NCBI GenBank assembly: GCA_005888595.1 | Contig: VBAL01000009.1 | Coordinates: 1 to 45,008 of the forward strand | From: Candidatus Segetimicrobium genomatis | GTDB lineage: Bacteria; Sysuimicrobiota; Sysuimicrobiia; Sysuimicrobiales; Kaftiobacteriaceae | Direction of reading: 5' to 3' | DNA length: 45,008 nucleotides | In this document: one piece after another, positions 1-45,008 of the stretch | Position numbering within the stretch: position 1 is the stretch's first letter | How the letters are laid out: every line of letters begins with the position of its first letter | Made by a program: the position numbers and the translations under genes | Notes under the pieces: model-generated | Database searches by the model: none | What the model was told of the DNA's origin: nothing | Seen by the model: the letters and a program-made list of their open reading frames with translations, nothing else

Positions 1-26
1 CCCCGGCCCGGCTGCACTGATCGGCC

Positions 27-635
27 ATGACGACAGTCGCGTCGCCCCCGAACGTGCCGCCGTCGGTCGCGCCGCCGCGACCGGTGGCAACGCGCGGGCC
101 GGAGCCCAAACCGGCCGAAACGGGTGTCTGGGTCGCGATCGCGACCATTTCGATGTCGTTTGCGGCGCTCACCAGTGCCATGGTGGTGCGGGCGAGCGCG
201 GCCCCGGACTGGCAGCATTTTCGGCTGCCGCCGATCCTCTACCTCAACACCCTGGTCCTCCTCGCCTCGAGCTTCACCCTCGCCGCGGCGCGGCGGCGGA
301 TCACTGCTGTCTCGGTACGAGACGGTCTCCCGGGGCTGTACGTCACCCTCGGTCTCGGACTGCTGTTCGTCACCGGGCAGATCCTGGCGTGGCGCCAGCT
401 CGCCGCGCAGGGACTGTTCCTCGCGACGAGCCCCAGCAGCGCGTTTTTCTACGTCTTCACCGCCCTGCATGGGCTCCACGTGCTGGGTGGCCTCGCGGGG
501 TTGCTGTACGTGCTGCGGCGAATCCGTCGGGTCGTTCCCGCGCCCATGACCGCGCTCGGTGCGGCCACGCTGTATTGGCACTTTATGGACGTACTGTGGC
601 TGTACCTGCTCCTGATCCTGATTATTCGGGTGTAA
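27..635 (+). CDS. coxC: Heme-copper (cytochrome c) oxidase subunit III family protein, first copy
   Basis: 202-aa multi-TM protein with FTALHGLHVLGG and LYWHFMD motifs typical of subunit III. Confidence 0.9.
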   Translation: MTTVASPPNVPPSVAPPRPVATRGPEPKPAETGVWVAIATISMSFAALTSAMVVRASAAPDWQHFRLPPILYLNTLVLLASSFTLAAARRRITAVSVRDGLPGLYVTLGLGLLFVTGQILAWRQLAAQGLFLATSPSSAFFYVFTALHGLHVLGGLAGLLYVLRRIRRVVPAPMTALGAATLYWHFMDVLWLYLLLILIIRV

Positions 636-662
636 TCGGCTGCTGGGACGAGGGGAGGCGTT

Positions 663-1292
663 GTGGGCGAGTCTGCGATGACCATGGGAGCCCGACCGGG
701 AGCCTTGATGGAGGAGTCTCCCTACGGCATTCAGTCCAAGAAGCTGGCGATCTGGTTGTTCATCATCGCCGACGCGGCGACATTCGGCGCGATCCTGTTT
801 GCCTATGGCTATCTCCGCGTAGCGAATCCCGACTGGACGAGGCCCTTCGAGTTCTGGCCGACGATCGCGAACGGCATCGCGATGACCGTCGCGCTGCTCA
901 CCAGCAGCCTGACCATGATAGGCGCGGTGCAATCTGCCCAAGCGGGCCGGAAATCCGCCGGTGTGCGCTGGCTCGGCGTCACCATGGCGCTGGGACTCGT
1001 GTTCGTCTTGCTGCTGCTGCGCGAGTGGTCCGGCATGATCGCTGCAGGGTGGCGGCTGTCGCGCAATCCCCTGGGCGGGTCGGTCCTCTTTGGGGCGACG
1101 TTCTTCGGCATCACGGGACTGCACCTGCTGCACGTGATTGCCGGTGTGGTCGCGATCGCCGTCATCGCCAGCGGATTCAACCGCGATCGGCTGGACGCCG
1201 GGCACGTCGAGACGACCGGCCTCTACTGGCATTTTGTCAATTTGGTGCAGCTGTTCGTCTTCCCGCTGGTCTATCTGATGAACGTCCGCTGA
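663..1292 (+). CDS. Heme-copper oxidase subunit III family protein, second copy
   Basis: WLFIIADAATFGA, ITGLHLLHVIAG and GLYWHFVN motifs; GGAGG just upstream of GTG663 (ATG678 is an alternative start). Confidence 0.88.
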   Translation: MGESAMTMGARPGALMEESPYGIQSKKLAIWLFIIADAATFGAILFAYGYLRVANPDWTRPFEFWPTIANGIAMTVALLTSSLTMIGAVQSAQAGRKSAGVRWLGVTMALGLVFVLLLLREWSGMIAAGWRLSRNPLGGSVLFGATFFGITGLHLLHVIAGVVAIAVIASGFNRDRLDAGHVETTGLYWHFVNLVQLFVFPLVYLMNVR

Positions 1293-1319
1293 AGGACAAC
1301 TCGAACGAAAGGGCAGGCC

Positions 1320-1628
1320 ATGGCCGAGGCGCGGCACAGTGCCGGCATGAAACGATACGTGGTCGTCTGGATCGGGTTGATCCTCATTGTGGCCATCGAG
1401 GTGCTGTTGACGTACCAGCACCTGCCGGCGGGCAGGCTGCTCGCGTTCCTCCTGGTGCTCGCGTTCATCGCGGCGGCGCTGGGGGTGATGTACTTCATGC
1501 ATCTGAGGTACGAGCGCGCCAGCCTGTTCTGGAGTCTCATCCCCTACCTCATCTTCGCGCTGTTTATGATGGATCACGTCTGGCCGGACGCGTTCCGTCT
1601 GATGCACCAGCGCCTGCCGGCGCCGTAA
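1320..1628 (+). CDS. Cytochrome c oxidase subunit IV family (caa3-type) membrane protein
   Basis: Three hydrophobic segments and YFMHLRYE motif; follows the subunit III genes. Confidence 0.85.
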   Translation: MAEARHSAGMKRYVVVWIGLILIVAIEVLLTYQHLPAGRLLAFLLVLAFIAAALGVMYFMHLRYERASLFWSLIPYLIFALFMMDHVWPDAFRLMHQRLPAP

Positions 1629-1654
1629 CGCCGCCGAGCGACACTCGCGTGAGC

Positions 1655-1756
1655 ATGGGTGCACTGGTGGGCGGCATGCTCATCCTGACGGGAGCGGCCT
1701 TCTGCCTCGTCGCCGGTATCGCGGTCGCGGCGTACCGCAAACGCAAGCAGGGGTAA
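1655..1756 (+). CDS. 33-aa single-TM protein, putative oxidase accessory subunit
   Basis: MGALVGGMLILTGAAFCLVAGIAVAAYRKRKQG: one hydrophobic helix then a basic tail, 26 nt after subunit IV; it is the 3' end of the otherwise spurious 389..1756 ORF. Confidence 0.5.
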   Translation: MGALVGGMLILTGAAFCLVAGIAVAAYRKRKQG

Positions 1757-1822
1757 GGCGGCCGGTTCGGTGGCTTCTCCCTCAGTGACCGATCTCACAC
1801 AAATTGCGGCTGAATGTCCCAC

Positions 1823-1853
1823 TTGACGGCGGCGCTCCCCCCCCTGTTATCCT
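1823..1853 (+). promoter_or_regulatory. Candidate sigma70-type promoter
   Basis: TTGACG (1823-1828), 19-nt spacer, TG-n-TATCCT (extended -10 at 1845-1853), upstream of the response regulator. Confidence 0.4.
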
Positions 1854-1874
1854 GAGGAATCAGCACTATCTCAC

Positions 1875-1918
1875 GGCCCCGTTGCGCCCGCGAACGGCTC
1901 AACGGGGTCCCTTTTTTT
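1875..1918 (+). promoter_or_regulatory. Hairpin motif copy 1 with 7-U tail (leader attenuator or terminator)
   Basis: ggccccgttg-c-gcc[cgcgaac]ggc-t-caacggggtcc followed by cttttttt; first 19 nt identical to 4881-4899. Confidence 0.7.
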
Positions 1919-1941
1919 GTGCGGAGTCGAGGGCACTCGCG

Positions 1942-2655
1942 ATGCCGTCCCCAGCGCCGCTCCACCCCGCGCCCGCGGTGATCAAGCTCCTCGTCGCCGC
2001 CGACCGCCTCGTCGTGCGCGAGGGCCTCAAGCGCATCGTCACGGAGCCGGGGATGCGGGTAGTCGGCGAGGCGGCCACGCTCGAACAGGTGCTCGACCGG
2101 GCGGCCGATCCAGACGTGCTACTCCTGGACCTGTTCCTCGGGGATCGGAAGACCCTCGCGCTCATCCGCGAGATGAAGCAGCGCCACCCCAGCTGTCGCA
2201 TCCTGGTGATGAACGTGGAAGGCGAAGACCCCGATGCCCTGCGCATCTTGGGAACCGGCGCGGCCGGCTACCTCACCAAGGACTACTCGCGCCGCCAGCT
2301 GCTCGACGCGATCCGGCAGGTCGCAGGCGGCGCATCGTACGTGAGCCCCTCACTGGCCGCGGTGCTGATCTCCGGTCTGCACGGTGGCAAGAAGCGGGGG
2401 CACGAGGCTCTCTCGGATCGGGAATACCAGGTGCTGTGCCTGTTCGGCTCTGGGATTCCGTTCAAGCACATCGCCGCCGAGCTCGGCGTGAGCCCTAAGA
2501 CGGTGAGCACCTACCGCAGTCGGATCCTCGACAAGCTCAAGCTGCGCGGCAACGCGGACATCATTCGCTACGCGATCGAGCACCACCTGGTGCTCGGAGC
2601 AACGCGGCAGCCGCGGCGTCGGAAAACGACGACGCAGCGCTCCGCCGGACTCTGA
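1942..2655 (+). CDS. NarL/FixJ-family response regulator (REC + LuxR HTH)
   Basis: DVLLLDL receiver, GAAGYLTK, LSDREYQVL...IAAELGVSPKTVSTYRSRILDKL; start moved from 1804 to ATG1942. Confidence 0.93.
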   Translation: MPSPAPLHPAPAVIKLLVAADRLVVREGLKRIVTEPGMRVVGEAATLEQVLDRAADPDVLLLDLFLGDRKTLALIREMKQRHPSCRILVMNVEGEDPDALRILGTGAAGYLTKDYSRRQLLDAIRQVAGGASYVSPSLAAVLISGLHGGKKRGHEALSDREYQVLCLFGSGIPFKHIAAELGVSPKTVSTYRSRILDKLKLRGNADIIRYAIEHHLVLGATRQPRRRKTTTQRSAGL

Positions 2656-2787
2656 CGCGGCGCGTCGGACTCTTTGCCTGCTGCGGGCCGCGAATCGCGT
2701 CGCCCCACGAGGCCGGCGGGCCCAACATTGATGCGCCACTCCGCTCCAACCCGCCCGCGAGCCGCACGGCTGCGCTGACGCCACAAC

Positions 2788-2804
2788 GCGGCACCTGCCT
2801 TGCC
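2788..2804 (+). promoter_or_regulatory. Candidate sigma54 (-24/-12) promoter
   Basis: GCGGCACCTGCCTTGCC = GGCA-N6-TTGC with exact GG-N10-GC spacing, 54 nt before ATG2858. Confidence 0.6.
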
Positions 2805-2857
2805 TCTTATGCGAGATGTTCGCGTTCCCATCCACTTCTCTCGCAAAGAAGGACACT

Positions 2858-3907
2858 ATGGCGATTCCACGGAAACCCGTACTCGGTGCGAGCGTGCTCG
2901 TGGCCGTAGCGCTCGCGCTCGCCTGCTCGGAGCGCCCCAATCCGGTGGCGCCCGCGTTTTGGGCGGGTGGGTCCGCAGCCACCCACGCGACCGGTTACAG
3001 CGGTCGCGCCACAGTCGTGCAAGCCAAGGTGCTCGGCGTGTCGACGAAGCTCGGCGACACCGGTCCTCTGCCGTCATCCGGTGGGGCGGAGGAGGCATCG
3101 CTCTTGAACGCGAGCGTCCCCGGGCTGCTCACAGCGGAAGTCGTGCACGCCACCACCGTGGGCCAGGGCAACGCCAGCCGGTCCGAGGCAGCGGTGGCCA
3201 ATGTCACGCTCACGGTCGCCGGGAACACCATCTCGGCGGGCTTTCTGGAGGCGCGCGCGACGGCCATGTGCACCGACAACGGCGCGACGGCGAGCGGCAG
3301 CTCGGACATCGCCACGTTGATCGTCAACAGCCAGACGATCACCGTCTCCGGTGAGCCCAACCAAACCATCTCGTTGCTGGGCGGCGCCGTGCTGATCATC
3401 AATGAGCAGACCAGTGACCGCCCGGGGGACATCACCGTCAACGCGCTGCACGTCAAGGTAGACGACATTACCGATGTCGTCATCTCGTCGGCGCACGCGG
3501 ACATCATGTGTGAGGCCGGCCCGCCGCCGGCCGGCTGCAGCGGCGGCGACTTCGTGACAGGGGGTGGGTGGATCACCCCGTCCGGGGCCAAGGCGAACTT
3601 TGGCGTCGCCGGCGGGATCAAACAGAGCGCGCTCTGGGGCCATTTGGTCTACAACGATCACGGCCCGAACGGCCCGCAGGTGAAGGGCACCGGCGTGACC
3701 GCCTACAGCGTGACTGACGCCGTGACCCGGCACATCGAGGGCACGGCCGAGATAAACGGCCAGGGGGGATTTACGTACAAGGTCGATGTGACCGACAACG
3801 GCGAGCCCGGACGCAACGACTACTTCGCGCTCAGCCTGTCGAACGGCTACGGCGCGAAGGGGTCACTCGACGGCGGCAACATCCAGCTGCACGCACCCTG
3901 CCAGTAG
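2858..3907 (+). CDS. Lipoprotein with choice-of-anchor P-like domain and C-terminal post-COAP-1-like domain
   Basis: RBS aagaagga before ATG2858; signal peptide ending ALALAC; beta-rich body; C-terminal FVTGGGWI...DNGEPG...GGNIQLH. Confidence 0.75.
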   Translation: MAIPRKPVLGASVLVAVALALACSERPNPVAPAFWAGGSAATHATGYSGRATVVQAKVLGVSTKLGDTGPLPSSGGAEEASLLNASVPGLLTAEVVHATTVGQGNASRSEAAVANVTLTVAGNTISAGFLEARATAMCTDNGATASGSSDIATLIVNSQTITVSGEPNQTISLLGGAVLIINEQTSDRPGDITVNALHVKVDDITDVVISSAHADIMCEAGPPPAGCSGGDFVTGGGWITPSGAKANFGVAGGIKQSALWGHLVYNDHGPNGPQVKGTGVTAYSVTDAVTRHIEGTAEINGQGGFTYKVDVTDNGEPGRNDYFALSLSNGYGAKGSLDGGNIQLHAPCQ

Positions 3908-3932
3908 CGGCCCGTACCGGGAACGGAACAGC

Positions 3933-3965
3933 GGGGGCAGGAGCGGCGTAAGGCTTCCTGCCCCC
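3933..3965 (+). terminator. Hairpin after the lipoprotein gene, probable terminator
   Basis: gggggcagga (3933-3942) pairs with tcctgccccc (3956-3965); only a weak pyrimidine tail. Confidence 0.5.
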
Positions 3966-3986
3966 ACTCCTTTCCCGGATCGCGCC

Positions 3987-4493
3987 ATGAGTCACGTGGT
4001 TCCGACCGTACTCCTCCTCGCCTGTTGCGTCGTGGGGCTGGTGCTCGTCCCCCTCGGGCTGCCCGGCTTGTGGCTCATGGTGCTCGGCGTGCTCGGCTAC
4101 GGTTGGCTCACCGCCTTTCGGTCGGTGGGCATGGGCATCTTGGCGCTGGTCGCCGGTCTGGCGCTGCTCGGGGAGGTGATCGAGTGGTGGTTCGGCTTCC
4201 GGTTCGCCGAGCGCTACGGCGGCTCGCGCCGGGCAGGGTGGGGCGCCCTGGTGGGTGGCCTCGTGGGGGCCGCGATCGGCGTGCCCATCCCGATCGTGGG
4301 CAGCGTCATCGGGGCGTTCGTGGGATCCTTCGTCGGAGCCGCGCTACTCGAGTACACGCGCAGCGCGCGGGCGGGCGTCGCGGTGAGCGCGGGTTGGGGA
4401 GCAGTGCTGGGGCGTGGCGCCGCGGCGGCGGTGAAGGTGGCGTTGGGTCTCGTGATCGCCGTGATCGGGGTGCTCGCGCTGCTCAGGACGTGA
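3987..4493 (+). CDS. DUF456 family membrane protein
   Basis: LVPLGLPGLWL and YGGSRRAGWGALVGGLVG glycine-rich helices. Confidence 0.85.
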   Translation: MSHVVPTVLLLACCVVGLVLVPLGLPGLWLMVLGVLGYGWLTAFRSVGMGILALVAGLALLGEVIEWWFGFRFAERYGGSRRAGWGALVGGLVGAAIGVPIPIVGSVIGAFVGSFVGAALLEYTRSARAGVAVSAGWGAVLGRGAAAAVKVALGLVIAVIGVLALLRT

Positions 4494-4731
4494 GCCCGAG
4501 TCGTTTCTCGATGTGTGTCTTCACCGCCGGCGTAATGATCTCGCGCCGCAGCGCGTCCGCGAGTGCCGCGGAGATGGCCGGGCGATCGGCGTCGAGCTTG
4601 CGCTCGCGGAGCTCGCGAATCACGCGCGCGAGGCGCTGGTCGTAGTCGCCGGGTTGCAGCGCGTCGGCGTCCATCTGCTGCTTCAGCTTCTCCAGCTCCT
4701 GGACCAGTCGCTCGACCGAGATAGCCGCCAT
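4483..4731 (-). CDS. 82-aa helical hypothetical protein
   Basis: AGGAGG RBS then ATG4731 (MAAISVERLVQELEKLKQQ...); amphipathic helical pattern; 3' end overlaps DUF456 by 11 nt. Confidence 0.7.
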   Translation of the reverse strand: MAAISVERLVQELEKLKQQMDADALQPGDYDQRLARVIRELRERKLDADRPAISAALADALRREIITPAVKTHIEKRLGLTS

Positions 4732-4880
4732 CAGACGCCTCCTAATGGGGAACGGCACGGTAGGGGCGAAAGGTACAGGCCGACGGTGACGGCGGCTACG
4801 CCAGCCCAGTTGTTGCGTCGCCGCGACGCTTGACTCGCACGCGGGTATTGCGCACCGTAGGGGGCAGTCAGGCAAGTCCT

Positions 4881-4913
4881 GGCCCCGTTGCGCCCGCGAT
4901 TGGCCAACGGGGC
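4881..4913 (+). promoter_or_regulatory. Hairpin motif copy 2 in the leader of the hybrid kinase
   Basis: gccccgttg-c-gcc[cgcgatt]ggc-caacggggc; perfect 9-bp outer stem; TTGACT at 4830. Confidence 0.7.
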
Positions 4914-4940
4914 ATTCATTTTAGGGGGACGCCGCATCAC

Positions 4941-6782
4941 GTGGACGCACAAGCGCTGCTCGACACTCTCGATCTGGGCGTGGTGGTGATCGCTCCCGAC
5001 TGGACGATCGCCCAATGGTCCGCGGCGGCCTGCCGGATCACGGGGCTCACCGCGGATCGGGTGCTGGGCCGAACCTTCTGGGTCGCCTTTCCGACGGCGA
5101 GGGGGACCCACGTCGAACAGGTGCTGCAGGACGTGCTGGCCGACGGCCAACCCCGGACGATTCTCGCCCCGGCTCGCCCGGAATTCCCTGCGCTGGTGTT
5201 CGAGACCCGAGTGACGCGGGGGCCCCGCAACCATCTGGTCATGGCGTTCCGGCAGGTGCGCGAGGAGCTGCCGCCGGAGTCTCGGGCGGCACAGCTCGTC
5301 GACGCGTTCGAGACGGAGCGGCGCCTCTACGTCCAGCTGTTCGCTTCGCTGCCCACGCCCGCGCTGGTGCTCGCCGCGGACGGCCAGATCCTCGATGCCA
5401 ACCCGGAGGGCGCGAGGCTACTGGGCGTGTCGGAGGTGCTGGCGCTGCGGGGGCGCGCGCTCGCCGACTGGGCACCCGCGGCGCAGCGGGCGCCGCTCGC
5501 GGCGGGGCTGCGCGACGCAATCACCCGGCGGCAGGAGCTGCGGTTCACCGTCGAGTTCGCGGGCGAGCCGGCCCGCGACGTGCACGCCGTGGTCGTGAAC
5601 GTGGATCCCGCTCGCGCGGCGCCGACGCTGCTGCTTGTGGCCGTAGACGTGTCGCGCGAGCTGCTGCTCCAGCGGCGGCTGCTGCAGGCCGACCGGCTGT
5701 CGCAGCTCGGCGCGCTGGTGTCCGGGGTGGCGCACGAGCTGAACAATCCGCTCGCCGCGATCGCGGCGTTCGCTGAGCTGCTCGCGGTGGATCCGCCGCA
5801 GCAGACGGACCTCAAGGAGAGTGCCGAGATCATCCGCTGCGAGGCGATGCGGGCCGGCCGGATCGTCCGGACGCTGCTCGATTTCGCCCGCCAGCGGCCG
5901 CGCATGGAGGTGGCGGTCGATCTCGCGGAGATCGTGGAGCGCGTGCTCGCGCTGCAGCGCAGCGCGTTCAAGAAGGCCCGCGTCCGCGTCGTCGTCTCCC
6001 TCCCTGACGATCTGCCCGTCGTCACCGGCGACCCCCAGGAGCTGCAGCAGGTGTTCCTCAACGCGGTCGTCAACGCCCGCCAGGCGATCGACGGCACAGG
6101 TCGTCCCGGCCAGATCACGATCGCCGCCGGACGCACCGATCATCACGTGCTGGTGACGGTGGACGACACGGGGCCCGGCGTGCCCCCCGAGCTGCTGGAG
6201 CGCGTGTTCGAGCCGTTCTTCACGACGAAGGGCGAGCAGGGCACGGGTCTGGGCCTCGCGATCAGCTTCGGTCTGGTCCGGACCATGGGGGGACGGATGT
6301 GGATACAGAACGTCGAAGGCGGCGGTGCCCGGCTCTCGTTCGAGCTGCCGATGGACACGGCCCCCGCCGCCTCCCCGGCGCCGACACCGTTCCAACCCGC
6401 CGCGCGCCCTCTCTCGGTGTTCGTGGTGGACGATGAGGAAGGTGTGCGCCGGGGCATGGTCCTGCTCGCGAAGCGCCTGGGACACGAAGTGACGAGCGTC
6501 GCCGACTTCGCGAGCGCCGCGCAACACCTCGCCGCGCCGGGCGCGCGCTTCGACGCCGTGCTGCTGGACGTGCACCTGGACGAAGACCACACGGGCTTCG
6601 ATCTGTTCGAGCGGCTGCGACTCGCGGGACGGGGCCAGGAGCGTCGTATCGTGTTCACGACCGGGGACTCGATCTCGCCGCAAACTCGCGACGCGCTGCA
6701 GCGCTCCGAGCGCCCCGTCCTTCGCAAACCTTTCAGTCTGGAGGAACTGCGCGAAATGTTGGAGCGCGTAGCGAGCGGGTAA
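4941..6782 (+). CDS. Hybrid sensor histidine kinase (2 PAS + HisKA + HATPase + REC)
   Basis: VAHELNNPL H-box, QVFLNAVVNA N-box, DDTGPG, FEPFFTTK, GTGLGL; receiver VVDDEE...LLDVH...RKPF; start moved to GTG4941. Confidence 0.93.
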   Translation: MDAQALLDTLDLGVVVIAPDWTIAQWSAAACRITGLTADRVLGRTFWVAFPTARGTHVEQVLQDVLADGQPRTILAPARPEFPALVFETRVTRGPRNHLVMAFRQVREELPPESRAAQLVDAFETERRLYVQLFASLPTPALVLAADGQILDANPEGARLLGVSEVLALRGRALADWAPAAQRAPLAAGLRDAITRRQELRFTVEFAGEPARDVHAVVVNVDPARAAPTLLLVAVDVSRELLLQRRLLQADRLSQLGALVSGVAHELNNPLAAIAAFAELLAVDPPQQTDLKESAEIIRCEAMRAGRIVRTLLDFARQRPRMEVAVDLAEIVERVLALQRSAFKKARVRVVVSLPDDLPVVTGDPQELQQVFLNAVVNARQAIDGTGRPGQITIAAGRTDHHVLVTVDDTGPGVPPELLERVFEPFFTTKGEQGTGLGLAISFGLVRTMGGRMWIQNVEGGGARLSFELPMDTAPAASPAPTPFQPAARPLSVFVVDDEEGVRRGMVLLAKRLGHEVTSVADFASAAQHLAAPGARFDAVLLDVHLDEDHTGFDLFERLRLAGRGQERRIVFTTGDSISPQTRDALQRSERPVLRKPFSLEELREMLERVASG

Positions 6783-7142
6783 GCCTGTGGCGACCGGGCC
6801 GCATGTTGAGTGGGGGCTCCACCGTCGCACCCACGCGGCGACCGGCGCTCGCGTAAGTCTCAGTACCACAAGGCTGATGGGCTGGCCTACCCGTGGCATC
6901 CAGCTTGCACGAAGTGGCGTGCGGCTGCGGGGAGCGAGCCAAATTGTGTTGACCACTGCGGCATGGCTCGACGTGCTCGGAGAGCGAGCGCTGCGGGCGC
7001 CACGTGGTGGCTTCGCTCCCCGCGGGCCGCCACCACGGCAAACGTCCCATATGGCACCGGTATGTCGCGCTTGGGCGCCGCAGGCCTCCTAACGGAGGCT
7101 CTCGACCGGGCAGGTTCGGGCACCTGACCGGTACCGAGCCGC

Positions 7143-8009
7143 ATGCCAAATCGGAAGGGTCTCTCCCGTCCGCCGCGTGTTCTCATCGCGAGCGACCAGA
7201 ACCAGAATCTGCGGCAACTGGAGAACGTCCTCGGCCAAGAAGGCTATTCCGTGCTCCGCCTGTATGCGGGCGCCCCGGTACTCGAGCGGGCCCGGGACGT
7301 GCGTCCGGATGTGATCCTGCTCGATGCCAGGCTCGCCGACCGCGACAGCCTCGAGCTGGGCCACGCGCTGCGCGACGATCCGCTGGTCGGCACGAGCACG
7401 CCGATTCTCCTCTTGACGCCGGGCCATCCGACGCCCAAGGACCATAAGGCCGCGCTGCGCGTCGGTATCTGGGAGCTGCTCCCGCTGCCGCTCGACCCCG
7501 ACGAGCTGCTACCGACCCTGGACCGGTACGTCCGCGCCAAGATCGATGCCGACCTCCTACCCCGGGCCAACATGGTGGACGACCTGACGGGCCTGTATAC
7601 GCCGGCGGGCTTGGCACGCCGGGCGCGCGACCTGATCGTCCAGGCCTCCCACCACAACACGTCGGCCGCCTGTGTGGTGTTCGCGCCGGTTCTCGAAGGC
7701 GAGCCGTCGGTCGAGCTGCTGCAGCTCGTCGGGCGCACGTTTCAAGCCGGCGGGCGCCGTTCGGACGCGATCGGACGAGTGGGGCAGGGGGAGTTCGCCG
7801 TGGTCGCGCCGGGCACCGACGCGGTGGGAGCGGTCAAGCTCGCCCAGCGGTTCCGTCGCGCCATGCCGACCCCCGAGCTGCGGGCGGGGTATGACGCCGT
7901 CGGCAACGTTCGCTACACGCCTGTGGATGCGAATGACCTCCTGGCGCATGCCGCTCGCGCCCTGCAACTGGCCAAAGCCGAGGGAAAATGGATTCGAGCG
8001 TTCACGTGA
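7143..8009 (+). CDS. Atypical receiver + degenerate GGDEF domain protein
   Basis: REC with ILLDA but lacking the acidic pair (IASDQ) and the conserved Lys (LLPLP); DDLTGLY and RVGQGEFAVV in place of GG(D/E)EF. Confidence 0.8.
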   Translation: MPNRKGLSRPPRVLIASDQNQNLRQLENVLGQEGYSVLRLYAGAPVLERARDVRPDVILLDARLADRDSLELGHALRDDPLVGTSTPILLLTPGHPTPKDHKAALRVGIWELLPLPLDPDELLPTLDRYVRAKIDADLLPRANMVDDLTGLYTPAGLARRARDLIVQASHHNTSAACVVFAPVLEGEPSVELLQLVGRTFQAGGRRSDAIGRVGQGEFAVVAPGTDAVGAVKLAQRFRRAMPTPELRAGYDAVGNVRYTPVDANDLLAHAARALQLAKAEGKWIRAFT

Positions 8010-8554
8010 ACGAGGTGGCGCTCGCGAGCCGGCTGCGCGAAGTACCCACCCGTGTGCTCCACGGGCTGCGCCGGCGCGCGGCGCTCGCGGCGCTGCGCCG
8101 TCGTCCTCGTGTGACGTCGCTGCTGGTGGTGTGTCACGGCAACCTGTGCCGCAGCCCGTTCGCCGCGGCGCTGTTGCGCGCATCGCTTGCCGTGCGCGGT
8201 GTGCGCGTCGACTCGGCCGGGTTGTCCGGAACCGGTCGACGGTCGTCGCCCGAGGCGGTCGTGGCGGCGGCGCGCTTTGGCATCGATCTCTCCGCTCACC
8301 GGTCGCAACCCCTGACCGGGGACGGTGCCCGAGCGGTCGATCTCATAATCGTCATGGACTCCGTGCAGCGCCGCGAGGTGTGCGATCGCTTCGGGCGGTC
8401 CGAGCGCGACGTCCTCCTGTTGGGCGACCTCGACCCGGAACCACGGGAACCGCGCACGATCCGGGATCCGGTGAACCAGGCACTCACCGTGTTCGAGGAG
8501 ACCTACGCACGGATCGCGCGCTGCGCGCGTGAGCTGGAGCGGGCGATTGGTTAG
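8006..8554 (+). CDS. Low-molecular-weight protein tyrosine phosphatase (Wzb-like)
   Basis: VCHGNLCRS (CX5R) and IRDP motifs; GTGA overlap with the upstream stop supports GTG8006. Confidence 0.9.
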   Translation: MNEVALASRLREVPTRVLHGLRRRAALAALRRRPRVTSLLVVCHGNLCRSPFAAALLRASLAVRGVRVDSAGLSGTGRRSSPEAVVAAARFGIDLSAHRSQPLTGDGARAVDLIIVMDSVQRREVCDRFGRSERDVLLLGDLDPEPREPRTIRDPVNQALTVFEETYARIARCARELERAIG

Positions 8555-8577
8555 CTTGCTGTCGTCAGGAGCGGCCG

Positions 8578-8955
8578 ATGATCCTCGGAGTGGGGCTCGA
8601 CGTCGTGGAGACGGAGCGGATCGCGCGCGCGCTCGCCCTGCACGGGCGGCGGTTCGAGGAGCGAGTCTACACCGCCGCCGAACTGGCGGAGTGCGCCGAG
8701 CGGGCTGACCGGGCCCAAGCGCTGGCCGGCCGCTTCGCCGCCAAGGAGGCCCTGCTCAAAGCCCTGGGCACCGGCTCGGCGCGCGGCATCTCGTTTCAAC
8801 AGGTCGAAGTGGTCCGGGCGGACGGTGGCAGCCCTACCATGAGCCTGACGGGATCAGCGGCGGCCGAGGCCCGCCGCAAGGGCGTGCGACAGCTTCACGT
8901 GAGCCTCAGCCATCAGCCGGGCCTGGCCGCGGCGGTGGTCATTCTCGAAGGCTGA
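8578..8955 (+). CDS. acpS: Holo-ACP synthase (AcpS-type PPTase)
   Basis: GVGLDVVE, RFAAKEALLKALGTG, VSLSH; 125 aa. Confidence 0.93.
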   Translation: MILGVGLDVVETERIARALALHGRRFEERVYTAAELAECAERADRAQALAGRFAAKEALLKALGTGSARGISFQQVEVVRADGGSPTMSLTGSAAAEARRKGVRQLHVSLSHQPGLAAAVVILEG

Positions 8956-9211
8956 GCTTGGTGCCGTTCCGAGATTTGGTCGCCACGAAGCGGGCGATGC
9001 TGGCGATAGTCCGAAAGTTATCGATCTCGAGATCCTCGAGCGACACGTGAACGCCGAAGTCCTGTTCCAGATGGGCCAGGAATTCGACGAACGTGAGCGA
9101 GTCGACGAGCCCCGTATCGATTAAGTCCGTCTCGAGCGACGGAACCTGCACGTTCAGCTTGTCCGAGAACAGGACGGCAATCCGGCGCTCGAGGTTCGTG
9201 GAGTCCGGCAT
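8939..9211 (-). CDS. Acyl/aminoacyl carrier protein (DltC-like)
   Basis: Acidic 90-aa protein with GLVDSL phosphopantetheine site. Confidence 0.88.
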   Translation of the reverse strand: MPDSTNLERRIAVLFSDKLNVQVPSLETDLIDTGLVDSLTFVEFLAHLEQDFGVHVSLEDLEIDNFRTIASIARFVATKSRNGTKLSLRE

Positions 9212-9212
9212 G

Positions 9213-9716
9213 TCACACGTCCCTGTGTTCGGCGGCCAGCAGATCGAAGAGCAAGCGATCGAGCCGGCGACCGTCGATGCAGTGACACTGCCGCTGCCGC
9301 CCGATGTACCTAAAGTGGAGGCGCTCGAGCACGCGCTGCGCCGGCACGTTCGTCTCCAGGGTCCAAGCGTTGATGGCTTGAAGCCCCAGCTCGGTGAATC
9401 CTAGGGTGAGCATCTTGCTGCACGCCTCCGTTGTGCTGCCACCGTGGCGCTTGCTGCCGAGCACCGCCCACAGCGACGCCGTCTTGAACTTCCGATCCAC
9501 GTTGGTCAGGCCCACCACGCCCACCGGCACGTCTCCGTGATCCGCCGTGTAAGCCCGGATGACCTGGATCTCCCGTTGCGTCATGATCCTCAGCGTCACA
9601 GGCGTCAGCGTCTGGACGCCGTTGCCGAAGTCCAGCCACTTGTAATTCTCGGGCTTGCCGAGCCAGCTGGCCACCAGCTCGATCAGCTCAGGGCTATCCA
9701 GCGGCAACAGTTTCAT
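9213..9716 (-). CDS. GNAT N-acyltransferase (RimJ/RimL-like)
   Basis: PVGVVGL, ASLWAVLG, NVPAQRVLERLHF; AGGAGG upstream of ATG9716; stop lies 1 nt before the ACP start. Confidence 0.8.
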   Translation of the reverse strand: MKLLPLDSPELIELVASWLGKPENYKWLDFGNGVQTLTPVTLRIMTQREIQVIRAYTADHGDVPVGVVGLTNVDRKFKTASLWAVLGSKRHGGSTTEACSKMLTLGFTELGLQAINAWTLETNVPAQRVLERLHFRYIGRQRQCHCIDGRRLDRLLFDLLAAEHRDV

Positions 9717-11310
9717 TGCTCGCAAATGCCTCCTGGAGCAGACGTCGGTCGAATTTGCCGTTCGCGTTCCGCGGCAATCGCTCGTACGCCATCCACCGAG
9801 ACGGCAGCATCGGAGCGGGCAGCAGCTTGGCCAGCGCATGGCGCAACTCACCGGGGGTGACCGCGACCCCGGGCGACGGGACATAGGCACAGCAGATCGC
9901 GGTGCCCTCGAAGCCGTCCGTCGACACAGCGACGACGGCGCACTCTCGCAGGCAAGTCAGCGCGTTCAACGCGGTCTCGATCTCGCCCAGCTCGATGCGA
10001 TAGCCGCGACTCTTGATCTGGGAGTCGGCCCGGCCGAGGAAGTAGACCAGCCCGTCTCCGCCGATGCTCGCGAGGTCCCCGGTTCGATAGATGCGATCCG
10101 CAGGATCGGAAGCGAACGGATTGGGGAGGAAGGCGGCGTGGGTCTTCTCCGCGTCTCTCCAGTATCCCGGGCTCAGGCCCCCGCCCCGGATGTACAGGTC
10201 CCCGACCTCGCCCGGCGGCACCCGCTCCAACCGCTGGTTCAGCACGAGCAATTCCTCCCCTGCGCAGGGCGAGCCGATCGGGATCGCGGCTCGATCGTCC
10301 TCCGGACAGTGCGGCACCGTGTAGTAGCTGCTGGCGATGGTGGTCTCGGTGGGCCCGTACAGGTTTGTGAACTTGACGTGGGGGAGCCGCGTCATCCAGT
10401 ACCGCAGGGCCGGCGTTGGAAAGACCTCGCCGCACCACAACAGCCGTCGCAAAGTGGGGAAGTCATTGAACTTCACCACGTCGAACTTGGCGAGATAGCT
10501 GAGCAGCGAGGGCACCGAAAACCACTGCGTCAGCTCCGCGGTACGGATGAACTGCGCCAGCGCGGTGGGGAGCAAGTTGAGGTCGGGTGGCACGAGGTGA
10601 ATCTGGGCACCGGCGGCGAACGTCCCGAATACATCGAACGTCGACAAATCGAAGTGCAACGGCGGATGACCAGACATCCGGTCCGCAGGCCCGAGCCCGA
10701 AGTAGCCCGTCGCCCACTCTACGAAACGGATCACGCTGCCGTGCGTGATGACGACTCCTTTCGGCGTGCCGGTCGAGCCCGATGTGAACAAGATGTGCGC
10801 AGGATCCCTCGCCTCGTTGCGGAAGGCCAGGGGGCTGGTTGCCGCGCGCCGGACGTCCTCGAGCGAGAATCTGGGCGCGACGTGCTCCCCGACCGCCGGC
10901 CCCCGCCCCTGGTCTAGCCACCCGATCGCCGTCGTGCCCCCCAACTGCTCGTGCGATAGCAGCTCGTCGAGCAGCGGAGCCGCGCTGGAACCCGCCAGAA
11001 TCACCCGTGGCCCTCCCGACTGTACGATCTTCGCGACTCGCGGCGCGGGGCTCGACGGATCGACCGGGATGTAGATGCAGTCCGCCTTCAAGATCCCCAG
11101 CATGCTCACGATGGCGAGGGGAGACTTAGGGAGTAGAAAGCAGACGCGGTCGCCGCGCTCGCACCCGGCGGCCTTCAGGGTGCGCGCCAGCTGGTTACTC
11201 AAGGTGTCCAGTTGCCCGTAGGTCAACCGATCGCCGCCCATCACGAGGGCGGTGGCGTCCGGGCGGCGCTCGGCCTGCCCCATCACCCAGTGCTGCAGCA
11301 GAGAGATCAT
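9694..11310 (-). CDS. Stand-alone amino acid adenylation enzyme (DltA-like)
   Basis: ILFTSGSTGTPKG, FDLS, NLYGPTE, YRTGDL, GRADSQIKSRGYRIELGEIE, LPRNANGK; no fused C or PCP domain. Confidence 0.92.
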   Translation of the reverse strand: MISLLQHWVMGQAERRPDATALVMGGDRLTYGQLDTLSNQLARTLKAAGCERGDRVCFLLPKSPLAIVSMLGILKADCIYIPVDPSSPAPRVAKIVQSGGPRVILAGSSAAPLLDELLSHEQLGGTTAIGWLDQGRGPAVGEHVAPRFSLEDVRRAATSPLAFRNEARDPAHILFTSGSTGTPKGVVITHGSVIRFVEWATGYFGLGPADRMSGHPPLHFDLSTFDVFGTFAAGAQIHLVPPDLNLLPTALAQFIRTAELTQWFSVPSLLSYLAKFDVVKFNDFPTLRRLLWCGEVFPTPALRYWMTRLPHVKFTNLYGPTETTIASSYYTVPHCPEDDRAAIPIGSPCAGEELLVLNQRLERVPPGEVGDLYIRGGGLSPGYWRDAEKTHAAFLPNPFASDPADRIYRTGDLASIGGDGLVYFLGRADSQIKSRGYRIELGEIETALNALTCLRECAVVAVSTDGFEGTAICCAYVPSPGVAVTPGELRHALAKLLPAPMLPSRWMAYERLPRNANGKFDRRLLQEAFASNETVAAG

Positions 11311-11412
11311 CGTCTCACCAGCCCCACGGGCCGCCGCCCATGCCGTGGCTCACGCTCGCTCCTTGAAGAGTCTGGTGCGCAAGGTCCCGCTCGCATTCGC
11401 GTGCCTGACCTG

Positions 11413-11429
11413 TGCATGGGCGGTGCCAG
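11413..11429 (-). promoter_or_regulatory. Candidate sigma54 promoter for the A-domain/GNAT/ACP operon
   Basis: CTGGCACCGCCCATGCA on the minus strand, exact GG-N10-GC spacing, ~100 nt above ATG11310. Confidence 0.55.
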
Positions 11430-11676
11430 AGGCGTAACCGCGTCGGCCTGGGACAAGTGCAGCAACCGACGGGTGACAGCCGTTCTCTAACGCCCAGACC
11501 GAGCGTCGCCGTGGCGCCAGCGCAACAGGCTGTGGTGGGCCGCCCCGCCCTGCGAGCCTGTTCTTATGGTGCCCCCCCGCCGTACTGGGCATTCATCACC
11601 ACCGGCTGCCGCGGGAGGCCGTGCGGGCCTATCCGAGCCGTGTCAACGCGCGTTGCGAGCACTCCCCACACTGCAA

Positions 11677-11708
11677 AGCGCCAGCGGCGGTTGACCGCCG
11701 CTGGCGCT
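11677..11708 (-). terminator. Strong hairpin after the lipoprotein gene
   Basis: Perfect 14-bp inverted repeat agcgccagcggcgg / ccgccgctggcgct with a 4-nt loop, 40 nt past the stop at 11749; short T tail. Confidence 0.7.
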
Positions 11709-11748
11709 CGGGCGTTCCTCTACTCCTCGGACTGCGGCCCTCGCATGA

Positions 11749-13092
11749 TCACTGCTTCACGATATCCCCGCTCGTCACGGTGCCGGACCGCCCGAATCCC
11801 TCCGACGGGAGCCAGAAGCTGATGAAGTCCAAGCCGCTCCCCGCTGGACCGTTGTCGCACACCTGCAACGTGTAGCTCACGACGGCACCCGTGCGCTCCC
11901 TGCCGACGGCGTCGAACTCCACCCCGTGGCTCGGGTCGCTGCAGGCGTTCGAGCTGTTGCGATACGCTGTGAACGACGTCGTGGGGTCTGTCGACGGGTC
12001 CGTTGTAATCGCGCCGGCTTGCCCATCCGGTTGCACGTCGTCGTAAGCGGTGAGCGTGAACCGCCCTGTCAGATCGGCTCGCACGGCGAAGTCGAACGTC
12101 TGCACGCTGTTGCTGAGCGTGGGAGATCCCATCCCCATCTGGCCTTTGCCAATGACACTCGCTACCGGTACACCGCACGTAACGGAGAGGCTCGTCGTGC
12201 CCGTCCCGCCCGCCGGCACCGTGACGGTCTGGGGATTCGCCGTGCTCACCGTGCAGTTCGAAGGCACTCCCGACAGCGTGACGGGGTTATCGCCGGCCGG
12301 CACGGTGAAGGTGACGCTGCCGCTCGTGGCGATCGGTTGGCTTGAGGTGCCATCGACCGTGACGGTGTAGCCATTGGGGGCGTATGAGCCGGTTGTCGTA
12401 GTCGTGACCGTCAGGCTGCCGCTGCCACTGCCGGTCTGGACGCAGCTCACGGAGAAGGGCGCTGGCACCGTCGCGCCGCCCTGCACGGTAACCGTCTGCG
12501 AGTTGGACCCGCTCACCGTGCAGTTCGCCGCGATGCCCGACAGAGTGACCGAGTGACCGCCATCCGTAAGCGCGGTGAACGTGACGCTGCCGTTCGTCGC
12601 GATGGCTTGGCTCGCCCCACCGTCTACCGTGACCGTGTAGCCGTTGGCCGGGAGGTCCACGCCGGTGGTGTTGGCCGAAACGAATAGGCCGCCCTGCGAC
12701 ACGCAGCTCAAGGTGAAGCTGACGGAGTGGGTCGTGCTCCCCGCAATGGGGTCGAAGTCGTAAACCCACCGCGGGTTATTCGGGTTGTCGACTCCACCGA
12801 TCACCCTGCAGTTCGAGGCGATTCCATAGAGGGCCACTACGTGATTGCCCGCCGACAGAACGAAGGCGACCACTCCGTTCGCCCCGACGGGCTGGCTTTG
12901 GGAGTCATCCACCCAGACAGTATAGCCAGCGGGGATGTCGGAGCCCGTGGTGGTGACAGTGACTGTCAATGGGCTGGTCTGCGACAAAAGGTCCCCACCT
13001 GGCTTCGGACTCTGGGGATCCGTACACGCGGTCGCGGCCAGCAGCATCGCGAAGGCCGCTGACAACCCAGTCTGCCCAACGGCGCGTGCCAT
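11749..13092 (-). CDS. Repeat lipoprotein 1: three ~80-aa Ig-like A repeats + one B domain
   Basis: AGGAGG before ATG13092; signal ending LLAATAC; repeats GYTV.VD...NC.V...SC; C-terminal FDFAVRADLTGR...CDNGPAG...SGDI. Confidence 0.85.
   Translation of the reverse strand: MARAVGQTGLSAAFAMLLAATACTDPQSPKPGGDLLSQTSPLTVTVTTTGSDIPAGYTVWVDDSQSQPVGANGVVAFVLSAGNHVVALYGIASNCRVIGGVDNPNNPRWVYDFDPIAGSTTHSVSFTLSCVSQGGLFVSANTTGVDLPANGYTVTVDGGASQAIATNGSVTFTALTDGGHSVTLSGIAANCTVSGSNSQTVTVQGGATVPAPFSVSCVQTGSGSGSLTVTTTTTGSYAPNGYTVTVDGTSSQPIATSGSVTFTVPAGDNPVTLSGVPSNCTVSTANPQTVTVPAGGTGTTSLSVTCGVPVASVIGKGQMGMGSPTLSNSVQTFDFAVRADLTGRFTLTAYDDVQPDGQAGAITTDPSTDPTTSFTAYRNSSNACSDPSHGVEFDAVGRERTGAVVSYTLQVCDNGPAGSGLDFISFWLPSEGFGRSGTVTSGDIVKQ
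11870..11925. repeat. Near-identical direct repeat, copy in lipoprotein 1 B domain
   Basis: 54 of 56 nt identical to 14275-14330. Confidence 0.9.
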
Positions 13093-13334
13093 GAGGCTTC
13101 CTCCTGAAGGTTCCATGCTGCGCAGCAACGCTCTCGCACGCTCAGCGCAAAAAGCGAGCCGCCCCACGCGGCCTGACACAACGAGCTCGCGGGGGGCGCA
13201 TCTGCGGCGCGCGTGCGGCGGGTGAGCGCTTAGCATCGCAGAGGTCGGTGTTGCTTGTGTGCAGCGGCCTGGAGGTCGCAAAAGCCCCCGGGGTGGGGAC
13301 GTAATCCCAAGCCGGCCCGGTGCGCTCGCAACGC

Positions 13335-15395
13335 TCACAATATGAACGTGACCACCTTCGTGTCCGACCCGGAGACGCCGGCGCTATCTGTCACCGTCAC
13401 GCGGATCGTGTAGCTGCCGAACAGGAGATACGTATGCGATGCGCTGATCGTGCCCTGGCTCGAGGTACTGCCCGTCGTCGATGAACCGTCGCCCCAGGTG
13501 ATCGTGTACGACCACGGCCCGTTGTTGTCGGGATCACTGAACGATGCGCTTTCCGTGTAGAAGAGCCCGATCAAGCTTGTCTCGTCCGGCCCGGCGTTCA
13601 CAGTCGGCGGCTGGTTGGGCGTGATGCAACCCACGGAGTAAGAGACCGTCGCCGTCCCGCCCGAGGGCACGGTCACCATGCGGGACGTGCCGCCGCTCAC
13701 TGTGCAGTTACTGGCCACTCCGCTGAGTTCCACGGTGTGCGTGCCGGCCGCCAGGTTCGCAAACGTGACACTGCTGTTGATCCCGATCGCCTGCCTCGTG
13801 GTCTCGTCCACGGTCACCGTGTAGCCACTGGGGACGGATGAGCCTGAGGTGCTGGTCGTGACCGTGAGGTCCCCCGTGATCGCCGCGCAGCTCACGGCGA
13901 AGGCAGCCGTCGCCGTTCCGCCCGAGGGCACCGTGACTGTCTGGGAGTTGCCCCCGCTCACCGTGCAGTTCGCTGCCACGCCGGAGAGGACCACGGCGTG
14001 GCTGCTCGGCGAGAGGCCCGTGAAGGTGACGCTGCCGTTGACCGCGATCGGCTGGCTATTGGTCCCGTCGACCGTCACCATGTAGCCGTCCGGATCGAGG
14101 TTCGAGCCGGTCGTGCTGGTCGAGACAGCGAGCGAGCCCTCTGAGGAGGGCGCAGTCGACTTGGCAATGTCTCCGCTCGTCAGGTTGCCCGAGCGGTCGT
14201 ACGATTCCGACGGGAGGAAGATGCTCCACAAGTCCATCCCGCTCCCAGCCGGTCCGTTGTCGCAGACCGCCACGGTGTAGCTCACGATGGCACCCGTGCG
14301 CTCCCTGCCGACGGCGTCGAATTCCACCCCGCGGCTGCGGTCGCTGCAAGCGCTCGAGCTGTTGCGGTACGCCGTGACGGACGTCGCCGGGTCCGTCGAC
14401 GCATCCGTGGTCAGCGAGGCGACCTTCCCATCCGGCTGCACGTCGCTGTAATCGGTGGCGGTGAACCGCCCCGTCAGGTCGGCCCGCACGTCGAAGTCGA
14501 AGGTCTGCACGTTCGTCCCGGGCGTGGGAGATCCCACCCCGATCTGCCCGAGCCCGGTAACGCGCGGGACCGCGCTTGTGCAGCTCACCGCGAAGGTTGC
14601 GCTCGCTGCGCCGCCGGCGGGCACCGAGACCGTCTGCGGGTTGGCTCCGCTCACCGTGCAGTTGGCCGCCACCCCCGAGAGCGCAACCGGGTGATCACCG
14701 GCGGCGAGGCCGGTAAAGGTGACGCGGCCGTTCGTCGCGCTCAGCTGGGCATTCGTGCCGTCGACGGTGACCGTGTAGCCGTCCACATCCAAGTTCGAGC
14801 CGGAGGTGCTGGTCGAGACAACGAGCGTATCCCCTGAGGAAGAAGCGGCCGACCTGGCGATGTCCCCGCTCGTGACGGAGCCGGAGCGGCTGAATCCCGC
14901 CGACGGCAGGGCTATGCCGAAGAAGTCCAGACCGTTCTCCGGTGGCCCGTTGTCGCACGCGACCACGGTGAAAGCCACTAGCGCTCCCGTGTCCTCCCGG
15001 CCGGTTCCGTCGAACTCCGCCCCGCGACTCGGGTCGCTGCAGGCGCCCGACGCCATCCGGAACGCTGTGACCGCCGTCCCGGCATCCGTCGGATCCACGC
15101 GCAGCGTCGGGGCGCTCCCGTCGGCTCTGCCCTCGCCGTAATCGGAGACCGTGAGTCTCCCAGTCAGATCGGATCGCACGTCGAAGTCGAACGCCATCTC
15201 AGCCCGGGTCCCGATGCGCCCGAGCCCGGCGATGCGCACGATCACGGGGCTTGCCGTAGCGTCATGTCTGGGGCCGAGGCGCTCAGGACTAGCGGCATCA
15301 TGACAACCCACGCCGAGCAGCGCGGCTGCGAGGAGTCCCGGAAGGCTAGCGAGCGGTTGCCGCTTTCTGGCCGTGATGCCGCCTCTCTGGTGCAA
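13335..15395 (-). CDS. Repeat lipoprotein 2: B-A-B-A-A-PKD architecture
   Basis: Signal ending LLGVGC; two B domains, three A repeats; C-terminal PKD-like domain (NQPPTVNAGPD, TITWGDG, HTY, TVTD); TTG start uncertain. Confidence 0.85.
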   Translation of the reverse strand: MHQRGGITARKRQPLASLPGLLAAALLGVGCHDAASPERLGPRHDATASPVIVRIAGLGRIGTRAEMAFDFDVRSDLTGRLTVSDYGEGRADGSAPTLRVDPTDAGTAVTAFRMASGACSDPSRGAEFDGTGREDTGALVAFTVVACDNGPPENGLDFFGIALPSAGFSRSGSVTSGDIARSAASSSGDTLVVSTSTSGSNLDVDGYTVTVDGTNAQLSATNGRVTFTGLAAGDHPVALSGVAANCTVSGANPQTVSVPAGGAASATFAVSCTSAVPRVTGLGQIGVGSPTPGTNVQTFDFDVRADLTGRFTATDYSDVQPDGKVASLTTDASTDPATSVTAYRNSSSACSDRSRGVEFDAVGRERTGAIVSYTVAVCDNGPAGSGMDLWSIFLPSESYDRSGNLTSGDIAKSTAPSSEGSLAVSTSTTGSNLDPDGYMVTVDGTNSQPIAVNGSVTFTGLSPSSHAVVLSGVAANCTVSGGNSQTVTVPSGGTATAAFAVSCAAITGDLTVTTSTSGSSVPSGYTVTVDETTRQAIGINSSVTFANLAAGTHTVELSGVASNCTVSGGTSRMVTVPSGGTATVSYSVGCITPNQPPTVNAGPDETSLIGLFYTESASFSDPDNNGPWSYTITWGDGSSTTGSTSSQGTISASHTYLLFGSYTIRVTVTDSAGVSGSDTKVVTFIL
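14275..14330. repeat. Near-identical direct repeat, copy in lipoprotein 2 second B domain
   Basis: 54 of 56 nt identical to 11870-11925. Confidence 0.9.
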
Positions 15396-15471
15396 GGTGC
15401 CCCACTCGTCGAGACTGGAAGAGGGGGAGCAGCGAGTCCGCGATCTCCTTTTGATCGCGCGACTTGGTCTC

Positions 15472-17556
15472 CTAGCCCCAGCGTCCGCTGGCGGCCAGTT
15501 GGCGACCCGTCAGGCCAATGCTCGCCGCGGTTGCTGTACTTGGGGTCCGCCTGTTTCGGCGTGGCGATGCGCGGCCGGGCAGCCCGGTGTGGTTTGTCAG
15601 GCCCACCCAGCGAGCGAGCTGCTCGACCACGGCGCTATCGTCGCCGAGTTCCACGAGCGCGCGAATTAGGGGGATCAGAGGCATGGCGTGCTCGCTCAGG
15701 CAACCTACCTCAGCCAGCATGATTCTGGGGTTGCTGCTCGGCGCCGCGTCCTCGCTCTCCGACCAGAGCTCCTCGTGCAGTTTCTCGCCTGGCCGGAGTC
15801 CGGTCTCTACGATGGCGATGTCCGCTCCAGGGCGCAGGCCGCTCATCCGGACCATGCGTTCGGCGAGGTCCCAGATGCGCACTGGGGTACCCATGTCGAG
15901 GATCGCGACCTTACCGACGGACTCGGGCATCGAGGCCGCCTGGAGCACGAGCTGACTCGCCTCCGAGGGCGTCATGAAATAGCGCGTAGCCTCCCGGCTG
16001 GTCACCGTGACTGGCCCGCCTTCGCTGATCTGGCGCTGGAACAATGGCACGACGCTTCCGTTCGAGCCGAGTACGTTGCCGAATCGCACGATGATGCCGT
16101 CCATCGTCGAACCGCGAGTGGCTTCCGCGACCAGTACCTCGGCGAACCGCTTCGTCGCTCCCATCACGTTGCTGGGGAGGACAGCTTTGTCGCTTGAGAT
16201 TAACACTACCTTGCGAACGCCGGCGACCCTGGCCGCCTGCAACACTGACCAGGTGCCAAGAATGTTGTTGTCCACCGCCGCGACGGCGTGGGACTCCATT
16301 AGCGGTACGTGCTTGAACGCTGCCGCATGGAAGACGTGCGTCGGTTGGACGTCCCTTAGCAGCCGAGTCAACCGGCGCTGATCACGCACATCCTCAATGA
16401 CCCCGGTGAAGGGAAGCGTGATCTGATGGCGTTGGAACTCCTCGCACAGGTAATGGAGGTCGTTCTCGTTGCGATCAACGAGGTAGAGCGCTTCCGGCTC
16501 GACCTTGATCAATTGGCGAGCGAGCTCAGCACCGATGGACCCGGCCGCTCCAGTGACGAGCACTCGCGCGCCGCGCAGCTCGGCCCGCACCTTGACGACG
16601 TCAAATTCTGCCTGAGCCCGCCCCAGCAGGTCGCTTGGCTGCACGTCACGCAACCAACTCGCCCCCTGGCGCGTCCCCAGCATGTCGTCCGGATCGGGGG
16701 CGATCCGAAACGGCAGCTTGGCCGCCACGCAGGTGTCGACAATGTGCGCCATCTGCTCCGTCGTGGCCGACGGGATCGCAATGATGATCTCGTCCGCCCG
16801 GAACCGCTCTGCGATCGCCGGCAGCTCGCTGACCGGGCCCACGATCGGAACCCCGTGTAACCGGTTCCCGTGCAGGTTGGCATTGTCGTCCACCACGACG
16901 GATGGGTCCATCAGCATCTTAGGGCTGGCGAGAATCCGTTTCACGAAGACCGCGCCCGCCTCCCCGGCGCCCACGATCACTGCGCGGCGGAGGTGATTCC
17001 CGATAACCGTTCTTGCTCGACGCTCCCATTCGTGTAGCGAGCGGGCCGAAAGCCGGATACCACAGGAGAGCAACAGATAGAGGGTGGTGTCGGCAACGAC
17101 CAGCCGGACGCCGTCGCTCGCAAGACCGAGCCCCTCGACGCCGGCGAGCCCCGCGATGCCCGCGATCAGTGTCGAGCGAACGATCACGAGCGCGTCGTGG
17201 GTGCTGACGTAGCGCCACCGGCTGGCGAACGCGCCAGTGACAAATCCACAGACGACCTTCGTACCGACGAAGAGCGCGACCGCAGCGAGTAGCCCACTTA
17301 ACCACTGGCGATACCTGCCGCCATAGACCACTAGAACCGCGCCGTTCACCGCGAGCAGCGCGATCCCGAATTCGAGCGCCCCAAGAATCACGCGGCGTGA
17401 GGCGCGGTGACCCGCGAGACTGTCGATGGTTCGGGCGACAGCCTGGGGAAGTGCTCTAAGGGCCTGGACCCTCTGGGAGAGACCGCGCAGCGGCCATAGC
17501 CAGCTGCCGAGCCATGGCTCGTGGGTTTGCGCGGGAGCAGGAACGGCTGTCATCAC
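15472..17556 (-). CDS. CapD/PglF/WbpM-type membrane-anchored UDP-GlcNAc 4,6-dehydratase
   Basis: N-terminal TM helices; VTGAAGSIG, HAAAFKHVPLME, ISSDKAV, VMGATKR, VRFGNVLGSNGSV, GLRPGEKLHEEL. Confidence 0.93.
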   Translation of the reverse strand: MMTAVPAPAQTHEPWLGSWLWPLRGLSQRVQALRALPQAVARTIDSLAGHRASRRVILGALEFGIALLAVNGAVLVVYGGRYRQWLSGLLAAVALFVGTKVVCGFVTGAFASRWRYVSTHDALVIVRSTLIAGIAGLAGVEGLGLASDGVRLVVADTTLYLLLSCGIRLSARSLHEWERRARTVIGNHLRRAVIVGAGEAGAVFVKRILASPKMLMDPSVVVDDNANLHGNRLHGVPIVGPVSELPAIAERFRADEIIIAIPSATTEQMAHIVDTCVAAKLPFRIAPDPDDMLGTRQGASWLRDVQPSDLLGRAQAEFDVVKVRAELRGARVLVTGAAGSIGAELARQLIKVEPEALYLVDRNENDLHYLCEEFQRHQITLPFTGVIEDVRDQRRLTRLLRDVQPTHVFHAAAFKHVPLMESHAVAAVDNNILGTWSVLQAARVAGVRKVVLISSDKAVLPSNVMGATKRFAEVLVAEATRGSTMDGIIVRFGNVLGSNGSVVPLFQRQISEGGPVTVTSREATRYFMTPSEASQLVLQAASMPESVGKVAILDMGTPVRIWDLAERMVRMSGLRPGADIAIVETGLRPGEKLHEELWSESEDAAPSSNPRIMLAEVGCLSEHAMPLIPLIRALVELGDDSAVVEQLARWVGLTNHTGLPGRASPRRNRRTPSTATAASIGLTGRQLAASGRWG

Positions 17557-17866
17557 CCCGGCGATGTATCACGTTCTGTACCGCGAGGCAGCGCCCGTGG
17601 CTTACCTCCCGTGTGCGTAACCCGCGTCAGGGGAAATGGTTATGATGTGGTGGGCACGCCGAGGCGCATGCGCCATGGCGCGTACGGGCCACATTTTGTC
17701 GACTTACCCCCGCAACGATATGGCTCGACCTGCGGGTGCTGTCTGGGCGGGGGGCGTCCCGATCTGGGAAGGGACAGCCTCGAAGTGCGGTTCTAACGAC
17801 GGTGCGGGGAGGAGGTCCTCGTGCCTACGGGCCTGAGAGGGCCGGAGGAGCATCTCAACTGCGCCA

Positions 17867-19039
17867 CTAGTTGGGACGATCCTGGTCACCGTCGGACTTC
17901 GTCAGGTACAGGTGCCCTGAACGGACCAGAGCATTGAGCTGGCCGCGCATGGCGGATGGCAGCCGCATCAGTGCCGTCATGCAGAAGCGCCCCGTCTCGA
18001 GTGGTTGCAGTCTTGTCGGGAAGGCAGGCTCGTCATCAGTCATACTCTCCAGCCTGAACCCCACCTCCTCTAGTCCTCGCGCCACGGTTGCGGAGCTGCA
18101 GTAGAAGTCCACATAAGCGACCCCGAGCTCCCTAGCGGCTTGGAGGGTGGCGCGCGCCAGGGCCGTCTGGGCTGCCGGATTCCCCAAAAACTCCACCACC
18201 CGCATGACTGTTTCCGTCCGGCCACGAACCTGCTCGACCCGAAACACGGTCAGACCTATCACACTACCATCATTGCGACGCATGGCCAGTCGAACCTCGT
18301 AGCGAAGGCGCGGGTGGTGCACGTACCGCCAGCGGACAAACCGAGCATCGCGTGCCGTGCCCACGATCGTCCCGGCGACTTGGTCCTTCCAGTAATGGTC
18401 CCACGCGGTCCCGAGCTCGTCTCGCCACGGCAACACCTCCACTGTGCTTCCGCTCGCCACGGGGCCACCGGGAGGGATCTCTGCTCGGTAGCGTTCGCAG
18501 AAGCGCTCAGCGGCGTCCAGACCGAGCCCTTCGTTGCAGTCCGCGAGCAATCGAGCCGCCAAGGAGACATTCACTACGCCGATCCACCGGGGCACTGCGC
18601 CGACCGTCTCGAACTGTACGGCGCGCAGTAACTTGGTGGCCATTGGGTTCGCGCCGTTCGTCGCGACAACGTCGACCCCCAGCTCCAGTACGGCACGCAG
18701 CAGCCCGTAGGCAACATTGTGACGACGGTACAGTGGGCTCGCGAACCAGTGCGATAGCCACACCGCGGACCCCGCCGTTCCTCCGAGCGTCATCTCACAC
18801 CCTGTCAGACCGAACATCCCCACGATCGTGTCGCCCAGCCAAGCCAGCATGACCGTCGGTGCCGCGACGTGCCAGCCGGGCACCAGACTGCAATCGAATT
18901 GCCAGCGCAGCAGTTGCTCGTCACGACTCAGCACGTGGCCCGCGCGCCACTCTGCGTCAATGAACCGCATCAGGGGTGCGATGTCTTGTTCCCGACACAA
19001 AGCCGTGCGAATGCTCGGCTCGGTCACAGATCCTCCCAC
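17867..19039 (-). CDS. GNAT/FemAB-like fold hypothetical protein
   Basis: LLRWQF, VGMFG, VATNGANPMA, RDARFVRWRY pattern seen in glycan-locus GNAT-like proteins; true start may be GTG19027 (GGAGG upstream). Confidence 0.55.
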   Translation of the reverse strand: MGGSVTEPSIRTALCREQDIAPLMRFIDAEWRAGHVLSRDEQLLRWQFDCSLVPGWHVAAPTVMLAWLGDTIVGMFGLTGCEMTLGGTAGSAVWLSHWFASPLYRRHNVAYGLLRAVLELGVDVVATNGANPMATKLLRAVQFETVGAVPRWIGVVNVSLAARLLADCNEGLGLDAAERFCERYRAEIPPGGPVASGSTVEVLPWRDELGTAWDHYWKDQVAGTIVGTARDARFVRWRYVHHPRLRYEVRLAMRRNDGSVIGLTVFRVEQVRGRTETVMRVVEFLGNPAAQTALARATLQAARELGVAYVDFYCSSATVARGLEEVGFRLESMTDDEPAFPTRLQPLETGRFCMTALMRLPSAMRGQLNALVRSGHLYLTKSDGDQDRPN

Positions 19040-19058
19040 AGGGTCGACGCGCCCCGGC

Positions 19059-20060
19059 TCAGCGCGGCTGCGCTGCCCCAGCTTCCACGGGCTCTCGACC
19101 TCGCTTTGTCCATTCGCTCAGGGGCGCATCGCCCGCACAGGGCAGGTCATTGGTGTCCAAGCGGGCCAGCTCCAATGGACTGGAAAGGTCAGGCACCAGC
19201 CCGACCCTGGTGGTGAGCCCCACCGCGCAGCCAGCCTCCTGAAGCAGGTCCAGCGTGTGCTTCGAATAACTCCCATAGGGATAAGACATGATCCAATTCG
19301 TCGGTCGGCGTCCGATCACGGCCTCGAGGAGAGACATGGTCTGCCGAATGTCCTCACGCTGCTCGGCCGGCGCCAAGGATTCGAGCCAGTCATGCCCGTA
19401 CCCGTGTCCACCAATGGCCATGCCGTACCGAGCCAGGCAACGCAACTGCGCCAAGTCCATGTACAACTCCTCGGCAAAGCTCGGGAGATCGGCGCTCACG
19501 TACCGCTGGAACAGGGCTCGGCAGATGTCCGCTCTAACCCGCGGTGGCAGCACGCGCTGCAGCAGGCGCTTGAGAAACGTCACGTCGGGCGAATCGAACC
19601 GACCCGGGCCAGCACCCATCCGATACAGAGTCAGAGGATCAGGAAGAGCCACGGCTGAGCGATGGGCCTCCACGAGACTCAACACTTCATCAACTAGGCG
19701 ACGGGGATCGTGAACGCTGGCTAACACGAAGTGAATCATGTGCACATCGAGGACGGTGTGCTCCTGAACAGGCCGGACCGCTGGGCAGAATACGGCCGCA
19801 ATCCCCCGCTCTTCGAGACGCGGGAAGACCGTCGTATAATGGTCCTTCAATCCGTCGTCGAAGGTCAGCAGGCAGGCGTTGGGTGGCAGCACCGTGTCAC
19901 CCTGTACCGCTGCGACGACCTCGTCGGGACGGCAGACGGTGTAGTGCTTCGTGAGATAGTCCAGCTGCCCTTCGAACCGATGTGTCGAGAGGCCGCGGAT
20001 CTCTGGAAACCGCGTCCGTGCGAGGTCCCGGACGTAGTGATACATCACGATCGTGAGCAT
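19059..20060 (-). CDS. Polysaccharide deacetylase (NodB/CE4 family)
   Basis: MYHYVR, LTFDDG, GHGYGH, SYPYG motifs; start moved to ATG20060. Confidence 0.88.
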   Translation of the reverse strand: MLTIVMYHYVRDLARTRFPEIRGLSTHRFEGQLDYLTKHYTVCRPDEVVAAVQGDTVLPPNACLLTFDDGLKDHYTTVFPRLEERGIAAVFCPAVRPVQEHTVLDVHMIHFVLASVHDPRRLVDEVLSLVEAHRSAVALPDPLTLYRMGAGPGRFDSPDVTFLKRLLQRVLPPRVRADICRALFQRYVSADLPSFAEELYMDLAQLRCLARYGMAIGGHGYGHDWLESLAPAEQREDIRQTMSLLEAVIGRRPTNWIMSYPYGSYSKHTLDLLQEAGCAVGLTTRVGLVPDLSSPLELARLDTNDLPCAGDAPLSEWTKRGREPVEAGAAQPR

Positions 20061-20082
20061 CAGATCTGGAGCTCCACGATCG

Positions 20083-20616
20083 TCAAAGGCCCACGAGTGT
20101 GTCGTCGCTTGCGCACTTAGCACTCCCCGAGAGGGGGAGGGCGGCCAACGCCTCCCGCAGCGCTGCCACCAGCGAAGCGAGCAGCACTGGACAGTCGGTA
20201 CCGACGGCGATTGCGCAGGCTACCCGAGGAGTATGTTCCCAACACACGACGACGTCTGATAGGTGCATCTGCTCGGCCCGCGCGGCAGCGCCGCGCCACA
20301 ACGCCACTGCGGGTCGTTCCTCTCCCGGCGTCCAGCGAATCTCAATGTCCCTACCGCTCACCGCGGCTGCGCCGCTCAGATCGAGGCCAGTGCCTAGGGC
20401 CTTGGCCACCGCCTCCTTCGCCGTGTAATAGAGGGCGAGCAGGAGAGGGTTGCCGCTCGTACTCGCGCGCTCCCCAGAGGTGTAGACTCGGTCAAAGAAA
20501 GCGCGACCACCTGGCTTCATGACCAGATTGAATCGCTCGATGGACTCTAGATCGATTCCCAGGCACCTTACCGGTGCATCGGGCCCTGCCAGCGCAAGCG
20601 AGCGCGCGGCGGTCAC
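20083..20616 (-). CDS. AcpS-like phosphopantetheinyl transferase
   Basis: LGIDLESIERF and YTAKEAVAKALGTG; GTG20616 lies 1 nt after the ACP stop. Confidence 0.82.
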   Translation of the reverse strand: MTAARSLALAGPDAPVRCLGIDLESIERFNLVMKPGGRAFFDRVYTSGERASTSGNPLLLALYYTAKEAVAKALGTGLDLSGAAAVSGRDIEIRWTPGEERPAVALWRGAAARAEQMHLSDVVVCWEHTPRVACAIAVGTDCPVLLASLVAALREALAALPLSGSAKCASDDTLVGL

Positions 20617-20617
20617 G

Positions 20618-20869
20618 TCACCGGCCTGGCGACCGCAGACCAACCCTCTGATCAACGAGGGCGAGCACTTCAGTCACCGATGTGCAGCGGGTGAGCTCGT
20701 CGGGTGCAACGGTTAGGGCGAACTGCTCGTCGATCAGCGCCATCGTCGCCAGGACCGCCACTGAGTCCCAGCGCTCCGCCAAAGAAAGACCTGACTGGAG
20801 CGTGGTCGCGTCCACCTCAAATACGTCTGCCAATTTCGCGAGAAAACTCGTGCTAATGTCAGCATCCAT
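20618..20869 (-). CDS. Acyl carrier protein
   Basis: Small acidic protein with RWDSVA attachment site. Confidence 0.85.
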   Translation of the reverse strand: MDADISTSFLAKLADVFEVDATTLQSGLSLAERWDSVAVLATMALIDEQFALTVAPDELTRCTSVTEVLALVDQRVGLRSPGR

Positions 20870-20881
20870 GAGCGACCCCAA

Positions 20882-21913
20882 CTAGAAAGAGACTCGGATC
20901 ATACCCGCCGCCCAGGAGTAGCCGACGCCGAAGCCTACCAGCATGACCCGGTGTCCGCTGGTGATCCTCCCACCGCGCCTCGCCCTCTCTAACGCCAGCG
21001 GAATCGTCGAGGAAACAGTGTTGCCGCAGTCCTCTAGATCAATACAAAACTTTTCGGGAGCGATCTTTAGCTTGTTACGGAGACGCTCGAGCATAAACCG
21101 GTTCGCCTGATGAAACACGAAGTAATCCACTCCGTGCGGTCCGCCGTTGGACTTCGACAGTAGCTGCTCGACTGCGAGGGGGACCGTGCTCAGCGTAAAG
21201 TTGAAAATCTCCGGCCCGTTCATGAAGAGATTTTGCTCCGACCGCCAGTTGCCCCCTTCCGCCTCCCTGGCGACCGCCGTCTCTGGGCTGGGCTGCCGTC
21301 GCAGCCCCCCGACCGGAACGATCAGCTGGCACGCTCCCCTGCCATCGGTGCCCAGGACGAAGGGTCCGATTAGCTCCTCGTTCGCGTGACTGCGCACGAC
21401 GAGGGTCGCCGCTGCACCGTCTCCGAAGATCGCACGGACGCTGCGGTCTCGCGGATGTAGAAACTTGGTGTAGGTATCCGCGGTCACGAGCAGCACGCAC
21501 GACGCGGTACCGGCTTCCACGAGGCTCTTGGCGAGCGCCAGCCCGTAGACGAACCCGGAGCACCCCTGGTTGATGTCCACGGCGCCGCAGCTCGTCCGCA
21601 ATCCGAGCCGAGTTTGCATCGTGCACGCAGTAGCCGGCAGGAAGTAGTCTGGGGTCTGCGTGCAGAAGATGAGAAAGTCAACCGCGCTCGGGGCGCACAC
21701 TCCGCTCTCGAAGAGCCGCTGGGCGGCTGCCACACCCAGGTCCGACGCGCACTCCCCTTCGGCGGAGACCCGCCTGCTGCGGATCCCCGTCTTATCAAAA
21801 ATCTTCTCGGGCGTCCAGTCGCTCAGCTCCCTCGCGAGATCTTCGTTCGTCAACTCGCCGACCGGCAAGTGAGTAGCGATGGCAGCGATGGCCGCCGTCA
21901 GACGTTCACCCAT
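20882..21913 (-). CDS. 3-oxoacyl-ACP synthase III (FabH-like)
   Basis: Cys-His-Asn triad: NQGCSGF, FHQAN, GNTVSS; GFGVG; GAGGAG RBS. Confidence 0.92.
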   Translation of the reverse strand: MGERLTAAIAAIATHLPVGELTNEDLARELSDWTPEKIFDKTGIRSRRVSAEGECASDLGVAAAQRLFESGVCAPSAVDFLIFCTQTPDYFLPATACTMQTRLGLRTSCGAVDINQGCSGFVYGLALAKSLVEAGTASCVLLVTADTYTKFLHPRDRSVRAIFGDGAAATLVVRSHANEELIGPFVLGTDGRGACQLIVPVGGLRRQPSPETAVAREAEGGNWRSEQNLFMNGPEIFNFTLSTVPLAVEQLLSKSNGGPHGVDYFVFHQANRFMLERLRNKLKIAPEKFCIDLEDCGNTVSSTIPLALERARRGGRITSGHRVMLVGFGVGYSWAAGMIRVSF

Positions 21914-22040
21914 CCCCGTGCGTACTCCTCTGTCGCCCCCAATTCCCGTTAGCTGGGCAGGCAGACCATCCCCACCGGTTCCCTTGACCCATTCTCACCC
22001 CGCTCCTGGCACGCCGAACGGGCGCCCCTGAGAGAGCGTG

Positions 22041-22056
22041 GCAAGAGACGTACCGA
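22041..22056 (-). promoter_or_regulatory. Weaker sigma54 candidate for the FabH cassette
   Basis: TCGGTACGTCTCTTGC on the minus strand, GG-N10-GC spacing, ~128 nt above ATG21913. Confidence 0.35.
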
Positions 22057-22299
22057 TTTGCTGACTGGCCGATGGCTTTATCTGATCTGTGGGATAGGCC
22101 GCTAGCGGGCAGGGCGTTCCGAACCCACCCGATGGCGCGGGAGCCTACAGATGCGCGGACGCCACAGGTCCGTGGGCCGGGACGCGACAAATCTCGTCGC
22201 GCTGCCCTCATGTCATGCGGCGGCAGCATCCGCCTGTTGCCGTTCTGCCACGCTCCCGAGTGGCGTCCTCCCAATACCTCCGCGTTCGGAGCAGCCGCA

Positions 22300-22525
22300 C
22301 CGGGTGCGGCGTGAAGCCGGCTCCCTCGGCCTAGCGGTCGCCGTGCTGCAGGGGCCCACTTCGCCGCGTGCGTGGTGGCGGCTCACGGTGGGCGGAGCCG
22401 TAGCCCTCACCTTGTCTCAGCCTGCGATTTTTGTGCTCGCTGGGGTCGGTGCTGCCCTTCTCGCGCACGGCGCCGTCCGCCGGACCCGGGACGGGGTCCG
22501 CCACTGGGCAGGCTTAGCTCTCTAG
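22300..22525 (+). pseudogene. Possible fragment of a GT39/ArnT-like membrane glycosyltransferase
   Basis: Hydrophobic frame AWWRLTVGGAVALTLSQPAIFVLAGVGAALL with no usable start; VKP in an adjacent frame just upstream; family recognition by memory only. Confidence 0.3.
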
Positions 22526-22639
22526 CACCACAACCGCCGCCGCGACGTCGAGCTTGTGGGACAGGGTCACGGTCTCCATTAACACGCTTGGGTTTTGCCT
22601 GTTTGCGTTCCGATCGGCTGCAGGCACGGGCGATCCCAT
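22514..22639 (-). pseudogene. Possible C-terminal remnant of an AcpS
   Basis: GSP...VTLSHKLDVAAAVVVLES-stop parallels the end of the intact acpS at 8578 (GSP...VSLSHQPGLAAAVVILEG-stop); not in the ORF track. Confidence 0.45.
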
Positions 22640-23147
22640 GGGCGGTCAGGAGCACTGCTGTGAAGACGTGCGTCGCCGATGTGGCAAAACGTCCATCAAC
22701 CTGCACGCGGTCCGGGTGGGGGAAGGGTGCCTCCGCAAGAAAACGAATGGCGAATCGGCCGTCGGCGGGTTGGAACGTGATCTCCAGGTCGTGGAAACCG
22801 AATGTTCTCTTGCACCAGGGCGCGAGGCACTTGTACGCCGCTTCCTTTGCGCTGAAGATCAGCTTTGGCCAATCAGTGGAGTCGGGTGGCGCGACCTCGC
22901 GACTCCACTCCCGCTCTTGCGCCGAGCAAATCAGCTTGACCACCTCTGGGCCGAGCGGGTGCGCCCGCTCGACATCGACGCCAATCCCCCAGATTACCCC
23001 CGCGCGGGCACCGCGGCACCGACGAACCCGTCGCAGTGTGTAAAACCGGCGCAAGCACAGCTCTTCGTCCGGCGGCAGCGGCGGCGGGTCTGCGTCCCCT
23101 GCTGCCGTCACGGTGTGCACGCTCTCGGGAAACAGCGAACCGATCAC
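22640..23147 (-). pseudogene. Damaged EntD/Sfp-type phosphopantetheinyl transferase
   Basis: GIGVDVE and LIFSAKEAAYK intact; N-terminal domain largely missing; THCDGFVGAAV motif lies out of frame at 23009-23041; frame runs on to 22407 without a natural stop. Confidence 0.7.
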
Positions 23148-23211
23148 TTTGACGATTTCGAGGTCGGAGTGCCTACGTGCCGGCGGTTCGACGGGGACAG
23201 CGCAAAGGCCA

Positions 23212-23608
23212 AGTGAGGGCCGGGTAGGTCGTGAGCCGCTCGCGGATCAGCGGCTTGTCTTGGTCGAGCTTCGTGGCGACCGTTGACCGGGGGCCCGTAG
23301 TGGATGCCGACGGGGTCGCGGTCGAGCCGCCCGGCGGCCATCCAGCGCTGGATCGTGCGGCGGTCGCACCCCCCTGCTCGGCGATCGCCGTGATCGAGAG
23401 GCTCTGCTCGAGATAATGTCTGAGAAGCACACGCTGCTCCCATCCGTACATCGCGCCTCCGCCGCCTCGGGGGAGGCACAACCTGGAGGATGGGTCGCGC
23501 CGCAGCTACCGCGGGAACAACGATGCCGCCGCCCTCAGGAGCGACCCAGGATCGAGGGGGCGACATTTTCCCCCGCCGATTCTGGGACATTTGCATCCGC
23601 CGCTAACA
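23212..23608 (-). mobile_element. istA: IS21-family remnant: left end plus frameshifted istA 5' fragment
   Basis: End sequence TGTTAGCGGCGGATGCAAATGTCCC...GAAAATGTCGC starting at 23608; GGAGG then ATG23451 MYGWEQRVLLRHYLEQSLSITAIAEQ / CDRRTIQRW / TKLDQDKPLIRERL across frameshifts. Confidence 0.8.
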
Positions 23609-23738
23609 CCTAGCGGCCCGTCTCCAGCCCTTGCTAGGCCGGACAAGTGACCGGTGCCACAAAAAGGACCCATCGCACAATCCACAAGCGCCCGGCTGTT
23701 GGAGGACCACAAGTTCATCCACCGCTCCATCAATGGGG

Positions 23739-24599
23739 TCAGCTAGGCGCAGCGCCGCTTCCGTCTCGGGGACGCTCCGCCCTTCGAAGGACACGCAATA
23801 ACCGAGTACGAATGCGCTCCGCTAGCACTCTCCACGAGCGCCTGAGCCTAGAACGCAGCACGGTTAAACCGCGGCCGCACGCGTACCACAGCACCAGTGG
23901 CACGGTTGACGCGAACCACCGAAGCCCAATTCTTCTGGGAGCCGCCACTGCCAGGTACTTCCTCGGATGGACGATCGAAAGCGGTCCGATGCAGGTAGCG
24001 TCAAGTTGCCGTTTGAGGAACCCATGGTTCTCCAGAGACTCCCGACGAACGTACAGCAGGACGTTCTGCGAATACCACCACTCTACGTTGGGGTTCTTCC
24101 ATATCGAGCTCCTGATGCAATCAACCACTACATAGCCCCTCTTTTCGAACAAGCTCGCCCAATAGTCTGGCCACTGCTCGTTTACATGTCGATCGCCACC
24201 CTGAAACGGTATGGCGGCCGAAAAGACGACTACAGGTCCGAGGCCTGTTAGCGAGCTGACAAAGACTGCCGCGCAGGCTTCGGGAAGGTGTTCGGCGACC
24301 TCGAGCGCGAGAACCAGATCAAACTGCCTATCCATGCGCAAAGGCTGGGTCAGGTCGGATACAATGAAGCGGTCGTGTGGAATTTCAAGGAGCTTCCGAT
24401 CCACCCAGGGCCCGTCCACCCCCCACACCTGCTCGACACCTAACTCCCTGAACACCGACAGCCAAGTTCCGACTCCGCACCCAACATCGATAACAGAGCG
24501 TGGTGCGACCCAGTCCAGAAGCAGCGGAACGACTTCTATGGCAGACTGACGAGAGCCTTGTCGTATACTAGTGTAGAATCTCCTCGAGTAGCGCGTCAT
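23739..24599 (-). CDS. Class I SAM-dependent methyltransferase
   Basis: VIDVGCGVGTWL, FDLVLALEVAEHL, HVNEQ. Confidence 0.88.
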   Translation of the reverse strand: MTRYSRRFYTSIRQGSRQSAIEVVPLLLDWVAPRSVIDVGCGVGTWLSVFRELGVEQVWGVDGPWVDRKLLEIPHDRFIVSDLTQPLRMDRQFDLVLALEVAEHLPEACAAVFVSSLTGLGPVVVFSAAIPFQGGDRHVNEQWPDYWASLFEKRGYVVVDCIRSSIWKNPNVEWWYSQNVLLYVRRESLENHGFLKRQLDATCIGPLSIVHPRKYLAVAAPRRIGLRWFASTVPLVLWYACGRGLTVLRSRLRRSWRVLAERIRTRLLRVLRRAERPRDGSGAAPS

Positions 24600-24781
24600 A
24601 GGCCTCTACCGCATCGTCCTCTCGCCCTCACTAGAGCGCCTTGGCGAACTCCGACTCGACCGCGCGCGGTGTTCGACCTGAACTCATGGTGACAAGCGCG
24701 GCCGGCGCCTGCTGATCCTCTGCTCATTGACACCTTACTTCGCCAGACTCGCTGCGCATCTAAAGTATGTCTCCGTCGCCG

Positions 24782-25735
24782 TTACTGGACAGGATTGGGG
24801 TCTGCCGCACGCATCTCCTCCTCTAGCACGGCCTGGCGTCGGACAACGTCTCCCACTCCGCTCAGCGGTGGGGCAAGCCTGGCGTCTCCAGCTTCCTCGA
24901 GGAGGCTCTGCTCGACTCGCCCAGCCAGAGCTCTCAAGGTGGGGGCGGTGAGAGTGTCTTCCAGCGGCAGCTCGATCTGGAAAGCACTGCGGATGCCGAA
25001 GGCCACCTGGATCGACGACAGAGTGTTTCCACCCAGATCGAGGAAGCTGTCCTCGATCCCCACGTGGTCGACCCGCAAGACACGCCTCCAGATCTCCACC
25101 AGCGTCGCTCCAATGGGCGTGCGCGGGGCCGCCACGGGCCCTGTGCGATCGGAGCGCACGTGGTCCGGACTCGGCAGGGCATGACGGTCCACCTTGCCAT
25201 TGGCCGTACGGGGGAGCACGTCAAGAACCACGAAACTGGTGGGGACCATCGCGGCGGGCAGACTCCGTGCGAGAAAGTCCCGCAAGGTACTCGACGTCGG
25301 GGTCGGTCCCCAGTTCCCGCCCACATAGGCGATCAAGCGCAAGTCGCCTGGCGTTTCCTCACCGTGCCACCACCACCGCTTCCCGCACGGCGGCGTGGTT
25401 CGCGAGCGCGTGCTCGATTTCTCCCGGCTCCATGCGATGCTCGCGGATCTTGACCTGGTGATCGATGCGACCAAGGAACTCCACGGTGCCATCGGCCCGA
25501 TATCGCGGCAAGTCGCCGGTCGGATACAGGCGTGCGTCGAGATCGGTCGATAGATGTTCAGGATGTCGGCCGCGGGCGCCTCCTGTAACGCTGCCACGAC
25601 ATCTGCTGTCAGCGCCTCACCTCCGACGAGCACGGTGCGCAGGGTGCTCAGGGCGTCCCGGGTCGGCGCCTCCGCGAGCAGCAGTCGGGCCTGGGAGGGC
25701 GTGCATTGGATGTGGGTCCACCCGGTGTTGACGGA
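24782..25735 (-). pseudogene. Decayed NRPS A-domain C-terminal half + PCP
   Basis: [46 protein letters not shown] and LGGNTL spread over shifted frames, with an internal deletion and an in-frame TGA at 25359-25361. Confidence 0.85.
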
Positions 25736-26888
25736 TCCGCTCGGGAATGCTCGGGGCGTCGGGCTGCGCGGCATTGACGCGCTGCTTCAGTCGGTTCAGG
25801 TGGGGCAAGTGCCCTAGCACGATCTCCGGGTCGACGCCGAAGTCGATCAGACACGCTAGCTCATCCACATCGATTGCCTTGAGCCGTTCGAGCATCCGGA
25901 GGCACGTGTCCGCGCCGCCGAACAGGCCGCTGGTCTCAAAGTAGCGCTCGAACGCGAAGGCGAGCAGCGCCTCCATGTGCTCCCGGCTCAAGTTCTGGAA
26001 TTCATCCCCCGACACCGGCGTCGCATCAGACCCCTTCCGGCGCCGCTCCGCCCACGCCCCGGCGAAGTTCTTGATGAGGCTGACCGAGCTCCGTAGGTAC
26101 TCGATCATCGGCTGCCTCACGATCTCACGCACGCTGTCGTCGTCTTCTCCGACAAACGTGTGCAGCATCAGTGTGACCTGTCCGCGTCCAGGGTGTCCGT
26201 GCTGCTCCCAGCTCCGCCGATACGCCGCGATTCGGTCACGAAGCTCCTCGACTGTCTGCCCGAGGAGGTGCGTGAGCAGATTCGCGCCAATGCGGCCAGC
26301 CGCTTCGTACGTCTCGGTGCTTCCGGCGCTCGTCACCCAGACCGGGAGCTCGGGCTGCACTGGCCGGGGCAGGGTACGGACGACCACTGGCGCTCCCGTG
26401 ACGCCCGGAAAGCTGAGGGTCTCCCCGCGCCACAGCTTGCGCACGGTCTCGATGTGCCGATACATGAGCTCTTTGCGCTCGGCATAGTTACCGGGCGCCA
26501 GCACGAAGTCCTCGGGCTGCCATCCCGAGGCGAAGGATATCCCCACCCGCCCGTTGGAGAGGTTATCGACAACTGCCCATTCTTCCGTCACCCGGACGGG
26601 ATGATGGAGCGGCAGCACAACACTCCCAGCTCGGATCTGAATCCGCTCGGTGATCGCAGCGATGGCTGCCGCGCTGACCGACGGGTTGGGATACAGACCA
26701 CCGAAGCTGTGGAAATGGCGCTCGGGCGTCCACACGGCGGCGAAGCCGTGACGGTCCGCGAACCGCGCGCCGTCCAATAACAAGCGGTACTGGTCCGCAC
26801 GCTGTTCACTCCCGCCGCTGGCGAAGTAGAACAGGCTGAAATGCATGGGGGAAAGCGGATAGCGGTCGACGAGCGAAGAGGCTGTCAT
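25617..26888 (-). CDS. MupA/Atu3671-type luciferase-like monooxygenase domain (N-terminal part of the NRPS relic)
   Basis: FSLFYFAS, AVWTPERHFHSFGGLYPNPSV, RAGSVVLPLHHP, EEWAVVDNLSNGRVG, VDELACLIDFG; frame continuous through the domain. Confidence 0.88.
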   Translation of the reverse strand: MTASSLVDRYPLSPMHFSLFYFASGGSEQRADQYRLLLDGARFADRHGFAAVWTPERHFHSFGGLYPNPSVSAAAIAAITERIQIRAGSVVLPLHHPVRVTEEWAVVDNLSNGRVGISFASGWQPEDFVLAPGNYAERKELMYRHIETVRKLWRGETLSFPGVTGAPVVVRTLPRPVQPELPVWVTSAGSTETYEAAGRIGANLLTHLLGQTVEELRDRIAAYRRSWEQHGHPGRGQVTLMLHTFVGEDDDSVREIVRQPMIEYLRSSVSLIKNFAGAWAERRRKGSDATPVSGDEFQNLSREHMEALLAFAFERYFETSGLFGGADTCLRMLERLKAIDVDELACLIDFGVDPEIVLGHLPHLNRLKQRVNAAQPDAPSIPERIRQHRVDPHPMHALPGPTAARGGADPGRPEHPAHRARRR

Positions 26889-26920
26889 GTGGCAACCCGG
26901 TGTTGGTGTCTAACCCGGCA

Positions 26921-26936
26921 GCAAGTACCTTGCCCG
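26921..26936 (-). promoter_or_regulatory. Candidate sigma54 promoter
   Basis: CGGGCAAGGTACTTGC on the minus strand = GGCA-N6-TTGC, 33 nt above ATG26888. Confidence 0.45.
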
Positions 26937-27079
26937 GCTGCGCCGTGTGGCGCCGCAACGACTTGAGTGAGTTCACATTAGTCCCGATCGGTCTGCCGAT
27001 TGCGACTGTTGCGTGCGCGCAGCGTGTGGTGGCGGGGGACGACAATTGCGCGATGCTGTCGATCGGCTCGCATCGTCGA

Positions 27080-28315
27080 TTACGCTCCTGTTGCGGGCTG
27101 TATCTCAACATTCGGACGATCACCTGCAACTTCCTGTTGAAGCGCCCTGATCACGCGGCGCTGCTCTTCTTCCGTCAGACTCGTGGAGCACGGGATGCTT
27201 AGCGCCAGCCGGTTGACCCGGCTGGCCACCGGACAGGAGCGGGCGAAGCTCTCACGATGCGCCGGACTGAGATGCAGCGGCTGCCAAAGGGGCCGGGTCT
27301 CGATGTTGGAAGCGGCCAGCGCCTTCCGCAAGGATCGACTGTCGGTACCGCACCGCTCGGCATCCACCAGGATCGTGTACATCCAGTAGGACGCGGTGGC
27401 CCACGGCGCTTCTTTCATCGGTTGGATACCAGGCAGTTCTTCCAACGCCTCGGCATACCGTGTCGCGATCCGGCGCTTCGTGGCGACAAAGGCCGGAAGG
27501 CGCTCGAGCTGGGCACAACCAAGCGCCGCCTGCACACTCGTGAGCCGATAGTTGTACCCGATTTCGTGATGCACGAATTCCAATGGGTCGTCTTTCGCTT
27601 GCGTAGTGAGGTAGCGAGCGCGCTGCGCTAGTTGTGGGTCGTCCGTGACGAGCATCCCTCCCCCGCCCGTCGTCATTACCTTGTTCGCGTTGAAGCTGAA
27701 GCACGTCAGTCGGCTCCACTGTCCGAGCGGCTTGCCGCGGCACAGGGCGCCCAAGGATTCTGTAGCATCCTCAACCATAGCCAGTCCATACTGCTCGGTG
27801 ATCTTCTGGATAGCCGGCAAATCACAGGGGTGCCCGAGAATGTCCACCGGCAGGACCGCCACGACTCGCCGCCCCGTGTGGCGGTTGTGCAGCTCACCCC
27901 GCGACACCCTACAATCGTCCCGCAGAAAAGCGCGCAGCTCGCCGGGGTCGAGCTGCCAGTAGTCTTGATCCACATCGATGAACGTCGGCCAAGCCCCGAC
28001 GTAGCGGACCGCATTGGCAGGGGCGATGAAGGTCAACGATGGCAGAATTACCTCGTCTCCCGGCTGCACACCGGCCAGCAGGAGCGCTGTGTGCAGCGCA
28101 GCTGTGCCGCTCGTCGTGGCCACGGCGTACGGCACTCCACAGGCGGCGGCGAAGTCTCGCTCGAAGCGCTCGACAAACGGCCCGACCGACGACACCCAGC
28201 CCGTGTTGAGGCACTCCTCTATGTAGGGCCGTTCGTTCCCGCCAATGTTGGGAACGCAGAGGGGGATGGGATGGGCACGTGGTGCGGGACCCGGCCCGCC
28301 CGTCCTAGATGGCAT
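27080..28315 (-). CDS. legC: LegC-family PLP aminotransferase (DegT/DnrJ)
   Basis: GWVSSVG, TTSGTAALH, VEDATESLG, FSFNANKVMTTGGGG, GYNYRL; start moved to ATG28315. Confidence 0.85.
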   Translation of the reverse strand: MPSRTGGPGPAPRAHPIPLCVPNIGGNERPYIEECLNTGWVSSVGPFVERFERDFAAACGVPYAVATTSGTAALHTALLLAGVQPGDEVILPSLTFIAPANAVRYVGAWPTFIDVDQDYWQLDPGELRAFLRDDCRVSRGELHNRHTGRRVVAVLPVDILGHPCDLPAIQKITEQYGLAMVEDATESLGALCRGKPLGQWSRLTCFSFNANKVMTTGGGGMLVTDDPQLAQRARYLTTQAKDDPLEFVHHEIGYNYRLTSVQAALGCAQLERLPAFVATKRRIATRYAEALEELPGIQPMKEAPWATASYWMYTILVDAERCGTDSRSLRKALAASNIETRPLWQPLHLSPAHRESFARSCPVASRVNRLALSIPCSTSLTEEEQRRVIRALQQEVAGDRPNVEIQPATGA

Positions 28316-29294
28316 AATCGACGGGAAACCGGTCCAGGTGGGCGCGCAGCCACTCCGCCGTGCGCCGCAGCCCCTCGTCAAGAGAGACCTTCGCTTGCCA
28401 ACCGAGTAGGTCAGTGGCGCGAGACGGATCCGATTGCAGCACCATCACCTCGCTGTGGCGCGGGCGGATTCGCTCCGGGCACACCACAACGTTGGCTTCG
28501 TGCTGGCACACGCGCTGCGCGGCTGCGACAATATCCCGCACCGATTCCGCGCGGCCGGTGCCCAGGTGGATCGTCTCGCCCTCGATTCCCGCTGCCGTGC
28601 CGGCGGCGACAAACCCGGCCACCGTATCGGACACGAACGTGAGGTCTCGCCGCGGCTCCAGGTTCCCGAGCGTGATGTGTGGCGCCTGCCGGAGGAGCTG
28701 GAGCAGGATAGTGGGAATGACTGCCCGGGCGGACTGCCGCGGCCCGAACGTGTTGAACGGGCGGAGGATGACGACCGGAACGTCATAGGTGCAGCGGAAC
28801 GCCTCGCACAGCTTGTCGGCGGCTATCTTGGTGGCGCTGTACGGCGACTGCCCTCGCAAGGGATGCGATTCACGAATCGGTATCGTCTCCGGCGTGCCGT
28901 ACACCTCGCTGGTAGAGGTGTGCACCAGCCTGGCGCACCGGGCGCGTCGCACCGCCTCGAGCACGTTGAGCGTGCCGCGGACGTTGGTATCGACGAACGA
29001 CTCGGGAGCCTGGTAGCTATGCGGAATCGAGATCAACGCCGCCAGGTGGAAGACGACCTCCATGCCCCGACAACTCTCCTCGACGAACCGGGCGTCGCGA
29101 ATATCTCCCAATCGCACGTCCAGGGCAGCACGCACGTCAGGCTCGATGGTATCCAGCCACCCTAAGGAGCCCTGGCTGTTGTAGAAGCAGACGGCCCGGA
29201 CGGCAGCACCTGCCTCCACGAGCGCTTCAGTCAGGTGGCTTCCGATGAAGCCGTCGGCGCCGGTGACGAGGACGCGGCGCCCCGACCACGTCAT
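28305..29294 (-). CDS. legB: LegB-type NAD-dependent NDP-GlcNAc 4,6-dehydratase
   Basis: VTGADGFIGSHL, YNSQGSLGWLD, TSTSEVYG, GQSPYSATK, RPFNTFGPRQSARAVIP. Confidence 0.88.
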   Translation of the reverse strand: MTWSGRRVLVTGADGFIGSHLTEALVEAGAAVRAVCFYNSQGSLGWLDTIEPDVRAALDVRLGDIRDARFVEESCRGMEVVFHLAALISIPHSYQAPESFVDTNVRGTLNVLEAVRRARCARLVHTSTSEVYGTPETIPIRESHPLRGQSPYSATKIAADKLCEAFRCTYDVPVVILRPFNTFGPRQSARAVIPTILLQLLRQAPHITLGNLEPRRDLTFVSDTVAGFVAAGTAAGIEGETIHLGTGRAESVRDIVAAAQRVCQHEANVVVCPERIRPRHSEVMVLQSDPSRATDLLGWQAKVSLDEGLRRTAEWLRAHLDRFPVDYAI

Positions 29295-30343
29295 ACAGCC
29301 CCCCTCGCCTTCCGTAGTTCTTCCGTGCGTCCGATGTCTGCCCACTCGTCTTCAACGAGAAAGGCCCCAACCCTACAGCCGCGCACCCGCACCTGCGTGA
29401 GCAGGTCAGTGATCGGAAACGCCTGGCCGCGAGGCACCAGCGCCAACGCCTCTGGAGCCAATACGTAAATACCTGCGTTGACCAACAACTCCATCGTGGG
29501 TTTCTCACGTAGTTGCTCGAGCTCTCCGTCGTGGACCTCGGCCACACCGAAGGGGATCTCGACTGTGTAGGGTCGGACTCCAACGGTGGCGCTGTACCGG
29601 CCGCGCGTGTGAAAATCCAGCAAGCGGCCGACGCTGATCTGAGTGACCAGATCGCCGTTCATAACCAGGACGGGCTCGCCCGGAGTGTTGGGCAACAGGC
29701 TGAGCGGTCCGCCTGTGCCCAGCGGAACGTCTTCTCGGAGGTACTCAATCGTGCACCCAAACCGAGCGCCATCCCCGAAGTGGTCCTCGATGACCTTGGC
29801 GAGGTGGTTCACGGACAGGAAGATGCGGCGGACTCCCCAGCCAACTAGGTGCAGCACCAACCGCTCTAGGATCGGCCGGCCTGCCACCGTGATCATCGGC
29901 TTGGGGGTCGTCTCGGTCAACGGACGCAGCCGCGTGCCCTTCCCCCCGGCTAGAATGAGCGCCCAGTTACGCCGCTCGCCGTTTCCGATCAGCTCGCGCA
30001 TCAGATGGAGCCCGATCAAGTGTCCCTCGGCGTCCAGCACCGGCACCTGAGCAATCTGACGGGCCCGCATGAGGTCGAGCACTTCGGCTCGGCTGGGGGA
30101 CTGATCCACCGCCACAAAGTCGCTCCGCATCGTGGACTTGAGACAGTGGCTGTCGAGCGTCTTGCCGGCGAGCAGGGCGCGGCGAATATCGCCGTCGGCG
30201 ACTGTGCCTACTACGCGTCCGGCCGCGTCGCAGACGAACGCGATCCCGCAACGACCCTCATTAATAGCCTGAAGCCCCTCCAACAGTGTGCCGTCAGGGC
30301 GAACAACCATCTTGGCGAGGCGCTCGTTCAGGAAGTCTTCCAT
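29291..30343 (-). CDS. CBS-domain nucleotidyltransferase (PtmE-like)
   Basis: N-terminal CBS pair, then ILAGGKGTRLRPLT..PKPM, LGTGGPL, VMNGDL, NAGIY. Confidence 0.88.
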   Translation of the reverse strand: MEDFLNERLAKMVVRPDGTLLEGLQAINEGRCGIAFVCDAAGRVVGTVADGDIRRALLAGKTLDSHCLKSTMRSDFVAVDQSPSRAEVLDLMRARQIAQVPVLDAEGHLIGLHLMRELIGNGERRNWALILAGGKGTRLRPLTETTPKPMITVAGRPILERLVLHLVGWGVRRIFLSVNHLAKVIEDHFGDGARFGCTIEYLREDVPLGTGGPLSLLPNTPGEPVLVMNGDLVTQISVGRLLDFHTRGRYSATVGVRPYTVEIPFGVAEVHDGELEQLREKPTMELLVNAGIYVLAPEALALVPRGQAFPITDLLTQVRVRGCRVGAFLVEDEWADIGRTEELRKARGAV

Positions 30344-30981
30344 TGCCGCGGTCCTTGAATGCCAATGCCACCTGGGAGGACTTGCGTTCCCGATGCCACG
30401 TCGCGGACAACGATCGCCCCCATGCCGACAAACGCGTCAGCACCGACCGTGCAGTGGTCTCGTATGAGAGCCCCGAGCCCGACAAAAGCGCGCGCGCCGA
30501 CCGAAGCTCCACCGCCCACCAGTCCCCCCACCTGCGCATAGTCCCCGATCGCGACGTCATGCCCAACGCCGGCTGACGCACTGATCACGCAGTGTACGCC
30601 GATGCGCGCGCCGACCTGCACCACGGCCCCGCTCTCGACCACCGTGCCCTCGCCGACCGCCACGTCGGGCGCGACTCGAGCGTCCCGGTGCACGACCGTG
30701 GCCCATCCACCGACGGTCGACGTCAGTCGTGCCACGGTCTCGCATCGGGCTGAAGTGGGCCGCAAACTCCCGAAGGCCAGGACGGCCAGCGCGTCCGGGT
30801 AGCGGACCAGAGCGCTATCATCGCCGAGATGAGGAGCCCGCAACCGTGATGCCATACCGCCATCCGGGCTGGGATCGACAAAACCAATCAGCTCGAACGC
30901 ATCCGGATTCGAGCGGAGGGCGTCCGCCACCACGCGTGCGTACTCGCCGCCGCCGATCAGGATGACCGCGCGCCGGCTCAT
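30328..30981 (-). CDS. NeuD/PglD-family hexapeptide-repeat acetyltransferase
   Basis: N-terminal Rossmann-like IGGGEYAR and C-terminal left-handed beta-helix repeats (VGHD, VGARAFVGLGA). Confidence 0.85.
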   Translation of the reverse strand: MSRRAVILIGGGEYARVVADALRSNPDAFELIGFVDPSPDGGMASRLRAPHLGDDSALVRYPDALAVLAFGSLRPTSARCETVARLTSTVGGWATVVHRDARVAPDVAVGEGTVVESGAVVQVGARIGVHCVISASAGVGHDVAIGDYAQVGGLVGGGASVGARAFVGLGALIRDHCTVGADAFVGMGAIVVRDVASGTQVLPGGIGIQGPRQWKTS

Positions 30982-32126
30982 TGGACCTCGTGAAAGCGCT
31001 TGCGTGGCGGCCGCGGTGGATCCCAGCTTGCGATCGCCGCGACAATCCGGGGAGCGGCTGGTCCTGACGGAAAAGGTGCATGAGTCCCAGCCGTTTTTCC
31101 CTCACGCACGAGCCTGATCGCCTGACCCAAGGCGGCGGCGATAGCCCCCGGCTCCGCGGGGACATCCGAGACGCCCGTTCCGCGGAGACGGCCTTGCTGC
31201 CGATCGCCCACATTGACGACCGGTACACCCGCCGCCGGAGCCTCGGCGAGCCCACTGGACGAGTTGCCCAAGACCGCAGAAGCGAGGCGCAGGAGGCCCC
31301 AGTATCGGGCCACACCGAGCCCATCCACGAGGACGACATTGTGGCGGCCGCGGGCCCACTCGCGCCAGTAGTCCTGAATCACGACTCCGCCGGCGTCCGC
31401 GTTCGCTTGCGTCACGATGTAGGTCGCGGGCACCGTCTCCATCGCGCCAGCGACGGCCTCGACCTCGGATCGGGGATCTCCCCCCAGGGTGGTGGGATGC
31501 AGTGTGACCAAGACGAGCGGCGGCGTTAACGAACAACCGAGCTCCTTTTCGAGTACGCAGCGGGTCGGCAGATCGGTCCGGTACAGGTTGTCCAGCCCCG
31601 GTGCCCCCACTACGACCACCGTGCTTGGATCTTCCCCCATCTGGCGGACGCGTCGGGCGTGCACCTCGTGGCTCACAAGATGGAGATGGCTCAGCTTTGT
31701 GATGGCGTGTCGCATGGCGTTGTCGATCGCGCCCTCCGATTCCTCGCCACCGGACAGGTGGATGATGGGAACGGTGGCGATGGTTGCGGCAACGGCAGCT
31801 GCGAGCGTCTCCGCACGGTCCCCCACCAGCAGCAACGCGTCGCACCGGTGTCGTTCGAGCGCACCCGTGACTTGGTCCAGCGCGCCGGCGGCATCGCGGC
31901 CGGGATGCGGCGGCTCGCCGACGAAAGGCAACTCTTGCGCGATCTCAAAGCCATCTCGCCGGACGTGATCGACGAAATGCCCGAACCGCTCCTGTAAGTG
32001 CATGCCGCCTGCCCACAGCACGAGACGGAGCGTTGGGTGTTCCTGCAGTAGCAGCAACGTGCTTCGCAGGATCCCGTAATCCTGCCGACCCGTCGTGAGA
32101 ACGGCGATCGTGCGGGCGCTATTCAA
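30978..32126 (-). CDS. neuC: Hydrolysing NDP-sugar 2-epimerase (NeuC/LegG)
   Basis: TTGRQDYG, VGDRAE, GGEESEGAIDN..RHAITKLSHLH, GNSSSG..EAP, NVGDRQQGR. Confidence 0.92.
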   Translation of the reverse strand: MNSARTIAVLTTGRQDYGILRSTLLLLQEHPTLRLVLWAGGMHLQERFGHFVDHVRRDGFEIAQELPFVGEPPHPGRDAAGALDQVTGALERHRCDALLLVGDRAETLAAAVAATIATVPIIHLSGGEESEGAIDNAMRHAITKLSHLHLVSHEVHARRVRQMGEDPSTVVVVGAPGLDNLYRTDLPTRCVLEKELGCSLTPPLVLVTLHPTTLGGDPRSEVEAVAGAMETVPATYIVTQANADAGGVVIQDYWREWARGRHNVVLVDGLGVARYWGLLRLASAVLGNSSSGLAEAPAAGVPVVNVGDRQQGRLRGTGVSDVPAEPGAIAAALGQAIRLVREGKTAGTHAPFPSGPAAPRIVAAIASWDPPRPPRKRFHEVQ

Positions 32127-33819
32127 GGTCGGCCTCGCGCAACAGAGCTCCCCCAGGTACCCGGGCTCTCAGCCGCCGGCCGACCAAGGGTCCTGCATGA
32201 GAGGCCGGAATGCCACTCCCAGGACGCAGCAGCACGAGGTCGCTCATCGCCAAGACGTCTCCCACTTCGAGGTCCCGGGCCGCATGCAGGCTGCGGCGCG
32301 CCCAGCGCGCGGTGGTGAGTTCCGATGTCGCAGGTGCCTTCACTCCGTCCCCAAGCGCGGCCTGCGTCGCGCGGACCTCTTTCACCAACGCCCGCACTTC
32401 AGCCGGCTCTAAGGAGGCCTGATGGTCCGGGCCCGGGAGCGAACGATCTAAGGTGACGTGTTTTTCTAGGAGTTCCGCCCCCATCGCGACGGCGGCGACG
32501 CCCAGGGTGATCCCTTCACTGTGATCACTCCATCCCACCGGGACGTGCAGCAATGATCGCATGGTTCCCATCGCGCGCAGGTTGCACTCTTGGGGAGCCG
32601 CAGGGTAGTTGGAGACACAGTGGAACAAGGCAACCGGGGGATTCCCATGCGCGCGGACGATATCGAGGGCGTCGACCACCTCTGGAAGGCTCGCCATCCC
32701 GGTCGAGATGAGCATCGGCTTGCCCTTGCGGGCCACGTGGGCGAGGAACGGCGGATTCGTGATCTCACCCGACGGGATCTTGAAAGCGGGCACGCCGATA
32801 CTATCGAGCAAGTCCGCGCTGCCTGCGTCGAACGGCGTGGAGAGGAACATGAGGTGGCGCGCAATCGCGTGCGCCCGCAGTTGCGCGAAGGCGTCGGGTG
32901 CAAGCGCGAGTTTGCGCCCCATCGCCAGCAGCGATTCGTCGCGTCGGGACACGACATGTTCGGGATCGAAGGTCTGGAACTTGACTGCGTCCGCGCCGGC
33001 CTCAGCGGCCGCGTCCACCAAACCATGAGCGAGGTCGACATCGCCGTTATGATTGATGCCGGCTTCTGCGATAATGAAGCAATCCGCGCCCCCCCCGATC
33101 TGCCGATCTCCGACGTGCACCACAGGCGTCTCGGTCTGCGCTAGCATTGCGTCAGCCAGCGCCAAGTCCCCTGCCGTATCGATGTCGATGGAGCGCTGCG
33201 GGAGTAGCGGCACGCCGCGCGTGCATCCGGGGACGACAAACGCCCTGTGGTGCCGCAGAAAGGCTGGGGTAGTGATGTAGACGGCGCCGTTGACGTAGTA
33301 GCTCGGCGCCACGGCTTGCTGAGGCAACCCAGGCGCCCACTGCAACGTACCATCTTCCTCCCGCTGTTCGAGCAGCTCCCCAGGATGAGACCTGGCGGTG
33401 ACCGACACCACGGAGGGGCTCTTCGCCGGATCGAACTTCGCCCAGCAGCGGGTGATGTCCTCTGCTCTCCGAAGTGGGGACGTTGGTTGCAGCAGCACCA
33501 CGGCATCGGTCGGCGGCAGCTGATCTGCGAGTCGCTCCAGCAAGAACACAACGTTCTCAATTGTCGAGGTGGCATCACCCGCTAGTTCCGGAGGACGGAG
33601 AAACGGCACTGCGGCGCCCCATCGTCTCCCCTCTTCCGCGATCTCGTGCGAATCGGTGTCCACGATGATGTTCGCACGACCGTGCAACGTGCTTGTTGCG
33701 AACTCGCGGGCGGCCACAACGGCCCGGGCGACGAGACTCACCCCCCTGACCGCTAGGAGGTTCTTCCACGGGAGCCGCTTCGATCCTCCCCGAGCGGGAA
33801 TGACAATCACTGTCCTCAC
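32119..33819 (-). CDS. Fused CMP-nonulosonate synthetase (NeuA/LegF) + nonulosonate synthase (NeuB/LegI) with SAF domain
   Basis: IPARGGSKRLPWKN, LLQPTSPLR, NGAVY, SIDIDT..D, then FIIAEAGINHNG, VKFQT, FKIPSGE, HCVSNYPA, GWSDH, EKHVTLD, RPGSGI in one frame; start GTG33819. Confidence 0.9.
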   Translation of the reverse strand: MRTVIVIPARGGSKRLPWKNLLAVRGVSLVARAVVAAREFATSTLHGRANIIVDTDSHEIAEEGRRWGAAVPFLRPPELAGDATSTIENVVFLLERLADQLPPTDAVVLLQPTSPLRRAEDITRCWAKFDPAKSPSVVSVTARSHPGELLEQREEDGTLQWAPGLPQQAVAPSYYVNGAVYITTPAFLRHHRAFVVPGCTRGVPLLPQRSIDIDTAGDLALADAMLAQTETPVVHVGDRQIGGGADCFIIAEAGINHNGDVDLAHGLVDAAAEAGADAVKFQTFDPEHVVSRRDESLLAMGRKLALAPDAFAQLRAHAIARHLMFLSTPFDAGSADLLDSIGVPAFKIPSGEITNPPFLAHVARKGKPMLISTGMASLPEVVDALDIVRAHGNPPVALFHCVSNYPAAPQECNLRAMGTMRSLLHVPVGWSDHSEGITLGVAAVAMGAELLEKHVTLDRSLPGPDHQASLEPAEVRALVKEVRATQAALGDGVKAPATSELTTARWARRSLHAARDLEVGDVLAMSDLVLLRPGSGIPASHAGPLVGRRLRARVPGGALLREADLE

Positions 33820-33927
33820 GGTCGCAGGCTCCACAGGGAAGGGAAGAGGTGGTGGTTCCACTTGCTCGCGATCGTTACGGTGCCCCTGCGCGGCAGGTGC
33901 CGGAGATGAGTTGTCGCCCCCCCACCG

Positions 33928-33944
33928 TGCAAATAGCTTGCCCG
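33928..33944 (-). promoter_or_regulatory. Candidate sigma54 promoter for the nonulosonate operon
   Basis: CGGGCAAGCTATTTGCA on the minus strand = GGCA-N6-TTGC, ~110 nt above GTG33819. Confidence 0.55.
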
Positions 33945-34408
33945 CCCCAGCCGTGTCGCCTTGAGGCCCGTAGCGACTTCCGCGGAGGGACCTTACGCCG
34001 ACACTTCTGCCTCCGTTCCCGACCGTCGCGGAGATGCAACGACTGCCGGCCTGCGGCAACACCCCGCCGCACCTGGGCGCTCAGGGCCCAAGCGAACCGC
34101 AAGTCGGCATGCGATTTAAAGCAAGCCGCTCTCGGGTATGAACGGTGCGTTCGTAGCAGTCGCAGTGACGATGCGGCGCGCTCCCAGAGCGGCGATCATC
34201 CCGTAGCATGCCGAGTCGAGCCGCTTGCCATGGCTGCGCGGCAGAGGAATACCTGCACAGGCGGTCGAATGAAGGTCGAATGTCGGAAGGCTGCCATCGG
34301 TTCTCACCTGCCGGCGGGCAAGCTGCCGAGCAAGGTCTCAGCAGCGAGCTTGGCGACTGGACCGCCGAGAGGATCCTTGCGGTCTCCCCAAGAGGTGTGG
34401 CGCCGTGA

Positions 34409-36334
34409 ATGGAGGCAGTGGTCATGCTGACTAGGGCGCGGCCTACCGGACCCTCGCTCGTCGTGGTGGACGTCGCATGGGTTCGCGCGCGGGGCGTTCT
34501 GGAGTGGCATGCTCGGCAAGTAGTTGGACGCCTGGGAGCTCGTGGCAGGCGCGCTGACGGCCTGCCCCGGGTGCTTCTCCACGTGCCGCCCGGACACGGG
34601 CCGGGCGTTAGATGGCCTGCAGGAGCCCGCGTGGTCCGGGCGGTGGATCGGCTCTCCTCGAGCCAGCTCCGCAACATTCACGAGCGGGTGTTCGCTCGGT
34701 CGTTCGAGTTGATACGCGGCCCGACCGGGAACGTGTTTCCGGAAGTCTGCGGGGTCAGTTTGGGCGCGCTGAACCTGGAGACGATCCAGATGTACCTGGC
34801 CTCGTTCGGCGTCCTCTCCACAGCTCTGGACGATCTGCTTGGCGAAGGTGCAGTAACGGCCTGCCACATCGTCTCGGCAGACGTGGGATTCGCCGGGGCC
34901 CTCGAGCGCCAGGTCGCGGGCAGAGCGAACACAATTTCCACCTGGCCGCCGCGGCGGCTCCTGGAGCTAACCCGATGGGCTGGGTCGAAGTCTGCAGCGT
35001 TGCGCTTCGTTGGTTATCGAAGGGCGGAGCAAGCGGCGCGCGGCGCCATGGCGGCGCTGCTCCGAGAGCAGGGACCCGGCGGCGCGCGCCCCCGTGTGCT
35101 CATCGTCTCCCAATCAACGCCGCTGGCACAGACGTTTGACGCGGTTGAGGGCGCCCTCGCGCAAGCTGGGATCGGACCGGTCATGCGGCTGGACTTTTGC
35201 GCCCCCACGACCGGGGCCAGAGAATCCAGCGGCACGGTCTGTCGCTGCGGGGCTCCGGGCGCCCTCGGGTTCAAGGCGGGGCTGCTTCGCGCGCAGTGGA
35301 GCGACGTGACGCGAGAGATCCGCAGCCGCGTTGCGCCGGCGGCGTCGGAAGTCTCCAGCGAAGCACCGCTTATAGAGGGCCTCGTCGGCCGCTTGTACGA
35401 GTCGGCGTTCGACGTTCAGGCTAGGCACCTGTGGGCAGCCGACACCGCGCTTGAGCTGCTGCAGCCGGACGTGGTCGTCGTGGGCCCCGACCAGGCGTGG
35501 GAGTCGCAAGCCTTCGTGCAGTTAGCCCGTCGGCGCGGGATCCCGTCCCTGAGTGTGCAGGACGGGGTGGCGGGGGACGTCCCGTGGTGGTGGTCGCTGA
35601 CGGCCGACCGCCTGGCAGCCACAAGCCAACACCTGGTGCAGATGCTCGTCCGCCACGGCGTTCCGCCGGAGCGATGTCGTGTGACCGGGCAGCCTCGCTA
35701 TGACTTCCTGGCGCGGTCCGGGCCGGACGACCAGCGCACTGCTCGGGCCGCGCTCGGCCTCGACCCGTCGACGTTCGCGGTGTTGTTCGCCGCACAATGG
35801 ATGCACGGCCCGGACTATGTTTGGGGCGTCCTCTCCGCGCTTCTCGCCGTGCCCGGCATTCACGTCATGCTGCGGCCGCACCCCTCCGATCCGCGCGACC
35901 TGTGGGAGCGCCTCATGCGAGAGCACGCGTCCAACCGCATGACGCTGCATCGGGCGGGCGACAGCTTCGGGCTCGTGCGCGCGTGCGACGCGCTGGTCAC
36001 TCAGCACTCCACCGTCGTCCTCGAGGCAGCGCTCCTGGGGAAGCCGGTGATAATCGCAGATTTCGGAGGCCGCTCCGGCTCGGCGGACTTCGTTGAGGCT
36101 GGGATCGCCACCGCGGTGCGGGGACTGGAGGAGCTGACCAGGGAGGTTCAGCGGCTAGTGAGCGCCGCGTACATGCACACCGCAAAGCCCGCCCGGTCCG
36201 GGGAGGCTCTCGACGCGCTTCTCGGACCCGTTGACGGGCGGGCGGGGGAGCGTGTTGCGATACTCATCGCGAAAGCGTTGCAGCGAACGCCCCGTGCGGC
36301 GGCCCGTCGCCCCGTGGCCGTAGTCGAGCGATGA
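34409..36334 (+). CDS. GT-B fold hypothetical protein, candidate nonulosonate transferase
   Basis: C-terminal VQDG, TGQPRYD, LRPHP, CDALVTQHSTVVLEAALLGKPV resemble the TagF/2-epimerase-like GT-B group; start uncertain (34409 or 34424). Confidence 0.65.
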   Translation: MEAVVMLTRARPTGPSLVVVDVAWVRARGVLEWHARQVVGRLGARGRRADGLPRVLLHVPPGHGPGVRWPAGARVVRAVDRLSSSQLRNIHERVFARSFELIRGPTGNVFPEVCGVSLGALNLETIQMYLASFGVLSTALDDLLGEGAVTACHIVSADVGFAGALERQVAGRANTISTWPPRRLLELTRWAGSKSAALRFVGYRRAEQAARGAMAALLREQGPGGARPRVLIVSQSTPLAQTFDAVEGALAQAGIGPVMRLDFCAPTTGARESSGTVCRCGAPGALGFKAGLLRAQWSDVTREIRSRVAPAASEVSSEAPLIEGLVGRLYESAFDVQARHLWAADTALELLQPDVVVVGPDQAWESQAFVQLARRRGIPSLSVQDGVAGDVPWWWSLTADRLAATSQHLVQMLVRHGVPPERCRVTGQPRYDFLARSGPDDQRTARAALGLDPSTFAVLFAAQWMHGPDYVWGVLSALLAVPGIHVMLRPHPSDPRDLWERLMREHASNRMTLHRAGDSFGLVRACDALVTQHSTVVLEAALLGKPVIIADFGGRSGSADFVEAGIATAVRGLEELTREVQRLVSAAYMHTAKPARSGEALDALLGPVDGRAGERVAILIAKALQRTPRAAARRPVAVVER

Positions 36335-36558
36335 GGTCGCTGGCCGTGATCATTGCGACTTCGATGTGCGCGCCCCAGTGGGAACGGCGGCAGTACGTGT
36401 CGGCCAATCTTGAAGGTGGCGTCGGAATTGGATCACGGGCGCCGCTGACTCTTGGTTGGGAATTGCCGAGCGTGACTGTGCCCTTCGTGCCTACACCCCG
36501 ACGGGCGGCGAGCACCACACTGACAGCGGTCGGGTCGTTGACGCGAGGCCAAGCATAA
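36331..36558 (+). other. 75-aa ORF overlapping both neighbours; small gene or relic
   Basis: ATGA overlap with the upstream stop and TAATG overlap with the downstream start; begins MRSLAVIIAT. Confidence 0.3.
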
Positions 36559-37499
36559 TGTCCCCTACACCTGGCTTCACCATTGCTGTGTGCACAAGGA
36601 ACCGGCCCACTGATCTCAAGCGGTGCGTGCGATCCGTGACGCGCGTGGCGCGGCCGGCCGCCGCGCAGTTCATGGAGTTGCTAGTGGTGGACGACGGGGA
36701 ATTGCAGCCGTCCCTCGTCACCGAGCTGCGTCGCTTGACGGAAGCGTGGGGTGGTCGCTTCGCATATCACCGGATGCTTAACCGACACGGGCTGTTGAAC
36801 GCGCGCCTGGCAGCGCTCGCAGCGGCCGCTGGGGAGGTCATCCTCTTCCTCGATGACGACGTCGAGGTTGGCCCTGAGTACTTGGTCCGGCTGGTCGGCC
36901 GCTATGTCGAGTGGCCAGACGCGGCTGGTATCGGCGGGGTCGACGCACTGCTGCGGCGCCGCAGCTTCGCTTCGCGGGCCTTCGATAGTGTCTTTTGCAT
37001 GGACTCGGGTCACCCCGGTCGCCTATCCCCGAGTGGCTATAACGCATCGATATCTCGCTGGATTGACGCGCAAGCTCCGTTCGAAACCGAGTATTTGGAC
37101 GGCTGCAACATGTCATTCCGGCGCCGAGCGCTGACAGAACTGGCGGCGGTAGACTGGCTGCAGGGTTACAGCCTAGGCGAGGATATTTACTTGTCCCTCG
37201 TAGCTGGCCGTACCGGGCCACTGTGGGTCGATCCGGCTCTCCGGGTGCTTCATTACGTCTCAAAGGTCTCGCGCGCTAACGCGGGCGTCATAGCCCCCAC
37301 GGTCATTTCCATGATGTATCACGTCCTTCGAGTCCGCAAGGCGCGCTGGTGGAACTACGTTGCCCTCCAATGGACTGCCCTCGGGCTAACACTGAACAGC
37401 CTTATTCGGCCTGCACAGCGGAGGAGAGCGCTTGGCTTTCTTCGGGGCCTCTTTGTCGTGGAGCGAAACCTCCTGCGAACCAGACGTGAGGGGGCGTGA
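36558..37499 (+). CDS. Glycosyltransferase family 2
   Basis: TIAVCTRNR, VVDDG, FLDDDV, GCNMSFRR, GEDIYL; start moved to ATG36558. Confidence 0.92.
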   Translation: MSPTPGFTIAVCTRNRPTDLKRCVRSVTRVARPAAAQFMELLVVDDGELQPSLVTELRRLTEAWGGRFAYHRMLNRHGLLNARLAALAAAAGEVILFLDDDVEVGPEYLVRLVGRYVEWPDAAGIGGVDALLRRRSFASRAFDSVFCMDSGHPGRLSPSGYNASISRWIDAQAPFETEYLDGCNMSFRRRALTELAAVDWLQGYSLGEDIYLSLVAGRTGPLWVDPALRVLHYVSKVSRANAGVIAPTVISMMYHVLRVRKARWWNYVALQWTALGLTLNSLIRPAQRRRALGFLRGLFVVERNLLRTRREGA

Positions 37500-37595
37500 C
37501 CGGCGTGCGGCGAATGGTGTCGCGGAACTCGTCTCGCAACCGCTGCGAGGCTCGCGGAGAGGATCGCTAGTGTGGACAAATAGACGGGTGATGCG

Positions 37596-39407
37596 ATGAC
37601 GACAAGCAGCGGCACGAGGCATACCACGTTCACCGCCTTCCTGGTCGGGGCGCGCTCGCTGTGGCAGCATCCTGGACTCGCCGTCGCCTTCCTCGTGGCG
37701 ACGCTCACGCAGGGGACGCTCCAGGGCGGCATGGTGTGGGCGCTGCGCCAAGTGCTCATCATCCTCAACGGGCCCGGGGGGATGAACCGCCGCGTCTTGC
37801 TCGTGGGCGCCCTGGCCGTGTGCGCGATCTGGTTCGTGCGCGCCGCCGGGATCTATGCCGCTCAGGTGCTCGCGGGCCGGCTGGCCTCCCGCGTCGAGCT
37901 GCGGTGGATGCGAGAGGTGCTCGAGAAACTGTTGACGCTTCCGGTCAGCTTCTTTGACAAGAGCAGCCGGGGCGATCTCGTCATGACCGCCTACAACGAC
38001 ACGAAGACCGTCCGCCTCGTCACGGTCCAGTTCGGCCAGCTGGTGCTCTACCTCTCGCAGCTCGCCGGGCTAATGGTCGCGGCCTGGGCGATGAGTGCGA
38101 AGCTCACGCTTATCGGGCTCTTCTTCGCACCGCTCGGGTGTGTTCCGGTCTATTGGCTGGGGCGGCGACTCACCGAGGCTGCACGACGAGAGCAAAAACA
38201 GGGGGTCTCGCTTCAGGACAGTTATCTCCAGCTGACCTCGGGGATCCGAGTGATCAAGGTCAATGCCGGAGAGAGCCAGATCTTGGAACGTGCCCGACAG
38301 GTCTCCCAGCAGTTGTGGCGCAGCGTGCTGCGGCAGATCCACGCGGGAGGGCTCGCGCGCCTGCTGCTCGACGGCGTGGAGGGCTTTGGTCTGATCCTCA
38401 TCTTGGTCATCGGCGGCGCGGACGTGGCCGCCGGGCGCATGCCGTGGCAGTCGCTGCTCGGCTTGCTCCTCGCCGTGATGGCGATCTACGCCCCCGTTCT
38501 CGGATTGCTCAGCATCTACTCATACATCCGCCAGGCGATTCCAGATCTCGATCGTCTCGACCGGATCCTGAACACAGTGCCGGAGATCCAGGACCGGCCC
38601 GGCGCGCGGCCGCTGCACGAGGGGCCGGCCACGATTGAGCTCCGGAACGTGTCGTTCACCTACAACGGCCAGCCCGCGCTCAGCGACATCTCGGCCGTGA
38701 TCCATCGCGGCGAAACGATCGGCATCGTAGGACCGACGGGTGCCGGCAAGTCCACGCTGCTGTCGCTCCTACTGCGCTTCTATGACCCCACGGACGGCGC
38801 GATCCTGTTCGACGGCGTTGACCTGCGTGACCTCCGGCACCGGGATCTCATGAGCCAGAGCTCGATCGTGCTCCAAGAGCCATTTCTCTTCATCGACACG
38901 ATCGCCAACAACATCCGCATGGGGCGACCCGGGGCGACGCTGGACGAAGTGGTCGCCGCCGCGAAGGCCGCGGGCGTGCACGACGAGATCCTCCAGATGG
39001 AGTTCGGCTACGAGACGGTCGTCGGGACCGGGCCCGAGGCTCGCGGGTTGTCGGGAGGGCAGAAGCAGCGGATCTGCGTCGCGGCGGCGCTCTTGAAGAA
39101 CGCGCCGCTGCTGTTCCTCGACGAAGCGACCAACAGCCTCGATTCCGTGTCGGAGGCGAAGGTGCAGGCCGCGATCGAGCGCCTGATGCGGCACCGGACC
39201 ACCTTCGTGATCGCACACCGCTTCTCCACGCTCCGCAACGCCGATCGGATCATTGTCCTCGAGCAGGGGCGGATGGTCGGGTTCGACTCGCGCACGCGGC
39301 TGCTCACGAGCTGCAAGACATTCCGGAAGCTCTGGGCCTCGCAGATGGCGCTCGTCAGCGACTCGCCCGAGGTCCTCCCCCGACGGCCGGAGATGATGGA
39401 TGTCTAG
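37596..39407 (+). CDS. MsbA/PglK-like ABC half-transporter (TMD + NBD)
   Basis: TM domain then GPTGAGKST, Q-loop LQEP, LSGGQKQR, LFLDEAT, IAHR. Confidence 0.93.
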   Translation: MTTSSGTRHTTFTAFLVGARSLWQHPGLAVAFLVATLTQGTLQGGMVWALRQVLIILNGPGGMNRRVLLVGALAVCAIWFVRAAGIYAAQVLAGRLASRVELRWMREVLEKLLTLPVSFFDKSSRGDLVMTAYNDTKTVRLVTVQFGQLVLYLSQLAGLMVAAWAMSAKLTLIGLFFAPLGCVPVYWLGRRLTEAARREQKQGVSLQDSYLQLTSGIRVIKVNAGESQILERARQVSQQLWRSVLRQIHAGGLARLLLDGVEGFGLILILVIGGADVAAGRMPWQSLLGLLLAVMAIYAPVLGLLSIYSYIRQAIPDLDRLDRILNTVPEIQDRPGARPLHEGPATIELRNVSFTYNGQPALSDISAVIHRGETIGIVGPTGAGKSTLLSLLLRFYDPTDGAILFDGVDLRDLRHRDLMSQSSIVLQEPFLFIDTIANNIRMGRPGATLDEVVAAAKAAGVHDEILQMEFGYETVVGTGPEARGLSGGQKQRICVAAALLKNAPLLFLDEATNSLDSVSEAKVQAAIERLMRHRTTFVIAHRFSTLRNADRIIVLEQGRMVGFDSRTRLLTSCKTFRKLWASQMALVSDSPEVLPRRPEMMDV

Positions 39408-39492
39408 GTCATCAGACCTTCTACGCCTCGAGGTTTGGGAAGGCCCGAGGCGGTAGCACGCCCGTTTTGCTTCTTACCGAGAATCTCCGACA

Positions 39493-41145
39493 TCACCAGC
39501 GCTTTCTTCTCCTAACAAGACAATCGATCACGGTCATGTTACCTACCTGATTAAACGTGTGCACGCCCGCCACGTTCGGCGCCCAATCGGGAATAATTCT
39601 GTCCACCTCAACTTCTTCATAGCTTTCTGGGCTTAGGTGGAGGATGCGGTTGATTGAAACAGCATACCCGTAGCGATTGGAGCAGTCTTGAGCCGGTCTA
39701 TAAAGCTGGCCATGCTTCTCGAAAATGCGCCCCGCCGGCCGGGCTGAGCGAACGTCGCTCTTTATGGGGTTGTTACGATGCGGAGTCCACGGCCCTAATG
39801 GTGAATCTGCATGGAATAGGTGGAGTTCATCCCAACTCCCGGCACCATAGGCAGGAATGCTTGCGAACAACCACCATTTTCCAAACAGGAACGCTAGGGT
39901 GGGGTCCCAAGCTGTCAGGCCAGAAAGGAGCACGCGTTCCAATTTCCACTGCGAAGGAAAATTGAGGCAACGATACAGTTCAACTTGATGGTGTGCCCCC
40001 GTCTCCGGTATCATGAACCAATCTCCATCCCACTGGAACACAAAGGGATAGGACAAGTGATAATCCTTTTCGAGGATAGGAGTGGGCGCGGCACTATTTC
40101 CCCTATCATCAACCACGGTCAAGACAATGGATCCCTTAGCGGTTGAAAAGCGCAATTCCTCGTGAAATATGTAATAGTCCGTCCCTACTTGGATGGGAAA
40201 GGGATCGGCCCAAAAACGATCCGTTGGAGGAATCAACTGCCGAAAGGTTCCCATCACTGGTCGGTCACCTACCCCGTATTGATATGCCAAAGCCCATTGC
40301 TCACGATAAAGCATGCTCACCCACTTGTCAGAAAGGTAACGTCCCACTAAGAAGGTCCCTGCCCGCAACATGGCAGGATTACCCGGAAGCAGTGCCGGGC
40401 GTTTTGTACCTTCAACCGGCGCAGCCGCCTTGAGGGTTTCGACGAATGCGTCCGCATCTTCCCACAGCAACCGAATCTTCCTCGCCAAAGCGCCGGCGAT
40501 CTTCCAGTAAACATGATTTTGGCTGCGAGACAGTGAACGACGATCGGTGGGGGCAACAGACCTATAAATCACACGCTTCTTGTCGAACCCCTTCCAGTGG
40601 ACACAGAGGCCGGCTTCCGTGGTTGGCCTCCCATCGATAAGCTCCCAAAACGCTGGGGTTGATTGCGTTCTCGGGTCGTCGCTCTGACCAAACGTTGTGC
40701 TCCAAACACCATACTTAGGTAGTTCGTCTAAACACCCATCCGGCATTAAGGCAAAAGGATCCAACACCACGTCAATCCGCTCTTCTTGAAACATGCGAGC
40801 TAATGGAGTATTCACCCGTTGCGATCCCACCAGAGCATCTCGACGATCAGCCCCATTGAGAACGCGACAATTGGGGAGCCCGGAGTGCAGATCGATTGGT
40901 GCAAGGGCGTCAAGAAAACTGCGAAACAAATACCGATCTACGTGCTTGTACAAGAAGAAAAGGGCGTGGCGCAATTGCTGAACAAATCTAACTGACCCCC
41001 GGTCCTCTTCGAAGGCCGCTTGCAACACCAGCACGAACTTTGCAGTTCCGGAGCGCTTAACGTCTTCTACGCACTTGAACAACCAGTTGGGAATCGTTTT
41101 GCCATCTGTAACGAGTAGAAGCCGGAGCGGTGCGTTGCGATTCAT
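39493..41145 (-). CDS. GINT1 N-terminal-like (glucosamine inositolphosphorylceramide transferase family) beta-propeller protein
   Basis: FWADPF, HLSYPFVF, MIPET, WDPT, WTPHRNNPI, ARPAG, YRPAQDC..YG repeats; lower GC than its neighbours. Confidence 0.75.
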   Translation of the reverse strand: MNRNAPLRLLLVTDGKTIPNWLFKCVEDVKRSGTAKFVLVLQAAFEEDRGSVRFVQQLRHALFFLYKHVDRYLFRSFLDALAPIDLHSGLPNCRVLNGADRRDALVGSQRVNTPLARMFQEERIDVVLDPFALMPDGCLDELPKYGVWSTTFGQSDDPRTQSTPAFWELIDGRPTTEAGLCVHWKGFDKKRVIYRSVAPTDRRSLSRSQNHVYWKIAGALARKIRLLWEDADAFVETLKAAAPVEGTKRPALLPGNPAMLRAGTFLVGRYLSDKWVSMLYREQWALAYQYGVGDRPVMGTFRQLIPPTDRFWADPFPIQVGTDYYIFHEELRFSTAKGSIVLTVVDDRGNSAAPTPILEKDYHLSYPFVFQWDGDWFMIPETGAHHQVELYRCLNFPSQWKLERVLLSGLTAWDPTLAFLFGKWWLFASIPAYGAGSWDELHLFHADSPLGPWTPHRNNPIKSDVRSARPAGRIFEKHGQLYRPAQDCSNRYGYAVSINRILHLSPESYEEVEVDRIIPDWAPNVAGVHTFNQVGNMTVIDCLVRRRKRW

Positions 41146-41199
41146 CGTCGTTATTAGCAAGTTCGTGTGGTCTTGATCAGGTGCTGGAGAAGTCGAGTG

Positions 41200-42501
41200 T
41201 CATTCCGTGTGTTGTGTGGGGGCGAAATCGGATGTAACAAATCTGCGGATGGCCGCGCCGGCGTTGCGATAGGCGTCGATGGTCCGCTCCGCGATGGGTT
41301 CCCACGCGAGCGCCGTCTCGGCATAGCGCCGGGCGTTTGCCTCGAAACGGCGACGTAGGCCGCCGTCGGTGAGCAGGCGCTCGAGCGCTGCCGCCAGGCT
41401 CTCGACGTCGTCCACCGGCACGAGGAGCCCGCAGTCGCCCTGCTCCACGAGCTCGGCGAGCCCGGCGATCCGCGTCGCGACGATCGCGCGGCCCATCGTG
41501 ATGGCGGCGATGGCGACGCCGCTCTGGTCGATGGCGCGATAGGGTAGGGCGACCACCGAGGCGGCCTCGAAATACGACGGTACCTGCTGCTCCTCGATAT
41601 AGTGCAGGTGGAACATCACGCGATCCTCGATGTCGAGTTCGCGCGCGAGACCGCGATAGCGCTCAATGGTGGCGAACGGTGCGCCGGCTAGTACGACGCG
41701 GAAGACCAACCCCCGGTCCCGAAGAGTCGCTGCGGCGCGTAGAAGCACGTCTGCGCGCTTCGACGGCCGCAGCTCCCCAAACATGAGGATGATGGGCGTA
41801 TGCTCCGCCGCCCCGTCGAGCGCCGGCACCGAAGCCCGTTCCTGATTCCAAAACTGCCGGAAGTTGCCGTGGGGAATGCGCGAGATGCGCTCGGGCGGGA
41901 CCCCGAACTCCTCGATTAAGCCCCGGACCGTGTCCTTCGTATGCGCGATGAGGTGGTGGCAGGCGTGGTACAGTCGCCGGAGCCGCTGCCGGTCCCGTGC
42001 GTTCCGTCTGGAGCCGTGCGGCCACAGGTTGTGAACAGTATGCACGATAGGGATTTGGTCCCGAATCCACTGCAACCACCGGGCGTCCACGGGGAGAGCG
42101 GGCGGGAAATGGAGATGCAGCACATCATACCGGCCCAGCGACGCCGTGAGGCGGGCAAGAGACGTGAGGTGGCCAGCGAGGCGCAGGCACAGCCACACCG
42201 GCCGCGTCAGGCGCCCAGCCCGATACGTGGGCAGCTGCGTCCGCCGATAAAACGCGATCCGTGGCGTATACGTGATTTCCCGCCAGCAGCGGCTCGCGCG
42301 CCCGAACGCCGGACCCGTGAAGAGCTCGACTTCGCATCCCGCGTCCACCAGCGCTTTGCAGAGATTGTGCATGTACCCCGGAGCGGAGAACGACGGGTTC
42401 AGCATCAGGACGCGGGGCTCGAGACCGCGTTTCAGGTCGCCGCCCGTAGCAGAACACTCGGCTCCTGGGCGGAGGAACTGGACGACCTTCGTGGCACTCA
42501 T
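41200..42501 (-). CDS. Glycosyltransferase family 4
   Basis: VHTVHNLWPH, IPHG, FGELRPSK, LPYRAIDQSGV, GLLVPVDD; ATGA overlap with the upstream GT4. Confidence 0.9.
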   Translation of the reverse strand: MSATKVVQFLRPGAECSATGGDLKRGLEPRVLMLNPSFSAPGYMHNLCKALVDAGCEVELFTGPAFGRASRCWREITYTPRIAFYRRTQLPTYRAGRLTRPVWLCLRLAGHLTSLARLTASLGRYDVLHLHFPPALPVDARWLQWIRDQIPIVHTVHNLWPHGSRRNARDRQRLRRLYHACHHLIAHTKDTVRGLIEEFGVPPERISRIPHGNFRQFWNQERASVPALDGAAEHTPIILMFGELRPSKRADVLLRAAATLRDRGLVFRVVLAGAPFATIERYRGLARELDIEDRVMFHLHYIEEQQVPSYFEAASVVALPYRAIDQSGVAIAAITMGRAIVATRIAGLAELVEQGDCGLLVPVDDVESLAAALERLLTDGGLRRRFEANARRYAETALAWEPIAERTIDAYRNAGAAIRRFVTSDFAPTQHTE

Positions 42502-43652
42502 CGCGTCCGGGATCCGCTCTTGGAGCGTACGGTTTGGTACACGGCTTCGTACGACCTGAGCCAGGCGGCGAGCCCGAATTCTCGCTCCAGCCGTCCCCGA
42601 GCTGCGCGCGCCCGTCGCCGGGCCGCGGCCGGATTCTGAAACACGTCTCGGAGCGCCGTGGCGACCGCGTGGGAATCGTCTGGAGGCACGAGTAGGGCCT
42701 CCTTGGCCGACAGCATCTCGGGGACTCCTCCGACACCGGCGGCGATGATAGGCACCTCAGCGGCCATCGCCTCAAACAGTGCAATCGGTGTCCCCTCCGA
42801 GCGAGAAGTCAGCACAAACGCCTCGAAGGCTCGAAGCAAGCGTCCGGCGCGAGGCACGAGGCCGTGCCACCGGATCCGGTCTACAACGTCCACAGACGCG
42901 GCGCGGGTTTCGAGTGCCTGCCGCAGTGGACCGGCCCCCACGAACGAGACCGTCACGGGAAGATCTTCCAGCTGCCGCAAGGCCTCGACTAGTACGTCCG
43001 GGCCTTTCTCCGCACTCAAGCGCCCGACCCACCCCACGCGAAAGCCATTGGGTGCGACTCCGAGCCCGAGCGCCCGACACGCCGCTCCCCGGTCGAGGGG
43101 AGGCTCCGAGGGGTACCACGCGTTCTGCACGTAGTGGAGCCGCTCGCGCGGCACGCCGCTCGCGGCCAGGTCGTCCACGAGCGTGCGGGAAACGGCTACG
43201 ACGGCGTCGAACCGCCGCAGCGCGCGGCGCTGCAGCCATTCGTAGAAGCGATTCCTCCTGTCGCCACCCGTGAAACCGTGGACGGTCGAAACCACGGGAA
43301 TGCCCAGGCCACGCGCTATGGCCGCATCCAATACATCCGCCCGATACCCGTGTGTGTGGACCACGTCGGGACGCAGCCTGCGACACAGCCGCGCGACCTC
43401 CGCCCGCTCTTGCAGATAGCCCCGCCGAGGGATTGCGATCGTGAGGACCTCGACCCCAGCGTCCCGGAACGGCGCGAGGAAAGGGTGGTCGAGCGGGCCG
43501 GAAAAGACCACAGCCGCTACGCGGGCCTCGACCTTGGACCCGCGCGCTCCCAAGACCAGCGCAGGAACAACCGCCTCCTTGCCTCCGACTTCGGCGGGGG
43601 TAAGAAGATGGAGCACGGAAACCCTGGAGGTCGGCGCGTATGAGCTCACCAT
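42498..43652 (-). CDS. Glycosyltransferase family 4
   Basis: VHTHGY, STVHG, VGRLSAEKG, SRSEGTPIALFEAMAA, GGVPE; start uncertain. Confidence 0.92.
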   Translation of the reverse strand: MVSSYAPTSRVSVLHLLTPAEVGGKEAVVPALVLGARGSKVEARVAAVVFSGPLDHPFLAPFRDAGVEVLTIAIPRRGYLQERAEVARLCRRLRPDVVHTHGYRADVLDAAIARGLGIPVVSTVHGFTGGDRRNRFYEWLQRRALRRFDAVVAVSRTLVDDLAASGVPRERLHYVQNAWYPSEPPLDRGAACRALGLGVAPNGFRVGWVGRLSAEKGPDVLVEALRQLEDLPVTVSFVGAGPLRQALETRAASVDVVDRIRWHGLVPRAGRLLRAFEAFVLTSRSEGTPIALFEAMAAEVPIIAAGVGGVPEMLSAKEALLVPPDDSHAVATALRDVFQNPAAARRRARAARGRLEREFGLAAWLRSYEAVYQTVRSKSGSRTR

Positions 43653-43669
43653 GGCGCCCAGGCAACACG

Positions 43670-43685
43670 GCAAACCTAGTGCCAG
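43670..43685 (-). promoter_or_regulatory. Best-matching sigma54 promoter candidate
   Basis: CTGGCACTAGGTTTGC on the minus strand = TGGCAC-N5-TTGC; overlaps a perfect palindrome gtgccagctggcac at 43679-43692. Confidence 0.7.
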
Positions 43686-43962
43686 CTGGCACCCGGCGAT
43701 TGTCTAGAGGGTGGGCCTCAACCCCCTTGTAGTGTTGCGCGATCGCAACGCCAGCGCACGGAGTTGGAGAGGCCCGCGGGCGAGAAACTCGGCTGGCAGC
43801 TCGGGCGGCCCGGCTGTTGCTTCCGGCCGGGGGCGAAGTAGCGTTGGCATCGGAAGCCCAAGAGTCCCGTAGAGACAGCAAGGCTCGAGCCCTGGACGGC
43901 GTTTTCACGACGACGCGGCGTTGAAGTTGGCCCGGTGAAACGAACCGGTTCTAATGGCAGCA

Positions 43963-45008
43963 TCAATGCCACTCGTAAGCCCCGATGTCGTAGGCCGGTC
44001 CCTGGGGCCTGAGGACGGCGTCGAAGTCGATGCTGGGCGCCCGGCTCGATGTACCGGCGTCGATCGACGGGCTACCGACAGCTTCATGGTAGTCGCCCCA
44101 ACCGGTTGGGTTGTAGTTTATGAAGAGCGGAGCGGCAGTGACCGTGTTCGTGCCCTGACCGCCGGTGACCATCAGATTCCAATTGCCCGGGCTGTTGCCG
44201 TACACCAAGTTGTTGGCGTACTGGGCATTCACTATCCCGCCGCTGGCATATTCCTCAATGCCATAGCCGTTCGCATTGGAGGCGGTGCCGTTGTTGTAGA
44301 CGATGTTGTTATTGATCACGGAGTTGCTATTGGTGCTGGCGAAGGGGCACTCCGAGTTGCCGCCGATCACGATGCCGCCATTGAAGTTGTTGAAGACGGT
44401 ATTGTTGGATAAGGTGTCATTGGTGGGGCAGTGCCACAGCTGGAGGCCCCAGCCCGCCGCCCGGTACACGATGTTGTTCTGCACGATGGTCGCGGCATTG
44501 GCCACGTAGATCCCATGGACGGTGTTCGACTGGCCGAGAGAGGTCGCAATGTCGTGCACCACATTACCGATGATGCGGTCGCCCTTGGACGTGTATTTGC
44601 AGCAATCCACCAAGATCCCGCCATAGCCACCGTTGTTCCCGGGCAGATCGTGCACGTGATTGCCAATGACCCCATTATAGTTCCCGTTGACCATGATCCC
44701 GGTGGCACAGCTGCCGGTCACGTCGAAGTTGACGAAATCCACGTAATCGCCGTTGTTCTCGAGGGCCGGGCAGCCGCCCGTGATCTTCGCTCCCCATTTC
44801 ACATCGGAGATATACGTGATACGAGCGCTCGCGGTGCCGCTGACCGACACGTTCTGCACGCCCCAGGAGTAATTCCCCGCCGCGAAGTGGGCCACGTCGC
44901 CCGGAGCGAGCAGCTGGCTGACGCGCTGCATCGTGAAGCAGGGGGCCGCCGCGCTGCACGGGTTCGCGTCGCTACCAGAGGGCGCGACGTAGTAGTTGCC
45001 GCCGGTGC
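43963..45008 (-). CDS. Right-handed parallel beta-helix secreted protein, 5' end beyond the window
   Basis: YYVAPSGSDANPC start of domain (frame open to the edge), Asn-rich PbH1 repeats, C-terminal SPSIDAG...RPQG.AYDIGAYE. Confidence 0.85.
   Translation of the reverse strand, partial: TGGNYYVAPSGSDANPCSAAAPCFTMQRVSQLLAPGDVAHFAAGNYSWGVQNVSVSGTASARITYISDVKWGAKITGGCPALENNGDYVDFVNFDVTGSCATGIMVNGNYNGVIGNHVHDLPGNNGGYGGILVDCCKYTSKGDRIIGNVVHDIATSLGQSNTVHGIYVANAATIVQNNIVYRAAGWGLQLWHCPTNDTLSNNTVFNNFNGGIVIGGNSECPFASTNSNSVINNNIVYNNGTASNANGYGIEEYASGGIVNAQYANNLVYGNSPGNWNLMVTGGQGTNTVTAAPLFINYNPTGWGDYHEAVGSPSIDAGTSSRAPSIDFDAVLRPQGPAYDIGAYEWH

Follow-up and report, generated by a model that had tools for sequence, protein, structure and literature searches.

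A Repeated Leader Hairpin of Two-Component Genes as a Candidate RNA Control Element in Gemmatimonadales

Two Hairpin Copies and Their Genes

The window analyzed here, a stretch of 45,008 nt, carries on its plus strand a NarL/LuxR-type response regulator gene (1942–2655; REC plus GerE helix-turn-helix domains, by Pfam and NCBIfam matches), a gene for a secreted choice-of-anchor P/post-COAP-1 protein (2858–3907; NCBIfam NF040603 and NF041523) and a gene for a PAS-PAS-HisKA-HATPase-REC hybrid histidine kinase (4941–6782; Pfam matches). The start codon of the regulator is ambiguous (ATG at 1942 or GTG at 1978). No mobility genes were found by Pfam within the segment 1875–4913.

The 19-mer GGCCCCGTTGCGCCCGCGA occurs exactly at 1875–1893 and 4881–4899 on the plus strand. 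These two copies were the sole matches with up to three mismatches in the window, two matches arose in none of 100 shuffles, and no third copy of the 19-mer or the hairpin was found across the 2.94-Mb genome. Both copies fold into an outer stem of CCCCGTTG and CAACGGGG, extended at its base by GG/CC, and an inner GCC/GGC stem whose 7-nt loop reads CGCGAAC or CGCGATT. The two folds have free energies of −24.4 and −25.4 kcal/mol. Copy 1 (type A; 1875–1909, plus strand) has a 10-bp outer stem, a 1×1 internal loop between the stems (C1885/U1899) and the loop CGCGAAC, and scores 59.7 bits with covariance model R1. Its T-rich tail CCTTTTTTTG (1910–1919, plus strand) contains a T7 run at 1912–1918, directly 3′ of the hairpin and detected by the terminator scan. 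Copy 2 (type B; 4881–4914, plus strand; 54.1 bits) is paired from 4882 to 4913, with a bulged C4891 between the stems, the loop CGCGATT and the tail ATTCATTTTA; its upstream neighbor is probably a divergent 82-codon open reading frame on the minus strand (4483–4731). Likeness between the two regions is limited to the hairpin. The initial annotation of this DNA had described the repeated 19-mer at 1875 and 4881, the outer stem with its inner gcc/ggc stem and CGCGA loop, a 7-U tail on copy 1, a TTGAC shortly upstream of each copy and a two-component gene after each. All of these features are present: the TTGAC motifs at 1823 and 4830 lie 52 and 51 nt 5′ of copies 1 and 2, and the genes are the response regulator (copy 1) and the hybrid kinase (copy 2).

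A Hairpin Family in Gemmatimonadales

A covariance-model scan, proposed in the initial annotation, recovered the hairpin family in dozens of Gemmatimonadales genomes. With a pattern scan, the covariance model and a metagenome scan, 65 distinct copies were collected from 29 species-representative assemblies plus metagenome contigs. The hosts are about 30 or more Gemmatimonadales MAG species, uncultured soil bacteria, with 1–3 copies in each motif-bearing genome, and the contig of the window is itself probably a mis-binned Gemmatimonadales contig. All confident copies lie on the sense strand at a near-constant ∼20–35 nt 5′ of the start codon of a NarL/LuxR-type regulator ortholog, a PAS hybrid kinase ortholog, a ∼215-aa secreted-protein gene or, in a single instance, a gene for a vWA protein. 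All 76 model matches share the same orientation relative to the gene, including every copy that adjoins an identified regulon gene, and at locus L203 two divergent genes have one sense-strand copy apiece. The possibility raised earlier of a terminator or REP-like family located mainly downstream of genes is not borne out by the genomes, as sense-oriented copies are always found 5′ of the same orthologs.

Regulator orthologs (53–76% identity) stand 3′ of type A hairpins and hybrid kinase orthologs (60–75% identity) 3′ of type B hairpins, as also in the same-genus genome G021, where the hairpin precedes the kinase ortholog. The choice-of-anchor P gene is syntenic with the regulator, being located downstream of its ortholog in ∼20 loci. 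In some genomes the regulator and the kinase are on different contigs, each still preceded by the element. The repeated hairpin is a family and not a local duplication. Although the proteins are 55–75% identical and the flanking leader is unalignable, the 19-nt block is near-invariant. The 5′ arm and the CGCGA at the loop start are the near-invariant parts across the family, both being kept far beyond the needs of a plain terminator.

Of the 65 distinct sequences, 95–100% form the core pairs (columns 7–16). With the two arms so nearly invariant, the core stem shows minimal covariation; a compensatory change was seen once (U-A to G-C), and the stem-closing base pair varies between G-C, A-U, C-G and G·U. 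Single-sided transitions gave at least 8 independent sense-strand G·U pairs vs. a single A·C (p about 0.02, one-sided binomial test), and six transversion mismatches are tolerated within the stem. Independent changes number at least 13 in the 3′ arm vs. 2 in the 5′ arm. The arms are 14–17 nt apart across the family, and the loop of 7–8 nt starts with CGCGA, with CGCA and CACGA variants. No second conserved helix or alternative antiterminator was detected in the leader, where RNAalifold finds the hairpin only.

The 10 nt after the stem contain on average 6.5 T in type A and 5.2 T in the other types (type B), in DNA of roughly 65–70% GC. The U tract of an intrinsic terminator is present in copy 1 and in type A, and is thinner in type B. 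Tails with just 3 T in 10 nt occur in six type B copies by one count and in seven or eight kinase-type copies by another, so intrinsic termination cannot be what the element does universally. A terminator-like hairpin 3′ of the sec349 gene on the same contig has an equally imperfect U tail.

Promoter-Like Elements Upstream of the Hairpin

Upstream of the regulator, a −35-like TTGACG (1823–1828, plus strand; cacTTGACg is kept in type A loci) is followed after a 19-nt spacer by a −10-like TATCCT (1848–1853, plus strand), which ends 21 nt 5′ of the hairpin and aligns with TAATCT, TAGTGT or TACTCT of orthologous loci; transcription would then start near 1860. The arrangement TTGAC-N16-19-TAnnnT recurs in 17 of the 19 type A loci, ending 13–31 nt (66 nt in two) 5′ of the hairpin. 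The kinase promoter has a −35-like TTGACT (4830–4835, plus strand) without a canonical −10, and the poor −10 box reported for copy 2 in the initial annotation turns out to be a trait of the whole kinase-type subfamily; in 38 of 43 type B loci a TTGAC lies 40–95 nt (mostly 51–75) 5′ of the hairpin. The hairpin is apparently transcribed: conserved −35/−10 boxes and putative transcription-factor sites precede it, a T-rich tail follows it, and stem substitutions favor sense-strand G·U pairs.

Farther upstream than these boxes stand two kinds of palindrome that are putative transcription-factor sites. The regulator promoter is preceded by GTGACCGATCTCAC (1785–1798, plus strand), a CRP/FNR-type palindrome GTGA-N6-TCAC; 31 of 70 distinct promoters have this motif no more than 160 nt 5′ of the hairpin, vs. 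0.005 expected. A palindromic box, TTGCGTCGCCGCGACGC (4813–4829, plus strand), abuts the kinase promoter, and 22 of 43 kinase-type promoters have TTGCGYCNNCGC ∼27 nt 5′ of TTGAC. To judge from sequence and position, GTGA-N6-TCAC and TTGCGYCNNCGC are better candidates for DNA-level sites than the hairpin.

Comparison With Known Elements

The initial annotation did not recognize the hairpin as a named family, and a search of Rfam 15 (4227 models) gave no match overlapping either hairpin in window positions 1–9000 at E up to 10 and none to the hairpins of four other loci (L043, L203, L127, and L033) at E up to 1. Full-text literature searches found no description of it.

Several identities were considered and rejected. 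A dispersed or REP element does not fit 2 copies in the genome of the window, 1–3 in others and fixed gene partners, nor does a 3′-end intrinsic terminator fit a hairpin that follows conserved promoter boxes, precedes the start codon and is also found in divergent intergenic regions. A response-regulator DNA box, kept below as a rival reading, would consist of dyad or direct repeats at fixed spacing and lie at or upstream of the promoter; here the spacing is 14–17 bp, and the predicted −10 precedes the element in 17 of 19 type A loci. For an ANTAR system, none of 18 motif-bearing genomes gave a PF03861 match vs. 3 of 18 motif-free genomes, and for an RfaH/LoaP type, PF02357 gave at most one match in each of 36 genomes, motif-bearing or motif-free. 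The YUCC/GGAG and GCAC/GUGC leader pairings, identified by eye or in the window fold, are unconserved. A pseudoknot or kissing interaction via the CGCG loop was dismissed as well, since the complement before the window ATG is unconserved and loops of the CGCA and CACGA variants lack the CGCG palindrome, and a leader peptide would have its reading frame shifted by the loop-length variation. No neighboring gene was retained as a trans factor, as just the regulator, sec349, and the kinase recur near the element across loci; the neighborhood survey showed no candidate RNA-binding partner encoded near the hairpin, and the DNA-binding response regulator is the only regulator consistently linked to it. 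A riboswitch would combine a ligand-binding aptamer, built on conserved junctions or a pseudoknot, with an alternative expression platform; here the conserved part consists of the 35-nt hairpin only and the downstream genes are non-metabolic, although a small pseudoknotted aptamer is conceivable.

Leader terminators are controlled by RNA-binding antiterminator proteins in several known systems, including ANTAR regulators (EutV/AmiR), BglG/SacY with RAT, and lambda N with boxB. ANTAR-controlled leaders carry a tandem pair of hairpins whose hexanucleotide loops have A in position 1 and G in position 4, the second hairpin overlapping a terminator. The present element resembles these leaders in being a small leader hairpin beside a U-rich tract, with the loop and one side of the stem conserved, and resembles the eut genes with EutV in that the hairpin is common to several regulon units, including the signaling system's own genes. 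It differs in being a single hairpin with a 7–8-nt loop starting with CGCGA rather than two hexaloops, RAT or boxB, in the DNA-binding GerE/LuxR output domain of the regulator linked to it, and in that no overlapping antiterminator/terminator pair is visible. RfaH and LoaP are specialized NusG paralogs that exist besides housekeeping NusG and act with a leader hairpin or ops elements. As with these, we have a short, sequence-specific leader element in few operons per genome for which action after initiation is proposed here; unlike them, no motif-bearing genome has more than a single NusG N-terminal domain, which is equally true of motif-free genomes, and the element has no similarity to ops.

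Autoregulatory response-regulator boxes such as the Pho box, NarL heptamers and the ComA box (TTGCGG-N4-CCGCAA) share with the hairpin palindromic arms and a position before the kinase, the regulator and putative targets. The hairpin departs from them in lying downstream of the predicted −10, in one orientation, with variable spacing, a T-rich tail and a G·U bias; the ComA-box-like palindrome upstream of kinase promoters is separate from it. Rho-independent terminators and REP hairpins likewise consist of a GC-rich stem-loop followed by T-rich sequence, but the present hairpins are located in 5′ leaders and not at 3′ ends, with loop and stem sequence conserved across genera, and number 1–3 copies per genome vs. 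the tens to hundreds of REP. Also comparable are orphan cis-regulatory hairpin motifs from comparative genomics (Weinberg et al., 2017; PMC5737381) and the "motif" families of Rfam, which are similarly clade-restricted, small, conserved, located upstream of a narrow gene set and based on sequence; unlike those, the element is absent from Rfam 15 and its gene set comprises a two-component system and secreted proteins.

Possible Roles of the Hairpin

We consider it fairly probable that the hairpin is a transcribed 5′-leader element functioning as a factor-dependent attenuator or RNA operator. The suggestion of the initial annotation that it might be "protein-binding or attenuator" is the best-supported reading, given the few copies per genome in a fixed sense-strand gene context, the lack of an Rfam match, the conserved 5′ arm and loop start, and the upstream promoter boxes. 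The element would mark a small regulon in one Gemmatimonadales clade, comprising the NarL-type regulator with its choice-of-anchor-P neighbor, the hybrid kinase, the ∼215-aa secreted-protein gene and occasionally others. In the proposed mechanism, the hairpin would form about 15–40 nt past the transcription start and end about 20–35 nt ahead of the start codon, with a U/G-rich tract next to it. By default, the GC-rich hairpin and U-rich tail would stop or pause RNA polymerase or hamper the downstream ribosome-binding site. This block would be lifted or strengthened by a trans-acting factor that recognizes the CGCGA loop, the bulge and the invariant 5′ arm, so that kinase, regulator and target genes would be jointly set after transcription initiation. 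Both termination/antitermination at the hairpin and the existence of a binding factor are conjectured here from sequence features. A stronger version, in which a two-component regulon is defined at the RNA level by an RNA-binding factor that reads the nascent-leader hairpins and chooses termination vs. readthrough, we regard as doubtful. A conceivable candidate for this role is the NarL-type regulator itself. A conserved basic C-terminal tail, PRRRKSPTD, is present in most of its orthologs; we rejected this tail as an RNA-binding arm, as it is absent from 6 of 18 hairpin-bearing orthologs.

A serious rival of the RNA reading, if an unlikely one, is a DNA operator: the NarL-type regulator or some other transcription factor would bind the interrupted palindrome CCCCGTTG-c-GCC…GGC-CAACGGGG in double-stranded DNA, with the hairpin in the RNA as a by-product, and such a site downstream of the promoter would place regulator, kinase and targets under negative autoregulation. 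A box common to kinase, regulator and target genes is what one classically expects of the site that the regulator itself binds, the arms are conserved in sequence beyond pairing, and the consistently linked proteins are only the kinase and the DNA-binding regulator. The 5′ block of the hairpin also matches, by eye, the TTGCGTCGACGC palindrome of kinase promoters at 10 of 13 positions, and that palindrome is itself NarL/ComA-box-like. The one orientation of all 76 model matches, the location downstream of the predicted −10 and the T-rich tail kept beside the 3′ arm speak against an operator, as do the better-placed palindromes upstream of −35 that may be transcription-factor sites. The varying arm distance (14–17 bp) fits a hairpin and would not easily be tolerated by a two-half-site operator; the unequal constraint on the arms (at least 13 changes in the 3′ arm and 2 in the 5′ arm) is unexpected for a symmetric dimer, and transitions are biased 8 to 1 toward sense-strand G·U. 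The choice between RNA and DNA operator rests on indirect sequence statistics. Counting against the RNA reading, a double-stranded sequence this invariant is more usual for a DNA site than for an RNA helix, a DNA-binding regulator is the sole consistent link, and six stem transversions are tolerated; an attenuator also has to do without a conserved antiterminator helix, a nearby RNA-binding partner, ANTAR proteins and NusG paralogs.

It is less probable still that the hairpin is a constitutive leader structure without a switch, that is, a stem-loop for mRNA stabilization or processing, a fixed partial terminator that keeps expression of the signaling genes low, or an insulator that shields them from readthrough out of upstream genes on the same strand. 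The stable GC-rich hairpin with its U-rich tail would suit such a role, neither an alternative structure nor a partner protein was found, and many kinase-type copies lie ∼90–130 nt past a long co-directional open reading frame, according to a GC3-based gene call that is too crude to be relied on. Such a structure leaves unexplained the near-invariance of 19 nt, including bulge and loop, at 55–75% protein identity, and the restriction to three or four gene families; the divergent intergenic copies (copy 2 of the window, G021, and L203) have nothing upstream to insulate. Local duplication, mobile-element ends or a repeat that arose by chance at either end of the 3-kb segment 1875–4913 would account for two direct copies 3 kb apart with no others in the genome. 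This explanation, to which we assign a negligible probability, is already refuted by the comparative data: the element precedes orthologs in dozens of genomes, including those with regulator and kinase on different contigs, copy similarity is limited to the hairpin, and the segment lacks mobility genes.

Biological Implications

Gene regulation in Gemmatimonadota, abundant soil bacteria that are largely uncultured, is to our knowledge almost entirely uncharacterized, and we know of no RNA regulators characterized in this phylum. Sharply bounded and highly conserved, the leader hairpin is a good candidate for an RNA control element not described before. Through it a cytoplasmic PAS hybrid kinase is linked with a NarL-type regulator and with secreted proteins of the choice-of-anchor-P type, and it can serve as a regulon signature in annotation and as a short RNA (or DNA) bait in the search for a binding partner. 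If merely a DNA operator or a structural stem-loop, it would be ordinary, but still a useful regulon marker. As an RNA element, it may represent post-initiation control layered on a two-component system with a DNA-binding regulator, and, should the regulon be defined at the RNA level, it would constitute a new antitermination system without an ANTAR, BglG or NusG-paralog component.

The Hairpin Pair and Its Neighboring Genes

The exact 19-mer GGCCCCGTTGCGCCCGCGA occurs at two sites in the window, 1875 (copy 1) and 4881 (copy 2), both on the + strand; allowing up to three mismatches yielded no third match in the window, and two matches arose in 0 of 100 shuffles. In both copies the closing segment CAACGGGG completes an outer stem of 9–10 bp, past which copy 2 has a C bulge and copy 1 a C/U 1×1 internal loop, and the hairpin is topped by a GCC/GGC inner stem with a 7-nt loop starting with CGCGA. 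The folding free energies of the two copies are −24.4 and −25.4 kcal/mol. TTGAC sequences are located 52 nt (copy 1) and 51 nt (copy 2) upstream of the hairpin, and a T7 run 3′ of copy 1 was picked up by a terminator scan. The initial annotation had described the repeat, its stem closure, its loop and the TTGAC spacing correctly in every detail. The leaders of the two copies could not be aligned outside the hairpin, and a search of the whole 2.94-Mb assembly found no third copy.

Copy 1 lies between the genes for cytochrome oxidase subunit IV (1320–1628) and a REC + GerE/LuxR response regulator (1942–2655). These are followed by sec349 (2858–3907), encoding a 349-aa secreted protein with choice-of-anchor P and post-COAP-1 regions, a DUF456 gene (3987–4493), an 82-codon ORF on the minus strand (4483–4731) and, after copy 2, the gene for a PAS-PAS-HisKA-HATPase-REC hybrid kinase (4941–6782). 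The start codon of the regulator is uncertain (ATG 1942 or GTG 1978): the ATG reads ATC in three orthologs, with the “P(L/R)H(P/T)” residues after it still in frame, and some orthologs begin at the M/V-IKLL position that corresponds to GTG 1978. Terminator-like hairpins with imperfect U tails follow the regulator gene (2651–2670, tail ACUCUUUGCC) and sec349 (~3933–3965, tail ACUCCUUUCCC), which points to terminators without clean U tracts in this lineage. Because a terminator-like hairpin and a 200-nt gap separate the regulator gene from sec349, the two may be separate transcription units.

Distribution and Gene Context Across Genomes

In G021, a genome of the same genus, an identical 5′ arm and loop start stand right before the kinase ortholog, whose coding sequence shares 74% DNA identity with that of the window; the upstream gene differs, and the T tract is absent. 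A degenerate pattern, run against a single genome from each species, hit 72 loci; among these, 33 matches in 29 assemblies have in common the loop and the GGC/GCC stem extension, which the pattern itself did not demand. These assemblies are mostly labeled Gemmatimonadetes/Gemmatimonadales, with one “Bacillati bacterium ANGP1” and one “uncultured bacterium.” The covariance model proposed in the initial annotation, built here from 32 copies, found the element in other genomes, matching 22 of 401 evenly sampled Gemmatimonadales genomes (~17 of them strongly, with 1–3 copies each). When metagenome contigs were scanned with a 16-mer covering only the 5′ half of the hairpin, 122 matches were obtained; the 3′ arm was present in 31, all 31 with the same downstream genes, and the remainder, having neither the 3′ arm nor a regulon gene as neighbor, were taken to be chance occurrences. 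The family totals 76 model matches, representing 65 distinct sequences.

Hits mainly downstream of genes, which the initial annotation had named as evidence against a leader element, were not what we found: all confident copies precede genes on the sense strand (tblastn with window proteins as queries), with 54–83 nt from hairpin start to start codon. Type A copies precede regulator orthologs (53–76% identity) and have GGCU-CAACGGGG on the 3′ side; type B copies precede hybrid-kinase orthologs (60–75% identity) and have GGC-CAACGGGG; types C and D precede a gene for a ~215-aa secreted protein with GNGAPSGxHxxLNIIGV, and a single copy precedes a vWA protein gene. At locus L203, where the 215-aa gene diverges from the regulator operon, each of the two has its own hairpin on its own sense strand. 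We found no recurring neighbors beyond the regulon genes, and the element precedes neither every ortholog nor the more distant (37% identity) regulator paralogs.

The ~215-aa family (L127:1575–2219, L043:5633–6280 and relatives), in which a signal peptide is followed by GNGAPSGxH(Y/F)xLNIIGV, matches no Pfam or NCBIfam model; it is part of the hairpin regulon and is missing from the window’s genome. Type D leaders (L043:5547–5590, L105, L193, and L203:4715–4750) have a second conserved block 3′ of the hairpin, GTTTCAG.GGCTGCGGCGCCCCAGGACGGTGGGTC, which may be a further leader element. At L116:1501–1545 (type B), the downstream ORF opens with MDAK as kinases do, then diverges, and could be a kinase gene that has frameshifted or decayed.

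Rfam 15 models gave no match to the element in the window or at four other loci, in agreement with the initial annotation, which did not recognize it as a named family, and a full-text literature search found no description of it. In type it is similar to protein-controlled leader hairpins (ANTAR, RAT, and boxB), as well as to the orphan hairpin motifs from comparative-genomics surveys. It failed the defining tests for ANTAR, RfaH/LoaP, and REP elements and for 3′ terminators.

Origin of the Contig

Under GTDB, the window’s genome belongs to a small phylum (94 species), within which the motif was found only here, in the congener G021, and as one weak match. The window’s Cox3 (cox3, 663–1292) shares 74–80% identity with its counterparts in motif-bearing Gemmatimonadales MAGs vs. 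only 39–42% with those of its own genus, family, and order; a second, “native-type” cox3 is located on contig C206 of the same genome, and in tetranucleotide composition the window’s contig, C164, is an outlier that only 4 of 90 contigs exceed in distance from the genome mean. These three observations suggest that C164 is foreign to this phylum. Most likely it comes from a Gemmatimonadales genome and was mis-binned, as was probably the 6.9-kb contig of G021; recent transfer of the contig is less likely.

Promoter Context

Aligning the upstream sequences of the loci at the hairpin revealed conserved promoter-like boxes. In 17 of 19 type A loci the promoter reads cacTTGACg, 16–19 nt, TAnnnT, with 13–31 nt (mostly 20–24; 66 nt in two loci) from the end of the −10 to the hairpin. 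TTGAC lies 40–95 nt (mostly 51–75) upstream of the hairpin in 38 of 43 type B loci, in which we found no canonical −10; the poor −10 previously remarked on for copy 2 is thus general to the class. A GTGA-N6-TCAC palindrome, similar to a CRP/FNR-type site, occurs upstream of the −35 before regulator, kinase, and secreted-protein genes (31/70 promoters vs. 0.005 expected, ~90-fold above background). The window’s site is at 1785–1798, and in those ~215-aa gene promoters that have one it lies exactly 76–77 nt before the hairpin. The alternative upstream palindrome, TTGCGYCNNCGC, occurs in 22 of 43 kinase promoters. This near-perfect palindrome (TTGCGTCGACGC; GCGTCGC-C-GCGACGC in the window, 4813–4829) lies ~27 nt upstream of TTGAC, looks like a ComA/NarL box, and could be where the regulator really binds DNA; in kinase promoters, this box and GTGA-N6-TCAC tend to occur as alternatives. 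The conserved boxes and upstream palindromes therefore give the order putative transcription factor site, −35, −10, hairpin, T-rich tract, Shine-Dalgarno, start codon, which would place the hairpin at ~+15 to +50 of the leader.

RNA Hairpin or DNA Operator

Core pairs (columns 7–16) are made in 95–100% of the 65 distinct sequences and scarcely vary, so classical covariation is weak: there is one compensatory change (U-A to G-C), and the stem-closing pair is G-C, A-U, C-G, or G·U. The direction of single-sided changes tells more: among transitions, each variant counted once per gene class, at least 8 led to a sense-strand G·U and one to an A·C, against the 1:1 that an absence of RNA pairing would give (one-sided binomial p ~0.02). 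An RNA hairpin is also favored by the variable arm spacing (14–17 nt), an orientation to the gene that is identical in 76/76 matches, a start-codon distance that varies less than the promoter distance, and the T-rich tail (mean T content of the 10 nt 3′ of the stem 6.5 in type A and 5.2 in other types). The tail of the sec349 terminator-like hairpin is as imperfect as those of the family.

The conservation of sequence in both arms, the six transversion mismatches tolerated in the stem, the fact that no regulator other than a DNA binder is consistently linked to the element, and the match of the 5′ block to the upstream TTGCGTCGACGC box at 10 of 13 positions (read by eye) would each fit a DNA operator. 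A symmetric DNA half-site model predicts mirror-image changes in the 5′ arm at equal frequency, and these are absent. We keep a DNA operator as an unlikely, though still credible, reading.

Possible Mechanism

An RNA-level cis-regulatory role for the hairpin is the reading we moderately favor; a termination component of that role is less certain. The tails of seven or eight kinase-type copies are poor, so termination cannot be the sole function. We found no second conserved helix in the leader, making a self-contained riboswitch unlikely. The universal features of the hairpin, namely an invariant 5′ arm, bulge, and CGCGA loop start, are characteristic of a site that a trans-acting factor recognizes. 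Neither ANTAR proteins nor an extra NusG paralog was found in any of 18 motif-bearing genomes. The regulator has a conserved post-HTH tail, PRRRKSPTD.SAGL (window 2590–2655), which is basic and RRxS-site-like and occurs in 13/18 orthologs; missing from 6/18 orthologs that nonetheless have the hairpin, this tail is not required. Our preferred reading is that the hairpin acts as a factor-dependent leader attenuator or RNA operator, through which kinase, regulator, and target genes would be co-regulated after initiation.

Follow-up and report, generated by a model that had tools for sequence, protein, structure and literature searches.

A probable variable surface-glycan hot-spot with a legionaminic-acid gene set in an uncultured soil bacterium

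Flagellin glycosylation is the commonest known use of legionaminic acid (Leg) and Pse, as in the Campylobacter, Helicobacter and Aeromonas systems. The islands responsible can contain KAS III/acyl carrier protein (ACP) modules, for which a role in N-acylating amino sugars has a precedent (PMC3927599). In T. forsythia, surface proteins carry a Leg-capped O-glycan, and TagB-like GT-B transferases for Pse or Leg with an HP motif also have a precedent (PMC5420450).

The 45,008 nucleotides of DNA analysed here (the window) represent the entire contig VBAL01000009.1, so that its flanks are not directly readable, and genes reported as missing from the genome were sought in a MAG that is 88% complete. 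Families were assigned with Pfam and NCBIfam profiles. We consider it reasonably probable that the window is a variable surface-glycan hot-spot of an uncultured soil bacterium, made up of three evolutionary layers. The first would be a backbone that also occurs in relatives lacking nonulosonate genes, comprising a sensor kinase, an RR-GGDEF protein, an LMW phosphotyrosine phosphatase (LMW-PTP), AcpS, an A-domain/GNAT/carrier cassette, a lipoprotein (LP) family and GINT1_N/GT4-type genes. The second would be an accessory island common to a sister lineage and partly to a third lineage, with a six-gene CMP-Leg pathway, a KAS III/ACP/PPTase/GNAT390 module plus a CE4 deacetylase, a GT-B transferase, an ABC exporter, two GT4s and a beta-helix protein. 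The third would hold additions and debris specific to the window, namely CapD, GT2, LP2, a methyltransferase, a dead NRPS A-PCP with a surviving embedded monooxygenase, and a truncated PPTase. Use of the CMP-Leg for flagellin glycosylation, for which the Campylobacter, Helicobacter and Aeromonas systems and their KAS III/ACP-containing counterparts speak, is disfavoured here as extremely improbable: neither a flagellin N-domain nor a Maf/MptE-like protein was found in the 88%-complete MAG, and cytoplasmic flagellin glycosylation would not need the exporter and GT4s of the island.

As originally predicted, the window contains a Leg-type pathway; judged from profile matches of which some fall below cut-off, it is a complete gene set for the GDP route to CMP-Leg. 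On the minus strand lie LegC aminotransferase (27080..28381; TIGR04181, 445.7 bits, cut-off 420), a LegB-like NDP-GlcNAc 4,6-dehydratase (28305..29345; best match TIGR04180, 404.7 bits, below the cut-off of 475), a PtmE-like CBS and nucleotidyltransferase protein (29291..30343; PF00571 and PF00483, NTP_transferase), a LegH-like N-acetyltransferase of the PglD/NeuD type (30328..30981; TIGR03570, 152.6 bits, slightly below the cut-off of 160.8), a NeuC/LegG-like hydrolysing 2-epimerase (30978..32126; TIGR03568, 332.6 bits, cut-off 235.9) and a LegF-LegI-like fusion of cytidylyltransferase and synthase (NeuA-NeuB, 32119..34062; PF02348, PF03102 and PF08666). The PtmE-like gene, a marker of the GDP-sugar route, is kept in every Leg core found. 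The fusion scores 365 with the NeuB model (below the cut-off of 399.65) and probably starts near 33819; its product has 571 aa in the sister lineage, and it is also kept in Gemmatimonadales MAGs (53-57%). Eight Gemmatimonadales Leg loci outside the window show the six-gene core, none with the window's remaining modules inside 10 kb and one with a Wzx flippase; in L038, a pectate-lyase-like gene adjoins the Leg core.

The predicted acyl-ACP module was likewise recovered, also on the minus strand. It includes a FabH-like KAS III (20882..21913; NF006829, 277.4 bits, cut-off 249) with an intact Cys-His-Asn triad and orthologues in the sister lineage (89%; dN/dS 0.13) and in the third lineage, L148 (84%), a dedicated carrier protein, ACP2, with a WDSV motif (20618..20881; weak PF00550 match; 71% and 58% identical in the same two lineages) and a dedicated AcpS-type PPTase (20083..20655; PF01648; 74-79% identical in the sister lineage), with no 3-oxoacyl-ACP reductase in the module. 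A CE4 polysaccharide/sugar N-deacetylase (19059..20123; PF01522, 1e-18) is represented by divergent alleles in all related islands. The 390-aa GNAT-like protein GNAT390 (17867..19039; weak GNAT matches), presumed to be an acyl-ACP-dependent N-acyltransferase, belongs to a family of about 98 proteins, has a dN/dS of 0.21 and comes after KAS III-ACP in both the sister lineage and L148.

Upstream of this module, the minus strand carries a SAM methyltransferase (23739..24599; PF13489) that is a window-specific addition with no match in the sister lineage, and a PPTase related to the Sfp type (22407..23147; PF01648 over residues 54-147 only) that appears to lack its N-terminal half and to end in a junk-like C-terminus; it is 46% identical to a 4PPT_N+ACPS PPTase in L148. 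Two Arg-rich ORFs without a family match (21906-22274 and 23144-23596) are probably not genes. An NRPS remnant comprising the C-terminal part of an A domain and a PCP (24782..25774, minus strand) is a pseudogene: the N-terminal half of the A domain is gone, two frame switches and a stop interrupt it, and another residue stands in place of the PCP serine (LGGNTL). Three independent soil assemblies match it without gaps, and L148 has an intact A-[LLM]-A-PCP homologue. The two carrier-protein systems of the original prediction are both intact, yet this decayed NRPS adds a third. Its embedded MupA/Atu3671-type luciferase-like monooxygenase (LLM; 25617..26888, minus strand; TIGR04020, 524.8 bits, cut-off 244) is orphaned from its host and still under constraint (86.5% identical in the sister lineage; dN/dS 0.16). 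Dead NRPS, truncated PPTase and junk ORFs, all at 21.9-25.8 kb, could be taken to mean that the locus is for the most part a horizontally acquired island in decay, no longer functional. We regard this as very unlikely, because the core genes are all intact and island genes are under purifying selection (dN/dS 0.13-0.28 against the sister lineage), the arrangement was seen again in at least 10 soil metagenomes, and eight genes (LP1, A domain, CapD, LegC, NeuAB, GT-B, GT2 and GT4b) are covered by RNA contigs, which come from sparse metatranscriptome data and could include DNA.

Profile matches also bore out the predicted CapD dehydratase and glycosyltransferases. The CapD/PglF-like membrane NDP-HexNAc 4,6-dehydratase (15472..17556, minus strand; PF02719, 8.3e-100) has a homologue in L148 (40%) and none in the sister lineage or in the relatives G001-G003, and is a variable addition to the locus. 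The 641-aa protein GT-B 641 (34409..36334, plus strand; sub-threshold matches to TIGR04396 and the BFO_1060 family NF046086) is a candidate Leg transferase of a rare family: only 16 homologues were found, NeuB genes adjoined the family in all three contexts examined, and in L147 the homologue sits between Wzx and NeuC-NeuB-NeuA. The HP motif is invariant. Its predicted structure (pTM 0.75) is a generic GT-B fold, and nonulosonate-transferase models matched it only below cut-off. A GT2 glycosyltransferase (36456..37499, plus strand; PF00535), absent in the sister lineage, is a window-specific insertion separating GT-B 641 from the ABC gene. Two GT4 glycosyltransferases on the minus strand (GT4a, 41200..42501; GT4b, 42498..43673) are 84% and 80% identical in the sister lineage, GT4a also 78% in L077. 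A right-handed beta-helix protein (43963..44931, minus strand; PF13229, 24.5 bits, slightly below the cut-off of 25.9) is a recurrent companion, with paralogues at 49-53% in the sister lineage, and is possibly a glycan lyase or epimerase.

The predicted PglK/MsbA-like flippase stands as an MsbA-like ABC half-transporter with fused TMD and NBD (37596..39407, plus strand), which remains below cut-off with both specific models (MsbA, 350.9 bits against 602; PglK, 143 against 1000). Its orthologue in the sister lineage (90%; dN/dS 0.18) lies immediately 3' of GT-B 641, and a 56% homologue in L148 immediately follows NeuA. Scores were comparable for MsbA, HepA, glucan and bacteriocin exporter models, which makes its cargo unspecific. 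This would suit a rather unlikely alternative, in which the product of the island is not a lipid-linked oligosaccharide but a small glycolipid or a lipo- or peptidyl-nonulosonate conjugate for export. KAS III/ACP, NRPS and GNAT390 would assemble this natural-product-like compound and the ABC protein would pump it out; in the window, the NRPS part would already be lost. Also in line with this alternative are the context in L148, where KAS III-ACP-GNAT390 adjoins two NRPS modules, hydrolases and the Sfp-type PPTase, with NeuB genes and the ABC gene at a distance of 5-10 kb on that contig, and the absence of a priming transferase from all three islands. However, the two conserved GT4s, GT-B 641 and the beta-helix protein suggest that an oligo- or polysaccharide is made, Wzx and Wzy_C accompany related Leg cores and GT-B homologues, and the NRPS is dispensable, being decayed in the window and deleted in the sister lineage. 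As predicted, no Wzx/Wzy, Wzm/Wzt, ligase, oligosaccharyltransferase or priming transferase was found on the contig; other contigs of the genome encode two Bac_transf (priming transferase) and seven Wzy_C proteins.

The island genes recur together. In the sister lineage, where we combined L071 with L145/L146 because they overlap with 98% nucleotide identity, the Leg core, KAS III-ACP-PPTase-GNAT390, GT-B 641, ABC, both GT4s and beta-helix genes co-occur at 64-90% amino acid identity in a rearranged order. L148 shares KAS III, ACP, GNAT390 (69%), NRPS (LLM 58%), Sfp-type PPTase, CapD, CE4 and ABC, beside NeuB/NeuC/NeuA genes of a different pathway type. Co-occurrence of this layer concerns three lineages only, and inherited synteny accounts for part of it, given the shallow divergence of the best one (about 86% nucleotide identity). 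Thus, whereas the original prediction joined all modules in one system, the Leg, acyl, transferase and ABC genes do travel as a set, but the lipoproteins and the A-domain cassette assort apart from it.

The cassette itself, the predicted aminoacyl-ACP module, is present beside acpS. On the minus strand it consists of a stand-alone amino-acid adenylation domain (9694..11310; TIGR01733, 384.7 bits, cut-off 317.4) with 120 or more homologues (65-91% identity), a small GNAT (Acetyltransf_3, 9213..9716; PF13302, 6.2e-11), presumed to be its transferase and placed between A domain and carrier in all relatives, and the carrier protein CP1 (8939..9211; serine motif VDSL; weak DltC/ACP matches in NCBIfam). 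The A domain is only DltA-like; identity as DltA was rejected (269-280 bits with DltA models, below cut-offs of 476-560). Convergent with CP1 is the backbone AcpS-type holo-ACP synthase (8578..8955, plus strand; PF01648), whose orthologues (80-85%) adjoin the cassette in L071, L073 and L079. The backbone LMW-PTP gene (7988..8554, plus strand; PF01451, 6.8e-24) has orthologues recurrently near LP or cassette loci, and the backbone-type glycan gene GINT1_N (GH43-like propeller, 39493..41160, minus strand; PF24793, 8.9e-47) has 60-70% orthologues beside the cassette in L072, L076 and L077. The cassette is kept at 60-63% in four species-level relatives (G001, G002, G003 and G007), none of which has a NeuB orthologue, with weak NeuB-region matches in G001 and G007 only (E about 1e-4 to 1e-3). 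In L072-L077, LLM-A-GNAT-CP lies beside GT4, AsnB, GINT1_N, Wzx and LP genes, and Leg genes are absent. Cassette and LP family are longer established at the site, and neither shows a specific link to Leg.

Both lipoproteins were correctly described as Ser/Thr-rich (26% Ser+Thr), and both have a lipobox Cys. LP1 (11749..13092, minus strand), a fast-evolving backbone protein (dN/dS 0.56), has a B domain after three Ig-like A repeats, a lipobox Cys nearly invariant across 13 aligned sequences (≥90%), and an AF2 model of pilin/adhesin-like tandem beta-sandwiches (pLDDT 75). LP2 (13335..15395, minus strand) reads B-A-B-A-A-PKD in translation and PKD matches; a copy 98% identical occurs in L089 together with LP1 and the A domain, and a variant breakpoint at 15288 within LP2 was seen in four soil runs. 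That a single dedicated pathway, using both carrier systems, O-glycosylates LP1 and LP2 with an ABC-flipped, Leg-capped glycan, as originally proposed, seems quite unlikely to us. The LP genes are indeed located in the cluster, and the sister lineage has LP1-like genes no more than about 5 kb from the cassette; the proteins resemble surface-type Ig-like stalks, LP1 has RNA contigs in three of three metatranscriptomes, the Wzy_C family includes PglL-type O-oligosaccharyltransferases, and T. forsythia offers a precedent (PMC5420450). Nevertheless, nonulosonate genes occur in none of 67 metagenomic LP loci (544 kb), nor do NeuAB, NeuC, PglD, PtmE, GT-B, ABC or KAS III, their neighbours being the cassette, LMW-PTP or GGDEF; contig C118 of G001, from the same genus, has LP copies and no match to other window proteins, nonulosonate genes included; and the cassette is common in settings that lack Leg genes. 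LP2 ends in its own terminator-like hairpin with a T-tract (13154..13173, minus strand, between LP2 and LP1), and LP1 forms a transcription unit of its own. NCT is indeed found in most A repeats (5/6) and a D/E-x-N-x-S/T sequon in neither protein, but the NCT motif looks structural since its cysteine is part of a conserved Cys pair, PglB/STT3 was not found in the 88%-complete MAG, and LP2 has two copies of the Bacteroidetes O-glycosylation motif, LP1 none. The same hairpin coincides with the supposed sigma54-like site upstream of LP1. The proposal that such sites are shared among the modules was not borne out, with 52 matches against 49.5 expected by chance; the sole perfect TGGCAC-N5-TTGC match (43670..43684, minus strand) lies immediately upstream of GT4b, and rpoN is present in the genome.

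Under the layered hot-spot that we favour, homology to curated families suggests that CMP-Leg is synthesised in the cytoplasm. CE4 would deacetylate an amino group on Leg or another amino sugar, and GNAT390 would re-acylate it with a short acyl chain built by KAS III on its dedicated ACP. The GT4s, and GT2, would assemble a lipid-carried oligosaccharide, to which GT-B 641 would add Leg, and the ABC half-transporter would export the lipid-linked product. Priming and final ligation or polymerisation would fall to enzymes on other contigs, such as the Bac_transf and Wzy_C proteins, and the backbone cassette may put an aminoacyl decoration on whichever glycan the site encodes. Since LP genes and cassette do adjoin the Leg island in the window and the sister lineage, they may be functionally linked to it in these organisms. 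Display of the Leg glycan on lipoproteins is not favoured, an LPS- or capsule-like polymer being the more likely acceptor than the adjacent lipoproteins. The most likely product of the locus is a surface glycan that contains Leg, has N-acyl tailoring, is exported and varies between strains.

Scanning the long ORFs of the window with Pfam and NCBIfam confirmed the inventory of the original prediction, namely a Leg-type pathway, a CapD dehydratase, glycosyltransferases, an ABC transporter, two carrier-protein modules and lipoproteins. The MAG that holds the window is 2.94 Mb in size, is divided among 325 contigs and is about 88% complete. From 34062 down to 8939, the minus strand encodes the six-gene legionaminic-acid (Leg) core, a luciferase-like monooxygenase (LLM), an NRPS remnant, a methyltransferase, a PPTase (22407-23147), an acyl stretch (KAS III, ACP, a second PPTase, a CE4 deacetylase and a 390-aa GNAT-like protein, hereafter GNAT390), a membrane CapD/PglF-like dehydratase, the Ig-like repeat lipoproteins LP2 (13335-15395) and LP1 (11749-13092), and a cassette of A domain (9694-11310), GNAT (9213-9716) and carrier (8939-9211), whose carrier gene is convergent with acpS. 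The plus strand carries, from 34409, a 641-aa transferase (GT-B 641), then a GT2 and an MsbA-like ABC half-transporter; to the right of the ABC gene, a GINT1_N protein, two GT4s (GT4a and GT4b) and a beta-helix protein lie on the minus strand. ORFs 21906-22274 and 23144-23596, Arg-rich and with no family match, are probably not genes. The window is all of contig C164 (45,008 bases), which, as first stated, lacks Wzx/Wzy, Wzm/Wzt, a ligase, an OTase and a priming transferase.

The shared sigma-54-like sites also proposed at the outset did not hold up. Although rpoN is encoded in the genome, matches to TGGCAC-N5-TTGC with at most two mismatches showed no enrichment (52 observed versus 49.5 expected), and the sole perfect match in the window lies at 43670-43684. 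The supposed site before LP1 proved to be the T-tail of a terminator-like hairpin after LP2.

Every step of the Campylobacter jejuni CMP-Leg pathway (PtmE, LegB, LegC, LegH, LegG, LegI and LegF; GDP-GlcNAc route) is matched in the window, where the counterparts form one co-directional block (27080-34062). LegC (TIGR04181, 445.7 bits; cut-off 420) and the NeuC-type hydrolysing epimerase (TIGR03568, 332.6 bits; cut-off 235.9) exceed the thresholds of their models. Against the curated models, LegB, NeuB and NeuD score just below the cut-offs: the LegB-like dehydratase has TIGR04180 as its best match (404.7 bits; cut-off 475), the synthase is best described by NeuB (365.3 bits; cut-off 399.65) rather than PseI (260.7 bits), and the PglD/NeuD-type acetyltransferase of the core falls just under the NeuD cut-off. 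The PtmE-like gene, with PF00571 and PF00483 architecture, is kept in all Leg cores found; it is predicted to encode a GDP-sugar maker and marks the GDP route. On family matches, the predicted product is Leg rather than Pse or Neu. The synthase and cytidylyltransferase, unlike those of C. jejuni, are fused, with a CTP_transf_3 domain in the cytidylyltransferase part. This NeuA-NeuB fusion (32119-34062) is kept in at least eight Gemmatimonadales loci (the lineage name used here for the host and its relatives), in a Verrucomicrobiia MAG and in a Desulfarculaceae MAG; alignments with its homologues begin at about residue 51-85, so that translation probably starts near 33819 and gives a product of about 566-571 aa. 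Also unlike in C. jejuni, the sugar does not serve a flagellar purpose, given that a search of the genome found no flagellin.

The linkage of this pathway to the other modules looked very different in named genomes and in metagenomes. We searched species representatives (40 relatives and 94 phylum-scope genomes) with LP1, the NeuAB fusion, the A domain, CapD, GT-B 641 and GNAT390. No NeuAB orthologue was found in either same-genus genome or in the 19 same-family genomes, no GT-B 641 orthologue among the relatives searched, and no GNAT390 orthologue among the relatives or at phylum scope; CapD is absent from three relatives (G001-G003). A NeuAB scan of named genomes returned 29 loci, eight of them Gemmatimonadales loci that share the fusion (49-57% identity). 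These eight hold the six-gene core only, the other window modules being absent within 10 kb, and in one the core lies beside a Wzx-type flippase and a pectate-lyase-like beta-helix protein. Most of the modules searched for are thus nearly missing from the species-representative genomes, which, taken alone, wrongly suggested complete independence of the modules; the metagenome contexts overturned this reading.

In the closest of these contexts, L071, the A domain is 86% identical to that of the window. The genes NeuAB-NeuC-PglD-PtmE-LegB-LegC (81-89%) are followed there by an LLM (86.5%), a 64-aa ORF and a CE4 gene, then by an unknown gene on the opposite strand, the cassette, AcpS, LMW-PTP and, farther on, an LP1-like gene (76%). 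Loci L145 and L146 overlap L071 at 98% nucleotide identity and thus belong with it to one sister lineage. Their Leg core is flanked divergently by KAS III (89%), ACP (71%), PPTase (74-79%), GNAT390 (82%), the GT-B (64%), the ABC gene (90%) and a CE4 gene, with GT4a (84%), GT4b (80%) and two beta-helix proteins farther away. The window has a rearranged version of these genes, its KAS III block having moved across the Leg core, and additionally has GT2, GINT1, CapD, the methyltransferase, LP2 and the NRPS debris. In a third lineage, locus L148 carries KAS III (84%), ACP and GNAT390 (69%) in that order, a CapD (40%), an Sfp-type PPTase (46% to the PPTase at 22407-23147), two NRPS modules, one of them an intact A-[LLM]-A-PCP, and a NeuB-NeuC-CE4-NeuA set of a different type (32-39%), with an ABC gene (56%) starting at the NeuA stop. 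In a further locus (L147), a 38% GT-B homologue is encoded between Wzx and NeuC-NeuB-NeuA, not far from a Wzy_C gene.

Three lineages thus combine the acyl module, the ABC exporter and a nonulosonate pathway, a co-occurrence that lends real but thin support to a functional unit. The proposal that all sub-modules act as one unit gains some support for these three components, but not for the lipoprotein family and the aminoacyl cassette, which recur in contexts devoid of Leg genes.

Comparison of the window with the sister lineage indicated purifying selection on most of the shared genes, with dN/dS values of 0.15-0.27 for the Leg genes, 0.13 for KAS III, 0.18 for ABC, 0.19 for GT4a, 0.21 for GNAT390 and 0.36 for GT-B 641 (dS 0.71). 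The LLM is also constrained (0.16), though orphaned from its NRPS. LP1 evolves faster (0.56), as is frequent in surface-exposed proteins.

With respect to the acyl module, KAS III exceeds its model cut-off (277.4 bits versus 249) with an intact Cys-His-Asn triad, and both carriers retain their serines. The nearest documented analogue of the acyl swap that we propose is the viosamine island of Pseudomonas syringae, where a KAS III (vioS), an acp, a reductase (vioR), an acyltransferase (vioB), a methyltransferase (vioM) and a transferase (vioT) yield an N-(3-hydroxybutanoyl) amino sugar (PMC3927599). Both loci combine KAS III and a dedicated ACP with acyltransferase, methyltransferase and transferase genes in an amino-sugar context (PMC3927599). 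The window differs in having no VioR-type reductase, in encoding the GNAT-like 390-aa acyltransferase instead of the hexapeptide VioB, and in its dedicated PPTase and CE4 deacetylase; it probably acts on Leg or some other exported glycan and not on flagellin. One GNAT390 homologue (51%) was found in Chloroflexi, with no NeuB in view.

LLMs of the MupA/Atu3671 type are normally embedded in an NRPS A domain, as in MtaG-type modules. The LLM of the window (25617-26888) clearly belongs to this type (TIGR04020, 524.8 bits; cut-off 244), and the adjoining ORF 24782-25774 is a dead NRPS A-PCP: its A domain has no N-terminal half, the reading frame has two switches and a stop, the core motifs have degenerated, and the PCP has lost its serine (LGGNTL). 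The stretch recurs gap-free in independent Logan contigs of three soil metagenomes that come from different studies, and is therefore no assembly error. The third lineage keeps the embedding, its intact A-[LLM]-A-PCP (L148, 4660-7602) having an LLM 58% identical to that of the window within the A domain, followed by the PCP. In contrast to MtaG-type modules, the LLMs of the window and of the sister lineage (L071, 5933-7117) stand alone and survive under purifying selection without their host A-PCP, which decayed in the window and was deleted in the sister lineage.

GT-B 641 (34409-36334) matches the models of nonulosonate-associated GT-B transferases only distantly (NF046086 of the BFO_1060 family, 42.5 bits, cut-off 200; TIGR04396, 54 bits, cut-off 125). 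Its structural model has a GT-B fold (pTM 0.75) resembling 2-epimerases, MshA and TagF, a generic likeness that does not fix a function. Only 16 homologues were found, adjoining NeuB in three of three contexts, and residues H486-P487 are invariant across nine of them. An HP motif is also present in the experimentally supported transferases of Pse/Leg derivatives in Tannerella forsythia, Tanf_01245 and TFUB4_00887 (BFO_1060 family; PMC5420450), which share with GT-B 641 a TagB/TagF-like GT-B encoded beside a nonulosonate pathway (PMC5420450). GT-B 641, however, is extended at the N-terminus by about 300 aa and matches the models far below their cut-offs; moreover, the window has no Wzx, and a role in protein glycosylation would be hypothetical there, whereas T. 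forsythia has a general O-glycosylation system. The sister orthologue is only 64% identical (dS 0.71), compared with 80-90% and dS of 0.3-0.5 for the neighbouring genes. Such excess divergence is expected if transferase alleles swap to alter linkage or serotype, and the window may hold an older or replaced allele.

The ABC gene encodes a fused TMD-NBD half-transporter (PF00664 and PF00005) and adjoins transferase (GT-B 641) or NeuA genes in three lineages. It resembles PglK of C. jejuni, Wzk of Helicobacter pylori and MsbA in being a single-polypeptide TMD-NBD exporter, here in a glycan locus devoid of Wzx, but it is not an equivalog of PglK (NF050066, 143 bits; cut-off 1000) or of MsbA (TIGR02203, 350.9 bits; cut-off 602), and we consider it a putative glycan exporter. 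Sequence searches of the PDB with GT-B 641, GNAT390, LP1 and GINT1 gave no significant match.

Right-handed beta-helix (pectate-lyase/NosD-like) proteins were also observed beside Leg loci in three lineages (window 43963-44931; L145, 17579-21905; L038, 16164-17618), one of the sister-lineage proteins additionally having F5/8 type C and Big_2 domains. Possible roles are those of a glycan lyase, an epimerase or a surface protein tied to a Leg glycan.

Carrier-protein aminoacylation of envelope polymers is known from the Dlt system (DltA/DltC/DltB/DltD) and from AlmEFG of Vibrio cholerae. The cassette of the window shares with these a stand-alone A domain (TIGR01733, 384.7 bits; cut-off 317.4) and a small carrier in an envelope-glycan context, the DltA and DltC equivalog models remaining below their cut-offs. 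Unlike in Dlt and AlmEFG, a small GNAT always occupies the transferase position, and neither the window nor any of seven related contexts encodes an MBOAT DltB, a DltD or an AlmG-type transferase. Homologues of the A domain are abundant (at least 120 at 65-91% identity among the best 120 matches listed), and in six contexts (L072-L077) the gene order is a 342-aa LLM, A domain, GNAT and carrier, surrounded by GT4, AsnB-type amidotransferase, GINT1_N (60-70% to that of the window), epimerase and Wzx genes. The cassette is often near AcpS, LMW-PTP, RR-GGDEF and LP1 orthologues (54-76%) there, and none of the six contexts has Leg genes. The trio is also kept at 60-63% in four relatives (G001, G002, G003 and G007), near other glycan genes. 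The usual partner, the 342-aa LLM, is absent from the window and unrelated to the LLM encoded there (no tblastn match at E < 1e-8).

A second copy of the cassette region was observed on another contig of the MAG (C185, L034, 603-4909), matching window 8129-11322 at 76.6% nucleotide identity and comprising LMW-PTP, AcpS, carrier, GNAT and A domain, so that AcpS is present twice in the MAG (80% aa identity). The A domain of this copy is frameshifted, with the canonical 342-aa LLM directly upstream. The copy may be a paralogous locus, or else the contig may come from a related population and have been co-binned.

LP1 and LP2 have lipobox cysteines (LAATAC and LLGVGC), the Cys being nearly invariant (at least 90% in 13 aligned sequences) and followed by x-D/E-P-Q-S-P. 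AF2 models LP1 (pLDDT 75) as consecutive beta-sandwich domains resembling Gram-positive pilins and adhesin stalks, a generic likeness that leaves the function unfixed. Among relatives, the family was found in G001 only, on a 50-kb contig without a match to other window proteins. A metagenome scan with LP1 gave 67 loci (544 kb in total; 24 loci reach 10 kb or more), whose neighbours include the cassette (8 loci), LMW-PTP (8) and RR-GGDEF (6); NeuAB, NeuC, PglD, PtmE, GT-B 641, ABC, KAS III and GNAT390 are found in none of the 67. Together with the cassette contexts without Leg genes, these loci indicate that the lipoproteins and the aminoacyl cassette belong to a conserved backbone at this chromosomal site. 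In one locus (L074, 6147-7436), a polysaccharide-lyase (PL14-like) domain is joined to the B domain of the lipoproteins. The fusion suggests that the B domain is a modular extracytoplasmic domain of carbohydrate-active proteins, and hints at a carbohydrate-facing surface role for the family, instead of or besides a role as acceptor.

As to glycosylation signals, the earlier observations were borne out: NCT occurs in five of six A repeats, Ser and Thr make up 26% of LP1 and LP2, and neither protein has a D/E-x-N-x-S/T sequon. The Bacteroidetes-type motif D[ST][AILVMT] is absent from LP1 and occurs twice in LP2. Each A repeat has two Cys about 26 residues apart, one of which is that of NCT, and this gives the NCT motif a structural look. 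Within the limits of a MAG that is 88% complete, searches for STT3/PglB, flagellin and Maf found none, which counts against PglB-type N-glycosylation at the NCT motifs and against flagellin glycosylation; we rejected both. Contigs other than C164 encode two Bac_transf phosphoglycosyl transferases and seven Wzy_C-family proteins, a family within which ligase, polymerase and PglL-type enzymes are indistinguishable, making priming and ligation or polymerisation possible in trans. Contig C279 (about 6.9-24.9 kb) carries a second glycan locus with two Wzy_C genes, a Bac_transf priming transferase, and DegT, LegB-like and nucleotidyltransferase genes, and C304 encodes a small PglC-like priming transferase; these genes are candidates for trans priming or ligation.

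The locus is transcribed in situ, as shown by small RNA contigs from three soil metatranscriptomes that cover LP1 (in all three runs), the A domain, CapD, LegC, NeuAB, GT-B 641, GT2 and the 5' region of GT4b, sparsely and below the depth for co-expression. It is also variable in populations. The stretch at 17-27 kb has word shares of 0.79-0.98 in at least ten soil metagenomes, and in four soil metagenomes of different studies contigs leave the window at 15288, 25954, 25684, 9335, 9029, 8279 and 19313 and continue into sequence unlike it. Six of the loose-end sequences were checked against the MAG and none was found; we read these breaks at module borders as co-existing population variants, or as relatives or other organisms. 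An odd junction also recurs in the soil-run contigs, linking 19330 to 9318 through 10 inserted letters. At 23604, two of four soil assemblies have a one-base insertion (an extra A), which is intergenic and upstream of a probably spurious ORF.

Taken together, the locus is best read as a mosaic of three layers. The first would be a conserved backbone of regulators, AcpS, the A-domain/GNAT/carrier cassette, the lipoprotein family and GINT1/GT4-type genes. The second would be an accessory island that synthesizes CMP-Leg, builds and caps an oligosaccharide, and exports it via the ABC protein; there, an N-acetyl group is probably swapped for a short acyl group derived from KAS III/ACP, through CE4 and GNAT390. 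The third would comprise local additions and debris. The analysis shows which families the genes belong to, how they co-occur, that they are under purifying selection and transcribed, and that the NRPS has decayed; the chemical steps beyond CMP-Leg, the export substrate and the acceptor are inferred. A Leg-containing, carrier-protein-tailored and ABC-exported glycan, the core of the original prediction, is compatible with the data and has some comparative support; the comparative evidence supports neither the joining of both carrier systems and the lipoproteins in one dedicated pathway nor the display of the glycan by the lipoproteins. In a bolder reading, the set shared by three Gemmatimonadales lineages (NeuB-type pathway, KAS III/ACP/GNAT390, A-[LLM]-PCP NRPS and MsbA-like ABC) may define a type of nonulosonate glycoconjugate (acyl- or peptidyl-) that is tailored by carrier proteins and has not been described before; it would be exported by the ABC protein and joined to rapidly evolving Ig-like surface lipoproteins by one of the Wzy_C/PglL-like enzymes. 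We regard this as quite improbable; if true, the glycoconjugate on lipoproteins would constitute a protein O-glycosylation system of Gemmatimonadota.

Glycan loci are normally mosaic, differ between strains and contain portable tailoring cassettes; the window is such a surface-glycan locus, a useful finding but not surprising in kind. Nonulosonate sugars are best known from pathogens; to our knowledge, their synthesis, decoration and export in abundant uncultured soil phyla such as Gemmatimonadota are largely unknown, and our literature searches found nothing on Gemmatimonadota nonulosonates or on the present combination of modules. The locus gathers several uncharacterised families (GT-B 641, GNAT390, the LLM/A-domain/GNAT/carrier cassette and the lipoprotein B domain), among which the cassette is well conserved at glycan loci of several Gemmatimonadales relatives and on metagenomic contigs, with a chemistry as yet undescribed. 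It also offers three candidates for nonulosonate biology in these bacteria: a rare GT-B family that may transfer legionaminic acid, a KAS III/ACP/GNAT-like module, ancestrally accompanied by an NRPS, that may place unusual N-acyl groups on nonulosonates, and an MsbA-like ABC exporter that may provide the export step in place of Wzx.

Follow-up and report, generated by a model that had tools for sequence, protein, structure and literature searches.

What becomes of an amino acid that is activated by a stand-alone adenylation enzyme and loaded onto a carrier protein, when the transferases of the Dlt system are missing and a small GNAT is encoded in their place? This question is raised by four genes in the 45,008-nt stretch of DNA analyzed here (the window). 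A sequence-only reading had described them as a DltA/DltC-like module whose GNAT transfers an aminoacyl group to a sugar amine. Our analysis points, tentatively, to a module that aminoacylates a surface glycan by way of a carrier protein, in which the GNAT would move an aminoacyl group from the ACP to a sugar amine, a reading that may well be right yet falls somewhat short of probable. The module probably adds glycine or D-alanine to a sugar.

Gene content of the module

The module consists of four intact genes. A stand-alone NRPS-type adenylation enzyme (A; positions 9694 to 11310, minus strand; 538 aa) exceeds the cut-off of the NRPS adenylation domain model TIGR01733 (384.7 bits versus 317.4) and matches Pfam AMP-binding and AMP-binding_C. 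Downstream of it lie a small single-domain GNAT (9213 to 9716, minus strand; 167 aa; Acetyltransf_3, 44.6 bits) and a dedicated carrier protein (ACP; 8939 to 9211, minus strand; 90 aa; PP-binding, 45.6 bits). The fourth gene (8578 to 8955, plus strand; 125 aa) encodes an AcpS-type holo-carrier-protein synthase that scores above the cut-offs of NF000832 (115.3 bits versus 107) and TIGR00516 (105.8 versus 59.8). The A-GNAT-ACP genes are translationally packed: in the window sequence, the A and GNAT genes overlap by 23 nt (9694 to 9716), and a single nucleotide separates the GNAT stop (9213 to 9215) from the ACP start (9211 to 9209). The ACP and AcpS genes are convergent with a 17-nt overlap (8939 to 8955), and the tight coupling and convergence on acpS described earlier are thus confirmed, coordinates included. 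Convergent ACP and AcpS genes are also present in the close relatives L111 and L112 (17-nt overlap) and on C185 (8-nt overlap), and AcpS is found in 19 of 80 GNAT loci. Other PPTases besides AcpS are also encoded in the window.

The core motifs A3, A5, A7, A8, and A10 are all intact in the translation of the A gene (TSGSTGTPKG, NLYGPTE, YRTGDL, GRADSQIKSRGYRIELGEIE, and NGKFDR), and its best PDB matches are NRPS A domains. Motif anchoring and HMMER alignments to PltF, AlmE, and LgrA place the pocket residues at D221, L222, F225, F264, L291, C293, L317, I325, A326, and K519, the same D-L-F-F-L-C-L-I-A-K code that had previously been read by hand. Nine of these ten residues are invariant in 12 homologues (65% to 82% identity), and F225 is nearly so. 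The nearest code is that of AlmE (glycine): seven of the ten positions are identical in the chain of PDB entry 4OXI, which we take to be AlmE (the entry title does not say so). The cysteine at position 301 is common to the A domain, to 4OXI, and to the LgrA domain at residues 1415 to 1525, presumably the glycine module (module 2) of LgrA. In DltA, the D-Ala cavity is formed by Asp, Leu, Met, and Cys, with the Cys setting D-selectivity (PMC8972799). The A domain has Asp221, Leu222, and Cys293 at these positions and Phe225 in place of Met; glycine-activating AlmE and module 2 of LgrA have the Cys as well.

These comparisons support a pocket of the small-substrate, Cys-containing type common to DltA, AlmE, and the Gly module of LgrA, and glycine or D-alanine is probably the substrate. 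The small amino acid proposed earlier fits this pocket type and the likeness to AlmE, but among solved structures the specificity region is matched best by the L-proline ligase PltF. Similarly, the likeness to DltA extends to the FDLS and CGE motifs and to the Asp, Leu, and Cys residues, but not to the DltA models, which the A domain falls well below (TIGR01734, 268.9 bits versus a cut-off of 559.85; NF003417, 280 versus 476), and PltF is closer than DltA in the specificity region. Over the full length, the best solved match is LgrA (482 bits; AlmE, 171 bits). An assignment as exosortase A-associated acyl-CoA ligase (TIGR03098) was rejected, at 254.8 bits versus a cut-off of 592.35.

The phosphopantetheine Ser of the ACP is located in GLVDSLTFVE. 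All specific ACP and DltC models score below their cut-offs, among them the DltC models TIGR01688 (25.6 bits versus 52.35) and NF003464 (33.5 versus 68). In the PDB, the ACP is matched best by type II PCPs, with DltC behind them at an E value of about 6e-4. By profile and structure-database comparison, the ACP is a generic type II carrier and not specifically DltC-like, and the earlier label had to be dropped. The same applies to the assignment of the module to the Dlt family as a whole, since the DltA and DltC models are below cut-off and DltB and DltD are missing. No match to DltB/MBOAT (PF03062) or DltD (PF04914) is present in the assembly, where controls were positive (the window contig may belong to another organism), nor is there a Condensation domain in the whole assembly, which extends an absence first noted for the window. 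PF03062 and PF04914 are also absent from the Pfam lists of related loci, leaving no linked MBOAT or DltD there to account for transfer. An AlmG-type (LpxL-family) domain is likewise absent from the Pfam matches of the large window ORFs.

A widespread cassette in glycan loci

In Gemmatimonadota and no fewer than five further phyla, related genes form a larger cassette within EPS/O-antigen-type loci. Its layout is an SsuD-like monooxygenase, A, a slot holding a GNAT, a formyltransferase, or nothing, the ACP, and optionally a flavin reductase and a tandem GNAT. The A family is 62% to 90% identical across Gemmatimonadota, Latescibacteria, Binatia, Deltaproteobacteria, one gammaproteobacterium, Actinomycetota, and Chloroflexota, and A-domain clusters number in the thousands. 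All of the related contexts examined are glycan loci, containing GTs, Wzy, a flippase, AsnB-like genes, or CE4, which answers the earlier concern that the module might be unlinked to glycan loci elsewhere. Some of these loci carry FemAB-like and CE4 genes, a combination that we take to be typical of exosortase-type EPS loci. A curated family name is lacking for the cassette, and the literature searched yielded no paper on it.

The SsuD-like, luciferase-like monooxygenase overlaps the A gene by 4 nt and is present in relatives L004, L006, L009, and L113. It is missing from the window module and from its close relatives L111 and L112, in which a legionaminic-acid-type (Leg) operon and a CE4 deacetylase stand beside the module. 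The corresponding position in the window is a non-coding stretch of 438 nt (11311 to 11748), in which tblastn detected no monooxygenase remnant. On comparative grounds, the window module is a monooxygenase-less, trimmed derivative of the widespread cassette.

Three neighbors in the window bear on the fate of the aminoacyl group. A 390-aa tandem-GNAT protein (17867 to 19039, minus strand) is a candidate acyl-ACP acyltransferase and thereby a rival to the small GNAT. It aligns over its full length with the 365-aa protein encoded after the ACP in other phyla (hhalign probability 96.8%, E 2.5e-10), of which it is, by profile comparison, a remote homologue. Its AF2 model (pLDDT 91.2) retrieves NMT/Eis-type tandem GNATs in Foldseek. 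Next to it, a CE4 polysaccharide deacetylase (19059 to 20123, minus strand; Polysacc_deac_1, 67.9 bits) could free a sugar amine for re-acylation; in L022 a CE4 gene follows the tandem GNAT. The Leg operon, identified from Pfam matches (27080 to 34062, minus strand), is a candidate source of the acceptor and encodes a DegT aminotransferase, a LegB-like dehydratase, a CBS-nucleotidyltransferase, a PglD-like acetyltransferase, a hydrolysing 2-epimerase, and a CMP-transferase/NeuB fusion. The minimal relative L111 has the order Leg operon, CE4, A, GNAT, ACP, AcpS, with Leg proteins 81% to 90% identical to those of the window and 4 kb between the Leg operon and A-GNAT-ACP. The nonulosonate link suggested earlier is consistent with this retained neighborhood, with CE4 in between, but NeuB is present in none of 80 other GNAT loci, which confines the link to this sublineage.

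Donor and acceptor of the small GNAT

The GNAT starts at a conserved MKLLPLD at position 9716, as do 25 aligned homologues; given this start, a 225-aa ORF and a 208-aa database call were rejected as over-extensions. Its AF2 model (pLDDT 90.4) has a GNAT fold, with Foldseek TM scores of 0.74 to 0.83 to many GNATs. Homologues form at least 887 clusters, and the ACP gene adjoins the GNAT gene in 71 of 76 loci. The GNAT gene adjoins genes for an adenylating enzyme and a dedicated carrier (23-nt and 1-nt junctions), an arrangement characteristic of carrier-protein-dependent GNATs. SbzI (8ZT3) is absent from its best 50 Foldseek matches, and no sequence relationship to SbzI/MbtK-type GNATs was detected. 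Combinations of an A domain, a carrier protein, and a carrier-protein-dependent GNAT have precedents in SbzL/SbzG/SbzI, FeeM, and GdvG (PMC11685415), and AlmE/AlmF/AlmG shows that a Dlt-like pair can work with another kind of transferase (PMC12930378). N-aminoacyl glycans do exist, including Leg5Ac7(D-Ala) in Escherichia coli O161 (PMC10609480, PMC7685785).

The data establish the gene identities, the packing, the conservation of the family, and the genomic association; from these we infer what the substrate is, that the A domain loads the ACP, and, most of all, which donor and acceptor the GNAT uses. The A domain would adenylate a small amino acid, with glycine and D-alanine as the likeliest candidates, and attach it as a thioester to the phosphopantetheine of the 90-aa carrier, which either the adjacent AcpS or another PPTase of the window would have primed. 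The small GNAT would then take aminoacyl-S-ACP as donor and acylate a free amine of a cytoplasmic sugar precursor. Likely acceptors in this sublineage would be a Leg-pathway intermediate, a CE4-deacetylated product, or another amino sugar of the locus. We give the GNAT not quite an even chance of being such an aminoacyl-ACP-to-amine transferase. A joint reading is held slightly more loosely: the GNAT would N-aminoacylate (Gly or D-Ala) a cytoplasmic amino sugar or nonulosonate precursor from the aminoacyl-S-carrier in an MBOAT-independent, Dlt-like route, and in the full cassette the SsuD-like FMN monooxygenase would first oxidize the tethered amino acid.

Aminoacyl transfer by the GNAT is favored by the pocket shared with AlmE at seven of ten positions and invariant across phyla, the glycan loci throughout, the GNAT-ACP adjacency, the lack of MBOAT, DltD, and C domains, and the minimal gene order of L111. 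It is also favored by two Gemmatimonadota genomes with monooxygenase-A-GNAT-ACP that lack the 365-aa family and contain at most a weak member of the 390-aa family, so that the small GNAT is the sole acyltransferase-like partner there. The same reading is weakened by acetyl-CoA-dependent fold neighbors, by a GNAT slot that may be empty or hold a formyltransferase, by the tandem-GNAT homologue in the window, by the loci without A in which GNAT constraint is kept and the ACP is relaxed, by the Leg operon's own PglD-like acetyltransferase, by the missing NeuB in other GNAT loci, and by PltF as best specificity match. The transfer to a sugar amine proposed in the sequence-only reading is therefore plausible from the adjacency of GNAT and ACP, but it is one of three live readings, and the fold matches acetyl-CoA enzymes only.

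In otherwise equivalent cassettes the slot between A and the ACP may instead hold an ArnA/Fmt-like formyltransferase (L002, L003, and L023) or nothing (L001 and L019), and a tandem GNAT follows the ACP in at least five phyla, alongside the small GNAT in L020, L022, and L110. The small GNAT there looks like an optional tailoring enzyme. It might be an N-capping enzyme that acetylates the alpha-amine of the ACP-tethered amino acid from acetyl-CoA, in which case the N-acetyl-aminoacyl group would be passed to the sugar by another enzyme, such as a KAS III-like one or a tandem GNAT from the 365/390-aa family. The model for such capping is the LgrA formylation domain, which formylates Val-S-PCP. 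We regard capping as somewhat unlikely here. It is in keeping with the window's tandem-GNAT homologue adjoining CE4, with relatives of that protein beside ACP and acyl-activating genes (FabH or AMP-ligase) in three further unrelated contexts, and with the GNAT fold neighbors RimJ, MccE, and YdaF, which act on alpha-amines of aminoacyl or peptidyl substrates. The motif NYKWLDFG, which may lie on the acceptor side, does not vary between very different glycan loci, a pattern that a constant aminoacyl-ACP as acceptor would produce, and N-acetyl-aminoacyl amino sugars such as N-acetylglycyl-Qui4N are known (PMC10609480). However, 74 of 80 GNAT loci have no tandem GNAT in their flanks, the 365-aa family is wholly absent from the two Gemmatimonadota genomes, and no other candidate transferase is encoded in L111. 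By bit score, the formyltransferase resembles ArnA, a sugar-nucleotide enzyme (107 bits), no less than Fmt (98 bits) and may therefore act on the sugar rather than on the aminoacyl group, and L022 has a second GNAT copy behind FabH and a 3-hydroxyacyl dehydrogenase, which also speaks against capping.

All sequence and fold neighbors of the GNAT, including its best Foldseek matches, are acetyl-CoA-dependent N-acetyltransferases, which would suit an ordinary PseH-like acetylation of a sugar amine, with another enzyme using the aminoacyl-ACP. PseH is the second-best fold match, although at TM 0.78 it is no better than SpeG or YdaF, and the weak match to its model (TIGR03585; E 2e-5) reaches 24.7 bits, far below the cut-off of 93.1, and PseH identity was rejected. 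Selection is consistent with this role: A is present in 22 of 37 well-flanked GNAT-ACP loci, and in the 15 with no A or monooxygenase nearby the dN/dS of the GNAT is unchanged (0.19 versus 0.20), whereas that of the ACP is relaxed (0.39 versus 0.14). Simple acetylation is nevertheless improbable, since the GNAT-ACP pair stays together where A has been relocated or lost (for example, in L021, L181, L190, and L193) and the family occurs only in cassette context among about 100 loci examined. The pairs without an adenylating enzyme, found in at least four separate clades, would also fit a GNAT that acts on the carrier as loader or decarboxylase, as in the CurA and GphF loading modules, where GNAT-like domains precede ACPs, or a module that makes a small diffusible N-acyl amino acid in the manner of FeeM and no glycan decoration. 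An invariant Cys-His pair (RQCH) in the GNAT family agrees with this, and known carrier-protein-dependent GNATs include GNAT-like decarboxylases and FeeM (PMC11685415). Such roles are very improbable here, as no polyketide synthase or lipid genes adjoin the pair, every context is a glycan locus, and no similarity to the CurA, GphF, or FeeM families was seen among PDB matches.

Significance and comparison with known systems

N-acyl sugars such as D-alanyl-Leg, N-acetylglycyl-Qui4N, and N-(3-hydroxybutanoyl)-D-alanyl-Qui4N are documented chemically (PMC10609480, PMC7685785), and the cassette is a concrete, widely distributed candidate for installing N-aminoacyl or unusual N-acyl groups on amino sugars. 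If the GNAT is an aminoacyl-ACP transferase, it would be a third transferase solution for Dlt-type activation, after DltB/DltD and AlmG, and would define a new donor class for sugar-modifying GNATs. Should the joint reading be true, an MBOAT-independent route would account for N-aminoacyl sugars such as Leg5Ac7Ala, and the full cassette with its monooxygenase would yield an acyl group so far unreported as a glycan decoration. Should the GNAT turn out to be an N-capping enzyme, the new acyl-ACP transferase family would be that of the tandem GNATs (365/390 aa). Under either reading, the three small proteins are readily testable in vitro.

The known systems nearest in kind to the module are Dlt, AlmEFG, and SbzL/G/I; the cassette itself is unnamed. 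With teichoic acid D-alanylation (DltA/DltC/DltB/DltD) it shares the logic of an A domain plus a carrier, the FDLS and CGE motifs, and the Asp, Leu, and Cys of the D-Ala cavity, and AcpS-type priming as in Dlt is plausible. It differs in falling outside the equivalog models for DltA and DltC and in lacking DltB and DltD; moreover, the organism here is a Gemmatimonadota-like diderm, and the presumed target is a cytoplasmic sugar amine rather than an extracytoplasmic hydroxyl. In AlmE/AlmF/AlmG, which adds glycine to lipid A in Vibrio cholerae, a stand-alone DltA-like enzyme also loads a small amino acid on a dedicated carrier, and a cytoplasmic-face acyltransferase that is neither an MBOAT nor DltD transfers it to a surface glycolipid (PMC12930378). 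The seven code positions shared with 4OXI, taken as AlmE, include Cys301, Leu322, Ile330, and Ala331. AlmG, however, belongs to the LpxL-type lipid A acyltransferases and forms an ester on lipid A, whereas the partner here is a small GNAT in an EPS/nonulosonate locus, the ancestral cassette adds an FMN monooxygenase, and full-length identity to AlmE is low.

The same adenylating enzyme, carrier, and GNAT logic is found in MbtM/MbtL/MbtK of mycobactin biosynthesis. In SbzL/SbzG/SbzI of the altemicidin pathway, a small GNAT N-acylates an amine from a carrier-bound acyl group and not from acyl-CoA (PMC11685415). Both are secondary-metabolite pathways with non-amino-acid acyl groups, whereas the carrier-bound donor here is putative. 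The F-A-PCP initiation module of LgrA (linear gramicidin) N-acylates a carrier-bound amino acid, a precedent for capping, and related cassettes carry a formyltransferase beside A; LgrA is a fused megasynthetase with condensation domains, whereas here the proteins are separate, a C domain is lacking, and any cap would be an acetyl group. A further related system is the proposed Lea pathway to CMP-Leg5Ac7(D-Ala) in E. coli O161, which combines a Leg operon with the addition of alanine to a Leg nitrogen by a predicted "Lea3 alanyltransferase" (PMC7685785, PMC10609480). The likeness is one of described activity, and the Leg operon of the window keeps the PglD-like acetyltransferase, so aminoacylation would need a freed or additional amine.

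Genes of the module and probable substrate of the adenylation enzyme

The module at 8578-11310 of the window (G+C about 66%) consists of four intact genes. The NRPS-type adenylation enzyme (A; 538 aa, 9694-11310, minus strand) scores 384.7 bits against TIGR01733 (cut-off 317.4) and 269 to 280 bits against the DltA equivalogs, below their cut-offs of 476 to 560; the cut-off of the exosortase-associated ligase model is likewise not reached. The A gene shares 23 nt with the gene for a small GNAT (167 aa, minus strand), which starts at 9716, with the conserved MKLLPLD as its true start, and has its stop codon at 9213-9215. A single nucleotide separates this stop from the start of the carrier protein gene (ACP; 90 aa, 8939-9211, minus strand), the attachment serine of which lies within GLVDSLTFVE. 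The acpS gene (8578-8955, plus strand; NF000832, 115.3 bits versus a cut-off of 107) runs convergently into the ACP gene and overlaps it by 17 nt. The sequence-only reading had described these four genes and the 17-nt overlap correctly, and had called them a DltA/DltC-like module. With one qualification the description stands: the ACP is a generic type II carrier, which remains below the cut-offs of the DltC models and has stand-alone PCPs as its best solved relatives. A promoter and terminator scan of 8300-11900 gave no signal above chance. The small GNAT contains a strongly conserved NYKWLDFG segment (residues 24-31; N, W, L, D, F, and G invariant) and a GR.R.CH segment (residues 139-145) in which strand beta-6 ends with an invariant Cys-His pair, unusual among RimJ/RimL-type GNATs.

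The ten specificity positions, located by motif anchoring and by HMMER alignment with solved A domains, are D221, L222, F225, F264, L291, C293, L317, I325, A326, and K519. They reproduce the code D-L-F-F-L-C-L-I-A-K that had been read by hand. Among 12 homologues from several phyla (65% to 82% identity), nine of these residues are invariant and F225 is nearly so; one substrate is therefore expected for the whole A family. The code agrees at seven of ten positions with the Gly code D-L-H-L-F-C-L-I-A of the Vibrio cholerae chain 4OXI, which we take to be AlmE, and at five of ten with both the Gly code D-I-A-N-L-C-I-I-Y of LgrA residues 1415-1525, presumably its Gly-specific module 2, and the L-Pro code D-L-L-Y-L-A-L-V-C of PltF. 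PltF is also the best overall solved match in the specificity segment, which would favor L-proline. However, the residues at positions 301 and 331 are those of AlmE and are swapped with respect to PltF, so L-proline is a candidate ranked below Gly and D-Ala. In DltA, the methyl group of D-Ala sits in a Leu/Met/Cys cavity in which the Cys shuts out L-Ala (PMC8972799); A has Leu, Phe, and Cys at these positions. AlmE, which activates Gly, also mis-activates D-Ala (PMC12930378). Judged from the pocket, the substrate of A is a small amino acid, most likely Gly or D-Ala.

A larger cassette and the provenance of the window

Close relatives of A number in the thousands at 62% to 90% identity, and the named ones are all "amino acid adenylation domain-containing protein". 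On Gemmatimonadales contigs their genes stand in a conserved order, in which an SsuD-like luciferase-like monooxygenase (4-nt overlap) is followed by A, GNAT, and ACP. In Deltaproteobacteria, Binatia, Latescibacteria, a Sulfurifustis MAG, Solirubrobacterales, and the "ANGP1" lineage, the slot between monooxygenase-A and ACP is empty or holds an ArnA/Fmt-like formyltransferase or a GNAT. There the ACP is usually followed by a 365-aa protein without a Pfam family (weak Acetyltransf_9/NMT-like match), and in loci L022 and L110 a flavin reductase is present too. All cassette contexts are polysaccharide loci, with GT4/GT2 glycosyltransferases, Wzy_C, a flippase, AsnB-like amidotransferases, and CE4 deacetylases. 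A scan of genome contigs mostly picked up a generic A-domain pattern, and true orthologues accounted for only about 8 of its 80 loci.

The module of the window is a trimmed copy of this larger conserved cassette. The cassette monooxygenase is missing from the window, a 438-nt non-coding stretch lies ahead of A, and no monooxygenase remnant was found upstream of A. The gene at 25617-26888 was rejected as a displaced cassette monooxygenase; it scores 524.8 bits as a MupA/Atu3671-type enzyme and shows no similarity to the SsuD-like one. Two close relatives sampled elsewhere, L111 and L112 (86% identity in A), share both the absence of the monooxygenase and the identical 17-nt ACP/AcpS overlap, indicating that the short form is genuine and stably kept; L113 (89%), a third relative, does have the monooxygenase. 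At locus L109 (G038:C107, 2484-12423) the variant consists of A and ACP alone and lacks the monooxygenase, the GNAT, and the tandem GNAT. Its flanks encode a 419-aa protein (weak GDSL/SGNH match), a 320-aa protein, Wzy, a MaoC dehydratase, and an FkbH-like protein that has an ACP of its own. The layout suggests that the same A-ACP pair works there with a different transferase again.

A convergent AcpS is present in 19 of 80 loci, in many of them with an LMW tyrosine phosphatase beyond it, and other genes separate ACP from AcpS in L006, L117, and L119. We read AcpS as a marker of the conserved edge of a variable glycan island. On this reading, the 17-nt overlap would result from a deletion and would not prove a dedicated PPTase, though the carrier of the window may still be primed by this AcpS.

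The assembly belongs to a small phylum (94 species representatives) and shares its genus with an "ANGP1" MAG. The AcpS of the window is 80% to 85% identical to those of Gemmatimonadales-syntenic loci (L006, L111, and C185, another contig of the assembly) and only 41% to 47% identical to those of genomes of its own family, of which most have one copy and two have two; the family-type AcpS of the assembly itself lies on a further contig (C174:12504-12857). Similarly, A is 77% to 90% identical to its closest homologues (among them named Gemmatimonadales proteins at 77% to 82%) and 61% to 63% identical to same-genus orthologues. Contig C185 (408-4338) holds a second copy at about 80% nucleotide identity, comprising an SsuD-like monooxygenase, A, GNAT, ACP, and convergent AcpS. 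A frameshift near 2092-2119 breaks its A gene in two, and the N-terminal 164 aa are only 66% identical to A of the window and the rest 84%; this copy is either a co-binned relative or a duplication. For a contig of 45 kb, the tetranucleotide distance of the window (0.0157) is high, and its profile is mildly atypical. The window probably represents either a Gemmatimonadota contig assigned to the wrong bin or a large island acquired by transfer, so that absences from the genome are weaker results than they look. MBOAT and DltD are also absent from the Pfam lists of related loci, which backs their absence at the assembly level.

Glycan context and the tandem GNAT family

A complete legionaminic-acid-type (Leg) operon lies at 27080-34062 and encodes DegT, a LegB-like dehydratase, a CBS-nucleotidyltransferase, a PglD-like acetyltransferase, a hydrolysing 2-epimerase, and a CMP-transferase/NeuB fusion. 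L111 carries this operon as well (81% to 90% protein identity), only 4 kb from A-GNAT-ACP and with a MupA-type monooxygenase, a 64-aa ORF, a CE4 deacetylase, and one unknown gene in between. The nonulosonate link proposed from the sequence alone is therefore supported in this sublineage but fails as a general rule, as NeuB, like CE4 and FabH, was found at none of 80 further metagenome GNAT loci (flanks of at most 10 kb per side, contig permitting). Phylum-wide profiling of A gave no information on Leg linkage, with an orthologue in only 5 of 94 genomes, at 61% to 63% identity; what it did bring to light was the probable mis-binning of the window.

Two tandem repeat-rich secreted proteins or lipoproteins without a Pfam family are encoded at 11749-15395 and are syntenic neighbours of the module; homologues (55% to 76% identity) lie beside the cassette in L004, L006, L111, and 36 of the 80 metagenome loci. 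A GINT1_N (GH43-like) protein of about 550 aa directly follows ACP in about ten related loci (L009:12396-13997, L125, L136, L138, L140, L142, L168, L176, and L186 among the loci that carry it) and occurs somewhere in 18 of 80. The GINT1_N-domain protein of the window (39493-41160) is 30 kb from the module.

The block at 17867-21913 encodes an FabH-like KAS III, an 87-aa ACP (ACP2), an AcpS-like PPTase, a CE4 deacetylase, and a 390-aa tandem GNAT (17867-19039). The latter has no Pfam match itself, and its homologues carry Acetyltransf_9. Profile-profile comparison with hhalign identifies it as a remote, full-length homologue of the 365-aa family (96.8% probability), and in its predicted structure (pLDDT 91.2) two GNAT domains stand in tandem, as in N-myristoyltransferase and Eis. 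Its relatives directly follow FabH-ACP (L106, 4-nt overlap) or stand beside AMP-ligase and carrier genes (L107, L108). The tandem-GNAT fold and the FabH, ACP, and AMP-ligase neighbours make the 365/390-aa proteins good candidate acyl-ACP acyltransferases of glycan loci in their own right, and they may define a new family; within the window, the 390-aa protein competes with the small GNAT as the candidate transferase. Both gene sets are united in one operon in L022, in the order monooxygenase, A, GNAT, FabH, 3-hydroxyacyl dehydrogenase, GNAT, ACP, flavin reductase, 365-aa protein, and CE4. An N-(3-hydroxybutanoyl)-D-alanyl group is known on Qui4N in Escherichia coli O123 (PMC10609480), and we infer that the L022 gene content would fit such a decoration.

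The MupA-type monooxygenase and 330-aa "A-domain fragment + PCP" ORF at 24782-26888 look like the relic of a two-module NRPS. The relative L106 carries the intact counterpart (1433-7602; A-LLM-A-PCP, 980 aa, and C-A-PCP, 1041 aa), accompanied by hydrolases and an Sfp-type PPTase and adjoining CapD and NeuB genes.

Role of the small GNAT and comparison with known systems

The coupling of the small GNAT to ACP is well supported, as are the substrate class of A and the glycan context. ACP lies directly downstream of the GNAT in 71 of 76 loci, and the two stay side by side where A has moved to the opposite strand (L190, L193) and in the A-ACP-GNAT arrangement of L021. We tentatively favor, at somewhat below even chances, the small GNAT as an aminoacyl-ACP-to-amine transferase. 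Consistent with this role, the tandem GNAT is absent from 74 of 80 GNAT loci, two cassette-bearing Gemmatimonadota genomes lack the 365-aa family and have at most a weak match to the 390-aa family, and L111 offers no other transferase candidate. Small carrier-dependent GNATs working with an adenylating enzyme and a carrier are known from SbzL/G/I, and others are FeeM and GdvG (PMC11685415). Against it, the sequence and fold neighbours of the GNAT (lasso-peptide acetyltransferase, PseH, SpeG, YdaF, MccE, and RimJ; TM 0.74 to 0.83) are all acetyl-CoA N-acetyltransferases; Foldseek returned only generic acetyl-CoA GNATs at similar scores and does not discriminate between roles.

N-acetylation of the ACP-tethered amino acid by the GNAT is rather unlikely. 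Such a tailoring role is suggested by cassettes with the 365-aa tandem GNAT, which can do without the small GNAT or carry a formyltransferase in its slot. However, this formyltransferase is ambiguous evidence for N-capping: it is as close to the sugar-nucleotide enzyme ArnA as to Fmt, the ArnA formyltransferase (sugar amine) and Fmt (aminoacyl amine) being its best solved relatives at nearly equal scores, and the LgrA F domain is absent from the matches. It is doubtful that the GNAT works without the carrier as an ordinary acetyl-CoA sugar-amine acetyltransferase. Both A and the monooxygenase are missing from 15 of 37 well-flanked GNAT-ACP loci, which belong to at least four separate clades of the GNAT tree and also speak against the role of aminoacyl transferase. 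In a small sample with unequal divergences, dN/dS of the GNAT, which stays under purifying selection, is 0.19 in A-less loci versus 0.20 in complete cassettes, and that of ACP 0.39 versus 0.14, a pattern which hints that the GNAT might function independently of the carrier. Readings other than transfer to an amine, tailoring, and carrier-free acetylation are together unlikely. The A-less pairs (L143, L151-L169, and others) have no adenylation or monooxygenase gene within 3.4 to 10 kb and usually directly follow a repeat lipoprotein gene at the edge of a glycan island.

There is no curated family for the cassette, and a literature search found no paper combining its components. The window proteins miss the cut-offs of the Dlt models, so the module is not a member of the Dlt family. 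In logic, it nevertheless resembles Dlt and especially AlmEFG, with a stand-alone A domain, a small carrier, a non-MBOAT transferase (AlmEFG), and a Gram-negative surface glycoconjugate, while in parts (A, carrier protein, and GNAT) it resembles SbzL/G/I. The decisive point is the donor and acceptor of the GNAT.
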